This document shows positions 1 to 64,000 of a stretch of 64,000 nt of DNA, in pieces; positions within the stretch are counted from its first letter, which is position 1; every line of letters starts with the position of its first letter. The notes under the pieces were generated by a model. The model was not told where the DNA came from and made no database searches. It worked only from the letters and a program-made list of their open reading frames with translations. The position numbers were made by a program, and so were the translations under genes. The stretch lies in NCBI GenBank assembly GCA_026418455.1, contig JAOABH010000007.1, positions 17,554 through 81,553 of the forward strand. The letters run 5' to 3'. This stretch comes from Hydrogenothermaceae bacterium (lineage in GTDB: Bacteria > Aquificota > Aquificia > Aquificales > Hydrogenothermaceae).

Positions 1-1389
1 TTCTGTATAATCTATAAAATCTTCGCTGTCTTCACTCTCTTCTATTATATCAGTTTTTGAAGCCAAATTTTCAAACTTGGTTATCTCTTTTATGAAGACT
101 AAATTAACTATACCAGTAGGTCCGTTTCTCTGTTTTGCTATAATTATCTCTGCTAATCCTTCTTCCTGAGGTGATGGATTTTTCTTATAGTACTCCGGTC
201 TATGTATAAACATAACTAAATCAGCATCCTGCTCTATTGCTCCTGATTCTCTTAAATCTGCCAGTTGAGGTCTCTTGTCTGATCTCATCTCTGCCTGTCT
301 TGATAGCTGAGCCAATGCAACTACAGGGATACCAAGCTCCTTAGCTAAAGCTTTTAAACTCCTTGATATCTCTGCTACTTCTTGCTGTCTATTTTCTGAT
401 CTTCTTCCAGATGATAGAAGCTGTAAATAATCAACCACTATTAACTTCACATCTGCTTCCTTCTTTAATCTCCTTGCTTTAGCTTTCAAGTCAAGTATAG
501 ATATGGAAGCTGTGTCATCTATATACAGGGGTGCTTTCATCATTTTTAAAGAAACTTCTGCTATTTTTTCTAACTCTTCTGTAGATAAAAATCCGGATCT
601 TATCTTCCTTAAAGGTATCTTACTTTCCTCTCCGAGCAATCTCATTGCTATCTGTTCTTTTGACATCTCTAAGGAGAAAAAGGCTGTTGGCAAACCTTCT
701 ATCACTGATAGATAGTGGAGAATAGAGAGAGCAAATGATGTTTTTCCCATACCTGGTCTTGCTGCTATTATCACAAGGTCTCCTGGGTGAAATCCTGTAG
801 TAAGTCTGTCTATCTCATAGAAACCTGTAGGAACTCCAGTAATTACGGTCTCTTTTTTTGCAAGTTCGTTTATTATCACAAGGGTCTCTTTTAGAACATC
901 AGAAAAATGGTGATAAGCTGTTATCTCTTTGTTCTCTGTTATACTGAATATAAGGTTTTCTGCCTCTTCAAGTAAAGAATCTATATCTTTTTGTTTTTCT
1001 TTTGCTTTTTGAATTATGGTTTGAGATATCTGAATTAGTGACCTTCTTATTCTCTTCTCTCTTAAAACATCTACTATCTGCTGTAAAACAGATGGAACTG
1101 CGGCTTCTTCAATTAGTAGTTTTATATAATCAAGTCCACCAACTTTTTCATAATTTCCAGATTTTTCTAAGTAAATCTTTATTAAAGATAGATCTATAAC
1201 TAATCCATCGGTATATATGGAATGTAGAGCTGTAAATATAATTCTGTTTTTTTCCGAGAAGAAGTCCTCAGGCTTTAAATTTGAGAATATAAACTCTGAA
1301 TGTTCTGGAAAAGTTATTATGGCACCAAGGACAGCCCTCTCCAACTCTTCATCATAAGGTAGAGAGAGCTCATCCTTTATAGTTTCCAT
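1..1389 (-). CDS. dnaB: replicative DNA helicase DnaB (C-terminal end runs off window start)
   Basis: Own minus-strand translation from ATG (complement of 1387-1389): METIKDELSLPYDEELERAVLGAII...; Walker A GDLVIIAARPGMGKTSF; QLSRQAEMRSDKRPQLADLRESGAIEQDADLV. Absent from the ORF track because it is open to the window edge. Confidence 0.9.
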   Translation of the reverse strand, partial: METIKDELSLPYDEELERAVLGAIITFPEHSEFIFSNLKPEDFFSEKNRIIFTALHSIYTDGLVIDLSLIKIYLEKSGNYEKVGGLDYIKLLIEEAAVPSVLQQIVDVLREKRIRRSLIQISQTIIQKAKEKQKDIDSLLEEAENLIFSITENKEITAYHHFSDVLKETLVIINELAKKETVITGVPTGFYEIDRLTTGFHPGDLVIIAARPGMGKTSFALSILHYLSVIEGLPTAFFSLEMSKEQIAMRLLGEESKIPLRKIRSGFLSTEELEKIAEVSLKMMKAPLYIDDTASISILDLKAKARRLKKEADVKLIVVDYLQLLSSGRRSENRQQEVAEISRSLKALAKELGIPVVALAQLSRQAEMRSDKRPQLADLRESGAIEQDADLVMFIHRPEYYKKNPSPQEEGLAEIIIAKQRNGPTGIVNLVFIKEITKFENLASKTDIIEESEDSEDFIDYTE

Positions 1390-1390
1390 T

Positions 1391-1834
1391 TTATTCAGGT
1401 ATAACGTTTAATTTTACAGTAGCAGAGACCTCTGGATGAAGTCTTATCTGGATGTTGTATCCACCGATATTTCTTATAGGGTTTCTCAACATAACTTTCT
1501 TCTTATCAATATCAAAACCTTTCTCTTTGAGTTTCTCTACTATATCTGTTGTTGTAACAGAACCATACATCTTTCCAGTTACACCTATAGGTCTTGTTAT
1601 CTCTATTTCTATACCATCTAATTTTTTAGCTATCTCTAATGCTTTCTCTTTTTCTCTCTGTAATTTTCTGGCTTTCTGAGCAAGTAGAGCTTTTATATGG
1701 TTTAGGTTATCCTCTGTAGCCTCTACAGCAAGTCCCTTTGGTATTAAAAAGTTTCTTGCAAAACCTCTTTTTACTTCTATTATATCTCCAAAACTTCCCC
1801 AGCCTTCAACATCTTTAACTAATATAACTTTCAT
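1391..1834 (-). CDS. rplI: 50S ribosomal protein L9
   Basis: MKVILVKDVEGWGSFGDIIEVKRGFARNFLIPKGLA is the canonical L9 N-domain. Conserved rpsF-ssb-rpsR-rplI order. Confidence 0.95.
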   Translation of the reverse strand: MKVILVKDVEGWGSFGDIIEVKRGFARNFLIPKGLAVEATEDNLNHIKALLAQKARKLQREKEKALEIAKKLDGIEIEITRPIGVTGKMYGSVTTTDIVEKLKEKGFDIDKKKVMLRNPIRNIGGYNIQIRLHPEVSATVKLNVIPE

Positions 1835-1855
1835 ACTTTTCCTCCTTTCAAGTTG

Positions 1856-2095
1856 TTATGCAATTACATAAGGAATTAAAGCAAGTTGTCTTGCTTTTTT
1901 TATCTCAACAGTAAGTTTTCTTTGGTGTGTAGCACATGTTCCAGAAATTCTTCTTGGAATAATCTTTCCTCTTTCTGATATAAACTCTTTTAATGTTTCA
2001 ATATCCTTGTAATTAGGTTCTTTTTTCTCAGCACAGAACTTACAGTATTTTTTTCTCTTTTGAAAGAAAGGTTTATTTTGAGTTTGTGTTGCCAT
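1856..2095 (-). CDS. rpsR: 30S ribosomal protein S18
   Basis: KYCKFC...[38 protein letters not shown]. Confidence 0.95.
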
Positions 2096-2116
2096 TTTTT
2101 CCTCCTTTAAATTTTT

Positions 2117-2527
2117 TTAAAATGGAACGTCTTCATCAGACTCTAAGTCTGCTTTTAATGGTTCTTCATCAAAAGAATCTGTTTCTTGAGGTTGGTTATT
2201 GGAAGGTTTTGATAGAACAGAAACCTTCTCTGCAACTATTTTAACCTTACTTCTCTTTTCTCCGGTGTTTGTTTCCCATTTATCCTGTCTTAAAGATCCT
2301 TCAAGATAAACTTGATATCCCTTGTTTAAGGAGTTTCCAAGTCTCTCTGCTAAATTACCAAACGTTTCTATATCGAAGAAGTAAGTTTCTTCCTGCCAGT
2401 TTCCGTTTTTATCTTTGAAGTTTCTCTTTACAGCCAAGGTGAAAGAAGTTATCTGCATACCACTGGGAAGATATCTAACTTCTGGATTTTTCGTTAGTCT
2501 ACCTATAAGTAAAACTTTGTTTATCAT
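2117..2527 (-). CDS. ssb: single-stranded DNA-binding protein
   Basis: OB-fold N-terminus MINKVLLIGRLTKNPEVRYLPSG and acidic tail ending DEDVPF. Confidence 0.95.
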   Translation of the reverse strand: MINKVLLIGRLTKNPEVRYLPSGMQITSFTLAVKRNFKDKNGNWQEETYFFDIETFGNLAERLGNSLNKGYQVYLEGSLRQDKWETNTGEKRSKVKIVAEKVSVLSKPSNNQPQETDSFDEEPLKADLESDEDVPF

Positions 2528-2545
2528 AACACTTTCCTCATAAAA

Positions 2546-2863
2546 TTAAGCAACCTCTTGATTAGCTGCCTTAGGTTTGTGTAATTTCATGTTCAAAAAT
2601 CTTATAACATCTTCATCTATACGTAGGTTGTACTCCAACGTAGCAGGTAGCTTTGAGTTTGCAGTTTCATAGTTAAAGATGAAGTAGTATCCAGAATTAA
2701 ACTTCTGAATAGGGTAAGATAAATTTCTTCTTCCCCATTTTGTAAGGTTTGTCATCGTTCCTTGATTCTGTTGAATCAAATTCTGAATACCTTCAACCTT
2801 GGCATTCAGCTCTTCATCCGACATCGTCGGCTTAAGGACAACAACCAGTTCATAACTTCTCAT
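2546..2863 (-). CDS. rpsF: 30S ribosomal protein S6
   Basis: MRSYELVVVLKP... S6-like; first gene of the rpsF-ssb-rpsR-rplI cluster. Confidence 0.95.
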   Translation of the reverse strand: MRSYELVVVLKPTMSDEELNAKVEGIQNLIQQNQGTMTNLTKWGRRNLSYPIQKFNSGYYFIFNYETANSKLPATLEYNLRIDEDVIRFLNMKLHKPKAANQEVA

Positions 2864-2895
2864 CTACATACCTCCTTTTGGATGATTTTTTAATC

Positions 2896-2924
2896 AGCCT
2901 TCCTCATCAGAGGAAAGCAAGGCT
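2896..2924 (-). promoter_or_regulatory. interrupted hairpin in the rpsF 5' leader (possible S6:S18 autoregulatory element)
   Basis: AGCCTT/AAGGCT outer stem plus CCTC/GAGG inner stem, with an asymmetric internal loop. It sits between the pth stop and the rpsF RBS. Confidence 0.25.
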
Positions 2925-3490
2925 TACACAACAGTTTTATTACAACTGTTCATAGCTTTATCTACACCGTATTTTAACACGTTTAACAAACAGTCTTCAC
3001 AGTGAGATAAAACCTTCTCAACTGTAAGTTCTTCATCTCTATCGAAAGGAGAGAGTACATAATCAGCAACATCTTCCTTGCTCTGTGGTCTTCCTATACC
3101 TACTCTTAGTCTTGGGAAATTTTCCGTCTTAATCATCTCAATGATTGACTTTATTCCTCTATGTCCACCACTTGAGCCATTTTTCCTCAGTTTTACAGTT
3201 CCTAAAGGTAGGTCTAAGTCATCATAGATAACTAAAATCTCTTCCGGTTTTAAATTGTAATCTTCCATTATATTTAATACAGCATTTCCGCTTAAGTTCA
3301 TATAGGTTTGTGGTTTTGCTAAAATAACATCGTAATCATTACACTCATATAAGTGGGAAAAAGCTTTTTCTTTCTTCTTCCCACAGTTCAACCTTTTTGC
3401 AACTTTATCTATAACCATAAAACCTATATTATGTCTTGTCTTTTTATACTTTTCACCCGGATTTCCAAGTCCTACTATAGCCTTTATCAT
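2924..3490 (-). CDS. pth: peptidyl-tRNA hydrolase
   Basis: GLGNPGEKYKKTRHNIGF...; typical Pth length and motifs. Confidence 0.95.
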   Translation of the reverse strand: MIKAIVGLGNPGEKYKKTRHNIGFMVIDKVAKRLNCGKKKEKAFSHLYECNDYDVILAKPQTYMNLSGNAVLNIMEDYNLKPEEILVIYDDLDLPLGTVKLRKNGSSGGHRGIKSIIEMIKTENFPRLRVGIGRPQSKEDVADYVLSPFDRDEELTVEKVLSHCEDCLLNVLKYGVDKAMNSCNKTVV

Positions 3491-3495
3491 CTATA

Positions 3496-4086
3496 TTAAG
3501 CAGAAGCTCCAGCTGTTTCTTCTTCTGTCACTTCAACTTCAGGTTCAGAAACTACAGCAACAGTTTCATCTCCAGGAGTCATTATCCTTACTCCCTCTAT
3601 AGGAGGTATATCTCTAACGTGTAGAACTTCTCCAAGTCCAAGGTTTGAAACATCTATTGTTATTTTTTCAGGAATATTCTTTGGAGTTGTTCTTATAACT
3701 ATAGAGTGTAGGTGAGGTTCGAATATTCCACCAAGCTCCAATCCTTTTGGTTTTCCTATAAACTCAACAGGAACCTCTACGTCTATCTCTACTCCATGTG
3801 TTACTTCATAAAGGTCAACATGTATAGGCTCATCTCCGAGGTAGTTGTACTGTATATCCTTTAATATACATAGTTTTGGATTTTCATCACCTTCTACTAA
3901 TACATTAATGAAGAAAAGTCCTTTTGGTCTTTTTAGAAGGTCTTTCTTACTGATGTAAACCGATACATTCGGGTGACCTTTACCGTAAAGTTCAGCAGGT
4001 ATGTATCCTTCTCTTCTTTTTTGTTTTACTTCTGACTTTGTTCCTTTCTCTCTTGGTAATGCCTTCCATTCTATAGTCTGGATCAT
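3496..4086 (-). CDS. rplY: 50S ribosomal protein L25/Ctc
   Basis: EGYIPAELYGKGHPNVSVYI plus an acidic C-terminal extension. Conserved rplY-pth pair. Confidence 0.9.
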   Translation of the reverse strand: MIQTIEWKALPREKGTKSEVKQKRREGYIPAELYGKGHPNVSVYISKKDLLKRPKGLFFINVLVEGDENPKLCILKDIQYNYLGDEPIHVDLYEVTHGVEIDVEVPVEFIGKPKGLELGGIFEPHLHSIVIRTTPKNIPEKITIDVSNLGLGEVLHVRDIPPIEGVRIMTPGDETVAVVSEPEVEVTEEETAGASA

Positions 4087-4153
4087 TTACAGCCTCCTTA
4101 CTTAAATTTAAACAGACAAAAATTATACCATATTTTATAAAATTTTTAAAATG

Positions 4154-4162
4154 TGATATAAT
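4154..4162 (+). promoter_or_regulatory. extended -10 promoter candidate for rpmI-rplT-pheST
   Basis: TGATATAAT (TGn + TATAAT) 36 nt upstream of the rpmI ATG; the AAGGAGGA RBS follows. Confidence 0.35.
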
Positions 4163-4197
4163 TATGGTTTCAATTTCGAAAAAAGGAGGATATCTGT

Positions 4198-4401
4198 ATG
4201 GCAAAGGTTAAGATGAAAACCAATAGAACAGCAGCTAAAAGATTGAAGATAACTGCGAAAGGAAAGGTTAAATATTCAAAAGGTGGAGTTTCCCACTACA
4301 ACACAAAGAAATCTCCAAAGAGAAAAAGACAGGGAAGAAAGCCTCAGTATGTTCCTGAGACTATTGAACACAAAGTTAAAGCATTACTACCAAACGCTTA
4401 A
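4198..4401 (+). CDS. rpmI: 50S ribosomal protein L35
   Basis: MAKVKMKTNRTAAKRLKITAKGKV. Confidence 0.95.
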   Translation: MAKVKMKTNRTAAKRLKITAKGKVKYSKGGVSHYNTKKSPKRKRQGRKPQYVPETIEHKVKALLPNA

Positions 4402-4421
4402 TTTAAAGGAGGTATGAAATT

Positions 4422-4775
4422 ATGAGAGTAAAAGGGCCATCATCTAAGAAGCATAAGAAGAAGATTCTAAAGCTTGCAAAGGGTTATTACGGTCAAAAAC
4501 ACAGAAATTACAGAAGAGCCAAAGAACAGGTTATGCACTCTCTTACATATGCGTACAGAGATAGGAGAGATAGAAAGAGACAGTTTAGATCTCTTTGGAT
4601 TACAAGGATTAATATTGCTGCAAGGTTAAACGGCTTAAACTATAGCCAGTTTATAAACGGTCTTAAAAAAGCTGGCATAGAACTTGACAGAAAAATTCTT
4701 GCAGATATGGCTGTAAATGATATGGAAGCTTTCTCTAAATTGGCACAGACTGCAAAAGAAGCTTTAGCAGCTTAA
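4422..4775 (+). CDS. rplT: 50S ribosomal protein L20
   Basis: [23 protein letters not shown]... Confidence 0.95.
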
Positions 4776-4786
4776 GGAGTTATAGG

Positions 4787-5821
4787 TTGGATATTAAAGC
4801 CCAACTTTTGCAGGTTAAGACAGATTTCGAATCTGATCTTGAAAATACAGAAAATCTCCAACTTTTAAATGAGATAAGGGTTAAATACCTTGGGAAAAAA
4901 GGTGTTATAACTTCTGTTCTTAAATCGTTGGGTAGTCTGTCTGTAGAGGAGAGAAAGGAAGTTGGGCTTATAGCTAACCAAATTAAAGATTTTATTGAGG
5001 AGTCTTTAAAAGTAAAAGAGGAAAAGTTAAAAGCTAAAGAGTTAGAGGAAAAGCTAAAACGGGAATATTTAGATGTTACTTTGCCCCATAGTTGGCACAG
5101 TATAGGATACTCTCATCCGGTAATTGCAACTCTAAATGAGATAACTTCTATATTCGTATCTATGGGTTTTAGTGTGGAAAGTGGTCCGGAAGTTGAGTCT
5201 GAGGATTATAACTTCACTATGCTTAATATTCCACCACATCATCCAGCAAGAGATATGCAGGACACTTTCTATCTTAACAATGGAATGGTTTTGAGAACAC
5301 ATACATCTCCTGTCCAGATAAGAACAATGCTAAAAAAGAAACCTCCTATTGCCATGGTTGCTCCTGGTAGGGTTTATAGAAAGGATTTAGATCCAACTCA
5401 CTCTCCTATGTTCCATCAGATAGAAGGTCTGGTAGTTGATAGAGATGTAACTTTTAGGGATTTGAAAGGTGTTTTGAAAATATTTTTAGAAACAATCTTT
5501 GGTAAAGATATACCTATAAGATTTAGACCAAGTTACTTCCCATTTACCGAGCCTTCCGCTGAGGTTGATATAGGTTGCACGGTCTGTAAAGGTGTAGGCT
5601 GTAAGGTATGTAAGGAAACTGGTTGGCTTGAGATACTTGGATGTGGAATGGTAGATCCGGAAGTGTTTAAAGCTGTAAATATAGACCCACAAGAGTATTC
5701 TGGATTTGCATTTGGTCTTGGTATAGAAAGGATAGCTATGCTTAGATATCAGATCACAGATATAAGACTTTTATTTAATAACGATATGAGATTTCTCTCA
5801 CAGTTTGAGGGTATAGGATGA
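4787..5821 (+). CDS. pheS: phenylalanine--tRNA ligase alpha subunit
   Basis: TTG start. Class II motifs FRPSYFPFTEPSAEVD and GFAFGLGIERIAML. Confidence 0.95.
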   Translation: MDIKAQLLQVKTDFESDLENTENLQLLNEIRVKYLGKKGVITSVLKSLGSLSVEERKEVGLIANQIKDFIEESLKVKEEKLKAKELEEKLKREYLDVTLPHSWHSIGYSHPVIATLNEITSIFVSMGFSVESGPEVESEDYNFTMLNIPPHHPARDMQDTFYLNNGMVLRTHTSPVQIRTMLKKKPPIAMVAPGRVYRKDLDPTHSPMFHQIEGLVVDRDVTFRDLKGVLKIFLETIFGKDIPIRFRPSYFPFTEPSAEVDIGCTVCKGVGCKVCKETGWLEILGCGMVDPEVFKAVNIDPQEYSGFAFGLGIERIAMLRYQITDIRLLFNNDMRFLSQFEGIG

Positions 5822-8223
5822 GAGTTCCTCTTTCTTGGTTAAAGGATTTTGTAGATATACAGACAACCGCCGAAGAATTAGCTAAAAAGCTTAACTTAAC
5901 TGGATTAGAGACAAATCTCTCTAAATTTGGAGTATATACAGAAGGTCTTATAACTGTAGAGATAAAAGATATCCAAAAACACCCTCAGAGAGAGAAGTTA
6001 AATATCTGTAAAGTTTATGACGGAAATAATACATATCAGGTTATAACTGCAGACCAATCTGTAAAAGTTGGAGATAAGGTAATCTTGGCTAAGGTAGGAG
6101 CAAAGCTACCTTCTAAGGAGATAAATCTTGTTGAATTTGCAGGTGTGAAGTCCGAAGGTATGCTTGTCTCCCTTGAAGATTTAGGTTTAGAAGAAAAGTC
6201 AGATACCCTCTTTTTACTTGATGAAGATACACCTTTAGGTGTAGATGGTGGTAAATTAATTGGATTGGGAGAAGATATACTTGAAATAGAGATAACCCCA
6301 AACAGAGGAGATTGTCTGAGTGTCTTGGGTGTTGCGAGGGAAGTCTCTGCTATTTTCAATTTTAAAAGAAAGGATATTGTTCCTGCTTTAAATCTTCCGG
6401 AAGGAGATTTCAGAATTGAAGTTCTTACAGATGACTGTTATCGTTACTGTGGTGTAGTTATAAAAGGTATAAAAATTAAACAGTCTCCTTTAGATGTTAG
6501 ATTAAAACTTATAAAAGCTGGACTTTCACCTATAAACAATATAGTTGATATTACGAACTATTTATTACTTCAGGAAGGTCAACCTTTACATGCTTTTGAT
6601 TTAGACAGGATAGAAGGTAAATTAGTTGTAAGGAAAGCACAAGAAGGTGAAAAGATAATAACTCTCGATGGTGTTGAAAGAGTCCTTTCAACAGATGATA
6701 TAGTTATAGCAGATGAGGTTAAAGTTTTAGCTTTAGCCGGCGTTATAGGTGGTGATAACAGTAAGATAACTGAAGAAACACAGAACATACTTCTTGAAGT
6801 TGCCGTTTTTGATCCTATTTCTGTTAGAAAAACTTCAAAAAGGTTAGCTGTATCTACCGATTCATCTTACAGGTTTGAGAGGGGCGTTGATATAGAAAGG
6901 CTTGTGGTTGTAAGGGATAAGGCTGTTGATATGACACTATCTTTAGCCGGAGGTAAAGTAGAAGGATTTAAGGATATTTATAGAAAACCTTACAAACCTG
7001 TGAGGATAACATTATCATTACAAAAAGTTGAAAAAGTTTTGGGAGAAAAGTTAGACCCTAAGGAGTGTGAGAATATACTCAACAGCCTTGATATTCCTAC
7101 CACATTGAGAAATGGTCTTTTAGAGTCTGTTGTTCCGGCTCACAGATACCTTGATATATCGAGAGATATTGACCTGGTTGAAGAGATCGCAAGGGTAAAA
7201 GGCTATGATAGCTTTGAACCTTCATATCCAAAAGTTCCAACACAGTCTTTTACACCTCAGATAGAGTTTGATTTCTTCAAAAAAACGAGGGATTATTTCC
7301 TATCTAATGGTTTTACGGAAGTTGTAAATTATACATTCACTTCTGAGGAATTTTACCAGAAACTTAATCTCCCTGTTCCCCCTATAAAGATAGAAAACTA
7401 CATCCTTAAATCTCAGAGTGTAATGAGGGATACGGTATTTGCCGGACTTCTTGAAACATTAAGAGAAAATGTAAGATTTGGTAAAAAAGATATATCTGTA
7501 TTTGAGATCTCTTCTACATTCTTTGATAGCTACGAAGAGATAAGAGTTGGTGTTCTTTCATCTGGAAAGTTAATTGACGGATATGGCTATACAGATAAGG
7601 AAACTAAATTCTCAACCACAAAAGAGTGGGATATACTTACATTTAAAGGAGTTGTAGAAAACTATCTTAGAAGTTTTGGACTTTCTAATTTCAGAATAAT
7701 TCCATCTGATAAAAGTTATCTTCATCCATATCTATCCTTCAATATAGAAGTAGACGGTAAAACTGTTGGATATGTTGGAAAAATTCATCCTAAGGTAGCA
7801 GACCAGTTCGAGATACCTTACAACTGTTATATTTCTGAGTTAAACCTTAAATATGTTCCAAGATTACTGGATGAATCTGCCCTTAAAGAAGGCTATCTCT
7901 ATACCTATTATATTAACAAATTTACCCCGGTTTATAGAGAAATACCTAAATATCCACCGGTTAAGAGAGACATAGCTTTTGTAGTGGGTGTAGATGTTAG
8001 AGAGGGAGAGTTTGAAGAAGCTTTGAAAACTGCTTCGGAATATATCTATAAAGTGAAGCTCTTTGATGTTTATAGATTATCTGAAGATAAGAAAAGTCTT
8101 GCTTACTCCGTAGAGTTTATCTCTCCTCATAGAAGTTTGTCTGATGAGGAAGTTAACAGTATAGTTGATGAAATTTTATATAAGCTTAAATTAAAATACA
8201 GTGATTTAACATTAAGAAGCTGA
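5818..8223 (+). CDS. pheT: phenylalanine--tRNA ligase beta subunit
   Basis: 801 aa, MRVPLSWLKDFV N-terminus, 4-nt overlap with pheS. Confidence 0.95.
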   Translation: MRVPLSWLKDFVDIQTTAEELAKKLNLTGLETNLSKFGVYTEGLITVEIKDIQKHPQREKLNICKVYDGNNTYQVITADQSVKVGDKVILAKVGAKLPSKEINLVEFAGVKSEGMLVSLEDLGLEEKSDTLFLLDEDTPLGVDGGKLIGLGEDILEIEITPNRGDCLSVLGVAREVSAIFNFKRKDIVPALNLPEGDFRIEVLTDDCYRYCGVVIKGIKIKQSPLDVRLKLIKAGLSPINNIVDITNYLLLQEGQPLHAFDLDRIEGKLVVRKAQEGEKIITLDGVERVLSTDDIVIADEVKVLALAGVIGGDNSKITEETQNILLEVAVFDPISVRKTSKRLAVSTDSSYRFERGVDIERLVVVRDKAVDMTLSLAGGKVEGFKDIYRKPYKPVRITLSLQKVEKVLGEKLDPKECENILNSLDIPTTLRNGLLESVVPAHRYLDISRDIDLVEEIARVKGYDSFEPSYPKVPTQSFTPQIEFDFFKKTRDYFLSNGFTEVVNYTFTSEEFYQKLNLPVPPIKIENYILKSQSVMRDTVFAGLLETLRENVRFGKKDISVFEISSTFFDSYEEIRVGVLSSGKLIDGYGYTDKETKFSTTKEWDILTFKGVVENYLRSFGLSNFRIIPSDKSYLHPYLSFNIEVDGKTVGYVGKIHPKVADQFEIPYNCYISELNLKYVPRLLDESALKEGYLYTYYINKFTPVYREIPKYPPVKRDIAFVVGVDVREGEFEEALKTASEYIYKVKLFDVYRLSEDKKSLAYSVEFISPHRSLSDEEVNSIVDEILYKLKLKYSDLTLRS

Positions 8224-8282
8224 AGGTTAACAGGAGCTGAAAGATAAAATGGTTTTAAGACCTTATTCATATATATCAATAA

Positions 8283-8474
8283 CCAGCCTGCGGAGTGCGA
8301 CAGGGATGGCGTGAATTTTTCTGGGCTATAACTGCTGAAAAGGGAGGTCGATATTCCTGTCATCCCCGGTAGCTTCCTGTGGGAAGTTCGAAGGGAGATA
8401 GGTGTGACCACCCACCTATGGAGCTTTTGCTCAGAAGCAGTAATCCATCCCATCGGCTCCGGCGGGTGTCTTTT
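8283..8474 (+). ncRNA. ssrS: GC-rich structured RNA, candidate 6S RNA
   Basis: GC-rich island within a 295-nt gap. Long-range pairings: GGGATGG 8303-8309/CCATCCC 8445-8451, GGAGT 8292-8296/GCTCC 8456-8460, ACTGCT 8331-8336/AGCAGT 8436-8441. Apical hairpin at 8371-8388 and internal hairpin at 8398-8419. G-U pairs favour the plus strand. A T-tract (8471-8474) follows. It lies directly upstream of the 5-formyl-THF cyclo-ligase gene. Confidence 0.45.
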
Positions 8475-8518
8475 AGTCTTTCGTTCCTGGACCTTCCAGC
8501 TTGTGGTAGCTGTGGAGG

Positions 8519-9076
8519 TTGGTGTTTTTGAAGGATAGTTTAAGAAGGAAGCTTATAGAGAAGAGAAAACATTATAAAAACTGGATTGAAGACTCTAAAA
8601 AAATTGAGGATAAATTTTTCTTACTTGATAAAGTTAATAAATCTTCTGTTTTTTTACTTTACTATCCCCATAAAAATGAAGTAAATACATTAAATATCAT
8701 AAACAGACTGTTGTCAGAGGGAAAAACTGTCCTTCTTCCAAAGGTGGAGGGAAAACATCTTTTACCTATCAAAATTACGGATATAAACTCTGTATCAACC
8801 GGATATGCCGGTATAAAAGAACCAGAGGGAGAAGTTTATCAGGGAGATATAGACGTTATAGTTGTGCCGGCAGTTGCTTTTGACGAAAAGGGATATAGAC
8901 TTGGATATGGGAAAGGTTTTTATGACAGATTTTTAAATAAACAGAAAGCTCTAAAAATAGGTCTTGCTTATGATTTTCAAGTTTTAAATGATATACCGAA
9001 AGAGTTACATGATGTACCTGTTGATATTATTATAACACCTACAAAAATAATTAAGACAAAGGAGGAACAAAGATGA
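8519..9076 (+). CDS. 5-formyltetrahydrofolate cyclo-ligase
   Basis: AGIKEP...VVPAVAFDEKGYRLGYGKGFYDRF signature. Confidence 0.9.
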   Translation: MVFLKDSLRRKLIEKRKHYKNWIEDSKKIEDKFFLLDKVNKSSVFLLYYPHKNEVNTLNIINRLLSEGKTVLLPKVEGKHLLPIKITDINSVSTGYAGIKEPEGEVYQGDIDVIVVPAVAFDEKGYRLGYGKGFYDRFLNKQKALKIGLAYDFQVLNDIPKELHDVPVDIIITPTKIIKTKEEQR

Positions 9077-10767
9077 ATGAACTTATAGTAGGATTAACAT
9101 CTGCGATAGTTGCAGGTGGAGCCGGATTTACGGCTTGCAAAGTTATAATAGAGAAGAAGTTAAAAGAAAAAGAGAGAGAGTATGAGAAGGTTTTAGAGAA
9201 GAAACAGGAGATAGAAGAACTTGCAAAACAGGAAGCAGAGAGGATAAAGAGAGAAGCTGAGAAAGAGGCAGAGAGAGTTGTAAAAGATGCAGAAAGAGAG
9301 GCAAAACTAAAAGCTCAGGAAATTCAAGCAGAAGCTGTGAAGTTAAAAGAACAGGCAGAGATGATAATTGAAAAAGAGCTCTTTAAAAGAAAACAGGAGT
9401 TAGAGAAAGAACTTAAAGCTCAAAGAGAGGAGCTGCAGAATTTAGAAAAAACTCTGATAACAAAAGAGGCTCAACTTGAGAAGAGACTTGCGAGACTGGA
9501 ACATAGAGAGGAAGAGATAGAGAAGAGAGCTTCAGAGATATCAAAATTGGAAGCCGAGGTTAAAGCTCTTGAAAACATACTGAGAGAAAAGGAAGAAAAA
9601 TTGAGATCTGCTGAACAGCAGTATATTCTTGAGCTTCAAAGGATAGCAAGTATGACAAAAGAGGAAGCAAAAGCAGAACTTCTAAGGAAGGTTGAAGAAG
9701 AGGCGAAACTTGAAGCAGCAAAAATTATGAAAGAGATAGAGGAAGAGGCAAGGAGAAATGCGGAAAAAGAGGCGAAATGGAATCTCGTCACTGCTATACA
9801 GAGACTTGCTCCAGAAGCAACAACTACCTATACAGTTTCGGTAGTTGACCTTCCAAGTAATGATATAAAGGGAAGGATAATAGGAAGAGAAGGAAGAAAT
9901 ATAAGAGCTTTTGAGATGGCTACGGGAGTTGACCTGATAATAGATGACACGCCGGATATAGTTACAATATCTTCCTTTGACCCTCTAAGAAGAGAGATAG
10001 CAAAGACCGCATTAGAGAGATTGATAGCTGATGGAAGAATACATCCAGGAAGAATAGAAGAAGTTGTTGAAAAAGTTAAAGAAGAAATGGATCAACATAT
10101 TAGAAAACTTGGAGAAGAAACCTGCCTTGAACTTGGATTTACAGATGTACATCCAGAACTTTACTACTATATAGGTAAACTTAACTACAGGACATCTTAC
10201 ACTCAAAATGTATTACTACATACAAAAGAAGTTGCATACCTTGCTGGAATGATGGCAGCTATGCTTGGTCTTGATGAGAAAATGGCAAGGAGAGGTGGAC
10301 TTATGCACGATATAGGTAAAGCTATATCCCACGAAGTAGGTGGAGCACACTCTAAGGTAGGAGCTGAAATAGCCAAAAGATACGGAGAACCTGACTATGT
10401 TATAAATGCAATTCTGTACCACCACGGAGATGAACCTGCAAGATATCCGGAAGCTGTATTGGTTGCAGCTGCAGATGCTCTATCTGCTGCAAGACCAGGA
10501 GCAAGAAGAGAAGTATTACAATCTTATATAAACAGACTTGAAAAGATAGAGGCTATTGTTAACTCTTTTGAAAATGTAGAAAAATCCTTTGCTATACAGG
10601 CAGGTAGGGAAGTTAGAGTTATAGTAAATGCAGAGAAACTATCCGATGAAGATGCTTATCTACTTACAAAAGAGATAGCTAAAAGAATAGAGAATGAGCT
10701 TGAGTTCCCAGGACAGATAAAAGTGGTAACCATAAGAGAGTCCAGATTTGTTGAAGTTGCCAAATAG
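9073..10767 (+). CDS. rny: ribonuclease Y
   Basis: N-terminal TM, long E/K coiled coil, KH domain (GRIIGREGRNIRAFE), HD domain (LLHTKEV...MHDIGKA). Confidence 0.95.
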   Translation: MNELIVGLTSAIVAGGAGFTACKVIIEKKLKEKEREYEKVLEKKQEIEELAKQEAERIKREAEKEAERVVKDAEREAKLKAQEIQAEAVKLKEQAEMIIEKELFKRKQELEKELKAQREELQNLEKTLITKEAQLEKRLARLEHREEEIEKRASEISKLEAEVKALENILREKEEKLRSAEQQYILELQRIASMTKEEAKAELLRKVEEEAKLEAAKIMKEIEEEARRNAEKEAKWNLVTAIQRLAPEATTTYTVSVVDLPSNDIKGRIIGREGRNIRAFEMATGVDLIIDDTPDIVTISSFDPLRREIAKTALERLIADGRIHPGRIEEVVEKVKEEMDQHIRKLGEETCLELGFTDVHPELYYYIGKLNYRTSYTQNVLLHTKEVAYLAGMMAAMLGLDEKMARRGGLMHDIGKAISHEVGGAHSKVGAEIAKRYGEPDYVINAILYHHGDEPARYPEAVLVAAADALSAARPGARREVLQSYINRLEKIEAIVNSFENVEKSFAIQAGREVRVIVNAEKLSDEDAYLLTKEIAKRIENELEFPGQIKVVTIRESRFVEVAK

Positions 10768-10776
10768 GAGTTTACT

Positions 10777-11556
10777 GTGAGATTTCTGCTAATAGGAGAT
10801 GTTATAGGTAGAACTGGGAGGAGAGCAGTTTCAACTCTCCTTCCTTCCATAAAAAAAGAGTATGATGTAGATTTTGTTGTCCTAAATGGAGAGAATCTTG
10901 CTCACGGAAATGGTATAAACCAAAAAGTTTTCAATGAGGTAGTATCTTCAGGTGTAGATGTTATAACTTCTGGAAATCACACTTTTGATAAGAAAGAAGT
11001 TTTACCAATATTAGATACAGATCCAAGACTATTAAGACCTGCAAATCTTCCACCTATGGCAAAGGGAAGAGGTTTTGGAGTTTATGAGAAAAATGGTAAA
11101 AAGATTTTGGTTATAAATCTTATGGGACGAGTTTTTATAGGAATACCCCTTGACTGTCCTTTTAGAAAGTTTGACGATATATATCAGGAATTTAAGGACA
11201 AAGTAGACTATATAATAGTGGATTTTCATGGAGAAGCTACTTCAGAAAAACAAGCCTTTGGTTTTTATGTTGATGGTAGAGCTACTATAGTTTTTGGAAC
11301 CCATACCCATGTCCAGACATCAGACGAGAGATTTCTCCCTAAAGGAACAGTTTTTATAACAGATGTTGGAATGACAGGACCTTTGGACTCTGTGATAGGT
11401 ATGAGAAAAGATGAGATTATTCAGAAGTTTATAACCGGAATGCCTCAAAAGTATGAACCTGCAGAAGGTAGATTCATATTTAATGCTCTCTTCTTTGATG
11501 CCGAAAGTGGAGTTATAAAAAGAATATCTATTTTGGAGCAAAGTGGAAGAATTTGA
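10777..11556 (+). CDS. ymdB: YmdB-family metallophosphoesterase
   Basis: GTG start; GDVIGRTGR...NGENLAHGNG...DFHGEATSEK. Conserved rny-ymdB pair. Confidence 0.9.
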   Translation: MRFLLIGDVIGRTGRRAVSTLLPSIKKEYDVDFVVLNGENLAHGNGINQKVFNEVVSSGVDVITSGNHTFDKKEVLPILDTDPRLLRPANLPPMAKGRGFGVYEKNGKKILVINLMGRVFIGIPLDCPFRKFDDIYQEFKDKVDYIIVDFHGEATSEKQAFGFYVDGRATIVFGTHTHVQTSDERFLPKGTVFITDVGMTGPLDSVIGMRKDEIIQKFITGMPQKYEPAEGRFIFNALFFDAESGVIKRISILEQSGRI

Positions 11557-12775
11557 TATTCTCTACAAAATAATCTTTTCTATAGGACTTGGATTTATAG
11601 TAGGTCTTGAGAGGGAGTACAAGGCAAAAGAGGATATATTTGCCGGAGTAAGAACGTATCCTCTCATATCTCTCTTGGGTTTTTTATCATCGTATATATC
11701 TGACCAATATTGGCAAGGAGCAGTTTATATATCATTTTTAGCTGTTGCTATCTTTACTGTATTTAACTTTTATCTTGAATACTCAAAGGATAAAGGTATA
11801 ACTACGGAGATATCTGTTTTAATAACATTTCTGATAGGTGTCCTTGTTTATCACAATCAGCTCTATATATCTGGATTTGTTGCTATAACTCTTATGTTTA
11901 TTCTTGCAATTAAAAAACCTCTTGAAAATTTTGCAAAAAATCTCTACTATGAAGATATTATCTCTATTGTAAAATTCCTTGCTCTTACAGCCCTTATATA
12001 CCCTATTCTACCTGATAGATATTTTGGTCCATTTGAGTTTTTTAATCCAAAGGAGATATGGAAGGTAGTTATAATTGTGGCTGTTATTGATTTTATCGGA
12101 TATATCTTACTAAGATGGAAAGGTCAGAAATCTTTACTTATGGTTGGATTGTTGGGAGGCTTGATATCCAGCACAGCAGTAACATACGATTTTTCAAAAC
12201 TCTCAAAACAGATAAACTCCGTAAATCTGTATTTAGGGATAGTTCTTGCATGGCTTGTTATGAATTTGAGAGTGATGTTGCTGCCTGTATTTGTTAATGT
12301 AAATATGTTTATGTATATCCTGCCTCCATTTTTTATTTTGTCAGTTATATATGCTTTGATAATTTTTAGAGATTTTTCTAAACATAGAGATGAAATAACT
12401 GAATATAAACAGGTTGAAAATCCTTTTAGTATTATATCTGTTCTTCAGTTTGGGCTTATTTATACATTTATTATGTTCTTGGCAAAAGTTTTGAGTTTCT
12501 ATTACGGACACACTGGATTGTATATATTAAGTTTAATCTCAGGAGTTATAGATGTTGATGCAATAACTCTATCTGTTTCAAATATGGCAAAATCCGGAAC
12601 TATTTCTGAGATATCTGCAACGATTGCTATAATTTTGGCTGTAATATCAAACTCTTTCTTTAAATATTTTTATGTTGTGATATTTGGGGAAAGTTGGTTG
12701 AAAAAGAAAATGATAAAAATTTTGGTTATAACTATTGGCTATTTCTTAATCTATCTAACAATTCACATAATATAA
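11543..12775 (+). CDS. MgtC/DUF4010-type integral membrane protein
   Basis: GLEREYKAKEDIFAGVRTYPLISLLG followed by many TM segments. Confidence 0.7.
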   Translation: MEEFDILYKIIFSIGLGFIVGLEREYKAKEDIFAGVRTYPLISLLGFLSSYISDQYWQGAVYISFLAVAIFTVFNFYLEYSKDKGITTEISVLITFLIGVLVYHNQLYISGFVAITLMFILAIKKPLENFAKNLYYEDIISIVKFLALTALIYPILPDRYFGPFEFFNPKEIWKVVIIVAVIDFIGYILLRWKGQKSLLMVGLLGGLISSTAVTYDFSKLSKQINSVNLYLGIVLAWLVMNLRVMLLPVFVNVNMFMYILPPFFILSVIYALIIFRDFSKHRDEITEYKQVENPFSIISVLQFGLIYTFIMFLAKVLSFYYGHTGLYILSLISGVIDVDAITLSVSNMAKSGTISEISATIAIILAVISNSFFKYFYVVIFGESWLKKKMIKILVITIGYFLIYLTIHII

Positions 12776-12817
12776 GTTATCTCTCCTTCCCATTTCCACC
12801 CCACCAGTTCTCTATCA

Positions 12818-13120
12818 TTAATCTCTATTTTTACCAAGAACAAACTCCTCTACAATTTGTTCAAATATGCCTTGTGTGAGTGTTTTCTTTTTTTTATCAA
12901 AATACTTGTAATAAAGTTCTAAAGCTTTTCTGTCTATTTCTTCTAATTTCTTCTTTTGTTCTTCTGTGAGTAAGTGTTTGTATTCTTCCAATTCCTCTCT
13001 TGCTAAAGCAACATTTGTCATGTCCCAATCGCCATATTCATTGTCAGGATAGTAATATTCCACCTCTGCATCCCAAACTCTTAAAGCAAAATCTAAGCTT
13101 TCTTTTAATTTTTTATCCAA
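12818..13120 (-). CDS. hypothetical protein (100 aa, acidic/helical)
   Basis: ORF only; no recognisable motif. It lies at the trailer end of the CRISPR array. Confidence 0.5.
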   Translation of the reverse strand: MDKKLKESLDFALRVWDAEVEYYYPDNEYGDWDMTNVALAREELEEYKHLLTEEQKKKLEEIDRKALELYYKYFDKKKKTLTQGIFEQIVEEFVLGKNRD

Positions 13121-13157
13121 TTTATCAGCCCTAAATTTGATAATGCATATTTACTCC

Positions 13158-13383
13158 CTTTCTACCCCACACGGTTCAGACAAAACATAGCAGAGACAAT
13201 CACGCTAAGAGCTTGTAAAAAGCTTTCTACCCCACACGGTTCAGACAAAACAGAGTTACCTGTTGTAAAAGAAAAAGAAGAAGATGACCTTTCTACCCCA
13301 CACGGTTCAGACAAAACACAGGTATTCACAATTCTTGACGCAAGATATAGAGCACTTTCTACCCCACACGGTTCAGACAAAAC
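13158..13383 (-). CRISPR. CRISPR mini-array, 4 x 29-nt repeats and 3 spacers (36, 37, 37 nt)
   Basis: The exact repeat CTTTCTACCCCACACGGTTCAGACAAAAC occurs at 13158, 13223, 13289 and 13355. The minus-strand reading GTTTTGTCTGAACCGTGTGGGGTAGAAAG has the typical GTTT...GAAAG polarity. An AT-rich leader and promoter lie on the 13384+ side. Confidence 0.9.
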
Positions 13384-13405
13384 CGTTAACTTTTAGTAAA
13401 AAAAA

Positions 13406-13434
13406 ATAATAACGGAAATATTAAATATTGTCAA
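13406..13434 (-). promoter_or_regulatory. near-consensus sigma70-type promoter reading into the CRISPR array
   Basis: Minus strand TTGACA (13434-13429), exactly 17 nt, then TATTAT (13411-13406). Predicted +1 is about 15 nt before the first repeat. Confidence 0.5.
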
Positions 13435-13450
13435 TACTTTTTAACACATA

Positions 13451-13489
13451 AAAACATCTCAACTGAATAACCGCAAGTTGATGTTTTTT
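13451..13489. terminator. bidirectional terminator-like hairpin between bioD and the CRISPR leader
   Basis: ACATC(tc)AACT / AGTTGATGT stem flanked by an A-run on the 5' side and a T6 run on the 3' side. Confidence 0.4.
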
Positions 13490-13699
13490 GCATCGAACCT
13501 CACATAATAGAAATATATTTTCTATTATATTCTCATTTCAGCCTTAATTGAAGCCTACTTGCATTTTTAAAACCTGAAAATTAGGATGCACTACAACCAC
13601 AAGCTCGAAAGCGTTTTTCGGCACCCTTAAAATGAATAACGGCTTATATCAAGTATTTACTTGATTTTTGTGTGGGCTACCTATTCAATTTCCAATGTC

Positions 13700-14356
13700 T
13701 TAAACTTTAAAAAAGTCAACAATAAACTTCAATTTATTATAACACTCATTAACCGGATTTTCAACTTTTTTACATCTACATATTACCTTTATTCCAGAAA
13801 GCTCCTCTATAACTTCTGGATTTGTATTCTCAGATATATCATCACCAGAAAAACCATTCATAACAATACCAACTATATTACAACCTTCCAAAGCTTTGAT
13901 AGTTAATAAAGTATGATTTATGGTTCCTAACTTAGCACGAGCAACCAATAACACTGGAATGTTCAAATCTTTTATTAAATCTACATAACTATATCCTTTA
14001 ACTATTGGAACATAAACCCCACCAGCTCCTTCAACAATCAAAAAATCATATTTATCCCTTAAATAGTTATAATGGTCTATAATTTTATTTATATCAATCT
14101 TTTTATTTTCTATTTTTGAAGCAGGATAAGGAGCCAGTGGATTTTTGAAACTGTATAAGATAGCTTCCTCTATTGGTTGTCCAGTTATATCTGTCAGAAG
14201 TTTTACATCTGAAGGAACTTCTTCTACACCTGTCTCTACAGGCTTAAAATATCCAACATTTACACCTATATCTTTTAACAATTTACACAATCCGGCACTT
14301 ACTGTAGTCTTACCAACACCGGTATCCGTAGCCGTAATAAATAACTGTTTTTTCAC
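13700..14356 (-). CDS. bioD: dethiobiotin synthase
   Basis: FITATDTGVGKTTVSAGL P-loop and typical length. Confidence 0.9.
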   Translation of the reverse strand: MKKQLFITATDTGVGKTTVSAGLCKLLKDIGVNVGYFKPVETGVEEVPSDVKLLTDITGQPIEEAILYSFKNPLAPYPASKIENKKIDINKIIDHYNYLRDKYDFLIVEGAGGVYVPIVKGYSYVDLIKDLNIPVLLVARAKLGTINHTLLTIKALEGCNIVGIVMNGFSGDDISENTNPEVIEELSGIKVICRCKKVENPVNECYNKLKFIVDFFKV

Positions 14357-14386
14357 TTTAAATTTCCCCCAATTTTAGAAATTCAG

Positions 14387-14614
14387 CTAGCAATATTTTT
14401 CCTCTAAATAATTCTTGTAATCTCTATCTTTTACTTCTTTACCTTTTAATATTCCTTTTAAACGCTTTACTTTTGGAGTTAACTCATCCTTTTTATAGAT
14501 ATCTTCTAAAATATACTCAATTAACTGTTCAACAGAGCATCTTTTTTCTGCAGATACCCTTTTTAATTTTTCTAATAATTCCTCTTCTAACTCTATTTTT
14601 AGTAATGTTCTCAT
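14387..14614 (-). CDS. ribbon-helix-helix (CopG/antitoxin-like) small protein, no partner toxin visible
   Basis: LKIELEEELLEKLKRVSAEKRCSVEQLIEYIL fits a beta-alpha-alpha RHH pattern. Confidence 0.4.
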   Translation of the reverse strand: MRTLLKIELEEELLEKLKRVSAEKRCSVEQLIEYILEDIYKKDELTPKVKRLKGILKGKEVKDRDYKNYLEEKYC

Positions 14615-14670
14615 AGCAAACCACCTAATTTTTTGGCTAAAAATATATTATAGATAACTTTCAAATTAAC

Positions 14671-15576
14671 TCAAATTCTTTTAATATCTTCCAATGTTTC
14701 TATATTTATGAGTTCAATATCCTTGGCTATTCTCTTTATTAATCCAGTTAAAACTTTTTTAGGACCTATTTCGTAGATAGTTTTAACACCAGCATTTACA
14801 AGAAACTCTACAGACTGAACCCATCTTACAGGTGAGTAAAAATGATGTTTAAGCTCTTCTCTTATTTCATCTGCTGATGTAAGTGGTTTTGCTGTTATGT
14901 TTGATATTACTGGTATATTAGGATTTTTTATCTCTATACCGTCTAAGTATTTAGCAAACTCTATTGCTTTTTCTTTTAGCAAAGAAGAGTGGGCTGGAAC
15001 AGATACTGATAAAGGAACAACCTTCTTAGCTCCATTTTGTTTTAGAATTTCCATAGCTTTTTCAACAGCTTGCTTTTCACCAGAGATAACAGTTTGCTCA
15101 TAAGAGTTGTAGTTTGCTATCTCTACAACTCCGTTTATCTGTTTTAAAATTTCTTCTATTTTTGAAGAGTCCATTCCTATTACTGCTGCCATAAGTCCCG
15201 CTCCCTCTGGAACTGCTGATTGCATTAGTTTTCCTCTTATATATGTTATATAAACTGCATCTATTGGGTCTATACTACCTGCTACTGTTAAAGCTGTAAA
15301 CTCTCCAAGTGAATGTCCTGCTACATAATCTGGTTTTACTCCTTTTTCCTTGGAAAATATAGTGTAAAGTCCATAAGAAGTAAGGACTAAAGCTGGTTGA
15401 GTATACATAGTCAGATTTAATTTTTCTTCATCATTAAAAATTATGTCAGTTAGATTGAAACCTAATTTTTCATTAGCTTTTTGGTGGAGCTCTCTTATCT
15501 CTTGGTAATTTTCATAGATATCTTTTCCCATTCCCAAACTCTGAGAACCTTGTCCCGGAAAAACGAACGCTTTCAT
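14671..15576 (-). CDS. fabD: malonyl CoA-ACP transacylase
   Basis: FPGQGSQSLGMG and GHSLGEF active-site motifs. Confidence 0.95.
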   Translation of the reverse strand: MKAFVFPGQGSQSLGMGKDIYENYQEIRELHQKANEKLGFNLTDIIFNDEEKLNLTMYTQPALVLTSYGLYTIFSKEKGVKPDYVAGHSLGEFTALTVAGSIDPIDAVYITYIRGKLMQSAVPEGAGLMAAVIGMDSSKIEEILKQINGVVEIANYNSYEQTVISGEKQAVEKAMEILKQNGAKKVVPLSVSVPAHSSLLKEKAIEFAKYLDGIEIKNPNIPVISNITAKPLTSADEIREELKHHFYSPVRWVQSVEFLVNAGVKTIYEIGPKKVLTGLIKRIAKDIELINIETLEDIKRI

Positions 15577-15589
15577 ATATACCTCCTTT

Positions 15590-16963
15590 TCAAAGTTTTA
15601 GATGGTGTATAAAGTAAGTGGCTATTGTTAGATAGATTGATATCGCTATTGCATCGTTTATTGTAAGTGTTATTGGTCCGGTTGCTAAGGTTGGGTCTTT
15701 GTTAAATTTGAATGTTATATATGGTATTACTGAACCTGTTAAGGCAGCAATGGATATACTAAAAAACATAGATAACCCGACTATAAATCCAAGCATATGG
15801 TTACTTATCCAAACAAAAGATATAGAACCTACAATGAAACTTATTATAGTTCCTACTATAATAGCCACTTTTAACTCTTTAATAAGAGAAGATAGATAAT
15901 CTTTAAAGTTTTCGGAAAGTTTACCAGTTGATAATCTTCTTGCTATGATGATGGCAGCCTGTGAGCTTATATTACCACTTAAAGCTGCAACCATAGGAAT
16001 GAAAAATATTATTGGTAAAAATTCCTCTATGGTAAACTTGAAAACACTTATTATAACAGCAGTTATAAACTCGCCAAAGGTTGCTACTAAAAGCCAAGGG
16101 AGACGGAGTTTTGCAATTTTAAAAATTCTGTTTGAGTAAAAAAGCTCCTCTTCCTGAGCTCCTGCCATTTTGAAGAAATCTTCAGTTGTTTTCTCTGAAA
16201 TTATATTCAGGATATCTTCAATATATATAACACCTTTTAAAACATCTTCCTCATCTACGACAGGTAAGATATACAGGTCATACCTTCTAAATAGTTCTAT
16301 TGCTTCTTCTTTTGTCTGATTTTCTTTTGCTACTATAACATCTCTTATCATAATATCTTTTAACATAGCATTTTCAGGAGCTTTTAGAAGCTCCTTTAAT
16401 GAAACAACACCTACGAGTCTCTTTTTCTCATCTACAACATAGATATATATAACCTCTATATCCTCTGGAAGATCCTTTATACTGTTTAAAGCTTCTTGGA
16501 CTGTGGTATCTTCTTCAAAGTAGATAAAGTCCTCTCTTACGATAGATGCTAAAATATCTTCCCCTTCTTTTATTATCTTTTCTAATTTCTCTTTTTCCTC
16601 ATCTTCAAGTTTTTCAAGGACTCCTCTCTTTACTTCTTCTGGTAAGTTATCTATAAATCTTGCAATATCTCCGGTTGGTAGCTCTAAAATAAGAGAGATA
16701 GCTTCTTTGTGATGTAATCCCCTTAGTATATCTATCTGTATATCATCATCTAAATCTAAAAACACTAAAACAGCTTTTCTTATATCAATTTTTAAAAGAA
16801 AAGAAAATATCTTTACTCTATCATTTTTACTTAAATGATTTATTACTTCTGCTATATCTCCCTTGTGAGCTTTTGTTAGAACTCTATCTAAGGTTTTGTA
16901 GTCGTGTTTATTTAAAGCCCTTACAATAGTCTCTTTTAAAACATTTAAAACTGGATTAATCAT
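15590..16963 (-). CDS. mgtE: magnesium transporter MgtE
   Basis: N-domain plus CBS pair plus C-terminal TM bundle; typical 457 aa. Confidence 0.9.
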   Translation of the reverse strand: MINPVLNVLKETIVRALNKHDYKTLDRVLTKAHKGDIAEVINHLSKNDRVKIFSFLLKIDIRKAVLVFLDLDDDIQIDILRGLHHKEAISLILELPTGDIARFIDNLPEEVKRGVLEKLEDEEKEKLEKIIKEGEDILASIVREDFIYFEEDTTVQEALNSIKDLPEDIEVIYIYVVDEKKRLVGVVSLKELLKAPENAMLKDIMIRDVIVAKENQTKEEAIELFRRYDLYILPVVDEEDVLKGVIYIEDILNIISEKTTEDFFKMAGAQEEELFYSNRIFKIAKLRLPWLLVATFGEFITAVIISVFKFTIEEFLPIIFFIPMVAALSGNISSQAAIIIARRLSTGKLSENFKDYLSSLIKELKVAIIVGTIISFIVGSISFVWISNHMLGFIVGLSMFFSISIAALTGSVIPYITFKFNKDPTLATGPITLTINDAIAISIYLTIATYFIHHLKL

Positions 16964-16971
16964 ATCTCACC

Positions 16972-17877
16972 TTACGATATCTGATTGTATCCAAGGGCTC
17001 TCAGAAGTCTTATATCTTCCTTCCATCTTTCTTTTACTTTTACATGAAGATTCAACACCACTTTTTTACCTAACAGATGTTCCAGCTCCTGCCTTGCCTG
17101 AGTTCCTATCTTTTTAAGCATCTGTCCTTTTTTCCCTATAATAATTCCTTTATGGTTATCTTTCTCTACGTATATTGTAGCGTCTATAAACAACATATCT
17201 TTATTAACATCACCTTCTTTAACACTTTCCACATCTACAGCAACGGAGTAAGGTATTTCATCTCTCGTATTGAAGAAAACCTTCTCTCTTATTATTTCCC
17301 CTATATATAGTTTTAAAGGTAAGTCTGTTATCTGGTCTTCCGGATAAAGCGGTGGAGATTCAGGTAGATATTTCTTTATTGTGTTTATAAGTTCATCTAT
17401 ATTGATATTTTTTATAGCTGATACCGGAACAATATCATTAAAACTGTATATCTTTGTAGATTCTTCTATTAACGGTAAAACTAAATCTCTCTGTATTTTA
17501 TCTATCTTGTTTATAACAAGTATGGTTGGTTTATTTAGTTTTTTTAGATAGTTTTCTACTATCTGTTTATCTTCGTTAGTCCAGCCTCTATCTGCTTCTA
17601 TAACCATACATATAACATCTGCATCTTCTATTGATGTAACTGCCGACTCTACGACAGATTTTGTCAATAAGTCTTTACCTTTCTGTATTCCAGGAGTATC
17701 TAAAAATATTATCTGAGCATCTGGTAGATGTTTTACTCCCAGTATCCTTATCCTTGTAGTCTGTGGTCTTGGACTTACTATAGACAGTTTGGTTCCTATT
17801 ATGTTGTTAAGTAATGTAGATTTTCCTACATTAGGTCTTCCTACTATTGCCACAAATCCGGCTCTAAAATTTTCCAT
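16972..17877 (-). CDS. era: GTPase Era
   Basis: GRPNVGKSTLLN, DTPG, NKID, and a C-terminal KH domain. Confidence 0.95.
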   Translation of the reverse strand: MENFRAGFVAIVGRPNVGKSTLLNNIIGTKLSIVSPRPQTTRIRILGVKHLPDAQIIFLDTPGIQKGKDLLTKSVVESAVTSIEDADVICMVIEADRGWTNEDKQIVENYLKKLNKPTILVINKIDKIQRDLVLPLIEESTKIYSFNDIVPVSAIKNINIDELINTIKKYLPESPPLYPEDQITDLPLKLYIGEIIREKVFFNTRDEIPYSVAVDVESVKEGDVNKDMLFIDATIYVEKDNHKGIIIGKKGQMLKKIGTQARQELEHLLGKKVVLNLHVKVKERWKEDIRLLRALGYNQIS

Positions 17878-17889
17878 ATTCTCTCCCTT

Positions 17890-18618
17890 TTAGTAATAAA
17901 TATCTTTTAGAAATAGTCCTTCAGCCGGAGCTGAAAATTTACCTTTTTCTGGGTCTTTATATGCTAATATTTTATCAAATTCTTCCAAATCTAAACTTCC
18001 TCTACCTATTGCCATAAGATGTCCTACTATTCCTCTTACAAGTCCCCTTAAAAAGTGTGAAGCAGTTATATGAAACTCAAGAACTGTGCCGTCAAATCTT
18101 ATTTTTAACTCTCTAAGGTCAATCTCTTCTCTCAGATACTCTCCTTTTTTAGCTATACTTATAAGATTTTTATGTCTTTTTAAAACCTCTACACCTTCTA
18201 ATATCTTAACTAAATCAAACTTTTTATCAAAATACCAACCTCTACCAAATAAGAATGGGTCAGGTTTTGTATATACTTTGTAGATATAAGTCTTACCTTT
18301 TGCATCAAATCTCGCATGAAACTTTTCATTAACCTTTTCAACATCTAATACAGAGATATCTCTTGGCAAGGTTGCATTCAAAAATCTCTTTATATCAGCT
18401 GGTTCTATTCCCTTTTTTGTTTTGAAATTTGAAACATGTTTTAACGCATGGACTCCACTATCTGTCCTACAGCATCCTATAACTGTAATTTTTTGCTTAA
18501 AAAATCTCTCTAACCTATCTTCAATAACCTGCTGAATTCCTATGCCATTTTTCTGTCTTTGCCAGCCGTTATATTTAGTTCCCAAAAAAGAAGTTGTAAG
18601 TTTGTAGTTGTAAATCAT
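17890..18618 (-). CDS. truA: tRNA pseudouridine synthase A
   Basis: GCCRTDSGVHAL catalytic Asp motif. Confidence 0.9.
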   Translation of the reverse strand: MIYNYKLTTSFLGTKYNGWQRQKNGIGIQQVIEDRLERFFKQKITVIGCCRTDSGVHALKHVSNFKTKKGIEPADIKRFLNATLPRDISVLDVEKVNEKFHARFDAKGKTYIYKVYTKPDPFLFGRGWYFDKKFDLVKILEGVEVLKRHKNLISIAKKGEYLREEIDLRELKIRFDGTVLEFHITASHFLRGLVRGIVGHLMAIGRGSLDLEEFDKILAYKDPEKGKFSAPAEGLFLKDIYY

Positions 18619-18637
18619 AAATAAAATTTTATCAGAT

Positions 18638-19759
18638 TTATCTAAAGAAAAACCTTATAGTTTTAGAAAAAATCGCATATACAAGTATTAATATCACTAT
18701 AGCTAAAAATGACTGAAAAATTAACAAATCCTTTAAAAAAATCATTAAAAAAGGTGTGATAATAAATATATATAAACTATATTTTAAAACTTTTTCATCT
18801 ACCATTTTGTTAATTTGTGGGACATCTTTTCCTTCCTTTGCTTTTTCTACATATTTCCAATTCCAGATAATTCTTGGGATTATATGTGTAGTTCCTCCTA
18901 TGATAGTCATCAATCCAAATCCATAAACCATCAAATATGTATGTATATACACCATTTCAAACTTCTTGCTAAGTAATATATATAAAATAGCTACTAAGCT
19001 TATTAAAAAATATACCCATCCTGTCAAGAAAAACTTCACAACGAAAGGCATATATAGAACTTTATCTTTGAGAAGAGATATATATATGATAAATAGAAAG
19101 AAAATCACGGTAATACCAACTAACATTCCACAGATAAATATCAAGTTAAAATTAAAAGTAAAGAATGAAAGAATAAATAGAAAGCTCACAACCAAATAGA
19201 TGTAAAAGAGTTTCTCTGCTAATTTTAAATCTAAAACTTTCATAGTAAGCATAGGAATCCATGTAATCTGAACACCCATAACCATATTTACCAATGAGCC
19301 TATTGTAAATATATGTATTGGAATTTGGTAAGGAATATCAGAGAAGTTGGTTAATAGTAAAGTTAAACCGGAAATATTCATATAAAATAGTCCGACAGAT
19401 AAGAATCTAACTGTTAAAGGTTTTATATTTTTTAATACTGTAATAATGTGTAAACTAAAAAGTAAAACTGTTAAGAATATTAGAAAGTTTGCAAGATTTA
19501 TTTTACCTAAAAGTGTCATAGATGAAGATATAACAGATAAAAGGAAAACCAAAAAAGAGAGATTTTCATAATCTAACTTTCTGGACTGAGAGTTTGGTCC
19601 TATCTGGTAAAGAGTGCCGATTATGATATTCTGTATAAATCCGTATATAACTATGTAACTCCATATTTGGAAGTTAGAAGTATAGAAAAAAGATAGGAAT
19701 AGATTTAAAAATCCAAATATTACAAATAAAGGCGTTATTTTTGATATATAAAACATCAA
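18638..19759 (-). CDS. polytopic membrane protein (10 or more TM), possibly NnrS-like
   Basis: Highly hydrophobic 373 aa with conserved-looking His residues (HTYLMVYGFG, THIIPR). Operon context with an Rrf2 regulator. Confidence 0.35.
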   Translation of the reverse strand: MMFYISKITPLFVIFGFLNLFLSFFYTSNFQIWSYIVIYGFIQNIIIGTLYQIGPNSQSRKLDYENLSFLVFLLSVISSSMTLLGKINLANFLIFLTVLLFSLHIITVLKNIKPLTVRFLSVGLFYMNISGLTLLLTNFSDIPYQIPIHIFTIGSLVNMVMGVQITWIPMLTMKVLDLKLAEKLFYIYLVVSFLFILSFFTFNFNLIFICGMLVGITVIFFLFIIYISLLKDKVLYMPFVVKFFLTGWVYFLISLVAILYILLSKKFEMVYIHTYLMVYGFGLMTIIGGTTHIIPRIIWNWKYVEKAKEGKDVPQINKMVDEKVLKYSLYIFIITPFLMIFLKDLLIFQSFLAIVILILVYAIFSKTIRFFFR

Positions 19760-20103
19760 AGTTCTATCTTTTTAATAGGAATAGGTGTTATAACTGCTTG
19801 AACTACCATATCTTCTATGGCTTCAAAACCATGAGGTTCATTTGGTTCATATATAACTGTTTCTCCGCAGTTTATATCTCTGTAAACATCTTTACTTCCT
19901 ATGAAAAATCTTCCTTTACCGAATAAAACAGTAACTATAACATCTGACGGTGATCGATGTAGCTCGATTATCTGTCCCTTTTTTAAAAAGAAGAGGACAA
20001 TTCTTCCATTATCTGTATCTATAACTTTCTCAACCACCGGCTTTTGAGTAGAAAACCTGTCTTTAAAGTTTTCGCTGTAAATAAATGTAGCCATATCTAT
20101 CAC
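19756..20103 (-). CDS. cupin domain protein
   Basis: Small beta-barrel size with His-containing motifs (ELHRSP..., EPHGFEA). Confidence 0.6.
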   Translation of the reverse strand: MIDMATFIYSENFKDRFSTQKPVVEKVIDTDNGRIVLFFLKKGQIIELHRSPSDVIVTVLFGKGRFFIGSKDVYRDINCGETVIYEPNEPHGFEAIEDMVVQAVITPIPIKKIEL

Positions 20104-20104
20104 C

Positions 20105-20536
20105 TCAAATTTTAATGTTTTTTATCTCTCCAGATTTTATTTCATCAGCTACTTTCTTTACAGATATATTAAACATATCATAGAGTCTCTTCCTCTCCTC
20201 AGCCCATTTGTTATGGATTGCACAGGGATTTGTTTCACTACACTCTTTAAATCCAAGAATACACGACTCAAAAATGTATGTTCCATCTATTGCTGATATT
20301 ATATCTATCAGTTTCACCTCTTTTGGGTCTTTTTTAAAATTTACACCTCCTTTTGGTCCTCTGAATGACTCTAATATACCTGCTTTTACCAATTTTAAAA
20401 GGTTCTTTGAGAGAAAGTAAAATGATAAATTCAGTGTTTGGGCTATCTCCTTTATGGAGATAAACTCCCTATCTTCACGGTATAGTGCTATATAAATAAC
20501 AGCTCTTATACTGTCTTTTGCTGCCTCTGTAATCAT
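20105..20536 (-). CDS. Rrf2-family transcriptional regulator (three-Cys cluster type)
   Basis: N-terminal wHTH (ISIKEIAQTLNLSFYFLSKNLLKLVKAGILESFRGPKGG) and C-x6-C-x5-C (CILGFKECSETNPC). Confidence 0.85.
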   Translation of the reverse strand: MITEAAKDSIRAVIYIALYREDREFISIKEIAQTLNLSFYFLSKNLLKLVKAGILESFRGPKGGVNFKKDPKEVKLIDIISAIDGTYIFESCILGFKECSETNPCAIHNKWAEERKRLYDMFNISVKKVADEIKSGEIKNIKI

Positions 20537-20538
20537 TT

Positions 20539-20988
20539 CTAACCTCCGAATCTCAGCTTAGCAGCCATATAAACGATTACTAAACCTATAAATAGATTTA
20601 TCACGCCCAAAACTCTTGTTATCTTTCTGTGGGTTTCACTTTTATTTGCTCTTGGACCAAAATATATATCGTGTAAGATAGCTATCAAGAATGTAAGTAT
20701 AAAGAGATGAATCTTGTCGTGAAGTAAGGAAGCATACTGTGAAGTTCTATTATATAAATCTGAAAACGAAACACCTAAGCTGTGCATATTACCTATTCCA
20801 GTTATAAATAGGATAGGTAATCCTATAAATGTTCCTACTATACTAAATCTTTTACCTACTTTTTGAAAAAGCTCAACACTATTTGGGAGTTTTCTTACAT
20901 AGGGAGAAAGAACAATAACCATAAACAACATTCCACCAACCCATATCATAGCAGCAAGTATATGTAAAGTTAAAATTATCTCTCTCAT
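20539..20988 (-). CDS. CopD/HemJ-like four-TM membrane protein
   Basis: LTLHILAAMIWVGGMLF and LLHDKIHLFILTFLIAILHDIYFG resemble the His-containing helices of UPF0093/CopD-type proteins. Confidence 0.4.
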   Translation of the reverse strand: MREIILTLHILAAMIWVGGMLFMVIVLSPYVRKLPNSVELFQKVGKRFSIVGTFIGLPILFITGIGNMHSLGVSFSDLYNRTSQYASLLHDKIHLFILTFLIAILHDIYFGPRANKSETHRKITRVLGVINLFIGLVIVYMAAKLRFGG

Positions 20989-21006
20989 CCTAAATTCCTT
21001 TGAAAT

Positions 21007-21028
21007 TTTAAGATAATTTTATCTTAAA
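21007..21028. promoter_or_regulatory. perfect 10-2-10 inverted repeat, candidate Rrf2 operator
   Basis: TTTAAGATAA-TT-TTATCTTAAA, 19-40 nt upstream of the first gene of the Rrf2 operon. Confidence 0.45.
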
Positions 21029-21118
21029 TTTGGAAAAAGTCAATGATAATTGTTGAGCTTGATTTAACTATGCAACTGATGTAGATTTTTATTTATTTTT
21101 TAAATTTTTGGAGGTTTT

Positions 21119-21961
21119 ATGGAGGTTGTAAAAAGTCCTTTAGAGATGCAAAATATAGCTTTAAATTTAAAGAAAGCTGGAAAAAGGATAGGATTTGTCC
21201 CTACTATGGGATACCTCCATGAAGGTCATCTATCACTTGTCAGGAGAGCTAAACAGGAAAATGATGTAGTAGTTGTAAGTATATTTGTAAATCCTCTGCA
21301 GTTTGGAAAAAACGAAGACCTTGATAGGTATCCAAGAGACTTTGAGAGAGATTGTAGCCTCTGTGAGAGAGAAAAAGTTGATTATATATTTTACCCATCT
21401 GCCTCTGATATGTATCCTGAAGATTTTAAAACTTATGTAGAGGTAAAGGACCTTCCAGATGTTTTATGTGGAAAATTTAGACCTGGACATTTTAGAGGTG
21501 TGACAACTGTGGTTCTGAAGTTGTTTAACATAGTCCAGCCAGATAATGCCTATTTCGGAGAAAAAGATTATCAGCAGCTTAAAATTATACAAAGAATGGT
21601 AAAAGATTTGAATGTTCCCGTTAATGTTATCGGTTGTCCGATAGTTAGAGAGCCAGATGGACTTGCCATGTCTTCAAGGAATAAGTATCTCTCGGAGGAA
21701 GAGAGAAAGTCAGCGGTTTTCATAAGTAAAGCTCTATTTCAAGTGAAAGAAACCTTTGAAAGAGGAGAGAGAGATGTTAATAAACTTAAAGATATGGGTA
21801 TAAACATTCTAAAACAGGCACCACTTATAAGAGAGATTCAGTACTTTGAGGTAGTCCATCCGGAGAGTTTAGAGCCAAAAGAGATAGCAGAAAGCAGTGA
21901 TGTTGTTGCAGTTGCAGTTTATATAGGAAATACAAGATTGATAGATAACATAAGATTGTAA
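21119..21961 (+). CDS. panC: pantoate--beta-alanine ligase
   Basis: VPTMGYLHEGHLSLV HIGH-like motif. Confidence 0.95.
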   Translation: MEVVKSPLEMQNIALNLKKAGKRIGFVPTMGYLHEGHLSLVRRAKQENDVVVVSIFVNPLQFGKNEDLDRYPRDFERDCSLCEREKVDYIFYPSASDMYPEDFKTYVEVKDLPDVLCGKFRPGHFRGVTTVVLKLFNIVQPDNAYFGEKDYQQLKIIQRMVKDLNVPVNVIGCPIVREPDGLAMSSRNKYLSEEERKSAVFISKALFQVKETFERGERDVNKLKDMGINILKQAPLIREIQYFEVVHPESLEPKEIAESSDVVAVAVYIGNTRLIDNIRL

Positions 21962-21970
21962 GGGGGTGTT

Positions 21971-22897
21971 ATGGCAAGGAATATTTTTAAGGAAGTTATA
22001 GACTCTCTATCTTACTACATTCAGGGTAAAGAAAAAGCAATTGAACTTACTCTCATATGTCTATTTTCAAGGGGACATCTTCTCATAGAAGACCTTCCTG
22101 GACTTGGTAAAACAACCCTTGCCATAGCGATTGCAAGGATACTTGGAATGGATTTTGGAAGGATTCAGGCAACATCTGATCTGCTTCCTACAGATATAAC
22201 AGGACTTTCAGTTTACAATAAAAACACACAGCAGTTTGAGTTTCATCCTGGGCCAATTTTTAACAACATCATACTTGTTGATGAGATAAACAGAGCAACA
22301 CCAAAAACCCAAAGTGCTTTACTTGAAGCTATGGCTGAAAAACAGGTTACCGTTGAAGGTAAAACCTATAAACTTCCCAAACCATTTTTTGTTTTAGCTA
22401 CCCAAAACCCGGTGGAGCAGTATGGAACATTTCCACTTCCGGAGTCTCAACTTGACAGATTTATGATGAAGATATCTCTTGGTTATCCATCGAGGGAAGC
22501 AGAGAAGGAGATAATAATGGGAGGGAGTAAAAGAGAGCTTTTAAACCAGATAAAACCTATAATCTCTAAGGAAGAGGTTGTTAAATTACAAGAAGAGATA
22601 AGAGAAAAGGTTTATATATCTGAAAAATTGGCAGATTATATACTGGATATAGTTTGGGCTACAAGGGAGAGTAAGTATTTAGAGAGCGGTTTATCTACAA
22701 GGGGAACACTTGCCATAACCTACACGGCAAAAACAAAGGCTTACTTTGAAGGTAGGGATTTTGTTATCCCCGAGGATGTAAAACATCTCTCTTCTTATGT
22801 TATCCCACATAGAGTTATATTTAAACCAGAATACGAAGCACAAAAAGAGGAGGTGATAAAATCTTTAATAAATCAAATACCACTTCCTTCAGTATAA
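21971..22897 (+). CDS. MoxR-like AAA+ ATPase
   Basis: EDLPGLGKTTLA, VDEINRATPKTQSALLEAMAE. Confidence 0.9.
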   Translation: MARNIFKEVIDSLSYYIQGKEKAIELTLICLFSRGHLLIEDLPGLGKTTLAIAIARILGMDFGRIQATSDLLPTDITGLSVYNKNTQQFEFHPGPIFNNIILVDEINRATPKTQSALLEAMAEKQVTVEGKTYKLPKPFFVLATQNPVEQYGTFPLPESQLDRFMMKISLGYPSREAEKEIIMGGSKRELLNQIKPIISKEEVVKLQEEIREKVYISEKLADYILDIVWATRESKYLESGLSTRGTLAITYTAKTKAYFEGRDFVIPEDVKHLSSYVIPHRVIFKPEYEAQKEEVIKSLINQIPLPSV

Positions 22898-23748
22898 GGA
22901 TAACAAAAGCAGGCTGGATATATATCGGGGTAACTCTGTTAATAGGTTTTGCCGCCATTAATACAGGAAATAATCTTCTATTTTTTATACTGTCAGCTTT
23001 TTTAAGTTTTATGGCCCTTTCCGGGTTTATAGGTAGGAGAAATATACAAGGTATAAAAGTAGAGATAGAGTTTCCACCTGAAGTTTATGCAAACACGGAT
23101 TTTCCAATAAAAATAAAAGTTAAAAACAGGAAAAAGTTTTTACCTACTTTTTTGTTGAGAGTGTATATAGAAAATGCTTCTGTTCTATTTTTGTTGGTAG
23201 AAAAAGAAGAGGAGATAACCACAAACTTTAAGATAGATAAGAGAGGTTCATTTAAATTGGATAAGGTTAATGTTTGCAGTGTTTTCCCTTTTAGTTTCTT
23301 TATAAGATGTCAAACCTATAAAGTGGATGTTGAAAAAACTGTTTTTCCTCAACCAAAGAGGTGTGATCTGTTGGAAAAGTTGATAGACAGTATAAGTAAG
23401 AAAAAAGGGGAAAAGATAACAGATAAACCTGGATATGAGGGAGATATTATCTCTATAAAAGATTACACTGCCTCAACACCTATGAAGTTTATCCACTGGA
23501 AAGCATCTGCAAAAACTGACTCCCTAAAAGAGAAAGAGCTGTCTCAAACTGGATCAACACCTATCATAGTAGATTTTGACAAACTTTCATACAAAAATTT
23601 AGAGGAGAAGCTTTCCTGCATCACTTACACAGTTTTAAAAGCTTCTAACTCTGATATAGAACTGTATATAAAATACAAAACGGATATATTCTACACAAAA
23701 GATAAAAATCAGAGATTAAGATTCCTAAATATAATTGCAAACCTATAG
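22894..23748 (+). CDS. DUF58 protein (MoxR partner), apparent non-canonical ATA start
   Basis: The frame is open from 22825. The region upstream of the track ATG (23011) encodes the typical DUF58 N-terminus (I)RITKAGWIYIGVTLLIGFAAINTGNNLLFFIL. No ATG/GTG/TTG is available there. Confidence 0.7.
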   Translation: MRITKAGWIYIGVTLLIGFAAINTGNNLLFFILSAFLSFMALSGFIGRRNIQGIKVEIEFPPEVYANTDFPIKIKVKNRKKFLPTFLLRVYIENASVLFLLVEKEEEITTNFKIDKRGSFKLDKVNVCSVFPFSFFIRCQTYKVDVEKTVFPQPKRCDLLEKLIDSISKKKGEKITDKPGYEGDIISIKDYTASTPMKFIHWKASAKTDSLKEKELSQTGSTPIIVDFDKLSYKNLEEKLSCITYTVLKASNSDIELYIKYKTDIFYTKDKNQRLRFLNIIANL

Positions 23749-23780
23749 AGAAAGTCTTATAATTTTCAGTATGAAACTGA

Positions 23781-25703
23781 TTGAAAATCCTCCTATTTAT
23801 GAATATTGAAAAGTTAGTAAAGATAAATACATACTTAGTATCTGGACTTATATATGTTTTAGTTTTTCCGCATATATCAGTGATATATAAGCTATCTTTT
23901 CTTTTTCTATTTATAGTAACTTTATATAGGGATTTTTTTAGGGATCTTTATATTCCCCGTATATTTTTAAATATAGCTGCGGTAATTTTGATTGTATTTA
24001 TGGCTGTAAGAACCAATATAAACGATATAGTAACTCCTGTGTTGGAAACACTTCTTCTACTTCTGTCTTTAAAGCTTCTTGAATATAAGAAGTTTAGAGA
24101 TTATATGCAGATATACCTGCTTATTACACTGATCTTTGCCGGCTACTCTATTCTTTCTATCAGTATGGTTTTCCTTATCTACCTGATTTTATTTATATTC
24201 TTACTAAACTTTTCAATCATATTACTTACCTACTACAACGAAGATAACAGAGTTCAACTTACAAAAAAACAGCTTCAAACTATAATAACTAAATCAGTGG
24301 TAATTCCGGTCTTATCTATTCCATTGACAGCTCTTCTATTTTTATTTCTTCCAAGGACTAACTATCCTCTTTTAAACATAATGCCAGGACAGTCTAAAGG
24401 GAAGACTGGTTTTTCTGATAATGTATCCTTAGGAGAGGTATCTTCTATACAAGAAAATAACCAAACTGTGTTTAGAGTCTCTATGGAGAAGATAGGCGGT
24501 GAAGTTTATTTTAGAGGCATAACATTTAATATGTTTGATGGTAAAAGTTGGAAGAACACTATTCCGGAAAATATAAAATCAAAGAAAACATTTCCCCCGG
24601 CGAAAACCGTCAGTTATACAGTCTATTTAGAACCAACCTATGACACGTATCTGTTTACAGTTGACGTGCCTTACAGAGTGGATTTAGGACAGAATAGACT
24701 TAACTACTATCCATACTTTCATAGAGATCTGACAGTTACCACATCACTTCCGATAACCCAAAAGATAAAGTATGATGGAGTATCTATACTGACTGATAGA
24801 TACGAAGATGATACACCTGTTGGTTATTTTCTTCTACTTCCACCAGATCTTTCCAAAAATGTTTTAAACTATGCAAAAAAATTTAAAGATAGTGATGATT
24901 ATAAAACAGCAGATAATATAGTAAAAGAACTTTTTAAGCTTGAGTATTCACTTGCAGACCTTCCAACGGGAGAAAACCAGCTTGAGAAGTTTTTGTTTGT
25001 AAAGAAAAGAGGAAATTGTGAGTATTTTGCAACGGCAATGGCTGTAATGCTTCGGATAAACAACATACCATCAAGAGTTGTTGGAGGTTATAAAACATCT
25101 ACGTATAACGATGTTGGTAAATACTATCTTGTTAAAGAGAAAGATGCACATCTATGGGTAGAGGCATATATAAATGGTAAATGGGTAAGATTTGACCCAA
25201 CACCACCAATTAGAACTCAAGTTATCCAAACCATAGAGAGGCCTTCTAAATTAAAACTTCTGTACGATACTATTAATTACTACTACAACGTGTTTATCCT
25301 AAACTATGACTTTTCAAAACAGATGGCTCTCTATAAAACCGTTGGTTCAAAAATCTCATCTATAAGAAAGATAGATATAGATAAGCAAAAGATAACTATC
25401 TACCTTATATACATAGTAGTAATATTAACAGTTGTATCTGTTTTAGCTCTGATTTATAGATATATGACAGAAAGTTATGAAAAGAGATTGGTACGGCTTT
25501 TAATTAAACAGCTTAAAAAAGCAGGTGTAGAAAAAAGAGATAATGAGGGATTTGAGGAGTCTGTTATGAAGATAGAAGATCTGTATCAGAGAGATAGATT
25601 CTTAAAAGTGGTTAGGGATGTTGAAAGTTATATATACGGTAAGAGAAAGATGGATAAGGTGGAGTTTGAAAAATTGAAAAAGGAGTTAAGTGGTATAATA
25701 TAA
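23781..25703 (+). CDS. transglutaminase-domain membrane protein (start uncertain: TTG 23781 or ATG 23799)
   Basis: N-terminal multi-TM region. Cys-His-Asp core: GNCEYFA...DAHLWVEAY...RFDPTP. Confidence 0.85.
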   Translation: MKILLFMNIEKLVKINTYLVSGLIYVLVFPHISVIYKLSFLFLFIVTLYRDFFRDLYIPRIFLNIAAVILIVFMAVRTNINDIVTPVLETLLLLLSLKLLEYKKFRDYMQIYLLITLIFAGYSILSISMVFLIYLILFIFLLNFSIILLTYYNEDNRVQLTKKQLQTIITKSVVIPVLSIPLTALLFLFLPRTNYPLLNIMPGQSKGKTGFSDNVSLGEVSSIQENNQTVFRVSMEKIGGEVYFRGITFNMFDGKSWKNTIPENIKSKKTFPPAKTVSYTVYLEPTYDTYLFTVDVPYRVDLGQNRLNYYPYFHRDLTVTTSLPITQKIKYDGVSILTDRYEDDTPVGYFLLLPPDLSKNVLNYAKKFKDSDDYKTADNIVKELFKLEYSLADLPTGENQLEKFLFVKKRGNCEYFATAMAVMLRINNIPSRVVGGYKTSTYNDVGKYYLVKEKDAHLWVEAYINGKWVRFDPTPPIRTQVIQTIERPSKLKLLYDTINYYYNVFILNYDFSKQMALYKTVGSKISSIRKIDIDKQKITIYLIYIVVILTVVSVLALIYRYMTESYEKRLVRLLIKQLKKAGVEKRDNEGFEESVMKIEDLYQRDRFLKVVRDVESYIYGKRKMDKVEFEKLKKELSGII

Positions 25704-25739
25704 AGTCCTATAAATTTGTTAAATTCCGGAGGTTTAAAT

Positions 25740-27065
25740 TTGTTTGAGCTTTTGGCTGAAAAATTTAGTAGTGTGATAGATAGGTTAAAGGGTGCAAAGA
25801 AGATAGATGAGAAAACACTTGATGAAGCTCTCAGAGATATAAGGGTTGCACTACTTGATGCAGATGTACATGTAGATGTTGTTAAACAGTTTATAACTGA
25901 TATTAAGCAGAAGTTTTTGGGACAGGAAGTTATAAAAGGCTTAACAGCCGGAGAGACGATAATAAAGCTTCTATACGATGAGACACTATCAATTTTAGGT
26001 GGACAAGAGCCACCTGCTTTAAATAAATCAGAAAAGCCACCAACCATCATAATGCTTGTAGGTCTTCAAGGAACGGGAAAAACAACAACAGCTGGAAAAG
26101 TTGCCAAACATTTAAAATCAAAAGGTTTTAGAGTAGGAGTCGCTTCTGTTGATGTGAGAAGACCCGCTGCTGCAAAACAGCTCTGTACTTTAGCATCATC
26201 TATTGATATACCTTGTTTTGTAGATGAGGAAGAGAAAGATGCTTTGAAACTTACAGAAAAAGTGATAGAAGATGCAAAGAAACAGGGATTTTCTTACATA
26301 ATCCTTGATACAGCTGGAAGACTCCATATAGATCAGGAACTTATGGAAGAGCTTGTAAAGATAAAGGAAAAGGTAAAACCGGCAGAGGTGTTGTATGTTG
26401 CAGATGCAATGCAAGGGCAAGATGCTATAAACACGGCTCAGGAGTTCCACAAAGCTGTTGGACTAACGGGAGTTATACTGACAAAACTTGACGGTGATGC
26501 AAGAGGAGGTATAGCTCTCTCTATAAGGAAGATACTTGGTGTACCTATAAAGTTTATAGGTACAGGTGAGAAGATAGATAACTTTGAGCCTTTCTATCCT
26601 GACAGGATAGCTCAGAGGATACTGGGACTTGGAGATATACAGACCCTTATAGAGAAGATGCAGGCTGCCATAGACGAAGAAAAAGCAAAACAGATGGCAG
26701 AAAAGGTAATGAATGCTGAATTTACATTAGAGGATCTGAGAGACCAGATTAGGATGATAAGAAGTCTTGGACCTATGGAGCAGATATTAAAGATGATACC
26801 GGGGATAGGTGGAAAGATAAAAGATTTAAAGGTGGATGAAAAACAGTTTGTTAAGATAGAAGCTATAATAAACTCAATGACTCCGGAAGAGAGAAGAAAG
26901 CCATTTATAATAAATGGAAGTAGAAAGAAAAGAATAGCAAGAGGTAGCGGCACAACTATACTTGAGGTGAATAAAGTTTTAAAGCAGTACGAAGAGATGA
27001 AAAAAATGATGAAAAAAATCAAAAAATCTGGTAAAATGAATTTTCCATTTAAATTGCCATTTTAA
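25740..27065 (+). CDS. ffh: signal recognition particle protein Ffh
   Basis: TTG at 25740 preceded by a GGAGG RBS gives the canonical MFELLAEKF start (the track start at 25716 is probably too long). [28 protein letters not shown], and a Met-rich M domain. Confidence 0.95.
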
Positions 27066-27079
27066 GGAGGTAAAAAAGT

Positions 27080-27313
27080 TTGGTAAAGATAAGACTTGCA
27101 AGAGCAGGAAGGAAGAAACATCCAGTTTTTAGAATGGTTGTTATTGATTCTAAGGCACCAAGAGAGGGGAAAGCTATAGAGTATATCGGTACTTATGACC
27201 CTATACTAAAGACAGGAAATATAAACGTGGAGAAAGCTAAAGAGTGGATACAGAAAGGAGCTCAACCTACAGAGAGAGCACTCAAAATCCTAAAAGATTT
27301 CGGAATGAACTGA
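27080..27313 (+). CDS. rpsP: 30S ribosomal protein S16
   Basis: [21 protein letters not shown]. Confidence 0.95.
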
Positions 27314-27341
27314 AAAAACTCTAAAAAGGAGGAAGGCAGAG

Positions 27342-27581
27342 ATGAGTAAACTTACTGAAGTTGTTGAGTTTATGGCAAAAGCCATAGTTGACCATCCGGA
27401 GAAAGTTGAAGTTAAGGAGATCGAAGGTGAAAAGACCACCGTTATTGAGCTGAAAGTTGCTCCGGAGGATCTTGGTAAAGTTATCGGTAAAAAGGGTAAC
27501 ACAGCAAGAGCTATGAGAACAATTCTCTCTGCTGTTTCAAGAAAGTCCAACAAGAAAGCAGTTTTAGAGATATTAGAGTAA
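27342..27581 (+). CDS. KH-domain RNA-binding protein (YlqC/UPF0109 type)
   Basis: [23 protein letters not shown] motif. Conserved position after rpsP. Confidence 0.85.
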
Positions 27582-27588
27582 TATAAAA

Positions 27589-27607
27589 CTCCCCCCTTTA
27601 GGGGGAG
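27589..27607. terminator. GC-rich hairpin between convergent genes
   Basis: CTCCCCC-(cttta)-GGGGGAG 7-bp stem. On the minus strand it is followed by TTTTATATT, so it would terminate tsaE. Confidence 0.55.
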
Positions 27608-27614
27608 TAAAAAC

Positions 27615-28019
27615 TTAAGCTATCTTATCTATTCTGAAAATCCTACTTCCATCATCTGAAACTTCTATATCTATCTTGTAAACTGGTACGCCGTAATTTT
27701 TAAACTCATCTCCCTTAGGCCACTCTATAACTATCAAACCTTTACCGACTATATCAGAGATATCAAAACCATCCAATCTGTACATATCTATATGGTATAT
27801 ATCAAACTTTCCAGAAAAGTTATTCATAATTGTGAAGGTTGGAGATATTACATCTTCTGACACTCCAAGATGTTTGAGTAGGATTTTTGTAAATGTTGTC
27901 TTTCCAGCACCTAAGTCTCCGTTTAGTAAAATTATCTCATCTCCTTTTAGACTCTCTGTAAGATCTCTTGCAAAGTTGTCTAACTCATTTAAATCTTTTA
28001 TGAAAAATTCCTTTGCCAC
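27615..28019 (-). CDS. tsaE: tRNA t6A biosynthesis ATPase TsaE
   Basis: LNGDLGAGKTTFTK P-loop, 134 aa. Confidence 0.9.
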   Translation of the reverse strand: MAKEFFIKDLNELDNFARDLTESLKGDEIILLNGDLGAGKTTFTKILLKHLGVSEDVISPTFTIMNNFSGKFDIYHIDMYRLDGFDISDIVGKGLIVIEWPKGDEFKNYGVPVYKIDIEVSDDGSRIFRIDKIA

Positions 28020-28080
28020 TACTCTCTCCTGTTGTATAATTAATAATCAAATTTTAACTTAAAATCCGGAGGAATTAAAT

Positions 28081-28959
28081 ATGTTTTACGGCTCTGTAGT
28101 GGCACTTATAACACCGTTTAGAAATGGAAAGTTAGATAGAGAGTCCCTTAAATCCCTTATAGAGTTTCATATAGATAATCAAACGGATGCTATAGTTGTG
28201 GCAGGGACAACAGGAGAGTCCCCAACTTTAACCTACGAGGAACATCAACTTCTAATAGAGCTTGCAGTTGAGTATGCAGATAAGAGGATACCTATAATAG
28301 CAGGAACTGGAGCAAATTCCACTCACGAAGCTGTTATGCTTACAAAGTTTGCTGAAAAAGTGGGGGCAGATGGATCCCTACAAGTAGTCCCTTACTATAA
28401 CAAACCAACACAGGAAGGGATATATCAGCATTTTAAAGCCATAGCTGAGGAAACAAATATACCTCTCATCCTATATAACATCCCTTCTAGGACGGGAGTT
28501 GATATGCTTCCAGAGACCTTTGCAAGACTTTACTCGGACTTTCCAAACATAATTGGTATAAAAGAGGCTACCGGTAATGTAGCAAGAGTTTCCGAGACGA
28601 TATCTCTTACAAATGAAGAGGTTTTGATACTCTCAGGAGATGATGCTTTAACTCTTCCTATGATGGCCGTTGGAGCAAAAGGAGTTATATCTGTTGCAAA
28701 CAATATTATACCGAAAGAGATATCTCAGATGTGTAAACTTGCCCTTGAAGGAAGATTTAGAGAAGCTCTTGAAATTCACAACAGATACTGGGACCTGTTT
28801 AAAGTGTTATTTATAGAGACTAATCCTATTCCAGTTAAAACGGCAGCTTACATGATGGGATTAATAAAAGATGGAGAGATTAGATTACCACTTTACCATA
28901 TGAATCCAAAGAATAAAGAGAAACTCGAAGAAGTCCTTAAAAAGCATAATCTAATTTAA
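28081..28959 (+). CDS. dapA: 4-hydroxy-tetrahydrodipicolinate synthase
   Basis: GSVVALITPF...VVAGTTGESPTL...YNIPSRTG. Confidence 0.95.
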   Translation: MFYGSVVALITPFRNGKLDRESLKSLIEFHIDNQTDAIVVAGTTGESPTLTYEEHQLLIELAVEYADKRIPIIAGTGANSTHEAVMLTKFAEKVGADGSLQVVPYYNKPTQEGIYQHFKAIAEETNIPLILYNIPSRTGVDMLPETFARLYSDFPNIIGIKEATGNVARVSETISLTNEEVLILSGDDALTLPMMAVGAKGVISVANNIIPKEISQMCKLALEGRFREALEIHNRYWDLFKVLFIETNPIPVKTAAYMMGLIKDGEIRLPLYHMNPKNKEKLEEVLKKHNLI

Positions 28960-29055
28960 CCAGTTTATATATTTTGGATGCTTTTGTGTATTAACATTCC
29001 TGTTTGAAAGATTTAAATTTATCTGTTGATGAGTTTAGAGAACTAATATGATTTT

Positions 29056-29064
29056 TGGTATAAT
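29056..29064 (+). promoter_or_regulatory. extended -10 promoter candidate
   Basis: TGGTATAAT about 40 nt upstream of the TTG start at 29104 (RBS AAGGAGA). Confidence 0.3.
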
Positions 29065-29103
29065 TTTTGCCTGATTTTGTTAAATCTGTTTTAAGGAGAT
29101 GTC

Positions 29104-29919
29104 TTGAAGGTAGGAATCGTTGGCATTGGAAATATGGGGTCTAAATATGTGAATAAATTTAGAGAGTTGGGATTAGACTATGTCTTGATAGATTCTGATC
29201 CTGTCAGATTTGCAAATTTTCCAGAAAACGTGCCAAAATATACGGATTTAAAATTAGCCATAGATAATGAAGATATTACTCACCTATTTGTTGCAACCTC
29301 TCCCCAATCTCATATACCGATAGCCAGTTTTGCAATGGAAAACGGTATAAATGTTATGGTTGAGAAACCACCGGCTTTGGATACAAAGTCCTTGTCAGAA
29401 GCTATTGAACTTGCCCATAAAAAAGGAGTTTACTTTTCAGTATCGGAGATAGAGCTTCTATCAAACAGTGTAAGAAATCTAAAGAGAGGTTTCCTTTGGG
29501 AAAAGGTTGAAGGTTATAGATTAAACTTAGGAAAAGGTTATATCAATCCTTTTTATGACCTTGCTTGGCATGATCTGTATATCTTCCACTATCTTTTTGG
29601 TGGTTTTGAGATAAAAAATATAGAGGTTGAAGGTAACTTTGTAAGTTTAGATGTAAAAAACCCTAATGTAGATTTTCATCTTAAAGTGGCTTGGTTAAAT
29701 CCATTTTTAAAAAGGCAGTGGCATCTATACTCAAAAGAGGGAGAAACAGTTCTTAACTTCGTTGAAGATAAGATATACTACCCCGATAACAGTATTAAAG
29801 AGAAAGATGATGTAGATAAATTAAGAATGATGGTAGATAACTTTATAAAAAATCCATCTTACGATAGCTCATACAGAGCGTTAGATATTCTGAAAGAGGT
29901 TGAAAAAATTAAGATATAA
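29104..29919 (+). CDS. Gfo/Idh/MocA-type NAD-dependent oxidoreductase
   Basis: N-terminal Rossmann VGIVGIGNMGSKY and the EKP motif (VMVEKPPA). Confidence 0.75.
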   Translation: MKVGIVGIGNMGSKYVNKFRELGLDYVLIDSDPVRFANFPENVPKYTDLKLAIDNEDITHLFVATSPQSHIPIASFAMENGINVMVEKPPALDTKSLSEAIELAHKKGVYFSVSEIELLSNSVRNLKRGFLWEKVEGYRLNLGKGYINPFYDLAWHDLYIFHYLFGGFEIKNIEVEGNFVSLDVKNPNVDFHLKVAWLNPFLKRQWHLYSKEGETVLNFVEDKIYYPDNSIKEKDDVDKLRMMVDNFIKNPSYDSSYRALDILKEVEKIKI

Positions 29920-29931
29920 AGGAGCAGTAAG

Positions 29932-30987
29932 TTGATACCGATTATTAAACCTTACTTTGGAAGAGAAGAAGAAGAGACAGTCCTTGAAATTATGAAAAGT
30001 GGTCAAATAACAAGAGGGCCCTGGACTTTAAAGTTTAAAGAAGCTTTTAAAGATTACATCGGTGTGTCATACTGTCATACTATCTGTAGTGGGACGGCGG
30101 CTCTGTATATAGCCTTAAAGGCTATAGGTATATCTAAGAGGGAAGATGTTGTTATTGTTCCCGCTTTGAGTTTTATGGCAACGATAGATGCTGTCTATAT
30201 GGCAGGAGGGACTCCTGTTGTTATTGATGTTGATGAGAGTTATACTATGGATATAAATCAGCTCGCAGAAGCTGTTGAGAAGTATAAACCGAAAGCTGTT
30301 ATTCCAGTTCATCTTTTTGGTCAAACAGCTCAGATGGATAAGATAAAACAGATATGTAAAGATAAAAATATTATCATTCTTGAAGATGCAGCACAGGCTC
30401 ATGGAGCTGAGTTTAGAGGTAAGAAGGCAGGTTCTTTGGGAGATATATCTGCATTTAGTTTTTACGCTTCAAAAAATGTGGCAATGGGAGAAGGCGGAGC
30501 TATCCTGACAAATAATCCAGAGATAGATGAGAAGATATCAAACTGGATAGAGTTTGGAGCCCATCCGGCTTTAAATCTAAGGATAACTGAATTCCAAGCA
30601 GGTATAGGTTATTGGCAACTTAGAAGACTTGAGGAGACCAACGAAAAGAGAAGAAAGATAGCCATGATATATAACAGGGAGTTTGAGAATCTTCCTGGTC
30701 TTGTTTTGCCACAGGAATATCCAGATAGGAAACATGTTTTCCATATATATGCATTAAGACACCCAAGGAGAAATCAGATAATAGAGAAACTTCTCCAAAA
30801 AGGTATAGGGGCCAGAGTTTATTACGATTACACTTTACACCAATTAAGGAATGCAGAGCATCTACCTTGTGAATTTGGGGAGTTGGCAAAAGACCAGCTT
30901 TTTGCGATACCTATACATGCATCTTTAACAGATTCTGAAGTTGAATATATTGTTGATACTGTTAAGGAAGTTGTAAAAGAGGTTTAG
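29932..30987 (+). CDS. DegT/DnrJ/EryC1/StrS-family sugar aminotransferase
   Basis: PLP-fold motifs (CSGTAALYIAL, EDAAQAHGA, SFYASKN with the Lys). Confidence 0.9.
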   Translation: MIPIIKPYFGREEEETVLEIMKSGQITRGPWTLKFKEAFKDYIGVSYCHTICSGTAALYIALKAIGISKREDVVIVPALSFMATIDAVYMAGGTPVVIDVDESYTMDINQLAEAVEKYKPKAVIPVHLFGQTAQMDKIKQICKDKNIIILEDAAQAHGAEFRGKKAGSLGDISAFSFYASKNVAMGEGGAILTNNPEIDEKISNWIEFGAHPALNLRITEFQAGIGYWQLRRLEETNEKRRKIAMIYNREFENLPGLVLPQEYPDRKHVFHIYALRHPRRNQIIEKLLQKGIGARVYYDYTLHQLRNAEHLPCEFGELAKDQLFAIPIHASLTDSEVEYIVDTVKEVVKEV

Positions 30988-31001
30988 TTGGAGGTAGTCC
31001 C

Positions 31002-31331
31002 ATGAAAAAATTTGTATTATTTTTAATTGGAAGTTTGTTTACTTTGTCTTCTTGTGTAGTCGCTACAAAACCTGGTGCTAGTGTGGTAGTTACTCCTAAC
31101 AAGGTTATAGTTCACCCAAAGGTTATATTTATCCCAGATTATGATGTATATATTCTTGATGATGATAGGTTTGAAGTTTATAAGTATAAAGGAAAGTGGT
31201 ATTGGTTTAATGGTGGTGTTTGGTATATAGCGGATGATTTTAATGGTCCCTGGGTAATTCTTAAAGGAAATCCACCTTTCAAGATACCACCAGGGCATTT
31301 AAAGAAGATGTATAAACAGAAATGGAAATAA
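31002..31331 (+). CDS. small lipoprotein, aromatic-rich
   Basis: Signal peptide plus lipobox LFTLSSC; W/Y-rich C-terminus. Confidence 0.6.
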   Translation: MKKFVLFLIGSLFTLSSCVVATKPGASVVVTPNKVIVHPKVIFIPDYDVYILDDDRFEVYKYKGKWYWFNGGVWYIADDFNGPWVILKGNPPFKIPPGHLKKMYKQKWK

Positions 31332-31357
31332 GAGAATAAGATTGAGGAGGATATGTT

Positions 31358-31819
31358 ATGAATGTGAAAGAAGGGCAGCTGTCTGCAGTAGGGTTAAAGT
31401 TTGGTATAGTTGTGGGGAGATTTAACAGTTTTATAACTGAAAGATTGTTGGAAGGTGCCGTTGACTGTATAGTTAGACACGGTGGAAGTAGTGAAAATAT
31501 AGAGGTTTATAAAGTTCCCGGCTCCTTTGAGATACCACTTATGGCTAAGAAGTTGGCAAAATCTGGAAAATACGATGCTGTTATATGTCTTGGGGCGGTT
31601 ATAAGAGGTGCTACGCCACATTTTGATTATGTTGCAAACGAGGTAACGAAAGGAATAGCCCAGGTCGCCCTTGAAACAGAAGTTCCAGTAAGCTACGGAA
31701 TACTGACAACAGATACAATAGAGCAAGCTGTTGAGAGAGCAGGAACGAAGATGGGAAACAAAGGTTTTGATGCAGCCCTTACAGCTATAGAGATGGTAAA
31801 TATACTAAAGAGTGTATAG
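31358..31819 (+). CDS. ribH: 6,7-dimethyl-8-ribityllumazine synthase
   Basis: [17 protein letters not shown]...VPGSFEIP...[14 protein letters not shown]. Confidence 0.95.
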
Positions 31820-32306
31820 TATGAAGAGAAATTTCGAGATTAAAGGGATAGTTGAAAAGAGAGAGAAAAAGTTATTACTTGATATCTTAGTTAAGATTTT
31901 TTATGCTATGGATATATCTCATCATGAGTTTGAAGAGATTGAACATTACATTTTAAATCAGGCCCCTAAGCTTTCCGAAGAAAAGAAGATTGAACTGAAA
32001 ACGGTTTTAGATCTCTATAGAGAGAACAAAGAAAAAATTGACAGTTTGATATCTTCTCACCTTATTGGTTGGAGATTTGAGAGAATAGGATTTATAGAAA
32101 GAGCTGTTTTAAGGATAGGAGTAAGTTATATACTGTATCTTAAAGAAAAGTTACATCCAGATCAGTTTAAAAGAGAGATAAGATATATAATATCATTTTT
32201 ACTTGAGATACAGGAATGTTTTGGATCAGACAAAAAGTCCGTTAAATTTGTAAACGGTGTATTATCCTCTATACTCAGAGATGTATATGATACTACAACT
32301 GTTTAA
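31812..32306 (+). CDS. nusB: transcription antitermination factor NusB
   Basis: Conserved ribH-nusB pair; [18 protein letters not shown] motif. Confidence 0.85.
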
Positions 32307-32592
32307 TTCTATCTTCTATTTTTGATATGAGATCTTCCATCAGATGTCTGATCTCGTAAGCCATATCTACTATCTTGGGACTTTTAGTAGATTCAGCTTT
32401 TTTAATCAAAGGTAAAATGTTGGTTGCAAGTTGTCTCTGATACTCCATAAGATCAAACTCAAGCTCTTCTTTAGATAGACTGTCTATATTTACAAGATAA
32501 GAGTGGTGGGTTATCTTTGTTGAGATAAGTATGTGATTTATCTCTTTTTCTAAATCTCCTCTGTCTGTTCCTGCTTTTGTAAAGTCTGCCAT
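32293..32592 (-). CDS. hypothetical protein (99 aa)
   Basis: ORF only, on the same strand as and downstream of gspC. Its 3' end overlaps the nusB 3' end by 14 nt (convergent). Confidence 0.45.
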   Translation of the reverse strand: MADFTKAGTDRGDLEKEINHILISTKITHHSYLVNIDSLSKEELEFDLMEYQRQLATNILPLIKKAESTKSPKIVDMAYEIRHLMEDLISKIEDRIKQL

Positions 32593-32670
32593 ATTTATAA
32601 CCTCTTTAATATAGATATGATTCTAAGAATTATAACTGAAATTTTTAACAACAAAAAATGATTATAAACA

Positions 32671-33464
32671 TCAATCCACAGTATAACTTAGCTCAACAGG
32701 TTGTCCATTCCTGATTATAGCTATCTTAAAGCTTTTTTCATTCCTTATTATCTGAAGTATTCTAAAAGCATCTTCTCCTGAGTTTATAGGTTGATTGTTT
32801 ATAGAGACAAGTATATCTCCTACATTTAAACCCATTCTCTGAAATAAACTACCATCTGCAATCCAGTCAAACCTAAACCCTTTTGTCTGTCCTCCCTCTA
32901 CAACCGGAATAAGTCTTATTTGAGTAAACATCACCCCTGGGTCAGATGTAAGTCTTTCAAGCTCTGACTTTGGAATCACATCACTGTTTTTATTAGGTGG
33001 TAATATGTTTTCCAACGGTGGTAAATTCACTGTAGGAGTAGAACCAGCTTCACTTTTACTTTTTGGTATATAGCCAAGTTTTATTTCTTTTTTTTCACCG
33101 TTTATGATAATAACTATAGAATCTTTAAGTATCCTCAATATTTTGATATTATCAATATTGTCACCTTCTTTTACTATCTTCTTATTGTCGTTTATGTACA
33201 CGAGAGCTATGTTTTTAGATCCGATAGCTGTTGCTAATAGTCCTATGTCTGATGTTGCTTTGGGAGAGGTTTTAGATTCTTCCGTTTTAGAATAAATTTG
33301 CCATTTTTTTCGAGAATATTCAAATTAATATCTTCTGGTTTTATTTTTGGTACTTTTGCAAAATCTGGTTTTTTTAAAAAATTTAGTAATAAGAGTGATA
33401 ATACAAAAGATACTAAAAAGCTAAATTTTAAAGGAAAAATGTAGTATAAGTATTTAAATCTCAA
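32671..33464 (-). CDS. gspC: T2SS GspC-like protein (TM + HR-like + PDZ), interrupted by a frame break at an A7 tract
   Basis: ORF 33464-33243 (TTG start, AAAGGAG RBS) encodes the TM segment. ORF 33201-32671 encodes the HR-like segment LLATAIGSKNIALVYINDNKKIVKEGD and a PDZ (GFRFDWIADGSLFQRMGLNVGDILVSINNQPI). The two frames meet at 33304-33310. Confidence 0.75.
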
Positions 33465-33481
33465 ATTTTTCTCCTTTAATA

Positions 33482-33490
33482 TGTTATAAT
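33482..33490 (+). promoter_or_regulatory. extended -10 promoter positioned for a leaderless gspM-like mRNA
   Basis: TGTTATAAT; the last base of the -10 lies exactly 7 nt before the A of ATG 33497, and there is no SD sequence. Confidence 0.4.
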
Positions 33491-33496
33491 AATATT

Positions 33497-33933
33497 ATGA
33501 ATGACTTGTTAGAAAAATTCAACTTTATAAATGCATTTTTACAACAGCGAAAGTTCTATTGGTTTGCTATTTTTTTTTTATTAATTTTGTATTCATTCTG
33601 CTTTTAATAAATAAATTTAATGAATTTAAAAACAGATATTTGCTACCATATATGCAATTAAAAGAAATGTATATGCTTATATCTAATGCCAATATTAAAG
33701 CTGTTCCAAAAGATCCAAATTTAATTAAAAATTTTCTGATTGATAATGGTTATTTGGTTGAATCTATAGATCAAAATGAAGACAGAATATTACTTACATT
33801 TAAAGGGTTAAAAGCTGATAAGGTTGTTCGTTTGTCTTACATTCTTGAAAAAAATGGTTTTGATATAGTTTCTTTTAGTGCAAAAGATAATACCGGAAAT
33901 GGAAATTTCTTTGTGGAAGTACAGATAAGATGA
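33497..33933 (+). CDS. gspM: T2SS GspM-like protein, interrupted at a T10 tract
   Basis: The ATG 33497 frame gives MNDLLEKFNFINAFLQQRKFYWFAIFF. The TTG 33559 frame gives the TM segment plus a C-terminal alpha/beta domain. The frames meet in T10 at 33570-33579. Confidence 0.55.
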
Positions 33934-35013
33934 TAAAGAGAAATTTCACAGGTATTGATGGAGATATTGTAATATCTTTATCAAAAGACAGAAAAATTTT
34001 AGAGGGGGAAGTTGGTAATAAAATATATGTTATACCTTCTGACAAACTTATATACTTTCGTGAAAAAACGGAGTTAAGGAATCCTAAAGAGATTTTAGAT
34101 TATTATAAACTAAAGATAGAAGAAAAGTATAAGCAAGATGTTATGTTTGATATTTATCTAAATAAAGATATTGTAGAAGTTTTGGTTGTTAAAGAGTTTG
34201 AAAAAACCAAAAGATTACTTTGCTCTTGATGGAGAGGTTTTTTCTTTAAAGAGATTCTTTATTGAATTTACTGGGAAATCTGATGGTTATGTTATAGATA
34301 TAGATGAAGACAAGGTTACTTTTATAGATATAAAAGAAAGAAATATTGATCTATATCGGGTCATAAAAATAGATCCTGAAACATTAATTGAAGATAGTAG
34401 TATATTTTTGAGTCAGATACCGGCTATAGATAAGTTGAAAACAGTTATGTTCTGTGGTAAACACAGAAATTTTACGAAAATATTCAATTTCTTAAAATCT
34501 AACATTAATGTAGAAAACTATTTTATTCCTACTGTCTGTAAGCCGGAGGAAGTGGCAGCTTATGGGGCTGCATTAAAAGGTTTTTTAGAAGGTGACTATC
34601 TGTCTTTTAGTGATAATTTTTTATCTTCTGAAGAATCTAAGTTGCTACAGCAATTAATTGTTTTGACGGTAGGATTTTATCTTATTTTTTATATCTTCAC
34701 TGGATATATAATGGACAGTATGATGAAAAGTATCAAGAGAGATCAGATAGTTCTCTTTAAAAAAGCATTTCCAGATCAGCCCATCGTATCTGTATATGAT
34801 CAAGTTAAATCTACTATAAAACCATCGGCTTCTTTTAAACTTTCAAAACTGTTTTTGTCTGTAAATCTTCCCAAAAATGCAAAGATATACAAGATTGAGT
34901 ATATAAATGGAGTATTAACAGTTAAAGGTGAATCTGATGAACCACCAGAAGTTGCAAAATCTATAAAGAAAACACCTTTGGGAAAGTTTGAGTTTGAGGT
35001 AGAGGTAAAGTGA
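33930..35013 (+). CDS. gspL: T2SS GspL-like protein, interrupted at an A6 tract (ORFs 33930-34229 and 34186-35013)
   Basis: N-terminal cytoplasmic part, single TM (LIVLTVGFYLIFYIFTGYIM) and a short periplasmic domain. The two ORFs overlap by 44 nt around A6 at 34201-34206. ATGA overlap with gspM. Confidence 0.5.
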
Positions 35014-36422
35014 ATATCCTTAAGGACTATAGGTTTATAGTTGATTATGAAGATGAAAATAAAATCATTTTGATAGTACCCCAGAACTATAACTTTTTGT
35101 ATGTTGAGGAGATAAGATTTTTAACAGGAAAAGCTGTAATACTTAAAAAGCTACCTGATGATGAATTTACAAAACTACTTCAAGAGAGGATATCCCAAGA
35201 AGATATTATTGTTGAATCTGGAGCTGAGGAAGGTCAAACTACATCGATAGATATCTTAGCTTCGGAAGAAGATAGTCCTATTATAAATCTTGTAAACTCT
35301 ATACTTATAAAAGCAAATACATTGAACGCTTCAGATATACATTTTGAGCCTTATGAGGATAGTGCCGTAGTTAGATTTAGAATGGATGGAGTATTACACG
35401 AATACCTTAAAATACCTTTCCAGACTTACAACTCTGTTGTCTCAAGGATAAAAGTTATATCAAACTTAAATATAGCTGAGAAAAGAGTACCACAAGATGG
35501 TAGGATAGGTATAAAGATAGGAAGTAAGGATGTTGATGTTAGGGTGTCCATTATTCCGACAGTTTTTGGTGAGAGAGTTGTTTTAAGATTACTGGATAAA
35601 TCAGGGTTTAACCTTACCTTGCAAGACCTTGGGTTTTCTTCAGAAAGTCTAAATACTTTTAAAAAAGTTCTTAAAAAACCATACGGTATCGTTCTTGTTA
35701 CAGGACCAACTGGTGCAGGAAAGAGTACCACACTTTACGCTTCCCTTCAGTTTATAAAAGACCCCCGTAAAAATATAATCACTATAGAGGATCCCGTAGA
35801 ATATCAGATAAAAGGGATAAGTCAGATACAGGTAAATCCTAAGGTTGGACTTACTTTTGCTTCAGGATTAAGGTCCATACTGAGACAGGATCCAGATATA
35901 ATAATGGTAGGAGAGATAAGAGACAGTGAAACGGCAGATATAGCTATCCATGCTGCATTAACAGGACACCTCGTTTTATCTACTTTACACACAAACGATG
36001 CAGTTTCATCTCTACCGAGGCTGATAGATATGGGAATGGAGCCATTTTTGGTAGCAAACTCACTTGAAGGAGTACTTGCTCAGAGATTGGTAAGAAAAAT
36101 ATGTATCCACTGTAAAACAGCTTACAAACCTTCAGCCATTGAAATTGAAGAGTTAAAACTTGACCCATCTAAAGATTACACATTTTACAAGGGAGTAGGT
36201 TGTCAAAACTGTCTTGGTAGTGGCTATAAAGGCAGGGTAGGTATATTTGAAGTTTTTGATGTTGACCAAACTGTTAAAAGTATGATAGCCAAAAATATGG
36301 ATACTAACGAGATTTTAACCTATCTAAAATCAAAAGGATTTAAAACTATGTTCGAAGATGGAGTTGATAAAGTTCTAAAAGGTATAACAACACCTTCGGA
36401 AGTATTAGCTGTTATAAAGTAG
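35010..36422 (+). CDS. gspE: T2SS ATPase GspE
   Basis: Walker A GPTGAGKSTT, Walker B IIMVGEIRD, tetracysteine CIHC...CQNC. Confidence 0.9.
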   Translation: MNILKDYRFIVDYEDENKIILIVPQNYNFLYVEEIRFLTGKAVILKKLPDDEFTKLLQERISQEDIIVESGAEEGQTTSIDILASEEDSPIINLVNSILIKANTLNASDIHFEPYEDSAVVRFRMDGVLHEYLKIPFQTYNSVVSRIKVISNLNIAEKRVPQDGRIGIKIGSKDVDVRVSIIPTVFGERVVLRLLDKSGFNLTLQDLGFSSESLNTFKKVLKKPYGIVLVTGPTGAGKSTTLYASLQFIKDPRKNIITIEDPVEYQIKGISQIQVNPKVGLTFASGLRSILRQDPDIIMVGEIRDSETADIAIHAALTGHLVLSTLHTNDAVSSLPRLIDMGMEPFLVANSLEGVLAQRLVRKICIHCKTAYKPSAIEIEELKLDPSKDYTFYKGVGCQNCLGSGYKGRVGIFEVFDVDQTVKSMIAKNMDTNEILTYLKSKGFKTMFEDGVDKVLKGITTPSEVLAVIK

Positions 36423-36433
36423 TGGAGGATAAG

Positions 36434-38500
36434 ATGATTGTAAGGATAATTTTTATCTTAGTTTTGGTATTTGGTTTTCATATAAAGGCAGAGGAACAGC
36501 CAAAAAAACCAGATATCCAGCAGGTAAAAAAGGCAAAGAAAGTTTTACTTAACTTTAGAGATACGGATATATCGGATATTGTTGAGTTTATGTCAGAGAT
36601 AACCGGTAAAAACATAATACTGTCCCAAGATGTTAAAGGAAAGATAACATTAACATCTTCTAAACCTGTATCTATAGACGAAGCTTATAATCTCTTTACA
36701 GTTGTACTTGCAATGAATGGTTATGCAGTTGTTGAAGATAAGAATTTTGTGAGGGTAGAGTCAGCAGCTAACTTGTCTGTTTTGCCAACAGAGGATAAAA
36801 AGTCTTCAGGAGAGATGGAGTTTTACATATACACAGCTCAAAATGTAAATGTCAATGAACTTCTAAACACAGTAAAACCATTTTTAAGTAAAGCAGCAAA
36901 AACATCTGTAAATGTCCAGTCAAATTCTCTGATAATATACGATATTAAAGCAAATATTTCCAAAATCGAAAATATTTTAAAGATAGCAGACAGTAAAGAA
37001 AATGCAGGTAGTTTATACATATACAACCTTAAATTTGCAAATGCTGAAGAGATACATAAAACTATCACACCTATCATTCAGATAATGCAGAGGACAAAAC
37101 AGAACCTTATAGTATCTCCCAATAAAGATAGTAACAGTATAGTTATCTTTGCAGATGAAAGTAGTTACAGAGATATAGCTAACATAATATCCAAACTTGA
37201 TACAGAGAGAGTTGTGACAGAAGGGAGAAACTACTTTATAATACCTTTAAAGTACACAACAGTTGCAGAGATAAGTAAATCTTTCCAATCTCTATTCCAA
37301 GCTTCAGCACCTGTTATGCCCCAGTATCAGTTTGGACAGCCTACTACTCAACCATTTCAAACAACTCAGCCAACTCCTCAAACAACTCTTCAAACAACAA
37401 CTCAACCTACAGATAGATTTACAGCAACTCAACCTCTCCAATCTCCTACAACTACAACCTCAACAACAACAACACCTTTAACACAGACTTCTCAGCAGAT
37501 ACCAGCCATAACCACCAAAGAAGGGATAAAGATAGGTTTTGATATAGGAACAAACTCTATCATACTGTATGCCACAAAGCAAGAGTATGAAGGTTTAAAG
37601 AGATTTATAGAAAATCTTGATGTAAGAAGGAAGCAGGTTCTTATAACAGCAACGATAGTGGAAGCATCTACGAAGAGCCTTTTACAGATTGGTGTCCAGT
37701 GGCAGGCATTGGGGAATAAAGGGGGAGCTGCTTTCAGAGGTGGAACTTCCGATACCCTATATCAATCTTTTCTATCTGGAAACTTTCTACTGGGATTTAT
37801 AAACAATTCTGGGAAAACATTATCTGTAGGGGGAACATCTGTATTTTTCCCTGATTTAGCTTTACTTTTCTCACTTCTTGAGAGTGGAACTGGATTTAAC
37901 ATAATATCAAATCCAAGAGTACTTACTCTTGATAACCAAGATGCAGAGATAAAAGTAGGAAATGTTATACCTTTTGCAAGCGGTGTTAAATTTGATATAA
38001 ACGGACAGCCTATCATAACCTATGATTACAAGGAGGTAGGTTTAACATTAAAAACTGTGCCGAGAGTTTCCTCTGCAGAAACCTTAAGGTTAAGTTTAAA
38101 ACTTGTTTTACAGGAAGTTACAGATTATATAAGACCACAGGTTGGAAATCTATCCTATGCTGTACCTGTTACATCTAATAGGTCTCTGGATTCGGATATA
38201 GTTGTGGAAAATGGTCAAACGATAGTTATCGGTGGTCTTGTAAGTGATAAGAATATAAAAACGGAAGACAAAGTCCCAGGTTTAGGAGATATCCCAATAG
38301 TTGGTAATCTATTTAAATACAGATCAGATTCAAAAGAAAAAACCACATTGTTTGTCTTTCTCACTCCATACATAATATCCTCTCCAGAGGAACTGTCAAA
38401 GATAACTCAGGAACATCAGAGATTATCTGAAGAGATAAATAAGAAGATAATGGAAAAACAGAAGAAAATCCCTACAAAATCGGAAGATATAAGATGGTAA
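36434..38500 (+). CDS. gspD: T2SS secretin GspD
   Basis: ATG 36434 after a GGAGGA RBS gives the signal peptide MIVRIIFILVLVFGFHIKA. N domains. Secretin core ending VPGLGDIPIVGNLFKYRSDSKEKTTLFVFLTP. Confidence 0.9.
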   Translation: MIVRIIFILVLVFGFHIKAEEQPKKPDIQQVKKAKKVLLNFRDTDISDIVEFMSEITGKNIILSQDVKGKITLTSSKPVSIDEAYNLFTVVLAMNGYAVVEDKNFVRVESAANLSVLPTEDKKSSGEMEFYIYTAQNVNVNELLNTVKPFLSKAAKTSVNVQSNSLIIYDIKANISKIENILKIADSKENAGSLYIYNLKFANAEEIHKTITPIIQIMQRTKQNLIVSPNKDSNSIVIFADESSYRDIANIISKLDTERVVTEGRNYFIIPLKYTTVAEISKSFQSLFQASAPVMPQYQFGQPTTQPFQTTQPTPQTTLQTTTQPTDRFTATQPLQSPTTTTSTTTTPLTQTSQQIPAITTKEGIKIGFDIGTNSIILYATKQEYEGLKRFIENLDVRRKQVLITATIVEASTKSLLQIGVQWQALGNKGGAAFRGGTSDTLYQSFLSGNFLLGFINNSGKTLSVGGTSVFFPDLALLFSLLESGTGFNIISNPRVLTLDNQDAEIKVGNVIPFASGVKFDINGQPIITYDYKEVGLTLKTVPRVSSAETLRLSLKLVLQEVTDYIRPQVGNLSYAVPVTSNRSLDSDIVVENGQTIVIGGLVSDKNIKTEDKVPGLGDIPIVGNLFKYRSDSKEKTTLFVFLTPYIISSPEELSKITQEHQRLSEEINKKIMEKQKKIPTKSEDIRW

Positions 38501-39126
38501 AGTACCTGTCAATTATAATCTTTTCTATCTTGGTAGGTTTTATAGTATTTGTTTTAACTGTTCCTAAATTTCTCATCTTAGATAAATTAGCAATGAAAAA
38601 CGGAATTTTCCTAATAGCTGACTCAGTGAAAGAGACACCTCTTAGTATAAACCTAAAAAATAGTAGTATATATATAGGAGATGATATGGTCCTTAAAGGA
38701 GCCGATATACAAGCTTCTGTGATACTAACTGGTCTATCTGTAAAAATAAAATGTGATGAAAAACTATCATATCTAAATATCTCTTTTAGTAAGAATATAA
38801 AAGCTAAATTTAATAATCTCACATGTGTAACAGCTGCTTCACAGGTAGAAGGTGATTTGTATACAAAAGATGGTGTTTTTGGAAAGATGGCACTAAAAGA
38901 TATAAAAGCACAGGGTAGAACTGTAAGAAATGTTGATATAGATTTTAAAGGAAATATTTTTAACTTTAAAGCAGATGTAGAAGGTATTAATGTGGCAGGA
39001 TCTGGAAATATCTCATACAACAGAGATAACCCTATGGACTCAAAGATAAATGCGGTTGCATCTTCTTTAGGATTTAACTTTATAATATCTGGTAGTTTGA
39101 TAAATCCAAAGATAACCCTAAAATGA
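38494..39126 (+). CDS. single-TM periplasmic protein, GspN-like by position
   Basis: N-terminal TM plus a beta-rich periplasmic domain, located between gspD and gspK. Confidence 0.35.
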   Translation: MVKYLSIIIFSILVGFIVFVLTVPKFLILDKLAMKNGIFLIADSVKETPLSINLKNSSIYIGDDMVLKGADIQASVILTGLSVKIKCDEKLSYLNISFSKNIKAKFNNLTCVTAASQVEGDLYTKDGVFGKMALKDIKAQGRTVRNVDIDFKGNIFNFKADVEGINVAGSGNISYNRDNPMDSKINAVASSLGFNFIISGSLINPKITLK

Positions 39127-39977
39127 TAATAATCCTTGTCCTTATGATGTTTATCACTTTCAGTTACTATGTGATAGATGCTTACAGTAATGTAAACTCA
39201 GCAAACAGAATGGTGGTATCTATATATAACAAACAACAGGCTTACTATGTTGCCTCTTCAGTATTTGAAGCTGTTAAATTTTTACTGAATACAGACGATA
39301 AAACCGTAGATACTCTTACAGATAACTGGGCAAATCCTATAACCTTTGAGAGAGAAGGTGTAAAAGTAGAGGTAACTATTTACGATGAAAACAGATATAT
39401 AAACCTAAATGGAGTAAAAGATCCATCGTACAGACAGATTGTAGAAAATCTATTTAACAGACTTAACATATCTCCGGCTTACATTGATAAAATCTTAGTG
39501 TGGATAGGCAAAAAAGAGGGTTCTGTTAATGATAACTATCCACCAAAAAAGGCAGATTTAGACTCTCTTTATGAGCTTTCACTTTTGGGATTTAGAGATG
39601 AGGATTTAGTAGGTAAGATGGTGGGAAATAACTTCTACCCAGGACTTTTCTCAACCTCAACAGTTTATACACAGGGAAGAATAAACATAAATACAGCTCC
39701 ACTTTATGTTTTGATGAGTTTAGACCCAAAGATAGACCAAACTCTTGCAACGAAGATTATAGAATATCGGCAGAAAAAACCTTTTAAAACTATCAACGAT
39801 ATAGTTTTAGTAGATGGCTTTAACTTTGATATCCTATACAGGATACAGAACTTTATAGATGTAAAGTCCGATATATTCCATATCAAAATATCTGTCAAAA
39901 TAGGTGATACCCCTATGGAGATTGATTATATTTATAACAGAAATTCTGCAGAGGTTTTATACAAGGAGATAATATGA
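39123..39977 (+). CDS. gspK: T2SS minor pseudopilin GspK
   Basis: LTDNWANP motif and RININTAPLYVLMSL...IIEYRQKKPFKTINDI (HhH/SAM-like insert). Confidence 0.8.
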   Translation: MIIILVLMMFITFSYYVIDAYSNVNSANRMVVSIYNKQQAYYVASSVFEAVKFLLNTDDKTVDTLTDNWANPITFEREGVKVEVTIYDENRYINLNGVKDPSYRQIVENLFNRLNISPAYIDKILVWIGKKEGSVNDNYPPKKADLDSLYELSLLGFRDEDLVGKMVGNNFYPGLFSTSTVYTQGRININTAPLYVLMSLDPKIDQTLATKIIEYRQKKPFKTINDIVLVDGFNFDILYRIQNFIDVKSDIFHIKISVKIGDTPMEIDYIYNRNSAEVLYKEII

Positions 39978-40267
39978 GTGATGTTAGATTATCTGAAAGT
40001 GAGATAGAAACCATAAAGAGAGTTGTTAGGCAGTTTGACCCTCAGGCAAAGATAATCCTATTTGGAAGCAGGACAGATCTGTCAAAAAAAGGAGGAGATA
40101 TAGATCTTTTAGTTATTTCTGATAAAATAGATTATAACAGCCGTAGAAACATAAAGACAGAACTTTACCTACTTTTGGGAGATAGAAAGATAGACCTGAT
40201 AGTTACAGATAACCCGGATAAACAGTCATTTACAAAGATAGCTTATAAATACGGAGTAGAGTTGTGA
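39974..40267 (+). CDS. MNT-type nucleotidyltransferase (MntA-like antitoxin)
   Basis: LFGSRTDLSKKGGDIDLLV (GS-x10-DxD). ATGA overlap with gspK. Confidence 0.8.
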   Translation: MSDVRLSESEIETIKRVVRQFDPQAKIILFGSRTDLSKKGGDIDLLVISDKIDYNSRRNIKTELYLLLGDRKIDLIVTDNPDKQSFTKIAYKYGVEL

Positions 40268-40725
40268 AGTTTGAGGAAGCAAAGACTTTACTGTGTGAAT
40301 CTCTAAAACATATTGAAAAAAATCTATACTGGTTGTCAAAATCTTATGAAAAAGTTAAAGATATAGATTTAACATATTTAGATGAGGATAATTTTGAAAT
40401 CATTGAAGTGATGTTAAGTAGATTTTCAAGAACAGTTGATTTACTTATAAATCGGATACTCAGAACGTTGGATATAGTAGAATTGGAAGATGTAACTAAG
40501 AAGCTTGATACGGTTATAAGAGCAGAGAAAAGAGGTTTTGTAGATGATTACAGAGAATTGATAGAGTTGAAGGATTTAAGAAATGAGCTTTCCCATGAGT
40601 ATATAGCCGATGAGTTAGTAGAAAAAGTCAAAGAAGTTATAGAGAAGACACCAAATCTTATAGGGATTGTTAAAAAGGTTATAGAATATGTTGATAAAAT
40701 GAATTACTGTAAGGAGGAATTGTAG
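40264..40725 (+). CDS. HEPN-domain protein (HepT/DUF86-like toxin)
   Basis: R-x4-H motif LRNELSHEY. GTGA overlap with the MNT gene. Confidence 0.7.
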   Translation: MKFEEAKTLLCESLKHIEKNLYWLSKSYEKVKDIDLTYLDEDNFEIIEVMLSRFSRTVDLLINRILRTLDIVELEDVTKKLDTVIRAEKRGFVDDYRELIELKDLRNELSHEYIADELVEKVKEVIEKTPNLIGIVKKVIEYVDKMNYCKEEL

Positions 40726-40727
40726 AT

Positions 40728-41132
40728 ATGAAGAAGGAAAGAGGATTTACACTGATTGAGCTTCTTGTGGTTATTATCATCTTAGGACTTTTGGCTGCGT
40801 TGATAGTCCCTCGTATAACAGGAAGAGTAGATGAAGCAAAGATAGAGACAACAAAAGTACAGCTTAAAGCACTTAAAGATGCTTTAGAACAGTATAAGCT
40901 GGATAACGGTAACTATCCAACTACACAGCAGGGATTAAAAGCACTTGTAGAGAAACCTACCACCCCACCTATTCCAAACAGATGGAGACAGTATCTTGAT
41001 AAACTACCGAAAGATGGTTGGGATGAGGATTTTATATACATCTCTCCAGCTCCAAATAGACCATATGATATAAGATCAAAAGGTCCAGATAAAACCGAAG
41101 GAACAGAAGATGACATATCAGTTTGGCAATAA
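40728..41132 (+). CDS. gspG: T2SS major pseudopilin GspG
   Basis: MKKERGFTLIELLVVIIILGLLAALIVPR...QLKALKDALEQYKLDNGNYPTTQQGLKAL. Confidence 0.95.
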   Translation: MKKERGFTLIELLVVIIILGLLAALIVPRITGRVDEAKIETTKVQLKALKDALEQYKLDNGNYPTTQQGLKALVEKPTTPPIPNRWRQYLDKLPKDGWDEDFIYISPAPNRPYDIRSKGPDKTEGTEDDISVWQ

Positions 41133-41928
41133 AGAAACCCAGAGATTAGATATAACCCTTGGAGATGTCATAAAAGCCATACCACCTAAGTTTGTCAAAA
41201 TACTAACTGGAAAAAACGCTAAAATACTCTTAGATACAGTCTTCAAACAGACAAAAGAAAGAAAATTAGACTTTTTATTAGAACTTGAAGACAGTTCAAT
41301 ATTCCACCTTGAAATACAATCAACCAACGACAAAAACATGCCATACAGAATGCTTGAATACTACCTTTTAATAACATCAAAATACAACAACAGAAACATA
41401 ATACAGAAAGTCCTATATGTAGGAGATGAACCACTAAATATGGAAGGCAGTATAGAACTTCCAAATTTACACTTTAAATATGAACTATTAGACATAAAAG
41501 ATATATCATGTAAAGAACTGATAGAGAGTCCAGATTTAAACGACAAGATACTTGCAGCACTTTGCAAAATAGAAAATCCAGAAAACTATCTTTTAATAAT
41601 CTTTGATATACTATCTAACATACCTGAAAGAGAAAGGAAGGATTATATAGTTAAGTTATTGACTGTCTTAGATTTTAGACCTAAATTGAAAGAGGTAGCC
41701 TTAACATTGAAGGAGGAAAACAAAATGCCTTTAACAATTACAAGAGAGATGATAGAGAAAGACCCTTTCTATAAAAAAGGGCTGGAAGAAGCTTATAAGA
41801 AAAATATAATCAAATTATATACAAAGAAATCTTTTACTCCTGAAGAGATAGCGGAAATTTTGGATGTTTCATTAGACTTTGTAAAAGAAACACTTAGAGA
41901 AAAAGACAATCTTAAAAAAGATAAGTAA
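41110..41928 (+). CDS. Rpn/YhgA-family PD-(D/E)XK nuclease (putative transposase), copy 1
   Basis: LDFLLELEDSSIFHLEIQSTNDKNMPYRMLEY core. Its 5' end overlaps the gspG stop. Confidence 0.75.
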   Translation: MTYQFGNKETQRLDITLGDVIKAIPPKFVKILTGKNAKILLDTVFKQTKERKLDFLLELEDSSIFHLEIQSTNDKNMPYRMLEYYLLITSKYNNRNIIQKVLYVGDEPLNMEGSIELPNLHFKYELLDIKDISCKELIESPDLNDKILAALCKIENPENYLLIIFDILSNIPERERKDYIVKLLTVLDFRPKLKEVALTLKEENKMPLTITREMIEKDPFYKKGLEEAYKKNIIKLYTKKSFTPEEIAEILDVSLDFVKETLREKDNLKKDK

Positions 41929-41942
41929 GATAACAAAAAAAT

Positions 41943-42221
41943 ATGTTTTTAAAAAAAGGCTTTACATTACTTGAAATTTTGATAGCTATTACGATTATAG
42001 GTGTTACATTTACAGTTGCTTACGGGCTTCTGTATAAATCACGAGCAGACCTTGATTACACTTTAAAGCTATTTGATAACTTTTTATACATAGACAGCAG
42101 TATAAAGGAAGGTAAAACTTCAGATCTAAACAAAACAGAGAAGGATATCCCTGGATATCCGATAAAAGAGATAACCTATGAGAAAAACGGCGTATATATC
42201 AAACTTTACCAGATTAAATAA
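41943..42221 (+). CDS. minor pseudopilin (prepilin-type N-terminal methylation domain)
   Basis: MFLKKGFTLLEILIAITIIGV. Confidence 0.8.
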   Translation: MFLKKGFTLLEILIAITIIGVTFTVAYGLLYKSRADLDYTLKLFDNFLYIDSSIKEGKTSDLNKTEKDIPGYPIKEITYEKNGVYIKLYQIK

Positions 42222-42720
42222 AGGTTTTACACTTATAGAAGTTTTAGTAGTCTTAACTCTTCTTGGGATTGTGTTTTCTGTTTTGTCCTTTGGATTTTAC
42301 AACTCCATATACTCATCTCTCTCCATATCCCAAAGGTCAAAAGAAGTAGAAGATGTAGCTAAATTTTACTGGGATTTTCAGAGAAAGTTTTCCACTTCAA
42401 AACAGATTTTTATAAAAAAAATATCACAGAACAACTACATAATCACCCTCTATAACACATCAGGAGAATTTTCAAAAGGTTTGGTTAAATCAGTTTATTT
42501 TACAAAGGAAAATTTTCTTTGGTATTACGAATATCCATATATATTCGGCGACCCATATTTTTACGATGAAACTAAATCTATAAAAGTCATACCTGTGCAG
42601 GATTTTAATGTGGAGATAAATTACAACGGACAGAAAGTGGAAGAAATTAATTTGACAAAAATGGATAAAAGTTTTATTATTATAATGGAGGTTAATAAAG
42701 TTTATAAGTTAAAATTCTAA
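42178..42720 (+). CDS. minor pseudopilin (prepilin-type N-terminal methylation domain)
   Basis: NKGFTLIEVLVVLTLLGIV. Confidence 0.8.
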   Translation: MRKTAYISNFTRLNKGFTLIEVLVVLTLLGIVFSVLSFGFYNSIYSSLSISQRSKEVEDVAKFYWDFQRKFSTSKQIFIKKISQNNYIITLYNTSGEFSKGLVKSVYFTKENFLWYYEYPYIFGDPYFYDETKSIKVIPVQDFNVEINYNGQKVEEINLTKMDKSFIIIMEVNKVYKLKF

Positions 42721-42735
42721 TATAGGAGGAAAGTC

Positions 42736-45294
42736 ATGAAACGACTGATTTTTGCAGCGGCTTTATAGACAGGTTTCTTGATTTATAGTTGCGGAGGGGG
42801 TGGAGGAGGCGGAGGTAGTAGCGTAGTCCCAACACCTCAGCAAGTTTCTATTACTGGTTTAGCAACTTCTTTACCGTTAACGTCACAGCAAATGTCAAAT
42901 GCAATATCACAGCAAACAGAATCTCCAATTCCAATTTCAAATGCAGCAGTTACGATTACAGATTACTGTGATGGCAAATCTTTTAACTTGGCAACTGATA
43001 ATAATGGTAAGTTTAGTGTTCCTAATCTGACTATTTGTGATAAAGGAAGTCAGCCTGTAATTGAGGTAAAAGTTGAAAAAGAGGGTTATGCACTTTTTTC
43101 CAAAAGTTTTACCTATAATGACCTTAAAAATTCTAAAGATGTAACACTACCAGCATATCTTGACCCTATAAAGAATGCTACCACTATTAATTCCGATCAA
43201 ATAAATTTATCTTCACAAGGGAATGATGATTATGTATCTATAGCTGTTGTGAGGGATAAATCTACGCTGAAAACTCAGATATTGTCTGGACAGGAGCTTA
43301 CAACACAACTGAGAAAAAGTAGTAATCTTGAAGTTGTTTGGCAACTCGATGTAAAGAGATCTCTGCTAAAAGCCCAAGCAACAAACGGAACACCAACATA
43401 CATAGCTAAAATTAATAATTATGATCCGACTAATCCAGATGATATGAAAAAATTTCCTACAGATCAAAGTGACAAGGGAAAACTTGTTACTGCTGGGTTT
43501 GATTTTGTAGATATAAGAGATACATCTGGTAAACCTCTTACTTTACAAAAAGCTAATACACAATCATTATCAGGACAGGCTTTACCTCCAAATTGGAAAA
43601 TAAAAAGGACAGTGAATTGTTCTTTAATAAAATGTGATGAAGATAAAACTAAAGATGGTTATCAGATTGGATTTTATGCTTATTTAAATGGACAGTGGAA
43701 GTTTGTAGGTTACGGAACTGTGTATGATGGTCAAGATAACATCGTTAGTGATCCTACAAATGCAAGTAGTTGTCAGATAGTTTTAACTGATAGTGATATT
43801 GGTCAGAATTTAGATATGAATAATTATTATAACTTTGATCATGTTTTAGCTGGATGTGGTCAGCTACAGACAGGTACAATAAGGGTAAACCTAAAAGATG
43901 ATGCTGGAAATCCTGTGAGCTCTTGGGTAGGGATAGTTGTTGATGGTAACTATCAATGGGGAGATACAAATAGTGATATAACATATTCTTATTTATCTAG
44001 CAGTTCCAAACCTAATATTCAAGTTTTAGACCCATATACATACAAGTGGATAAATCCATCAACATCAACATCAACATCAATACAATGTTCAAAAGATAGT
44101 ACTAATACTAATATCGATACTTACAATTGCACTGTTACTAATCCTTACAAATGTAGCGTTACCGGAACATTAAAAGATTCAAAAAACAACCCCTTACCAA
44201 ATAAATTGGTTTACTCTAACATTGCTAAAACATCTACTTATACTGATAGTAGTGGTAAATTTAAATTACAAACCTTGTGTAATGTAGAAGGATATATCTA
44301 TGTAGGGCATAGGTGGACCTCTATGGCTACATTTAATGTTAATAGAACTACGAATAATGACGAGACATCTGATGATGGAACAAATGTAGTATTAAAGGAT
44401 ATTTCTATTCAGAATAATCCGCCAGAGATATCTTATATATATGCTGGAGGTTCTTATTCTAATGTACTTACAGTTAAGTCAGGAAGTAACTTAAATCTTT
44501 ATAGTTTTGCATATGACCCAGATGGAGATAAAGTGACATATAGTTGGTCAGATAATAATTGTGGTGGTAAGTTCAGTGATGCTACATCACCAAATCCAAC
44601 CTGGACAGCTCCTACTACTCCCCCAAGTACTGGAAAATGTACTATAACTCTTACAGTCTCTGATGGTTCAGCTACAACTACTAAAGATATTACAATTACC
44701 GTTACAAACAATAATATTCCACCTGTAATATCCTATATGACTGCAAGTCAAACTCAAGTTAAGAAAGGTGGTTCTGTCAATCTTTATAGTTTTGCATATG
44801 ACCCAGATGGAGCTAATGTGACATATAGTTGGTCAGATAATTGTGGTGGTAAGTTCACTGATGCTACATTACAAAACGATGGTACTACATTGCAAAATCC
44901 AACCTGGACAGCTCCTACTACTGCTAAAACATGTACTATAACTCTTACAGTCTCTGATGGTTCAGCTACAACTACTAAAGATATTACAATTAATGTCGGA
45001 TATCCTCCTGTTATTAGCTCTGTAAATATTCCAACTACTGCAAACATAGGAGATAAATTAACATTCTCTGTTGTTGCTTCTGATGCAGATGGAGATAGCT
45101 TAACATATGAATGGAGAGTTAATAACTCAGTTGTCTGCACTACATCTACCTGCTCTTATACAGTCAATGCAGGAGGATCTTATTTTGTAGAAGTTACTGT
45201 TAAAGATTCTGACGGTAATACTGCAAAAGCTTCAGGAACAGTTATGGTTGGCAAAAATGCAGACACAACCATTAATATTCAAAAGAAAAATTAA
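42736..45294 (+). CDS. large secreted lipoprotein with PKD-like repeats; signal peptide interrupted by an in-frame TAG (42766-42768)
   Basis: AGGAGGA RBS, then ATG 42736: MKRLIFAAAL*TGFLIYSCGGGGGGGGSS. Three C-terminal PKD-like modules (YSFAYDPDG..YSWSD..TWTAP..CTITLTVSDG). Confidence 0.75.
44494..44995 (+). repeat. tandem near-identical 285-nt-period DNA repeat (two PKD-like modules)
   Basis: AATCTTTATAGTTTTGCATATGACCCAGATGGAG occurs at 44494 and 44779. Long identical runs follow, through ...CTATAACTCTTACAGTCTCTGATGGTTCAGCTACAACTACTAAAGATATTACAATTA. Confidence 0.85.
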
Positions 45295-45314
45295 TTTTTA
45301 AAGGAGGAATAGTC

Positions 45315-46625
45315 ATGAAAAAACTTGCAGCAAAAACATTGTTGACAGTAGGTTCTGTGGCGGCTGTGTCCGCCTCTCTTTTCTCTTGCGGAGGAGGTGC
45401 ATCTTCTACAACTTCGGCAGATACTTCTGTTGGAAAAACTGCTATTCTTGAAGTAAGTATTCCGGAGCTTGCAAATAAAGTTACCGGACAGATTCTGGCA
45501 GATGATGCTCAGAAATACAGAGTTGTTATTGAACAATATTCATCTGACAGTAACGGTGTGATATGTGATTACAAAAACTATTCATCTCCAACTTGTGCAT
45601 ATAATGAAGACTCAGTTACTCTGACACCTTCCAGCCCAACAGCAAAGATAGGCTTGTATCCTGGACTAACAAAGATATGTATCTATCAGAACGAGAATTA
45701 TTCTCCACTTTTATGTAGTCTTGCAGAACTACAAACAGGGACAAATAACTTTACATTTACACTTACAAGAGGAACATGGTCACTACCAACTGGTAAAGAT
45801 ATAAACGGTTATACAAAGTTTGCCATAAAAGGTTATAATGATAACTATTATGTGTATGGAGATCAAAATCCATTGTTAAGTATCATTGGTTCTAAGGATG
45901 GTTCTACTTGGAATTCACAAGATATAGTAAACGGAGCATATACTCAGAGAGATTACCAAAATGGAGGTAAGTTTTTCGGCTTAGGTAGCGGTGGTGATGG
46001 TTTTGTAGCAATAGATGGAACATACGATTCTACAAATAACAAAATTGTACTTAGGGACATTTCTACAAAGGGTATATACAAAGATATTACGTACGCTAGG
46101 ATAGTTAAAATGGAATCTATTGAAGAAGCTCAGATTTTTGATAATACAGGTAGTAATGTAACTGGTACAGTTTTTGGTAACTGTAAATTTTCTTCTACTG
46201 ACGGAAAATCTATAACAGGTTGTTTACTTAAAAATGCTATGGATGGAACAGATCAAGATTACACTTACAAGATAGCACTCACTCACAAATTAACCGGTCC
46301 ATCTATCTGTTATGATATGAGAGACTTATATGATCCAAACAGCGGAGTATGTTTTGACTCAGCTAATTATACTTATAATAATGGAAGCTATACTTATACA
46401 TGTTTTAAGGACGGTTATCAATATAACTCTTCTACCGGAAGATGTGAGGCTGATCTGAAAACAGTATGTGAAACTACAAGAGGTGGAACTTATGATGCAA
46501 CATCAAAAACATGTACTGAGAGTAATACTCTATATGTAAAAGTAGGTTCTATGGAAAAAGTTACTCTAACAGGTTCTTCTTCTCTACCTTCTACAGGAAC
46601 GATTACTGTTCAAAAAACGAAGTAA
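45315..46625 (+). CDS. secreted lipoprotein (436 aa), function unknown
   Basis: Signal peptide plus lipobox ASLFSCGGG; Cys-rich C-terminal half. Confidence 0.7.
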   Translation: MKKLAAKTLLTVGSVAAVSASLFSCGGGASSTTSADTSVGKTAILEVSIPELANKVTGQILADDAQKYRVVIEQYSSDSNGVICDYKNYSSPTCAYNEDSVTLTPSSPTAKIGLYPGLTKICIYQNENYSPLLCSLAELQTGTNNFTFTLTRGTWSLPTGKDINGYTKFAIKGYNDNYYVYGDQNPLLSIIGSKDGSTWNSQDIVNGAYTQRDYQNGGKFFGLGSGGDGFVAIDGTYDSTNNKIVLRDISTKGIYKDITYARIVKMESIEEAQIFDNTGSNVTGTVFGNCKFSSTDGKSITGCLLKNAMDGTDQDYTYKIALTHKLTGPSICYDMRDLYDPNSGVCFDSANYTYNNGSYTYTCFKDGYQYNSSTGRCEADLKTVCETTRGGTYDATSKTCTESNTLYVKVGSMEKVTLTGSSSLPSTGTITVQKTK

Positions 46626-46635
46626 TTTTTTACTG

Positions 46636-46660
46636 GAGGGAGTTTTTACTCCCTCTTTTT
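46636..46660 (+). terminator. Rho-independent terminator
   Basis: GAGGGAGT-tttt-ACTCCCTC 8-bp stem followed by TTTTT. Confidence 0.7.
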
Positions 46661-46684
46661 ATATTCAAAAATGTCGGAGATATT

Positions 46685-47149
46685 ATGAAAAGTCTATTTA
46701 TCTTGTTGGGATCGCTATTTATATTAGTAGGATGTAACAATTCAGAAGATAAAAAAGTTGCGGAAAATGTAAGAGAAGGCGTTCCTGCACCTACAAATCC
46801 TTATGATATCCAAAATTTTGAAATGTCCAAAAAATATAGCAGTTATTCCATCTATATAAAAGCTTTACAGCAGGAGATGACAAAACCAGAGCAGTCTATA
46901 TTTCCTGTCGGTATGGATTATATTTTAAGATTAAACCAAGTCAGTATTAAGGTGGTTGGAGATAAGCTTAACATAGAGGTTAGTGGAGGATATGCATTAA
47001 CTAACATTGATTATTCAGGTTTTAAAATATACAATGTACAACTATTGAAAATAAATGGTAAAAATTACAATCCAGAGAGTTTGAAAGGTAAAAAATTTGT
47101 GATATACTTGAAGGATGAAAAATTAATATATTCCCTTGAGGAGAGATAG
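46685..47149 (+). CDS. small lipoprotein (154 aa)
   Basis: Lipobox FILVGCNN. Confidence 0.65.
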   Translation: MKSLFILLGSLFILVGCNNSEDKKVAENVREGVPAPTNPYDIQNFEMSKKYSSYSIYIKALQQEMTKPEQSIFPVGMDYILRLNQVSIKVVGDKLNIEVSGGYALTNIDYSGFKIYNVQLLKINGKNYNPESLKGKKFVIYLKDEKLIYSLEER

Positions 47150-47151
47150 TT

Positions 47152-48836
47152 TTGTTGAATTTAGTTAAATTAATGTTACTATTTCTTTTTGCCTTTAATT
47201 TAACATATTCTCAAGAATTTAACGGTTTAATAGTTAAATATAAAAGTGGCTCAATCTCAAAACAGTCAGGAGATTTTAGCAGTTTAAAATTAGTTAAATT
47301 ATCAAAAAATGAAGATATAAAAGCAAAAATAAATTACTATAAAAATTTGCCAAATGTAGAGTATGTTGAACCTAACTACATAATAAAAAAGCAGATACAA
47401 CACCTAATGACCCTTACTATACTCAACAATGGGGCTTAAAAAGAATAGGAGTTGGAAAGGTTTGGGATTCTTATAGAGAATCTTCTGTTGTGGTTGCCGT
47501 AATAGATAGTGGAGTGAAACTTGATCATCCTGATCTTAAAGATAACATATGGAAAAATCCCGGTGAAACAGACTGTAATAACGGTATAGATGATGATAAT
47601 AACGGTTATATTGATGACTGTTATGGCTGGAATTTTGTGGATAATAACAACAACCCTATGGATGATGATGGACACGGAACACATATTGCAGGCATAATAG
47701 GAGCTGTAACTAACAATAGCACTGGAGTAGCGGGAGTAAATTGGAAGATAAAAATTATGCCTGTTAAAATTCTTGATAGTAACGGTAATGGTGATCTGCT
47801 TACCCTTGTAAAAGCATTAAAGTATGCTGCTGATAACGGAGCAAAGGTGGTAAATCTAAGTTTAGGATATCCTTCCAGTTGTACATATGTAGATTCTTCC
47901 CAAGCTCTGAAAGATGCAATTGATTATGTAAAAAGTAAAAATGTTATAATTGTAGCAGCAGCAGGAAATTATAGTTGTGATGATGATGTATATCCATTTT
48001 ACCCTGCAACCTTAAATGTTGACAACATTATATCTGTTGGATCTTCATCTTCTGATGATAAATTGTCCTATTTTAGTAATTACGGAAAAAATTCTGTTGA
48101 TATCCTTGCACCCGGTGAGAATATAGTAAGCACTTATATAGATCAAACCGGATATAAATCTCTCTCTGGAACATCAATGGCTACCCCTTTCGTTACAGGT
48201 GCTGTTGCATTAATACTATCAAACAAAACAGATATTCCTAATCCTTTTGCTGTTAGAGATTTAATAGTAAATTCCGCCGATAAGAATAGTTACATAGAAG
48301 ATAAAGTTATAGGTGGAATATTAAATCTTTTCTCTGCCTTTAATAGTCAGTTATCTCCTATAAAACCTTTGAATATTTCTTACTCAGCAGTTAGTTCATC
48401 AACCGGTAGTAGTCCGCAGGCTGTTACAATTAGCTGGGAAAAAAGATCTAACATTGTTGAGAAATTTGTTGTTGAAAGAATGCAGGTTGGAAGTGTTGGA
48501 GGAATGCAGGCTGGGAGTTGGAACGTTGTAGCTGAATTATCAGCTAATGAAACAAGTTATACCGACAACACCGTATCCGGTGGAGTGACATATCAGTATA
48601 GAATAGGGTCTGTATATCAAAGTAGTATATCCTACTCTGATCCAATAACAGTATCTGTACCTGCACCTACTCCTACTTCTTCACCTTCAAGCTCTTCATC
48701 AGGTGGAGGTGGTGGTTGCCATTTAATCTCAGTGAATATATACTCATACTTAATGGTAATACTCTTAATACTCATAAGGAAATTTAATGGAATTTTACTA
48801 CGAAGGATATATTCAAGGGAAGAAGGTAAAGGGTAG
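47152..48836 (+). CDS. subtilisin-like (S8) serine protease with propeptide, Fn3-like domain and C-terminal sorting signal; frame break at A6 (47385-47390)
   Basis: ORF 47152-47439 is the signal peptide plus an I9-like propeptide ending VEYVEPNYIIKK. The next frame, open from 47376, continues ADTTPNDPYYTQQWGLKRI...VAVIDSGV (Asp), DDDGHGTHIAG (His), SGTSMATPFVTG (Ser). Confidence 0.85.
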
Positions 48837-49971
48837 TATAGAGGCACAGGATAAGAAGAAAGCTACTTTACTACTTAGAGAAAAAGGTATAAATCCAACA
48901 TTAATCCGTATAAAAGATGATAAAAAATCTTTTAAACTTCTTTCTATTAACAGAGTTTCGGAAGAGGATTTGGCTTTTGCTTTCATGCAAATATATATTT
49001 TACTTAAAAGTGGAATAACATTTACCAAAGCATTAGATCTGGTATCATCACAGGTGGATAATGAGGAGCTTGCTTCTGCTTTTGTTAGAATAAAGTCTTC
49101 TGTTGAGTCTGGAGTTTCAATATCAGATGCTTTCCGTCAAGAAAAAATATTTCCAGAGATCGTGGCTAATATGTTAAACTCTGCTCAAACTGGAGAAAAT
49201 TTAGAACTTATATTTAAGATAGTTTCAGAATATTTATCAAATGTATCACAGATAAAAAGTAGAATAACATCTGCTTTAATATATCCGATAGTAGTAATAA
49301 TTTTTGGAATAATCTCTGTATTCATTGCAACAAATTTCGTAGTCCCTAAGATAGCTTCAGTTTTAACAAGTTTTGGTAAGGACTTACCAGTTATAACAAA
49401 GGCTGTCCTTATACTCTCAAAGATATTTACATTTACTATATTTTTATCTCCTGTATTTATAGCTATATTTTTAGTTAGAGACAAGCTAATTAAAAACACT
49501 GTATATGATAGGTATCTGTTAAACTTACCTGTTATAGGTAAAATTATCCTCTACTTTAATATATCTCGATTTGCAAATATATTATCAATAACATTAAAAT
49601 CCTCCACTCCTCTACCAACTGCTGTAAATATGGCAGTAAACAGTGTGTCAAACAGCTATATCAGATCTAAAATAGATGATGTAAAAAATGAGCTGTTAAA
49701 AGGCAAGTCTTTAACTTATGTACTATCTAAATCTGGTGTTTTCCCACCGTTATTTATAAATCTACTTAAAACCGGAGAAGAAAGCTCAAAACTTGAAGAG
49801 ATGTTGGACACAATATACTCTCTCTATACAAAACAGATAGAAAAAATAATAGATAGATGGATAAAACTTATAGAGCCTATAACTATGGTTATTATAGGTG
49901 GTGTTATAGCTATAATAGTTTTAAGTGTTATACTCCCTATGACAGAGTTATCTACCGGAATTAAACGGTAA
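48787..49971 (+). CDS. gspF: T2SS inner-membrane platform protein GspF
   Basis: MEFYYEGYIQGKKVKGSIEA N-terminus, duplicated GspF domain, three TM segments. Confidence 0.9.
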   Translation: MEFYYEGYIQGKKVKGSIEAQDKKKATLLLREKGINPTLIRIKDDKKSFKLLSINRVSEEDLAFAFMQIYILLKSGITFTKALDLVSSQVDNEELASAFVRIKSSVESGVSISDAFRQEKIFPEIVANMLNSAQTGENLELIFKIVSEYLSNVSQIKSRITSALIYPIVVIIFGIISVFIATNFVVPKIASVLTSFGKDLPVITKAVLILSKIFTFTIFLSPVFIAIFLVRDKLIKNTVYDRYLLNLPVIGKIILYFNISRFANILSITLKSSTPLPTAVNMAVNSVSNSYIRSKIDDVKNELLKGKSLTYVLSKSGVFPPLFINLLKTGEESSKLEEMLDTIYSLYTKQIEKIIDRWIKLIEPITMVIIGGVIAIIVLSVILPMTELSTGIKR

Positions 49972-50001
49972 ATGACAACTTATAACCTACTCTACAACTA
50001 A

Positions 50002-50298
50002 TTACTCTGCCTTTTTCTCTTCTTCTTGGTAATATGTGGATATTGAAGGTTTTAAGACTTTTATAAGACAGCCTTCACAAATTTTAAGTGTAACTGTTTT
50101 GTCTTCTATTGACTTCACCTCTCCTATTATGCCTCCGGTTGTTATAACTTTATCTCCTTTTTTGAGGTTTGCCAAAAACTCTTCATGTTTTTTCCTCTGT
50201 TGTTGCTGAGGTCTCCATAGTAAAAAGTAAAATATACCAAGAAGCATAACCATCCAAACAATAGCACTGATAAGACCACCCATCGGATCACCTTGCAT
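50002..50298 (-). CDS. yajC: preprotein translocase subunit YajC
   Basis: LLGIFYFLLWRPQQQQRKKHEEFLANLKKGDKVITTGGIIGEV. Confidence 0.9.
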   Translation of the reverse strand: MQGDPMGGLISAIVWMVMLLGIFYFLLWRPQQQQRKKHEEFLANLKKGDKVITTGGIIGEVKSIEDKTVTLKICEGCLIKVLKPSISTYYQEEEKKAE

Positions 50299-50320
50299 CT
50301 AAACAACCTCCTATAAAGTT

Positions 50321-50690
50321 TTATAAATTCTTCCTTAAATTAAGATTTAACAGATAAGGTAAGTATAACTTTTTTATCCTATCAAATATCTCATGGCTTG
50401 TTAATTCATCGTATATATGAGAGCTTCTATTTCTATCTTCAAGCATATCTAGAATTATCTCATCATCCTCTATAACTCTCGCTTTAAAAGCTTGTTTTAC
50501 ACAGTCTCTTGGAGAGTTACACTCTATATATTTATTCCTTAAAATCGCTTTTAAAGTCTTCCACAATAGCTCTACTGTAAATTCAAATCTCTGGATAACC
50601 CCATCTTTGTCAAGGTCATCTTTTGCTGTTTCCACAGCTTCTTTTAATCTTTGCAGTGATTTTTCAAAGTTCTCTATCTTAATAAGAGCT

Positions 50691-50704
<14 letters not shown>
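50321..50704 (-). CDS. HEPN-type nucleotidyltransferase substrate-binding protein (HI0074 family)
   Basis: R-x4-H motif DRNRSSHIY; overlaps the upstream MNT gene. Confidence 0.75.
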
Positions 50705-53620
<2,916 letters not shown>

Positions 53621-53673
53621 CTACAGTGAAAATTAGATAAAAATTATACCATTTTCATACTCTAAGCAGTTTT

Positions 53674-53682
53674 TGATATAAT
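53674..53682 (+). promoter_or_regulatory. extended -10 promoter positioned for a leaderless transcript of the Rpn remnant
   Basis: TGATATAAT; the end of the -10 lies exactly 7 nt before ATG 53689. Confidence 0.3.
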
Positions 53683-53688
53683 TTTTCT

Positions 53689-54064
53689 ATGAAAAAAGAA
53701 ACCCAGAGATTAGATATAACCCTTGGAGATGTCATAAAAGCCATACCTCCAAAATAGGAAAGATTACATAACTAAGCTATTGATAACATTAGATTTTAGA
53801 CCTAAATTAAAAAGGTTAGTATTAAAGTTTAAGGAGGAAAATAAGATGCCACTTACAATAACAAGAGAGATGATAGAGAAAGACCCATTTTTTGAAGAAG
53901 GAAAGAAAGAAGGGCTTAAAGAAGGGCTTAAAGAAGGAAAAAAAGAAGATATTGTTAAATTATATACGAAACTCTCATTATCCATAGAAAAGATAGCACA
54001 AGTACTGGATGTTCCAGTAGATTTTGTAAAAGATACATTAAAAGAAAACGGTTATCCGGTTTAA
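53689..54064 (+). pseudogene. internally deleted Rpn/YhgA-family gene remnant (copy 2)
   Basis: 53695-53747 is 53/53 identical to 41131-41183. The sequence then jumps to the equivalent of about 41636 onward (about 80% identity). The N-terminal frame stops at TAG 53755-53757. The C-terminal 94-aa ORF (53780-54064) is retained. Confidence 0.8.
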
Positions 54065-54089
54065 TAAATCATTTATATTTGCTTAACTA

Positions 54090-56546
54090 ATGATAAAAAT
54101 TAAATCTACTGATAAGACCGCTTTTATATATGCCGGAGAAAGGATAAATTATAAACAGGTTGTTGATAATATCAATAAAGTTGCATCTGTCCTTAATATA
54201 GAAAAAGGTGATAGAGTTATTATTTTTTCGGAAAACAGTCCATTTTGGGTTTATTCTCTATTTGCCATCTGGCAGAAAGGTGGTATAGCTGTTCCTGTTG
54301 ATTTTATGAGTAGTAAAGAAGATTTAGATTATTACATATCGGACTGTAATCCAAAGGTGATACTTACTTCAACTGATAGACTACCAGTAGTTAATCAGCT
54401 GTCTAATAAACCTCAGGTTATACAGATAGATAAATTAGAATATGATTTTAAACTTGATAATATAAACTTTACGGAAAATAAAAATAAAAAAGATGATGTT
54501 GCTGTTATACTCTATACATCAGGGACAACTGGAAAACCAAAAGGTGTTATGCTTACTTTTGATAATTTACTTTCGAATATAGAAAGTGTTGAGAAAGTAA
54601 ATATAGCTTCCTCTGATGATAAAACATTGGCAATTTTACCTTTTCATCACTCTTACCCTCTCGTTGTAAGTCTTCTGATACCTCTTCAACTTCAAGCTAC
54701 CATAATCTTTTTAGAAAAATTAACTCCGGAGGATATTATTAAAAAGTTTCAGGATTACAAAATAACTATCCTGATAGGTGTTCCAAGACTTTACAATCTT
54801 TTTCATAAAAGGATTTTTGATAGGATAAATTCAAATCTCATTGCAAAACTACTTTTTAAAATTTGTAAAATTTTAAACTTTCAGCCACTATCAAAATTGG
54901 TATTTAATAAAGTTCATAAACAGTTTGGAGGTAATGTAAAGTATTTTGTAAGTGGTGGGTCTAAACTTGATGTAGAAGTAGCGAAAGACCTATGGGCTTT
55001 AGGATTTAAGGTTGTGGAAGGTTATGGACTTACAGAAACATCTCCTATAGTATCTTTTAATCCTCCGGATAAGATAAAACTTGGTTCTGTGGGTAAAGTT
55101 ATTGAAGGGGTAGAAGTTAAGATAAAAGATCAGGAAATACTGGTAAAAGGTAGGAATGTATTTAAGGGATATTACAATAAGCCAAAAGAAACCGAAGAAG
55201 CTTTTGAAGATGGATACTTTAAAACCGGAGATTTAGGATACTTTGATGAGGAAGGTTATCTTTATATAACTGGTAGAAAAAAAGAGATAATAGTTCTACC
55301 AAATGGTAAAAATATAAATCCAGAAGAGATAGAAAACTACATAATTAAAAACTTTCCAATAGTAAAAGAGATAGCCGTTATAGAAAAAGATGGGCAACTT
55401 TTTGCAATAATTTATCCAGATTATGAGTATATTAAAAAAGAAAAGATAGTAAATCTCTATGAAACTATAAAATGGAATGTTATTGATAAATATAACCTAT
55501 CTGCTGTCCCTTATAAAAGATTAAACGGCTTTACGATAGTAAATACAGAGCTTCCAAAAACGAGACTTGGCAAAACCAGAAGATTTATGTTAAAAGAGTT
55601 TTTACAGAAACAACAGGAAAAAAGAGATATAAAAGAGCCACAGGACGAGATATATCAGACAATAAAAAAGTATCTCCAAAATTACACAAATATAACACCT
55701 TATCCGGACTTCCATATAGAGATAGATTTAGGACTTGATTCTCTTGGAAAGATAGAGTTTTTAACTTTTTTAGAGACAGCCTTTGGTATCACTTTATCAG
55801 AAGATTTTTTAGTAGAGAATCAAACTGTTGAGAAGATATACAGTTTTATAAAAGATAGAATATCAAAGGTAGAAAGTTTAGAGATAGATTGGAGTCGGAT
55901 TTTAAATCAAGATATAAAAGTAGATATATGTGAAAGATGTCTTACAGTTTATATAAAACCTGTTTTAAAAATATTTTTTAAGTTATATAACGGTTTGTCT
56001 GTAAAAGGTGTTAAAAATATTCCTGATATGCCAGTTATATTTGCTTCAAACCATCAGAGTTTTTTAGATGGGTTTTTAATAACAGCATCACTGCCTACGA
56101 ATATCTTAAGTAAGACATACTTTTTAGCAGAGGAAACTTATTTTAAGTCAGATTTTAGAAAGTTTATAGCAAAAAAAAGTGGAATTCTTATAGTAAATGT
56201 AAACAGAAACCTTAGGGAGTCTCTTTTAAAGTCTGCCTCTGTTTTAAGGAAAGGTAAAAATCTGGTTATATTCCCAGAAGGAGCAAGGACAAGGGACGGC
56301 AATTTACTTGAGTTTAAGAAGAGTTTCGCTATTCTGTCAAGAGAGCTTGGTATTCCTATTGTCCCAGTGGTAATAAAAGGTGCCTTTGAGAGCTTTCCTA
56401 TAAACTCAAAATTTCCAAAACCTCATAAAATATCTGTAGAATTTTTGGAGCCAATATATCCAGAAGGAAAAATTTACGATGATATAGTTAAAGAAGTTTA
56501 TAATAAAATAGATAGTAAGTTGAAGATTGGGGTAAATTATGTTTAA
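54090..56546 (+). CDS. tri-domain acyl-activating enzyme: AMP-dependent ligase + carrier-protein-like domain + PlsC-type acyltransferase
   Basis: YTSGTTGKPKGV; LGLDSLGKIEFLTFLE (Ser attachment-like motif); NHQSFLDG (HX4D) and FPEGARTRDG. Confidence 0.85.
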   Translation: MIKIKSTDKTAFIYAGERINYKQVVDNINKVASVLNIEKGDRVIIFSENSPFWVYSLFAIWQKGGIAVPVDFMSSKEDLDYYISDCNPKVILTSTDRLPVVNQLSNKPQVIQIDKLEYDFKLDNINFTENKNKKDDVAVILYTSGTTGKPKGVMLTFDNLLSNIESVEKVNIASSDDKTLAILPFHHSYPLVVSLLIPLQLQATIIFLEKLTPEDIIKKFQDYKITILIGVPRLYNLFHKRIFDRINSNLIAKLLFKICKILNFQPLSKLVFNKVHKQFGGNVKYFVSGGSKLDVEVAKDLWALGFKVVEGYGLTETSPIVSFNPPDKIKLGSVGKVIEGVEVKIKDQEILVKGRNVFKGYYNKPKETEEAFEDGYFKTGDLGYFDEEGYLYITGRKKEIIVLPNGKNINPEEIENYIIKNFPIVKEIAVIEKDGQLFAIIYPDYEYIKKEKIVNLYETIKWNVIDKYNLSAVPYKRLNGFTIVNTELPKTRLGKTRRFMLKEFLQKQQEKRDIKEPQDEIYQTIKKYLQNYTNITPYPDFHIEIDLGLDSLGKIEFLTFLETAFGITLSEDFLVENQTVEKIYSFIKDRISKVESLEIDWSRILNQDIKVDICERCLTVYIKPVLKIFFKLYNGLSVKGVKNIPDMPVIFASNHQSFLDGFLITASLPTNILSKTYFLAEETYFKSDFRKFIAKKSGILIVNVNRNLRESLLKSASVLRKGKNLVIFPEGARTRDGNLLEFKKSFAILSRELGIPIVPVVIKGAFESFPINSKFPKPHKISVEFLEPIYPEGKIYDDIVKEVYNKIDSKLKIGVNYV

Positions 56547-56677
56547 GCTGTTTAACATATTTATGTTTATGAAGTTATCAGACTATACAGAGTTTAAATA
56601 CAAATTATGGGGACACAAAGCCCTTGCTAAACAGATACGGGGAAATAATTAATGAAATTAAAACAGGAGGTTTGTAA

Positions 56678-57163
56678 ATGAAGGATGAGGAAGTTCTTTC
56701 AAAAGTACGCATATTTTTGAGTGAAGAAGGTGTCATAATCCCTAAGGGACCTATAAGGGAGTTTTATTTACAGTTTATAAAGTTGTCCGGTTTCGGTATA
56801 GGTGGACTTCTCGTATTTTCTGGTAAAAAGGCGGGTAAAATGGCAGGCAGTTACATAAAGAACATAGCCGGTAAGATAAATCCTACTATAGAAGAGGTTG
56901 TACCTTACGTGAGTGCCTTTCTTGAGGAGGCAGGTATATGTAAAGTTGAGGAGTATAATGTATCCAACTCTCGTATACTTTTCATGGTAAGAGATTCTAT
57001 ATTTGCTCAAGGTGTGGAAAACAAAAAGCCTGTTTGTATGCCTTTGAGCGGTGCTATGGCAGGTGTGTTTGAAGAAATAACAGGTAAAGAATGGGATTGT
57101 AAGGAAATTGAGTGCCAAGCACAGGGTAAGGAAAGATGTGTCTTTGAGATAAGACTTAAATAA
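56678..57163 (+). CDS. V4R-domain protein
   Basis: C-terminal pattern CMPLSGAMAGVFEEITGKEWDCKEIECQAQGKERCVFEI. Confidence 0.6.
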   Translation: MKDEEVLSKVRIFLSEEGVIIPKGPIREFYLQFIKLSGFGIGGLLVFSGKKAGKMAGSYIKNIAGKINPTIEEVVPYVSAFLEEAGICKVEEYNVSNSRILFMVRDSIFAQGVENKKPVCMPLSGAMAGVFEEITGKEWDCKEIECQAQGKERCVFEIRLK

Positions 57164-57189
57164 TAAGCTTATAAATAAGCACCCTGTTA

Positions 57190-57310
57190 TTCCTTGCATC
57201 AACAACTAGTAAATGGAAGACTTACATTAGGAACTTGGCAGGGAATATTTTTTGCAGAATTTGATGGACCAAGAAGTAGAAAGTTCTATGTAAAAATTAT
57301 AAAGGGATAA
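57190..57310 (+). pseudogene. 3' remnant of a YjbQ/UPF0047-family gene
   Basis: Own translation: ...[39 protein letters not shown]. This is only the last ~40 residues of a family that is typically ~130-140 aa. No start codon or N-terminal part is present. Confidence 0.65.
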
Positions 57311-57314
57311 CTGA

Positions 57315-58259
57315 ATGGGAAAAGTTTATAGGAAAGAAGTTGATCTTCTTCTTAAAGATATAATAAAAAATCCACCACGAAAATTTGTTTTTATGTTGTC
57401 TGGTAAGTATCCATCAAAACTTTTAGATACAGAACTTCCATATATAAGTAATAAAAGAGCAGACTTTGTTATAGAGCTTGAGGATAAATCAATCCTACAT
57501 CTTGAATTTCAAAGTTTCAATGACCCAGCTATGGCTGAAAGAATGTTTGATTATAACTTCCTTATATATAAAAAGACAGGTAATCCGAGAATAAAACAAT
57601 ACTGTATATATGTCGGAAACGAAAAGCTCAAGATGAAAAATAGTATCTCTTTTGAGGATTTTGAGTATAGATATAACCTATTAGATATAAGAGAACTTAA
57701 CTGTATGGATTTGGTTCTCAGTGATAACTTGGAAGATAAACTATTGGCTGCTTTGTGTAACATAAAAGATCCTAAGTTTTACATAAACCATATGAAAGAG
57801 GTTTTAGAACAACTTCCAAGAAAAGAGAGAGAAGATAAAGTTTATTTGCTGATTGAAATAATGAAGTTAAGAGATATTTTAAAAGAAGGAATAAAGAAAT
57901 ATTCGGAGGAAAGGAACATGCCAATAAGGGTAGTTATTGATTTAGACGAGGTTGTAAATGATCCTTGGCTTGGAGAGATAGCGAAGATGGCCATACAAAA
58001 AGGAGAACAGTTAGGAATGGAAAGAGGAATGCAAAAAGGTATGGAACAAGGATTACAACAAGGATTACAACAAGGGTTAATTAAAGATGCACAGGATATG
58101 GTTCTAACCGCAATAGAAACTAAACTCGGATATATTCCAGATTATGTTTCCGAAAAGATAAAACAGATAGAAAATCATCCTTATTTAAAGGATTTGTTAA
58201 AGAAGATTATACTGTCCTCAGATTTAGAAAAATTTTTGAAAGAGGAGTTTAATGGGTAA
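57315..58259 (+). CDS. Rpn/YhgA-family PD-(D/E)XK nuclease (putative transposase), copy 3 (diverged paralog)
   Basis: ADFVIELEDKSILHLEFQSFNDPAMAERMFDY core. C-terminal G/Q/M repeat ERGMQKGMEQGLQQGLQQGL. Confidence 0.75.
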   Translation: MGKVYRKEVDLLLKDIIKNPPRKFVFMLSGKYPSKLLDTELPYISNKRADFVIELEDKSILHLEFQSFNDPAMAERMFDYNFLIYKKTGNPRIKQYCIYVGNEKLKMKNSISFEDFEYRYNLLDIRELNCMDLVLSDNLEDKLLAALCNIKDPKFYINHMKEVLEQLPRKEREDKVYLLIEIMKLRDILKEGIKKYSEERNMPIRVVIDLDEVVNDPWLGEIAKMAIQKGEQLGMERGMQKGMEQGLQQGLQQGLIKDAQDMVLTAIETKLGYIPDYVSEKIKQIENHPYLKDLLKKIILSSDLEKFLKEEFNG

Positions 58260-59139
58260 AATTAATGTTGGACTTATCCAGATGAAACATTCTTATGATT
58301 TAAAAGAAAATTTTGAGAAAAGTATAAATAATATGCAGATTCTTATAAAAGAAGGTGCACATATAATCTCTACAAGTGAGCTTTTTAAATCTCTATACTT
58401 TTGTCAAACTGAAGATTGGGATAACTTTAAGCTTGCTGAGAAGATAGATGAAGACAGCCCTACTATAAGGACTCTATCAAAGATTGCAAAAGATGGAAAA
58501 GTTGTCATAATTGCATCGCTTTTTGAGAAACTTACAGATGGACTTTACTTTAATACAGCTGTTGTGATAGATGCTGATGGTAGGTTTTTAGGAAAGTATA
58601 GGAAGATGCATATTCCGGATGATCCCCACTTTTATGAGAAGTTTTACTTTACTCCCGGAGATTTAGGTTATAAGACGTTTAAAACTAAATATGCAGATAT
58701 AGGGGTATTAATATGCTGGGATCAGTGGTATCCGGAAGCAGCAAGATTAACAGCATTATCAGGCTCTCAGATTATATTCTATCCAACGGCTATTGGTTGG
58801 CTTCCTTCTGAGAAACAGCAGTTTGGGGAAAGCCAACATCTTGCCTGGGAAACTATACAGAGATCTCACGGTATAGCAAATGGTTGTTATATAGTTTCTG
58901 TAAATAGGACTGGCTTTGAGCCAAGTCCTGACGGGAATGAAGGCATAGAGTTTTGGGGACAGAGTTTTATAAGTAATCCTTACGGAGAAATTCTTTATAG
59001 AGCTTCTGTAGATAAAGAAGAGAGTATAATCTGTGAAGTTGATCTTTCTATATTAGATAGTGTTAGGACAACATGGCCATTTTTCAGAGATAGGAGAATT
59101 GACAGTTATCAAAATCTGACTAAAAGGTGGATAGAGTAA
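58252..59139 (+). CDS. aguB: N-carbamoylputrescine amidase (CN-hydrolase family)
   Basis: Glu-Lys-Cys triad context: TSELF, YRKMHIPD, LICWDQWYPE. Confidence 0.8.
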   Translation: MGKINVGLIQMKHSYDLKENFEKSINNMQILIKEGAHIISTSELFKSLYFCQTEDWDNFKLAEKIDEDSPTIRTLSKIAKDGKVVIIASLFEKLTDGLYFNTAVVIDADGRFLGKYRKMHIPDDPHFYEKFYFTPGDLGYKTFKTKYADIGVLICWDQWYPEAARLTALSGSQIIFYPTAIGWLPSEKQQFGESQHLAWETIQRSHGIANGCYIVSVNRTGFEPSPDGNEGIEFWGQSFISNPYGEILYRASVDKEESIICEVDLSILDSVRTTWPFFRDRRIDSYQNLTKRWIE

Positions 59140-60121
59140 CTAATCTGTAAGCTTCTTTTAAAACCTCCTGTGGATTTATCTTTTCCATACATTCGTGGGT
59201 TCCAAGAGGACATCTATTATGTCCGTGGAGCCCACATGGACGGCAATTTAATCCATTGACTTCTATAACTACTCCGTTTCTATATGGATAAAATCCAAAA
59301 TCCTTCACGGTAGGTCCGTATATATCTATAACAGGAGTATTAAAAGCTACAGCCATATGAACAGGACTTGAATCATTTGATATCAGTAATTTTGAATGTT
59401 TTATTATAGAAAAACTTTCCCTGAGAGCTGTTTTGCCAATTAAATCCTCTATTTTTAATTTTCCAAAGGACAGTATCTTATCCATAAAATCTCTATCTTC
59501 AGAGGAACCAATAAAAACTACTTTAAAATCCTCCGATAGTTTCTTTGCAACCTCAAAAAATCCTTTTGCAGTCCATCTCTTTGTTTTCCACTTTGAACCG
59601 GGAGCTATCACTATATAATCTTTTGATGTGAGGTTAAACTTTTTATAGAACTCATCTTCCTCTTCTGACAAATAAATGGAAGGAATCCTCTTTATCTTCT
59701 CTTCACTATACTCCGGGAAAACTTTTAAGAGAGATAGATTCCTGTCTATATCGTGAGTTCCGTCAAATCTATGGGGAACGGTATCTGTGTATAGAAAAGA
59801 GAATCCTGCCTTATCAAATCCAATTCTCTTTGGTATCTTTGATAAAAATAATATATATGAAGCTCTATGGGAACGATGTGGAGATATTGCTACATCAAAC
59901 TTATTGTAAAGTTTTTTTATAACTCCAATAGTTGAATCTCTACTTTTATCAAAAATTATTAAGTTATCTACATACGGATTGTTTTTAAGGACATCTTTAC
60001 CAAAAGGTTTAGTAATAACAGTTAAATTACTTTCTGGAAATAATGATTTTATACTCTCTATTAAAGGTGTAGTAAGGATAAGGTCTCCAAGGAAGGCAGT
60101 TTGGTATAAGAGTATCCTCAT
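59120..60121 (-). CDS. glycosyltransferase family 9 (LPS heptosyltransferase-like)
   Basis: MRILLYQTAFLGDLILTTPLI N-terminus, ...ISNDSSPVHMAVAF. Confidence 0.8.
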   Translation of the reverse strand: MRILLYQTAFLGDLILTTPLIESIKSLFPESNLTVITKPFGKDVLKNNPYVDNLIIFDKSRDSTIGVIKKLYNKFDVAISPHRSHRASYILFLSKIPKRIGFDKAGFSFLYTDTVPHRFDGTHDIDRNLSLLKVFPEYSEEKIKRIPSIYLSEEEDEFYKKFNLTSKDYIVIAPGSKWKTKRWTAKGFFEVAKKLSEDFKVVFIGSSEDRDFMDKILSFGKLKIEDLIGKTALRESFSIIKHSKLLISNDSSPVHMAVAFNTPVIDIYGPTVKDFGFYPYRNGVVIEVNGLNCRPCGLHGHNRCPLGTHECMEKINPQEVLKEAYRLVTLSTF

Positions 60122-61062
60122 TTTTCTATAAATCTACCCATTGAGTAAAACTTCCTGTGTCTGTCTTCTACAAGTTTATCCAGATTTTTATTCTCCGTTA
60201 ATTTCAAATTATCCCTTAACGCTCTTCTAAGTATTCTATACATCTTTTCCGGTTGTAGATGGGCACCTCCAAGAGGCTCTTTTACTATGTAATCTATTAT
60301 TCCAAGCTCAAAAAGGTTTTTTGCTGTTATCTTTAAATTTTCTGCAGCTTGTGGTGCAGATTCAGCAGATTTAAACAAGATAGCTGCACAGCCTTCCGGA
60401 GATATTACTGAGTATATTGCATTTTCAAGCATAAGTATCCTGTCTGCAACTCCAAGGGCTAAAGCTCCTCCACTTCCACCTTCACCTATAACTGTCGCTA
60501 CTATAGGGGTTCTTAAACTTCCCATAGTCATTATACTTTCTGCTATAGCCTGAGACTGTCCTCTCTCCTCTGCTCCTATTCCAGGATAAGCTCCAGGGGT
60601 ATCTATAAAGGTTATTACAGGTCTTTTAAATTTTTCCGCAAGCTTCATAACTCTTATTGCTTTTCTGTATCCTTCTGGATGTGGCATGCCAAAGTTTCTC
60701 TCTATTTTCTCCTTAGTATCTCTTCCCTTTTCGTGTCCGATAATACATACAGGTTTACCCTCAAAGTTTGCAAATCCAGCTATTATAGCTTTGTCATCTG
60801 CAAATCTTCTATCGCCGTGAAGCTCTATAAAATCTGTAAATAGATTGTTTATATAATCTATCGTGTGAGGTCTCTTTGGATGTCTTGCGAGCTGAACCCT
60901 GTCCCATGCAGATAGGGACTCCATCTTTTCCTTAGCTAACTTCTTAAACCTTTTTCTTAATTTAACAACTTCATTAATTAACTGATGTTCTCCTTTTTTA
61001 ACTCTCTCTCTTAGTATAGCTATCTGATCATTTAAAGCCTGTATCTCCTTATCTAAATCCAT
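60118..61062 (-). CDS. accA: acetyl-CoA carboxylase carboxyltransferase alpha subunit
   Basis: RHPKRPHT..., FIDTPGAYPGIGAEERGQ. Confidence 0.95.
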   Translation of the reverse strand: MDLDKEIQALNDQIAILRERVKKGEHQLINEVVKLRKRFKKLAKEKMESLSAWDRVQLARHPKRPHTIDYINNLFTDFIELHGDRRFADDKAIIAGFANFEGKPVCIIGHEKGRDTKEKIERNFGMPHPEGYRKAIRVMKLAEKFKRPVITFIDTPGAYPGIGAEERGQSQAIAESIMTMGSLRTPIVATVIGEGGSGGALALGVADRILMLENAIYSVISPEGCAAILFKSAESAPQAAENLKITAKNLFELGIIDYIVKEPLGGAHLQPEKMYRILRRALRDNLKLTENKNLDKLVEDRHRKFYSMGRFIEK

Positions 61063-61068
61063 CTTCTC

Positions 61069-62067
61069 TTACCCTGTGTTGTTCATAACAAGATATATAT
61101 AAACTATAAAAAAGGTTATACCGGAAGCAAATCCATAAGCAAAATACTTTCTGTTTATGTAAGATAAAGTTAAAACTAAGAAAGAAGAAGCTATTGCAAA
61201 TATACCTGATATCAATGCAAGTCCTGTTATATTCCACTCTGTAAACACTATACCGAAACTTACAGGAATAGTACTTTGAAATACCATAGCTCCGGCAACA
61301 TTACCTACTGCAAGAGTGTCTTTCTTCCTCCATACCCATGTAATACTGTTTATTTTCTCCGGAAGTTCCGTTGCTATGGGAGCAATAAGTAGAGAAAATA
61401 TAAGAGGGTTTAATCCAAACAGATAACTTATCTTCTCTATACCATGGACAAATACATGGGCTCCAACTACCATAATCACAAGGGAAACAACTACTTGGGT
61501 AACTATTATGAACATAGGTGGATGGGGATTTTTAGGTGCAAAGAAAAGATGCTCCGTTGCTTCCATATCCTCACTTTCACCTTTAAGTGTTTGGAAAACA
61601 TAAACCACATATAGAATTAATAAAAACAGAGCTGTTAAAATCCTTACAAAATGGCTTTCAAAGGGAACTACAAATAATGCTATTGAGTATGCAAAAAGAA
61701 AAAATGTTAAATCTCTTCTTAATCCTGTTGTTTCTGCATGTAAAGTTATACCTCTTTTACCTAAAAGATGACCAATGACAACAGTTAATCCTATTAGCGG
61801 AAAGGCAAGAGTGGCAAGCATGAATGGAGCACCTAATATAGCTCCAACACCTATATCATGTCCGGAATTTCCTGCAAAGAATATGATAGCAATAATTGGT
61901 ATAAGTGTCTCCGGAAGAGCTGTTCCAACAGCTGCCAAAACACTTCCGGTAAAGTTTTTAGATACACTCAATCTATGTCCTAAGGTCTCTATACCATTTG
62001 TGAAAAGTTCAGCTGCTATAAGGACAAATACTATCCCTACAACAAGGGAAACTATATCTATAATCAT
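61069..62067 (-). CDS. Ca2+/cation antiporter (CaCA/YrbG-like) membrane protein
   Basis: Two alpha-repeat motifs (GTALPET, ATELPEK). Confidence 0.8.
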   Translation of the reverse strand: MIIDIVSLVVGIVFVLIAAELFTNGIETLGHRLSVSKNFTGSVLAAVGTALPETLIPIIAIIFFAGNSGHDIGVGAILGAPFMLATLAFPLIGLTVVIGHLLGKRGITLHAETTGLRRDLTFFLFAYSIALFVVPFESHFVRILTALFLLILYVVYVFQTLKGESEDMEATEHLFFAPKNPHPPMFIIVTQVVVSLVIMVVGAHVFVHGIEKISYLFGLNPLIFSLLIAPIATELPEKINSITWVWRKKDTLAVGNVAGAMVFQSTIPVSFGIVFTEWNITGLALISGIFAIASSFLVLTLSYINRKYFAYGFASGITFFIVYIYLVMNNTG

Positions 62068-63752
62068 TGACCTTTCTCCATAAGTTTCTTCTTAAGAATC
62101 TCTCCTAATGTTCCAAGTCCTTCTTTGTTTTCCTCTGAAACTTTCTCTTCTTTCTTTGATAACTTCTCAAGAAGTTGTTTTTTCTTCTCTTCTTCCTGTT
62201 TTCTTTTCTCTTCTTCTGCTTTTGCCTTTTCTTGGTCAAGAATTAGCTGTTTTATACTTAGAATAACTCTCTTGTTATCTTTCTCTATCCTTATTATCTT
62301 TGCCTGACCTTTCTGATGTAAAGATAAGACATCACTCGGTATGTTTATTCTATCTTTAGATATCTCTGAAACAGGGATAAAACCTTCAACGGAGTTTCCA
62401 AGGTCAACTATAGCACCTTTCTCTATCAGTTTTTTAATTTCAAACTCTACGATATCTCCCACTTTATGTTTTGATATAAAGTTGTTAAAGCTGTCTTCTA
62501 ATATCTGTTTCAATCCTAAAACTATTTTATCTTTATCTTTCCCGAGAACTTTAAATTTATATATATGTCCCTCTTTAACTATGGAAGATATAGATTTTAT
62601 ATTTTTGTTATCTGTTGCATCTTCAAGTTTTAAAACTCCCTCAATATCTCCAAGATCAATAAATGCAACCTTCTGTTTTACATCTTTTACTTTTGCTTCA
62701 ACTATAGAACCTATTGGATTGTTTTCAAGGAACTTCTCAACTGGGTTAGGTGTTAACTCTTTTATGCTTAATCTTAATCTTCTTTTGTCTTTGTTTAACT
62801 CAATTATTTTGGCTTTAACAGTTTGTCCCACTTTGTAATTTTTCTTTGCTGATAGGTAGTTATAGTGGGCTATATGGCTGTTTGGAATAAAACCTTCAAT
62901 ACCTTCAATATCAACTACTATTCCATCTTTTCCAATCTCTTTTATCTTTCCTTCTACAACATCGTCAACATTTTTATTAAATTTATCCCATGGATTTTCC
63001 TGAAGTTTCTTTAAACTAAAGATAGGTTGTTTCTCTCTTATCTCTATAATCATAACATCTAATTCCTGACCTACTTGGAAGTCTTGAGGTTTTACTGATT
63101 TATCCCAAGATATTTCACTCTGTGGTAAAAAGCCACTTATTCTGTTATCTATTGATAAAACTAATCCTTTTTCCAGTATCTTTATAACCTTTGCTTTTAT
63201 AGTTTGACCTTCTTTAAGTAAAGAAAGGATTTTCTCTTTTTCTCTCTTTTTCTCTTCTTCTAAGATGGCTTTCCTTGAAATTACTATATTTACTCCTTTT
63301 TTTCTCTCTTCAAATTTTACAATTTTTCCCTCAAATGTATAACCTACAGGAAGCTCTTCTGAAGAAGCCGATTGGGATTTTGGCATAAATCCGGTAATAC
63401 CTTCTATATTGACTGTATAGCCTTTGTCTGAAGATGATACAACTGTAGCTTTTACAGGTGTATCTTTTTCAAAAGACTCTTTTAATTTATTTATCTTATC
63501 TTTAAGTAGTAGAGACCTTCTTGAAAGGATGAAGTAACCATCTTTTGTTCTTTTCCCAGTGAAGTATGCTTCTACTTCCTCTCCCTCTCTATATCCTTCA
63601 ACTTCTTGGACATTTAACACTGCTTCCACTTTCTGTCCTATATCTACAAAAGCTTCTTTATCTGTGATTTTTACTATCTTGCCTTTTATTAACTGGTTTT
63701 TTTCATAAAAGGTTGTTAATTCTTCTGAAACTGCTTTTTCAAACTCGTTCAT
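62064..63752 (-). CDS. rpsA: 30S ribosomal protein S1
   Basis: Repeated S1 OB modules (G.V..I...G..V.....EGF.P) and a K/E-rich tail. Confidence 0.9.
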   Translation of the reverse strand: MNEFEKAVSEELTTFYEKNQLIKGKIVKITDKEAFVDIGQKVEAVLNVQEVEGYREGEEVEAYFTGKRTKDGYFILSRRSLLLKDKINKLKESFEKDTPVKATVVSSSDKGYTVNIEGITGFMPKSQSASSEELPVGYTFEGKIVKFEERKKGVNIVISRKAILEEEKKREKEKILSLLKEGQTIKAKVIKILEKGLVLSIDNRISGFLPQSEISWDKSVKPQDFQVGQELDVMIIEIREKQPIFSLKKLQENPWDKFNKNVDDVVEGKIKEIGKDGIVVDIEGIEGFIPNSHIAHYNYLSAKKNYKVGQTVKAKIIELNKDKRRLRLSIKELTPNPVEKFLENNPIGSIVEAKVKDVKQKVAFIDLGDIEGVLKLEDATDNKNIKSISSIVKEGHIYKFKVLGKDKDKIVLGLKQILEDSFNNFISKHKVGDIVEFEIKKLIEKGAIVDLGNSVEGFIPVSEISKDRINIPSDVLSLHQKGQAKIIRIEKDNKRVILSIKQLILDQEKAKAEEEKRKQEEEKKKQLLEKLSKKEEKVSEENKEGLGTLGEILKKKLMEKGQ

Positions 63753-64000
63753 GGCTCACTCCTTTGATCTGTTTAATTTTTTCTACAACTTCGTTTATAA
63801 TCCGATCAGGTGTTGAGGCACCTGCAGATATTCCTATATTTTCTTTTCCTTCAAACCACTCTTCCTGAAGTTCCTCTGATGTTTCTATATGGTATGTGTT
63901 TGGATTTAATGCTTTTGATATCTGGGCTAACCTCTGTGTATTACCACTATGTTTCCCACCTATTATTATCATAACATCAACTGTTGGAGCAAGTTTCTTT
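63739..64000 (-). CDS. ispH: 4-hydroxy-3-methylbut-2-enyl diphosphate reductase (N-terminal part beyond window end)
   Basis: C-terminal IIGGKHSGNTQRLAQI...ISAGASTPD. The frame stays open to position 64000. 14-nt overlap with rpsA. Confidence 0.85.
   Translation of the reverse strand, partial: KKLAPTVDVMIIIGGKHSGNTQRLAQISKALNPNTYHIETSEELQEEWFEGKENIGISAGASTPDRIINEVVEKIKQIKGVSHERV

Follow-up and report, generated by a model that had tools for sequence, protein, structure and literature searches.

Type II secretion genes, embedded elements, and putative cargo

The DNA analyzed here, a 64-kb window (the whole stretch under study), is a contig of a Hydrogenothermaceae (Aquificota) MAG and not an isolate genome; the organism is presumably a thermophile. 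At 32671-49971 it carries type II secretion system (T2SS) genes, with gspC divergent from gspM-L-E-D-N-K-G-I-J-F. The operon also contains a cargo block, made up of three lipoproteins and one S8 protease. The features are as follows.

32671..33464, minus strand: gspC; TTG start, AAGGAG Shine-Dalgarno, TM segment, HR-like region, PDZ domain; broken by a 1-nt loss
33020..34868, no strand: divergent cassette with sharp edges, covering the 5' part of gspC, gspM, and most of gspL
33497..33933, plus strand: gspM-like, structure-supported; broken at T10, 33570-33579
33930..35013, plus strand: gspL-like, structure-supported; broken at A6, 34201-34206
35010..36422, plus strand: gspE ATPase, intact; TIGR02533 619 bits (cut-off 630); 95.7% identity to L090
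36422..38500, plus strand: gspD secretin, intact; TIGR02517 472 bits (cut-off 351)
38494..39126, plus strand: 'gspN'-position gene, 210 aa; label positional only, family unconfirmed
39123..39977, plus strand: gspK minor pseudopilin, intact; PF03934 T2SSK
39974..40725, plus strand: MNT nucleotidyltransferase and HEPN-like pair; Polbeta/NTP_transf_2, with NTase_sub_bind below cut-off
40728..41132, plus strand: gspG major pseudopilin, intact; PF08334 (6.6e-33) and N_methyl
41137..41952 (ORF 41110-41928), plus strand: Rpn/PD-(D/E)XK-like gene, inserted after gspI codon 7
41943-42221, plus strand: gspI-like minor pseudopilin; N_methyl motif
42178-42720, plus strand: gspJ-like minor pseudopilin; N_methyl motif
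42736..45294, plus strand: PKD-domain lipoprotein, putative cargo; AGGAGG Shine-Dalgarno, ATG at 42736, TAG at 42766-42768 upstream of the lipobox Cys
45315-46625 and 46685-47149, plus strand: two lipoproteins, intact; lipoboxes LFSC and LVGC
47152..48836, plus strand: S8 subtilase; fervidolysin-type prodomain, Gly-rich-Cys-TM-basic C-terminal tail; broken at A6, 47385-47390
48787..49971, plus strand: gspF platform protein, intact; PF00482 (1e-47); start overlaps the S8 tail by 50 nt

We compared the locus with four relatives (L090, L091, L001, and L093), and additionally with L094 for the PKD lipoprotein. No sister strain was found in the databases, where the closest GspL is 50% identical.

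Most gene labels of the sequence-only reading hold. Repaired GspC scored 112.7 bits on TIGR01713 (cut-off 101.6) and also matched PDZ_6. GspD passed its cut-off as well, GspE fell just under, and GspK, GspG, GspF, and the N_methyl proteins were matched. GspL and GspM had no Pfam or NCBIfam HMM match and were assigned by structure. The top PDB matches of an AF2 model of GspM (33559-33933) were the C-terminal domains of PulM and EpsM (target-normalised TM, about 0.72); the E-value, 6e-3, is weak. NCBI annotates the gspL halves as two separate hypothetical proteins (N2Z81_07295 and N2Z81_07300). In a model of a GspL orthologue (pLDDT 83), a region matching PilM and the EpsL, PulL, and GspL cytoplasmic domains precedes a TM helix and a periplasmic domain. 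The 'gspN' label stands as a position only: the protein had no Pfam or NCBIfam match and is kept at 209 to 210 aa in L090, L001, and L093.

The locus resembles the Gsp/Pul/Eps T2SS (Klebsiella Pul and Vibrio Eps) in its GspD, GspE, GspF, pseudopilins G/I/J/K, PDZ-bearing GspC, and PilM-like and PulM-like folds of GspL and GspM. It differs from the canonical system in several respects. Its GspL, GspM, and 'GspN' have diverged too far to be recognised by Pfam or NCBIfam; the genes run M-L-E-D-N-K-G-I-J-F, with gspC transcribed divergently; the operon harbors cargo genes, a toxin-antitoxin-like pair, and an Rpn-like gene; and three structural genes have broken frames. No prepilin peptidase was found in the 64-kb window.

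Two embedded elements, the MNT/HEPN pair and the Rpn-like gene inside the gspI leader, were absent from the sequence-only reading. L090 keeps the MNT gene and lacks 40284-40666, and L001 has neither MNT nor the HEPN-like gene. The Rpn-like insertion is precise relative to L090; its PDDEXK_2 and TIGR01784 matches are weak and below cut-off. Junction alignment showed that the new ATG of gspI and its leader MFLKK/GFTLLE both come from the inserted element. We also observed that nucleotide identity to L090 drops to 35 to 70% across the gspC-5'/gspM/gspL cassette, versus a baseline of about 90% and 96 to 100% in the immediate flanks. Amino-acid identity in the cassette is star-like among the five taxa (GspM, 29 to 42%; GspL, 39 to 50%).

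In the cargo block, the signal peptides of two homologues of the PKD lipoprotein, P0020 and P0021, read through without interruption to ...IASCGGGG and ...ISSCGGGG, respectively. The orthologous gene in the Sulfurihydrogenibium contigs L093 (JGI) and L094 (ENA) carries an independent in-frame TAA, which indicates that this cargo gene has been lost repeatedly. The other two lipoproteins had no family match, and their orthologues adjoin T2SS genes in L001 and L093. The S8 protease matched Peptidase_S8 (3e-63) and a Fervidolysin_NPro-like domain, and its dozen closest non-self homologues (46 to 50% identity) are single ORFs of 536 to 576 aa with the prodomain present. Its C terminus, conserved in L001, consists of SSSSGGGGGC, a hydrophobic helix, and basic residues. 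Vibrio VesB is a T2SS-dependent serine protease with a GlyGly-CTERM sorting tail and a rhombosortase. The protease in the window is likewise encoded with a T2SS and has a Gly-rich-Cys segment, hydrophobic helix, and basic tail. However, it is of the S8 and not the trypsin-like type, and its tail gave only sub-threshold matches to a GlyGly-CTERM family tail (SVAGG) and to JDVT-CTERM (E of about 0.1). No sortase gene was seen in the 64-kb window.

Five lesions and their distribution

The sequence-only reading had proposed four homopolymer-linked frame breaks and one in-frame stop, and three-frame translation bore out all five in the MAG consensus. Each frame break is a 1-nt change at an A/T run. 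On the minus strand, gspC passes from frame 0 to frame 2 at A7 (T7 on the plus strand, 33304-33310) and requires a correction of +1 nt. gspM reads MNDLLEKFNF...WFAIFF into T10 (33570-33579), with the remainder in the -1 frame (correction, +1 nt). In gspL, ...VVKEFEK and PKDYFALDG are separated at A6 (34201-34206; correction, -1 nt). In the S8 protease, ...PNYIIKK and ADTTPNDPYY are separated at A6 (47385-47390; correction, +1 nt), between the prodomain and the catalytic domain. The corrections are thus of mixed sign (+1, +1, -1, +1), and the intact tracts after repair are A8, T11, A5, and A7, respectively. The repaired proteins of 264, 145, 360, and 561 aa contain no further stops and align collinearly, end to end, with intact orthologues. 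The fifth lesion lies inside the signal peptide of the PKD lipoprotein, which reads MKRLIFAAAL-TAG(42766-42768)-TGFLIYSCGGGG.

There is one lesion per affected gene. The set is functionally coherent and comprises three T2SS structural genes and two putative cargo genes; the embedded MNT/HEPN and Rpn genes are unhit. The 1.9 kb that hold the gspC, gspM, and gspL lesions have the highest AT content in the window (GC 0.26); around the S8 lesion and the TAG substitution, GC is normal.

A stop-to-stop ORF map and gap list found no split housekeeping gene outside 32671-49971 in the window, as had been claimed for the other ~47 kb. The sole degraded gene there is a truncated Rpn-like remnant (53738-54064) with no homopolymer link. 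Each of the tracts cited earlier as controls is present and leaves its frame intact (two A7 runs in ffh, one A7 in pheT, A8 at 56171, and T7 in dnaB). Coding A/T runs of at least 6 nt number 46 in the island versus 107 elsewhere in the window. That all four frameshifts fall in the island has a hypergeometric p of ~0.007 by tract count, and p becomes ~0.002 when the nonsense codon is included by coding length; these enrichment tests are post hoc, though the region was delimited by gene function. Inside the island, the hits track tract density, with 14 of the 46 tracts in gspC, gspM, and gspL. None of the four 8-nt runs shifts the frame, nor do 25 other 7-nt runs, yet two 6-nt runs are broken, a pattern unlike length-driven sequencing error. 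No lesions occur in other AT-rich stretches, at 18-20 kb and 54-56 kb (GC 0.29 to 0.30).

Intact orthologues in relatives

The affected genes are single intact ORFs in L090, L091, L001, and L093, the one exception being the PKD lipoprotein with its TAA in L093. The gspC orthologues of L090 and L091 encode 257 and 266 aa, the gspM orthologues encode 137 to 146 aa, and 10 of the 10 GspL homologues in the database are intact single ORFs of 349 to 389 aa. Neither the tracts nor the frame breaks at the four sites are present in the four relatives. Because the orthologues are intact and the genes are collinear with them after 1-nt repair, the lesions are specific to the lineage of the window.

Lineage-specific amino-acid changes in the intact gsp genes numbered 50 in the window versus 57 in L090, and those in housekeeping genes 27 versus 28, with no sign of relaxed selection or acceleration on the intact gsp genes of the window lineage. 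The divergence of broken GspM and GspL from outgroups does not exceed that of intact alleles. With one lesion per gene and no excess amino-acid change, any decay must be very recent.

Explanations for the lesions

The main rival to recent loss of function is a MAG assembly or consensus artefact in an AT-rich, strain-variable, and possibly poorly covered region, with the real genes intact; we regard it as unlikely, although it keeps an appreciable chance of being right. The sequence is a MAG contig, and its 1.9-kb stretch with three lesions is a strain-hypervariable cassette in which coverage per allele may be low. A companion MAG, L001, probably of the same dataset, has a coverage of only about 9x according to its contig name, and the genes are fully open after 1-nt repair without excess substitutions. 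However, the locus tag N2Z81 adjoins N2Z80 of SKW169/JAOABC01, a MAG with an accession inside the range of PMC11382323, which points to the Sungai Klah hot-spring MAGs, sequenced on an Illumina HiSeq 2500 (PMC11382323). Consensus indels at 6- to 7-nt runs are rare on that platform. The intact 8-nt and 7-nt runs, the clean AT-rich stretches, and the normal GC around the S8 lesion and the TAG also argue against an artefact, and homopolymer error does not account for a nonsense substitution. The earlier argument against random sequencing error is reasonable, and it is strengthened by the probable Illumina origin and the 8-nt runs in frame. Slipped-strand phase variation, with the assembly having caught an OFF state, is improbable. 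Secretion-type functions are often under contingency control, and the poly-G tract of Neisseria pilC is a homopolymer contingency locus gating pilus assembly. Like pilC, gspM belongs to a machine of the type IV filament family and has its frame shifted at a tract, T10, near its 5' end. This T10 is the only coding A/T run of at least 9 nt in the 64-kb window, coding regions normally avoid runs of such length, which are hypermutable (PMC1088944), and the lesions strike a secretion system and its cargo in otherwise pristine ORFs. Unlike pilC-type loci, the tracts are absent from relatives, so there are no conserved contingency loci, and the several independent lesions lie mostly in runs of 6 to 7 nt. 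A6 and A7 runs are common (148 in the coding sequence of the window), and hypermutability is not expected of them. Mixed-sign corrections exclude a single switch, and four simultaneous OFF lesions and a nonsense codon cannot revert together.

That transcriptional slippage or -1 ribosomal frameshifting, perhaps favored by heat, bypasses the lesions and gives reduced, tuned expression is very unlikely. In-phase -1 slippery heptamers are found in the S8 gene (A_AAA_AAG), gspM (U_UUU_UUA), and gspC (A_AAA_AAU), but deleting one base from a run produces them automatically, and they are not independent evidence. Slippage becomes efficient at ~9 nt in many bacteria, Thermus dnaX uses A9, and U10/A10 is within the range of efficient RNA polymerase slippage (PMC1088944). 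As in slippage decoding of Thermus dnaX and IS elements (PMC1088944), T10 in a presumed thermophile is of slippage-prone length; the other tracts are too short, however, no dual-product logic is apparent, and the break is unconserved in every orthologue. Moreover, gspL requires the opposite correction, and slippage or frameshifting cannot overcome the TAG. Downstream 60-nt folds had z of -0.3 to +0.9 versus shuffles, none being more stable, and no Shine-Dalgarno-like stimulator was visible upstream of the sites. Least likely of all is the recently acquired island, now decaying, that the sequence-only reading also offered. The embedded selfish genes (MNT/HEPN and the Rpn-like nuclease), the variable position of the cargo block among relatives, and the recombination-like cassette with its sharp edges would fit acquisition. 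Yet L090 and L091 share the flanks and gene order (ffh through nusB, a 99-aa gene, gspC, then gspM-L-E), and the locus lies upstream of yajC in L001 too, where alaS is next. GspE, GspK, and GspD follow the relationships of the genome itself (96, 96, and 91% identity to L090). Island GC is unremarkable (0.27 to 0.35 versus 0.33 for the whole window), no tRNA was found at the locus, and no integrase was found among the island proteins scanned. The shared synteny thus contradicts recent acquisition, whereas the decay half of that proposal is the best supported, as a very recent event. Judged by its sequence and gene order, the locus is a conserved chromosomal operon for type II secretion that was inherited vertically.

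The best reading is that the T2SS and its cargo have recently lost their function, and we put it at slightly better than even. Against it, a reversible switch or an assembly error would leave equally clean ORFs with one lesion per gene. Loss of whole dispensable modules through homopolymer indels that turn their genes into pseudogenes is a known pattern of bacterial genome decay. PMC5009743 and PMC3711429 also treat this kind of decay. The window fits this pattern, with lineage-specific 1-nt A/T-run indels and a nonsense codon in one functional module whose orthologues are intact. Unlike known cases, the stage is unusually early, each gene having a single lesion without rate acceleration or deletions, as read from a MAG consensus. 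The event is most likely of an ordinary kind, namely, very recent gene inactivation.

We infer that the population truly carries these lesions as alleles. In the mechanism that we propose, ordinary replication-slippage indels at A/T runs and one nonsense substitution would have inactivated the assembly-platform genes gspC, gspM, and gspL and two putative substrates, the S8 protease and the PKD lipoprotein. Failure of one essential component would release the remaining module and its cargo from selection, and further lesions would then accumulate only in the module, first in its AT-richest, tract-dense, and least constrained genes. GspC is predicted to be cut off from its TM anchor, GspL to be split inside its actin-like domain, and the S8 protease and PKD lipoprotein to be separated from their signal peptides. 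Together, such lesions would be expected to abolish secretion.

Gene content and disruptions of the T2SS island

The T2SS island starts with gspC on the minus strand, which a 32-bp divergent spacer separates from gspM and the plus-strand genes that follow. A sequence-only reading had claimed four frame breaks and one in-frame stop within it. We found all five, exactly where that reading had placed them.

Features of the T2SS island, in window coordinates
32671-49971: T2SS island, starting with gspC (minus strand)
Plus-strand gene order: gspM, gspL, gspE, gspD, the gene in the gspN position, gspK, an MNT/HEPN-like pair, gspG, an Rpn/PD-(D/E)XK-like gene, two minor pseudopilins, a PKD-domain lipoprotein, two lipoproteins, an S8 subtilase, gspF
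33304-33310: A7 (T7 on the plus strand), gspC frameshift, needs one added nucleotide
33570-33579: T10, gspM frameshift, needs one added nucleotide
34201-34206: A6, gspL frameshift, needs one nucleotide removed
42736-48836: cargo block (PKD lipoprotein, two lipoproteins, S8 protease), between gspJ and gspF
42766-42768: TAG at codon 11 of the PKD lipoprotein gene, within the signal peptide, MKRLIFAAAL*TGFLIYSCGGGG
47385-47390: A6, S8 protease frameshift between prodomain and catalytic domain, needs one added nucleotide

Family searches support the identity of most components. The secretin GspD passes the TIGR02517 equivalog model in NCBIfam (472 bits; cut-off, 351). GspE scored 619 bits on TIGR02533, slightly below the cut-off of 630, and its orthologue on L090, a contig of a relative (Logan SRR24425660), matches PF00437. 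Pfam identified the platform protein GspF (PF00482, T2SSF, 1e-47) and the major pseudopilin GspG and the minor pseudopilins including GspK (PF08334, PF07963, and PF03934; T2SSG, N_methyl, and T2SSK). It also found the PKD domains and a Peptidase_S8 domain with a fervidolysin-type prodomain. GspC, which has a PDZ domain, scored 112.7 bits on TIGR01713 (cut-off, 101.6) after repair; as encoded, the gene is frame-broken.

GspL and GspM had no match in HMM scans, and their tentative assignment comes from structure prediction. The AlphaFold model (pLDDT 83) of P0003, the L090 GspL orthologue, which is 50% identical to the repaired window GspL, has an actin-like domain resembling PilM and the cytoplasmic domains of EpsL, PulL, and GspL (E values of 1e-10 to 1e-5). 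This domain is followed by a long transmembrane (TM) helix and then a small periplasmic domain. The model of the window GspM fragment consists of a TM helix and a ferredoxin-like domain; PulM and EpsM are its top PDB matches, with a weak E value of 6e-3. No prepilin peptidase GspO is present among the island ORFs, and its gene may lie in another part of the genome.

Each affected gene carries one lesion. Single-base repairs gave ORFs of 264, 145, 360, and 561 codons for gspC, gspM, gspL, and the S8 protease gene, with no further stops; translation across the breaks would yield trans-frame peptides, for example ...NYIIKKADTTPNDPYY and ...EFEKPKDYFALDG. In the NCBI annotation, the fragments were entered as separate proteins. 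We considered whether gspM merely starts at the TTG at 33559. However, the upstream frame encodes an N terminus like those of orthologues (MNDLLEKFNF versus MNKIGINFNL and MGKLINKYF); hence we count the gspM break as a lesion. Initiation at this TTG may still yield a truncated GspM that begins with the TM segment.

The claimed clustering of the lesions stands. All four frameshifts lie in the island, which contains 46 coding A/T runs of at least 6 nt, versus 107 elsewhere in the window (p ~0.007 by our own arithmetic from these tract counts). Within the island the lesions track tract density, with 14 of the 46 tracts sitting in gspC, gspM, and gspL. All four of the 8-nt runs in the window are in frame. 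As had also been claimed for the housekeeping ORFs, the genes in the rest of the window are full-length, as judged from a stop-to-stop ORF map and a list of gaps.

Comparison with relatives and the gspC-gspM-gspL cassette

For comparison we used the DNA of relatives on L090 (about 90% nucleotide identity to the window), L091 (about 75%), and L001 (MAG SKW169, JAOABC01; about 72%), together with two Sulfurihydrogenibium sp. contigs, L093 and L094 (from JGI and ENA). In all four relatives, gspC, gspM, and gspL are single intact ORFs wherever the contig includes them. The S8 gene is a single intact ORF in L001, as is the portion present on L093. In the protein database, 10 of 10 GspL homologues are full length, each of the dozen nearest S8 homologues is a single ORF (536 to 576 aa) with the prodomain present, and the signal peptides of PKD lipoprotein homologues are uninterrupted. 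Because the ORFs are intact in relatives, the lesions are lineage-specific and are not conserved recoding sites. The ORFs are disrupted relative to intact orthologues in the window lineage only, as expected of pseudogenes. An apparent conserved gspC frameshift in L093 was rejected, since an upstream TTG puts the TM segment in frame; the gene caller had simply picked a later ATG.

In the search for a sister strain, exact-protein look-ups with GspE and the GspL fragment matched no contig on record, and the nearest non-self GspL in a protein database search was 50% identical. One metagenome scan queried with GspE gave no close relative; distant GspE genes dominated it (best identity, 62%), and we judge GspD or GspL to be the better query. 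P0017, a cluster member that had seemed to be a close GspF fragment, is actually an unrelated Nuo-operon ORF.

The suggestion that the island was recently acquired did not survive this comparison. The upstream neighbors are the same in L090 and L091, running from ffh through ribH, nusB, and a 99-aa gene to the divergent gspC and gspM, and the downstream neighbor yajC is the same in L001, where alaS and an acyl-CoA synthetase-like gene come next. GspE, GspK, and GspD are 96, 96, and 91% identical to their L090 counterparts, matching the genome's own relationships. The window averages about 33% GC, and the GC content of the island is unremarkable. Scans of the island for tRNA and Rfam families found nothing. 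We regard recent acquisition as extremely improbable.

One segment departs from this pattern. Nucleotide identity to L090 averages about 90% and is 96 to 100% at 31.7 to 32.9 kb. It drops to 35 to 70% at about 33020-34868 (versus L090 9100-10930) and returns abruptly to 100% afterward. This sharp-edged cassette comprises the 5' part of gspC, gspM, and most of gspL. The five taxa are roughly equidistant in GspM (29 to 42% identity) and GspL (39 to 50%), unlike GspE, GspK, and GspD, which place the window beside L090. From sequence comparison, the cassette looks like a GspC-N/GspM/GspL platform module that was replaced allelically by recombination.

The cargo block and embedded elements

The lipoproteins and the S8 protease are putative T2SS cargo, a designation based solely on their conserved linkage with gsp genes in three arrangements. 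In L001 the block (1-4748) lies upstream of gspM. In L093 it is split around the operon (1-1497 and 10001-14773), with the lipoproteins between gspK and gspC and the S8 gene divergent upstream. L090 lacks the block at this site. At the S8 protease C terminus (window 48700-48836; L001 4640-4748) there is a conserved SSSSGGGGGC motif followed by a hydrophobic helix and a basic tail, which resembles C-terminal sorting signals. Assignment to a sorting-signal family was rejected, as the matches (GlyGly-CTERM family tail and JDVT-CTERM) were all subthreshold, with E values of about 0.1. In the window this tail extends 11 aa further and reaches 50 nt into gspF.

The PKD lipoprotein orthologue of Sulfurihydrogenibium carries an in-frame TAA (LYLYGYG*DPDGDPITYSW; L093 11830-11835, and also L094), at a position occupied by Tyr in the window and L001. 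In both the JGI and the ENA contig, gene calling splits the gene into ORFs of 610 and 237 aa. Judged from the contigs, the same cargo gene was disrupted independently here.

Two MNT/HEPN-like pairs (nucleotidyltransferase plus NTase_sub_bind) are present, one at 39974-40725, where it separates gspK from gspG within the T2SS operon, and one at 50321-50987 (minus strand), directly downstream of yajC. In L090 the MNT of the first pair is kept and the HEPN part (40284-40666) is deleted; L001 has neither. The Rpn/PD-(D/E)XK-like gene (41110-41952) is a precise insertion after gspI codon 7. Translation of the inserted gene begins at the gspI start codon (MTYQFGN...), and the displaced pseudopilin takes both its new ATG and a plausible prepilin leader, MFLKK|GFTLLE, from the 3' end of the insertion. 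A full-length paralogue of the inserted gene lies at 57315-58259. In L001, adjacent ORFs of 215 and 125 aa between gspE and gspD (7683-8753) look, by eye, like a split Rpn-like gene at another insertion site in the same operon.

Three elements account for the large gaps outside the island. One is a truncated Rpn-like remnant (53738-54064), homologous to the C terminus of 41110-41928 and located between alaS and the acyl-CoA synthetase-like gene, where L001 has only a 127-bp spacer; it is the sole degraded gene found outside the island in the 64-kb window. Another is a probable 6S RNA (RF00013) at 8282-8472 (plus strand), a full-length match with 44.1 bits versus a gathering score of 46.4 (E = 1e-7). 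It lies immediately upstream of a 5-formyltetrahydrofolate cyclo-ligase gene, the same arrangement as ssrS-ygfA in E. coli. The third is a mini CRISPR-like array at 13158-13390, in which a ~30-nt repeat (CTTTCTACCCCACACGGTTCAGACAAAAC) occurs four times at a spacing of 65 to 66 nt; no cas genes were recognized among the adjoining ORFs.

Origin, age, and meaning of the lesions

The sequence-only reading had also proposed a decaying island, slipped-strand phase variation, or slippage that restores the frame. Lineage-specific disruption agrees with decay. However, relaxed constraint on the window lineage, either as a raised substitution rate or as several lesions per gene, was not detected. In an outgroup relative-rate comparison with low power for decay younger than about 0.3 to 0.5% divergence, the intact gsp genes had 50 lineage-specific amino acid changes in the window versus 57 in L090, and housekeeping genes had 27 versus 28. 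If anything, the broken GspM and GspL lie nearer to outgroups than do the intact L090 alleles. These results argue against a long period of relaxed selection; if the genes are pseudogenes, their inactivation must be very recent. The rate test leaves three alternatives: very young inactivation, lesions that are not real, or lesions that are tolerated.

Switching of the T2SS by slipped-strand tracts is unlikely. No homopolymer occurs at the matching positions in L090, L091, L001, or L093, only the T10 is of hypermutable length, and four OFF lesions that need differing corrections, together with a stop codon, cannot act as a switch. Bypass by programmed frameshifting or transcriptional slippage is more doubtful still, and we consider it highly unlikely. 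The orthologues are single ORFs, and the breaks are not conserved. Three sites do have slippery heptamers in phase, needing -1, but these arise automatically whenever one base is lost from a run. Folding of the 60 nt downstream of each site gave structures no more stable than those of shuffled sequence (z of -0.3 to +0.9), and no Shine-Dalgarno-like stimulator is evident upstream of the breaks. Across many genomes, selection against slippage-prone A/T runs is evident from about nine nt, and Thermus dnaX uses A9 (PMC1088944). The gspM T10 is the only lesion tract within this range. A further idea, to which we give very little credence, is that gspC-5'/gspM/gspL is an exchangeable hypervariable cassette and that slippage-prone A/T tracts keep the T2SS and its cargo reversibly or leakily OFF, as population-level regulation and not decay. 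If so, secreted protease, a "public good," would be made at a low or heterogeneous level through T10 switching or, at high temperature, through polymerase slippage.

A consensus artefact of the MAG is a serious rival, if on balance an improbable one, because all the evidence comes from the assembled contig and three lesions lie within its AT-richest, strain-variable 1.9 kb. The most economical reading, which we favor somewhat, is that in this population the T2SS and its cargo have genuinely, and recently, lost function. The lesions affect a functionally coherent gene set, the tract-length pattern is unlike that of length-driven error, the Sulfurihydrogenibium PKD lipoprotein orthologue has its own in-frame stop, and the dataset appears to be Illumina. 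We infer the last point from the locus tags (N2Z81 here, on a 120,071-bp contig of an NCBI Hydrogenothermaceae MAG, and N2Z80 in MAG SKW169), which suggest a shared dataset. The published set of 313 MAGs from Sungai Klah hot-spring water was sequenced on an Illumina HiSeq 2500, and JAOABC01 falls in its accession range (PMC11382323).

The finding leaves knowledge of T2SS and of recoding unchanged. Its reusable by-products are a conserved Hydrogenothermaceae T2SS scaffold with a cargo block whose position differs among the lineages examined, and the divergent GspC-N/GspM/GspL cassette. If the lesions are real, the case would be a useful example of selection relaxing across a whole module and a warning for annotators, and the island would be a snapshot of the first steps in losing a secretion system with dedicated substrates in a natural hot-spring population.
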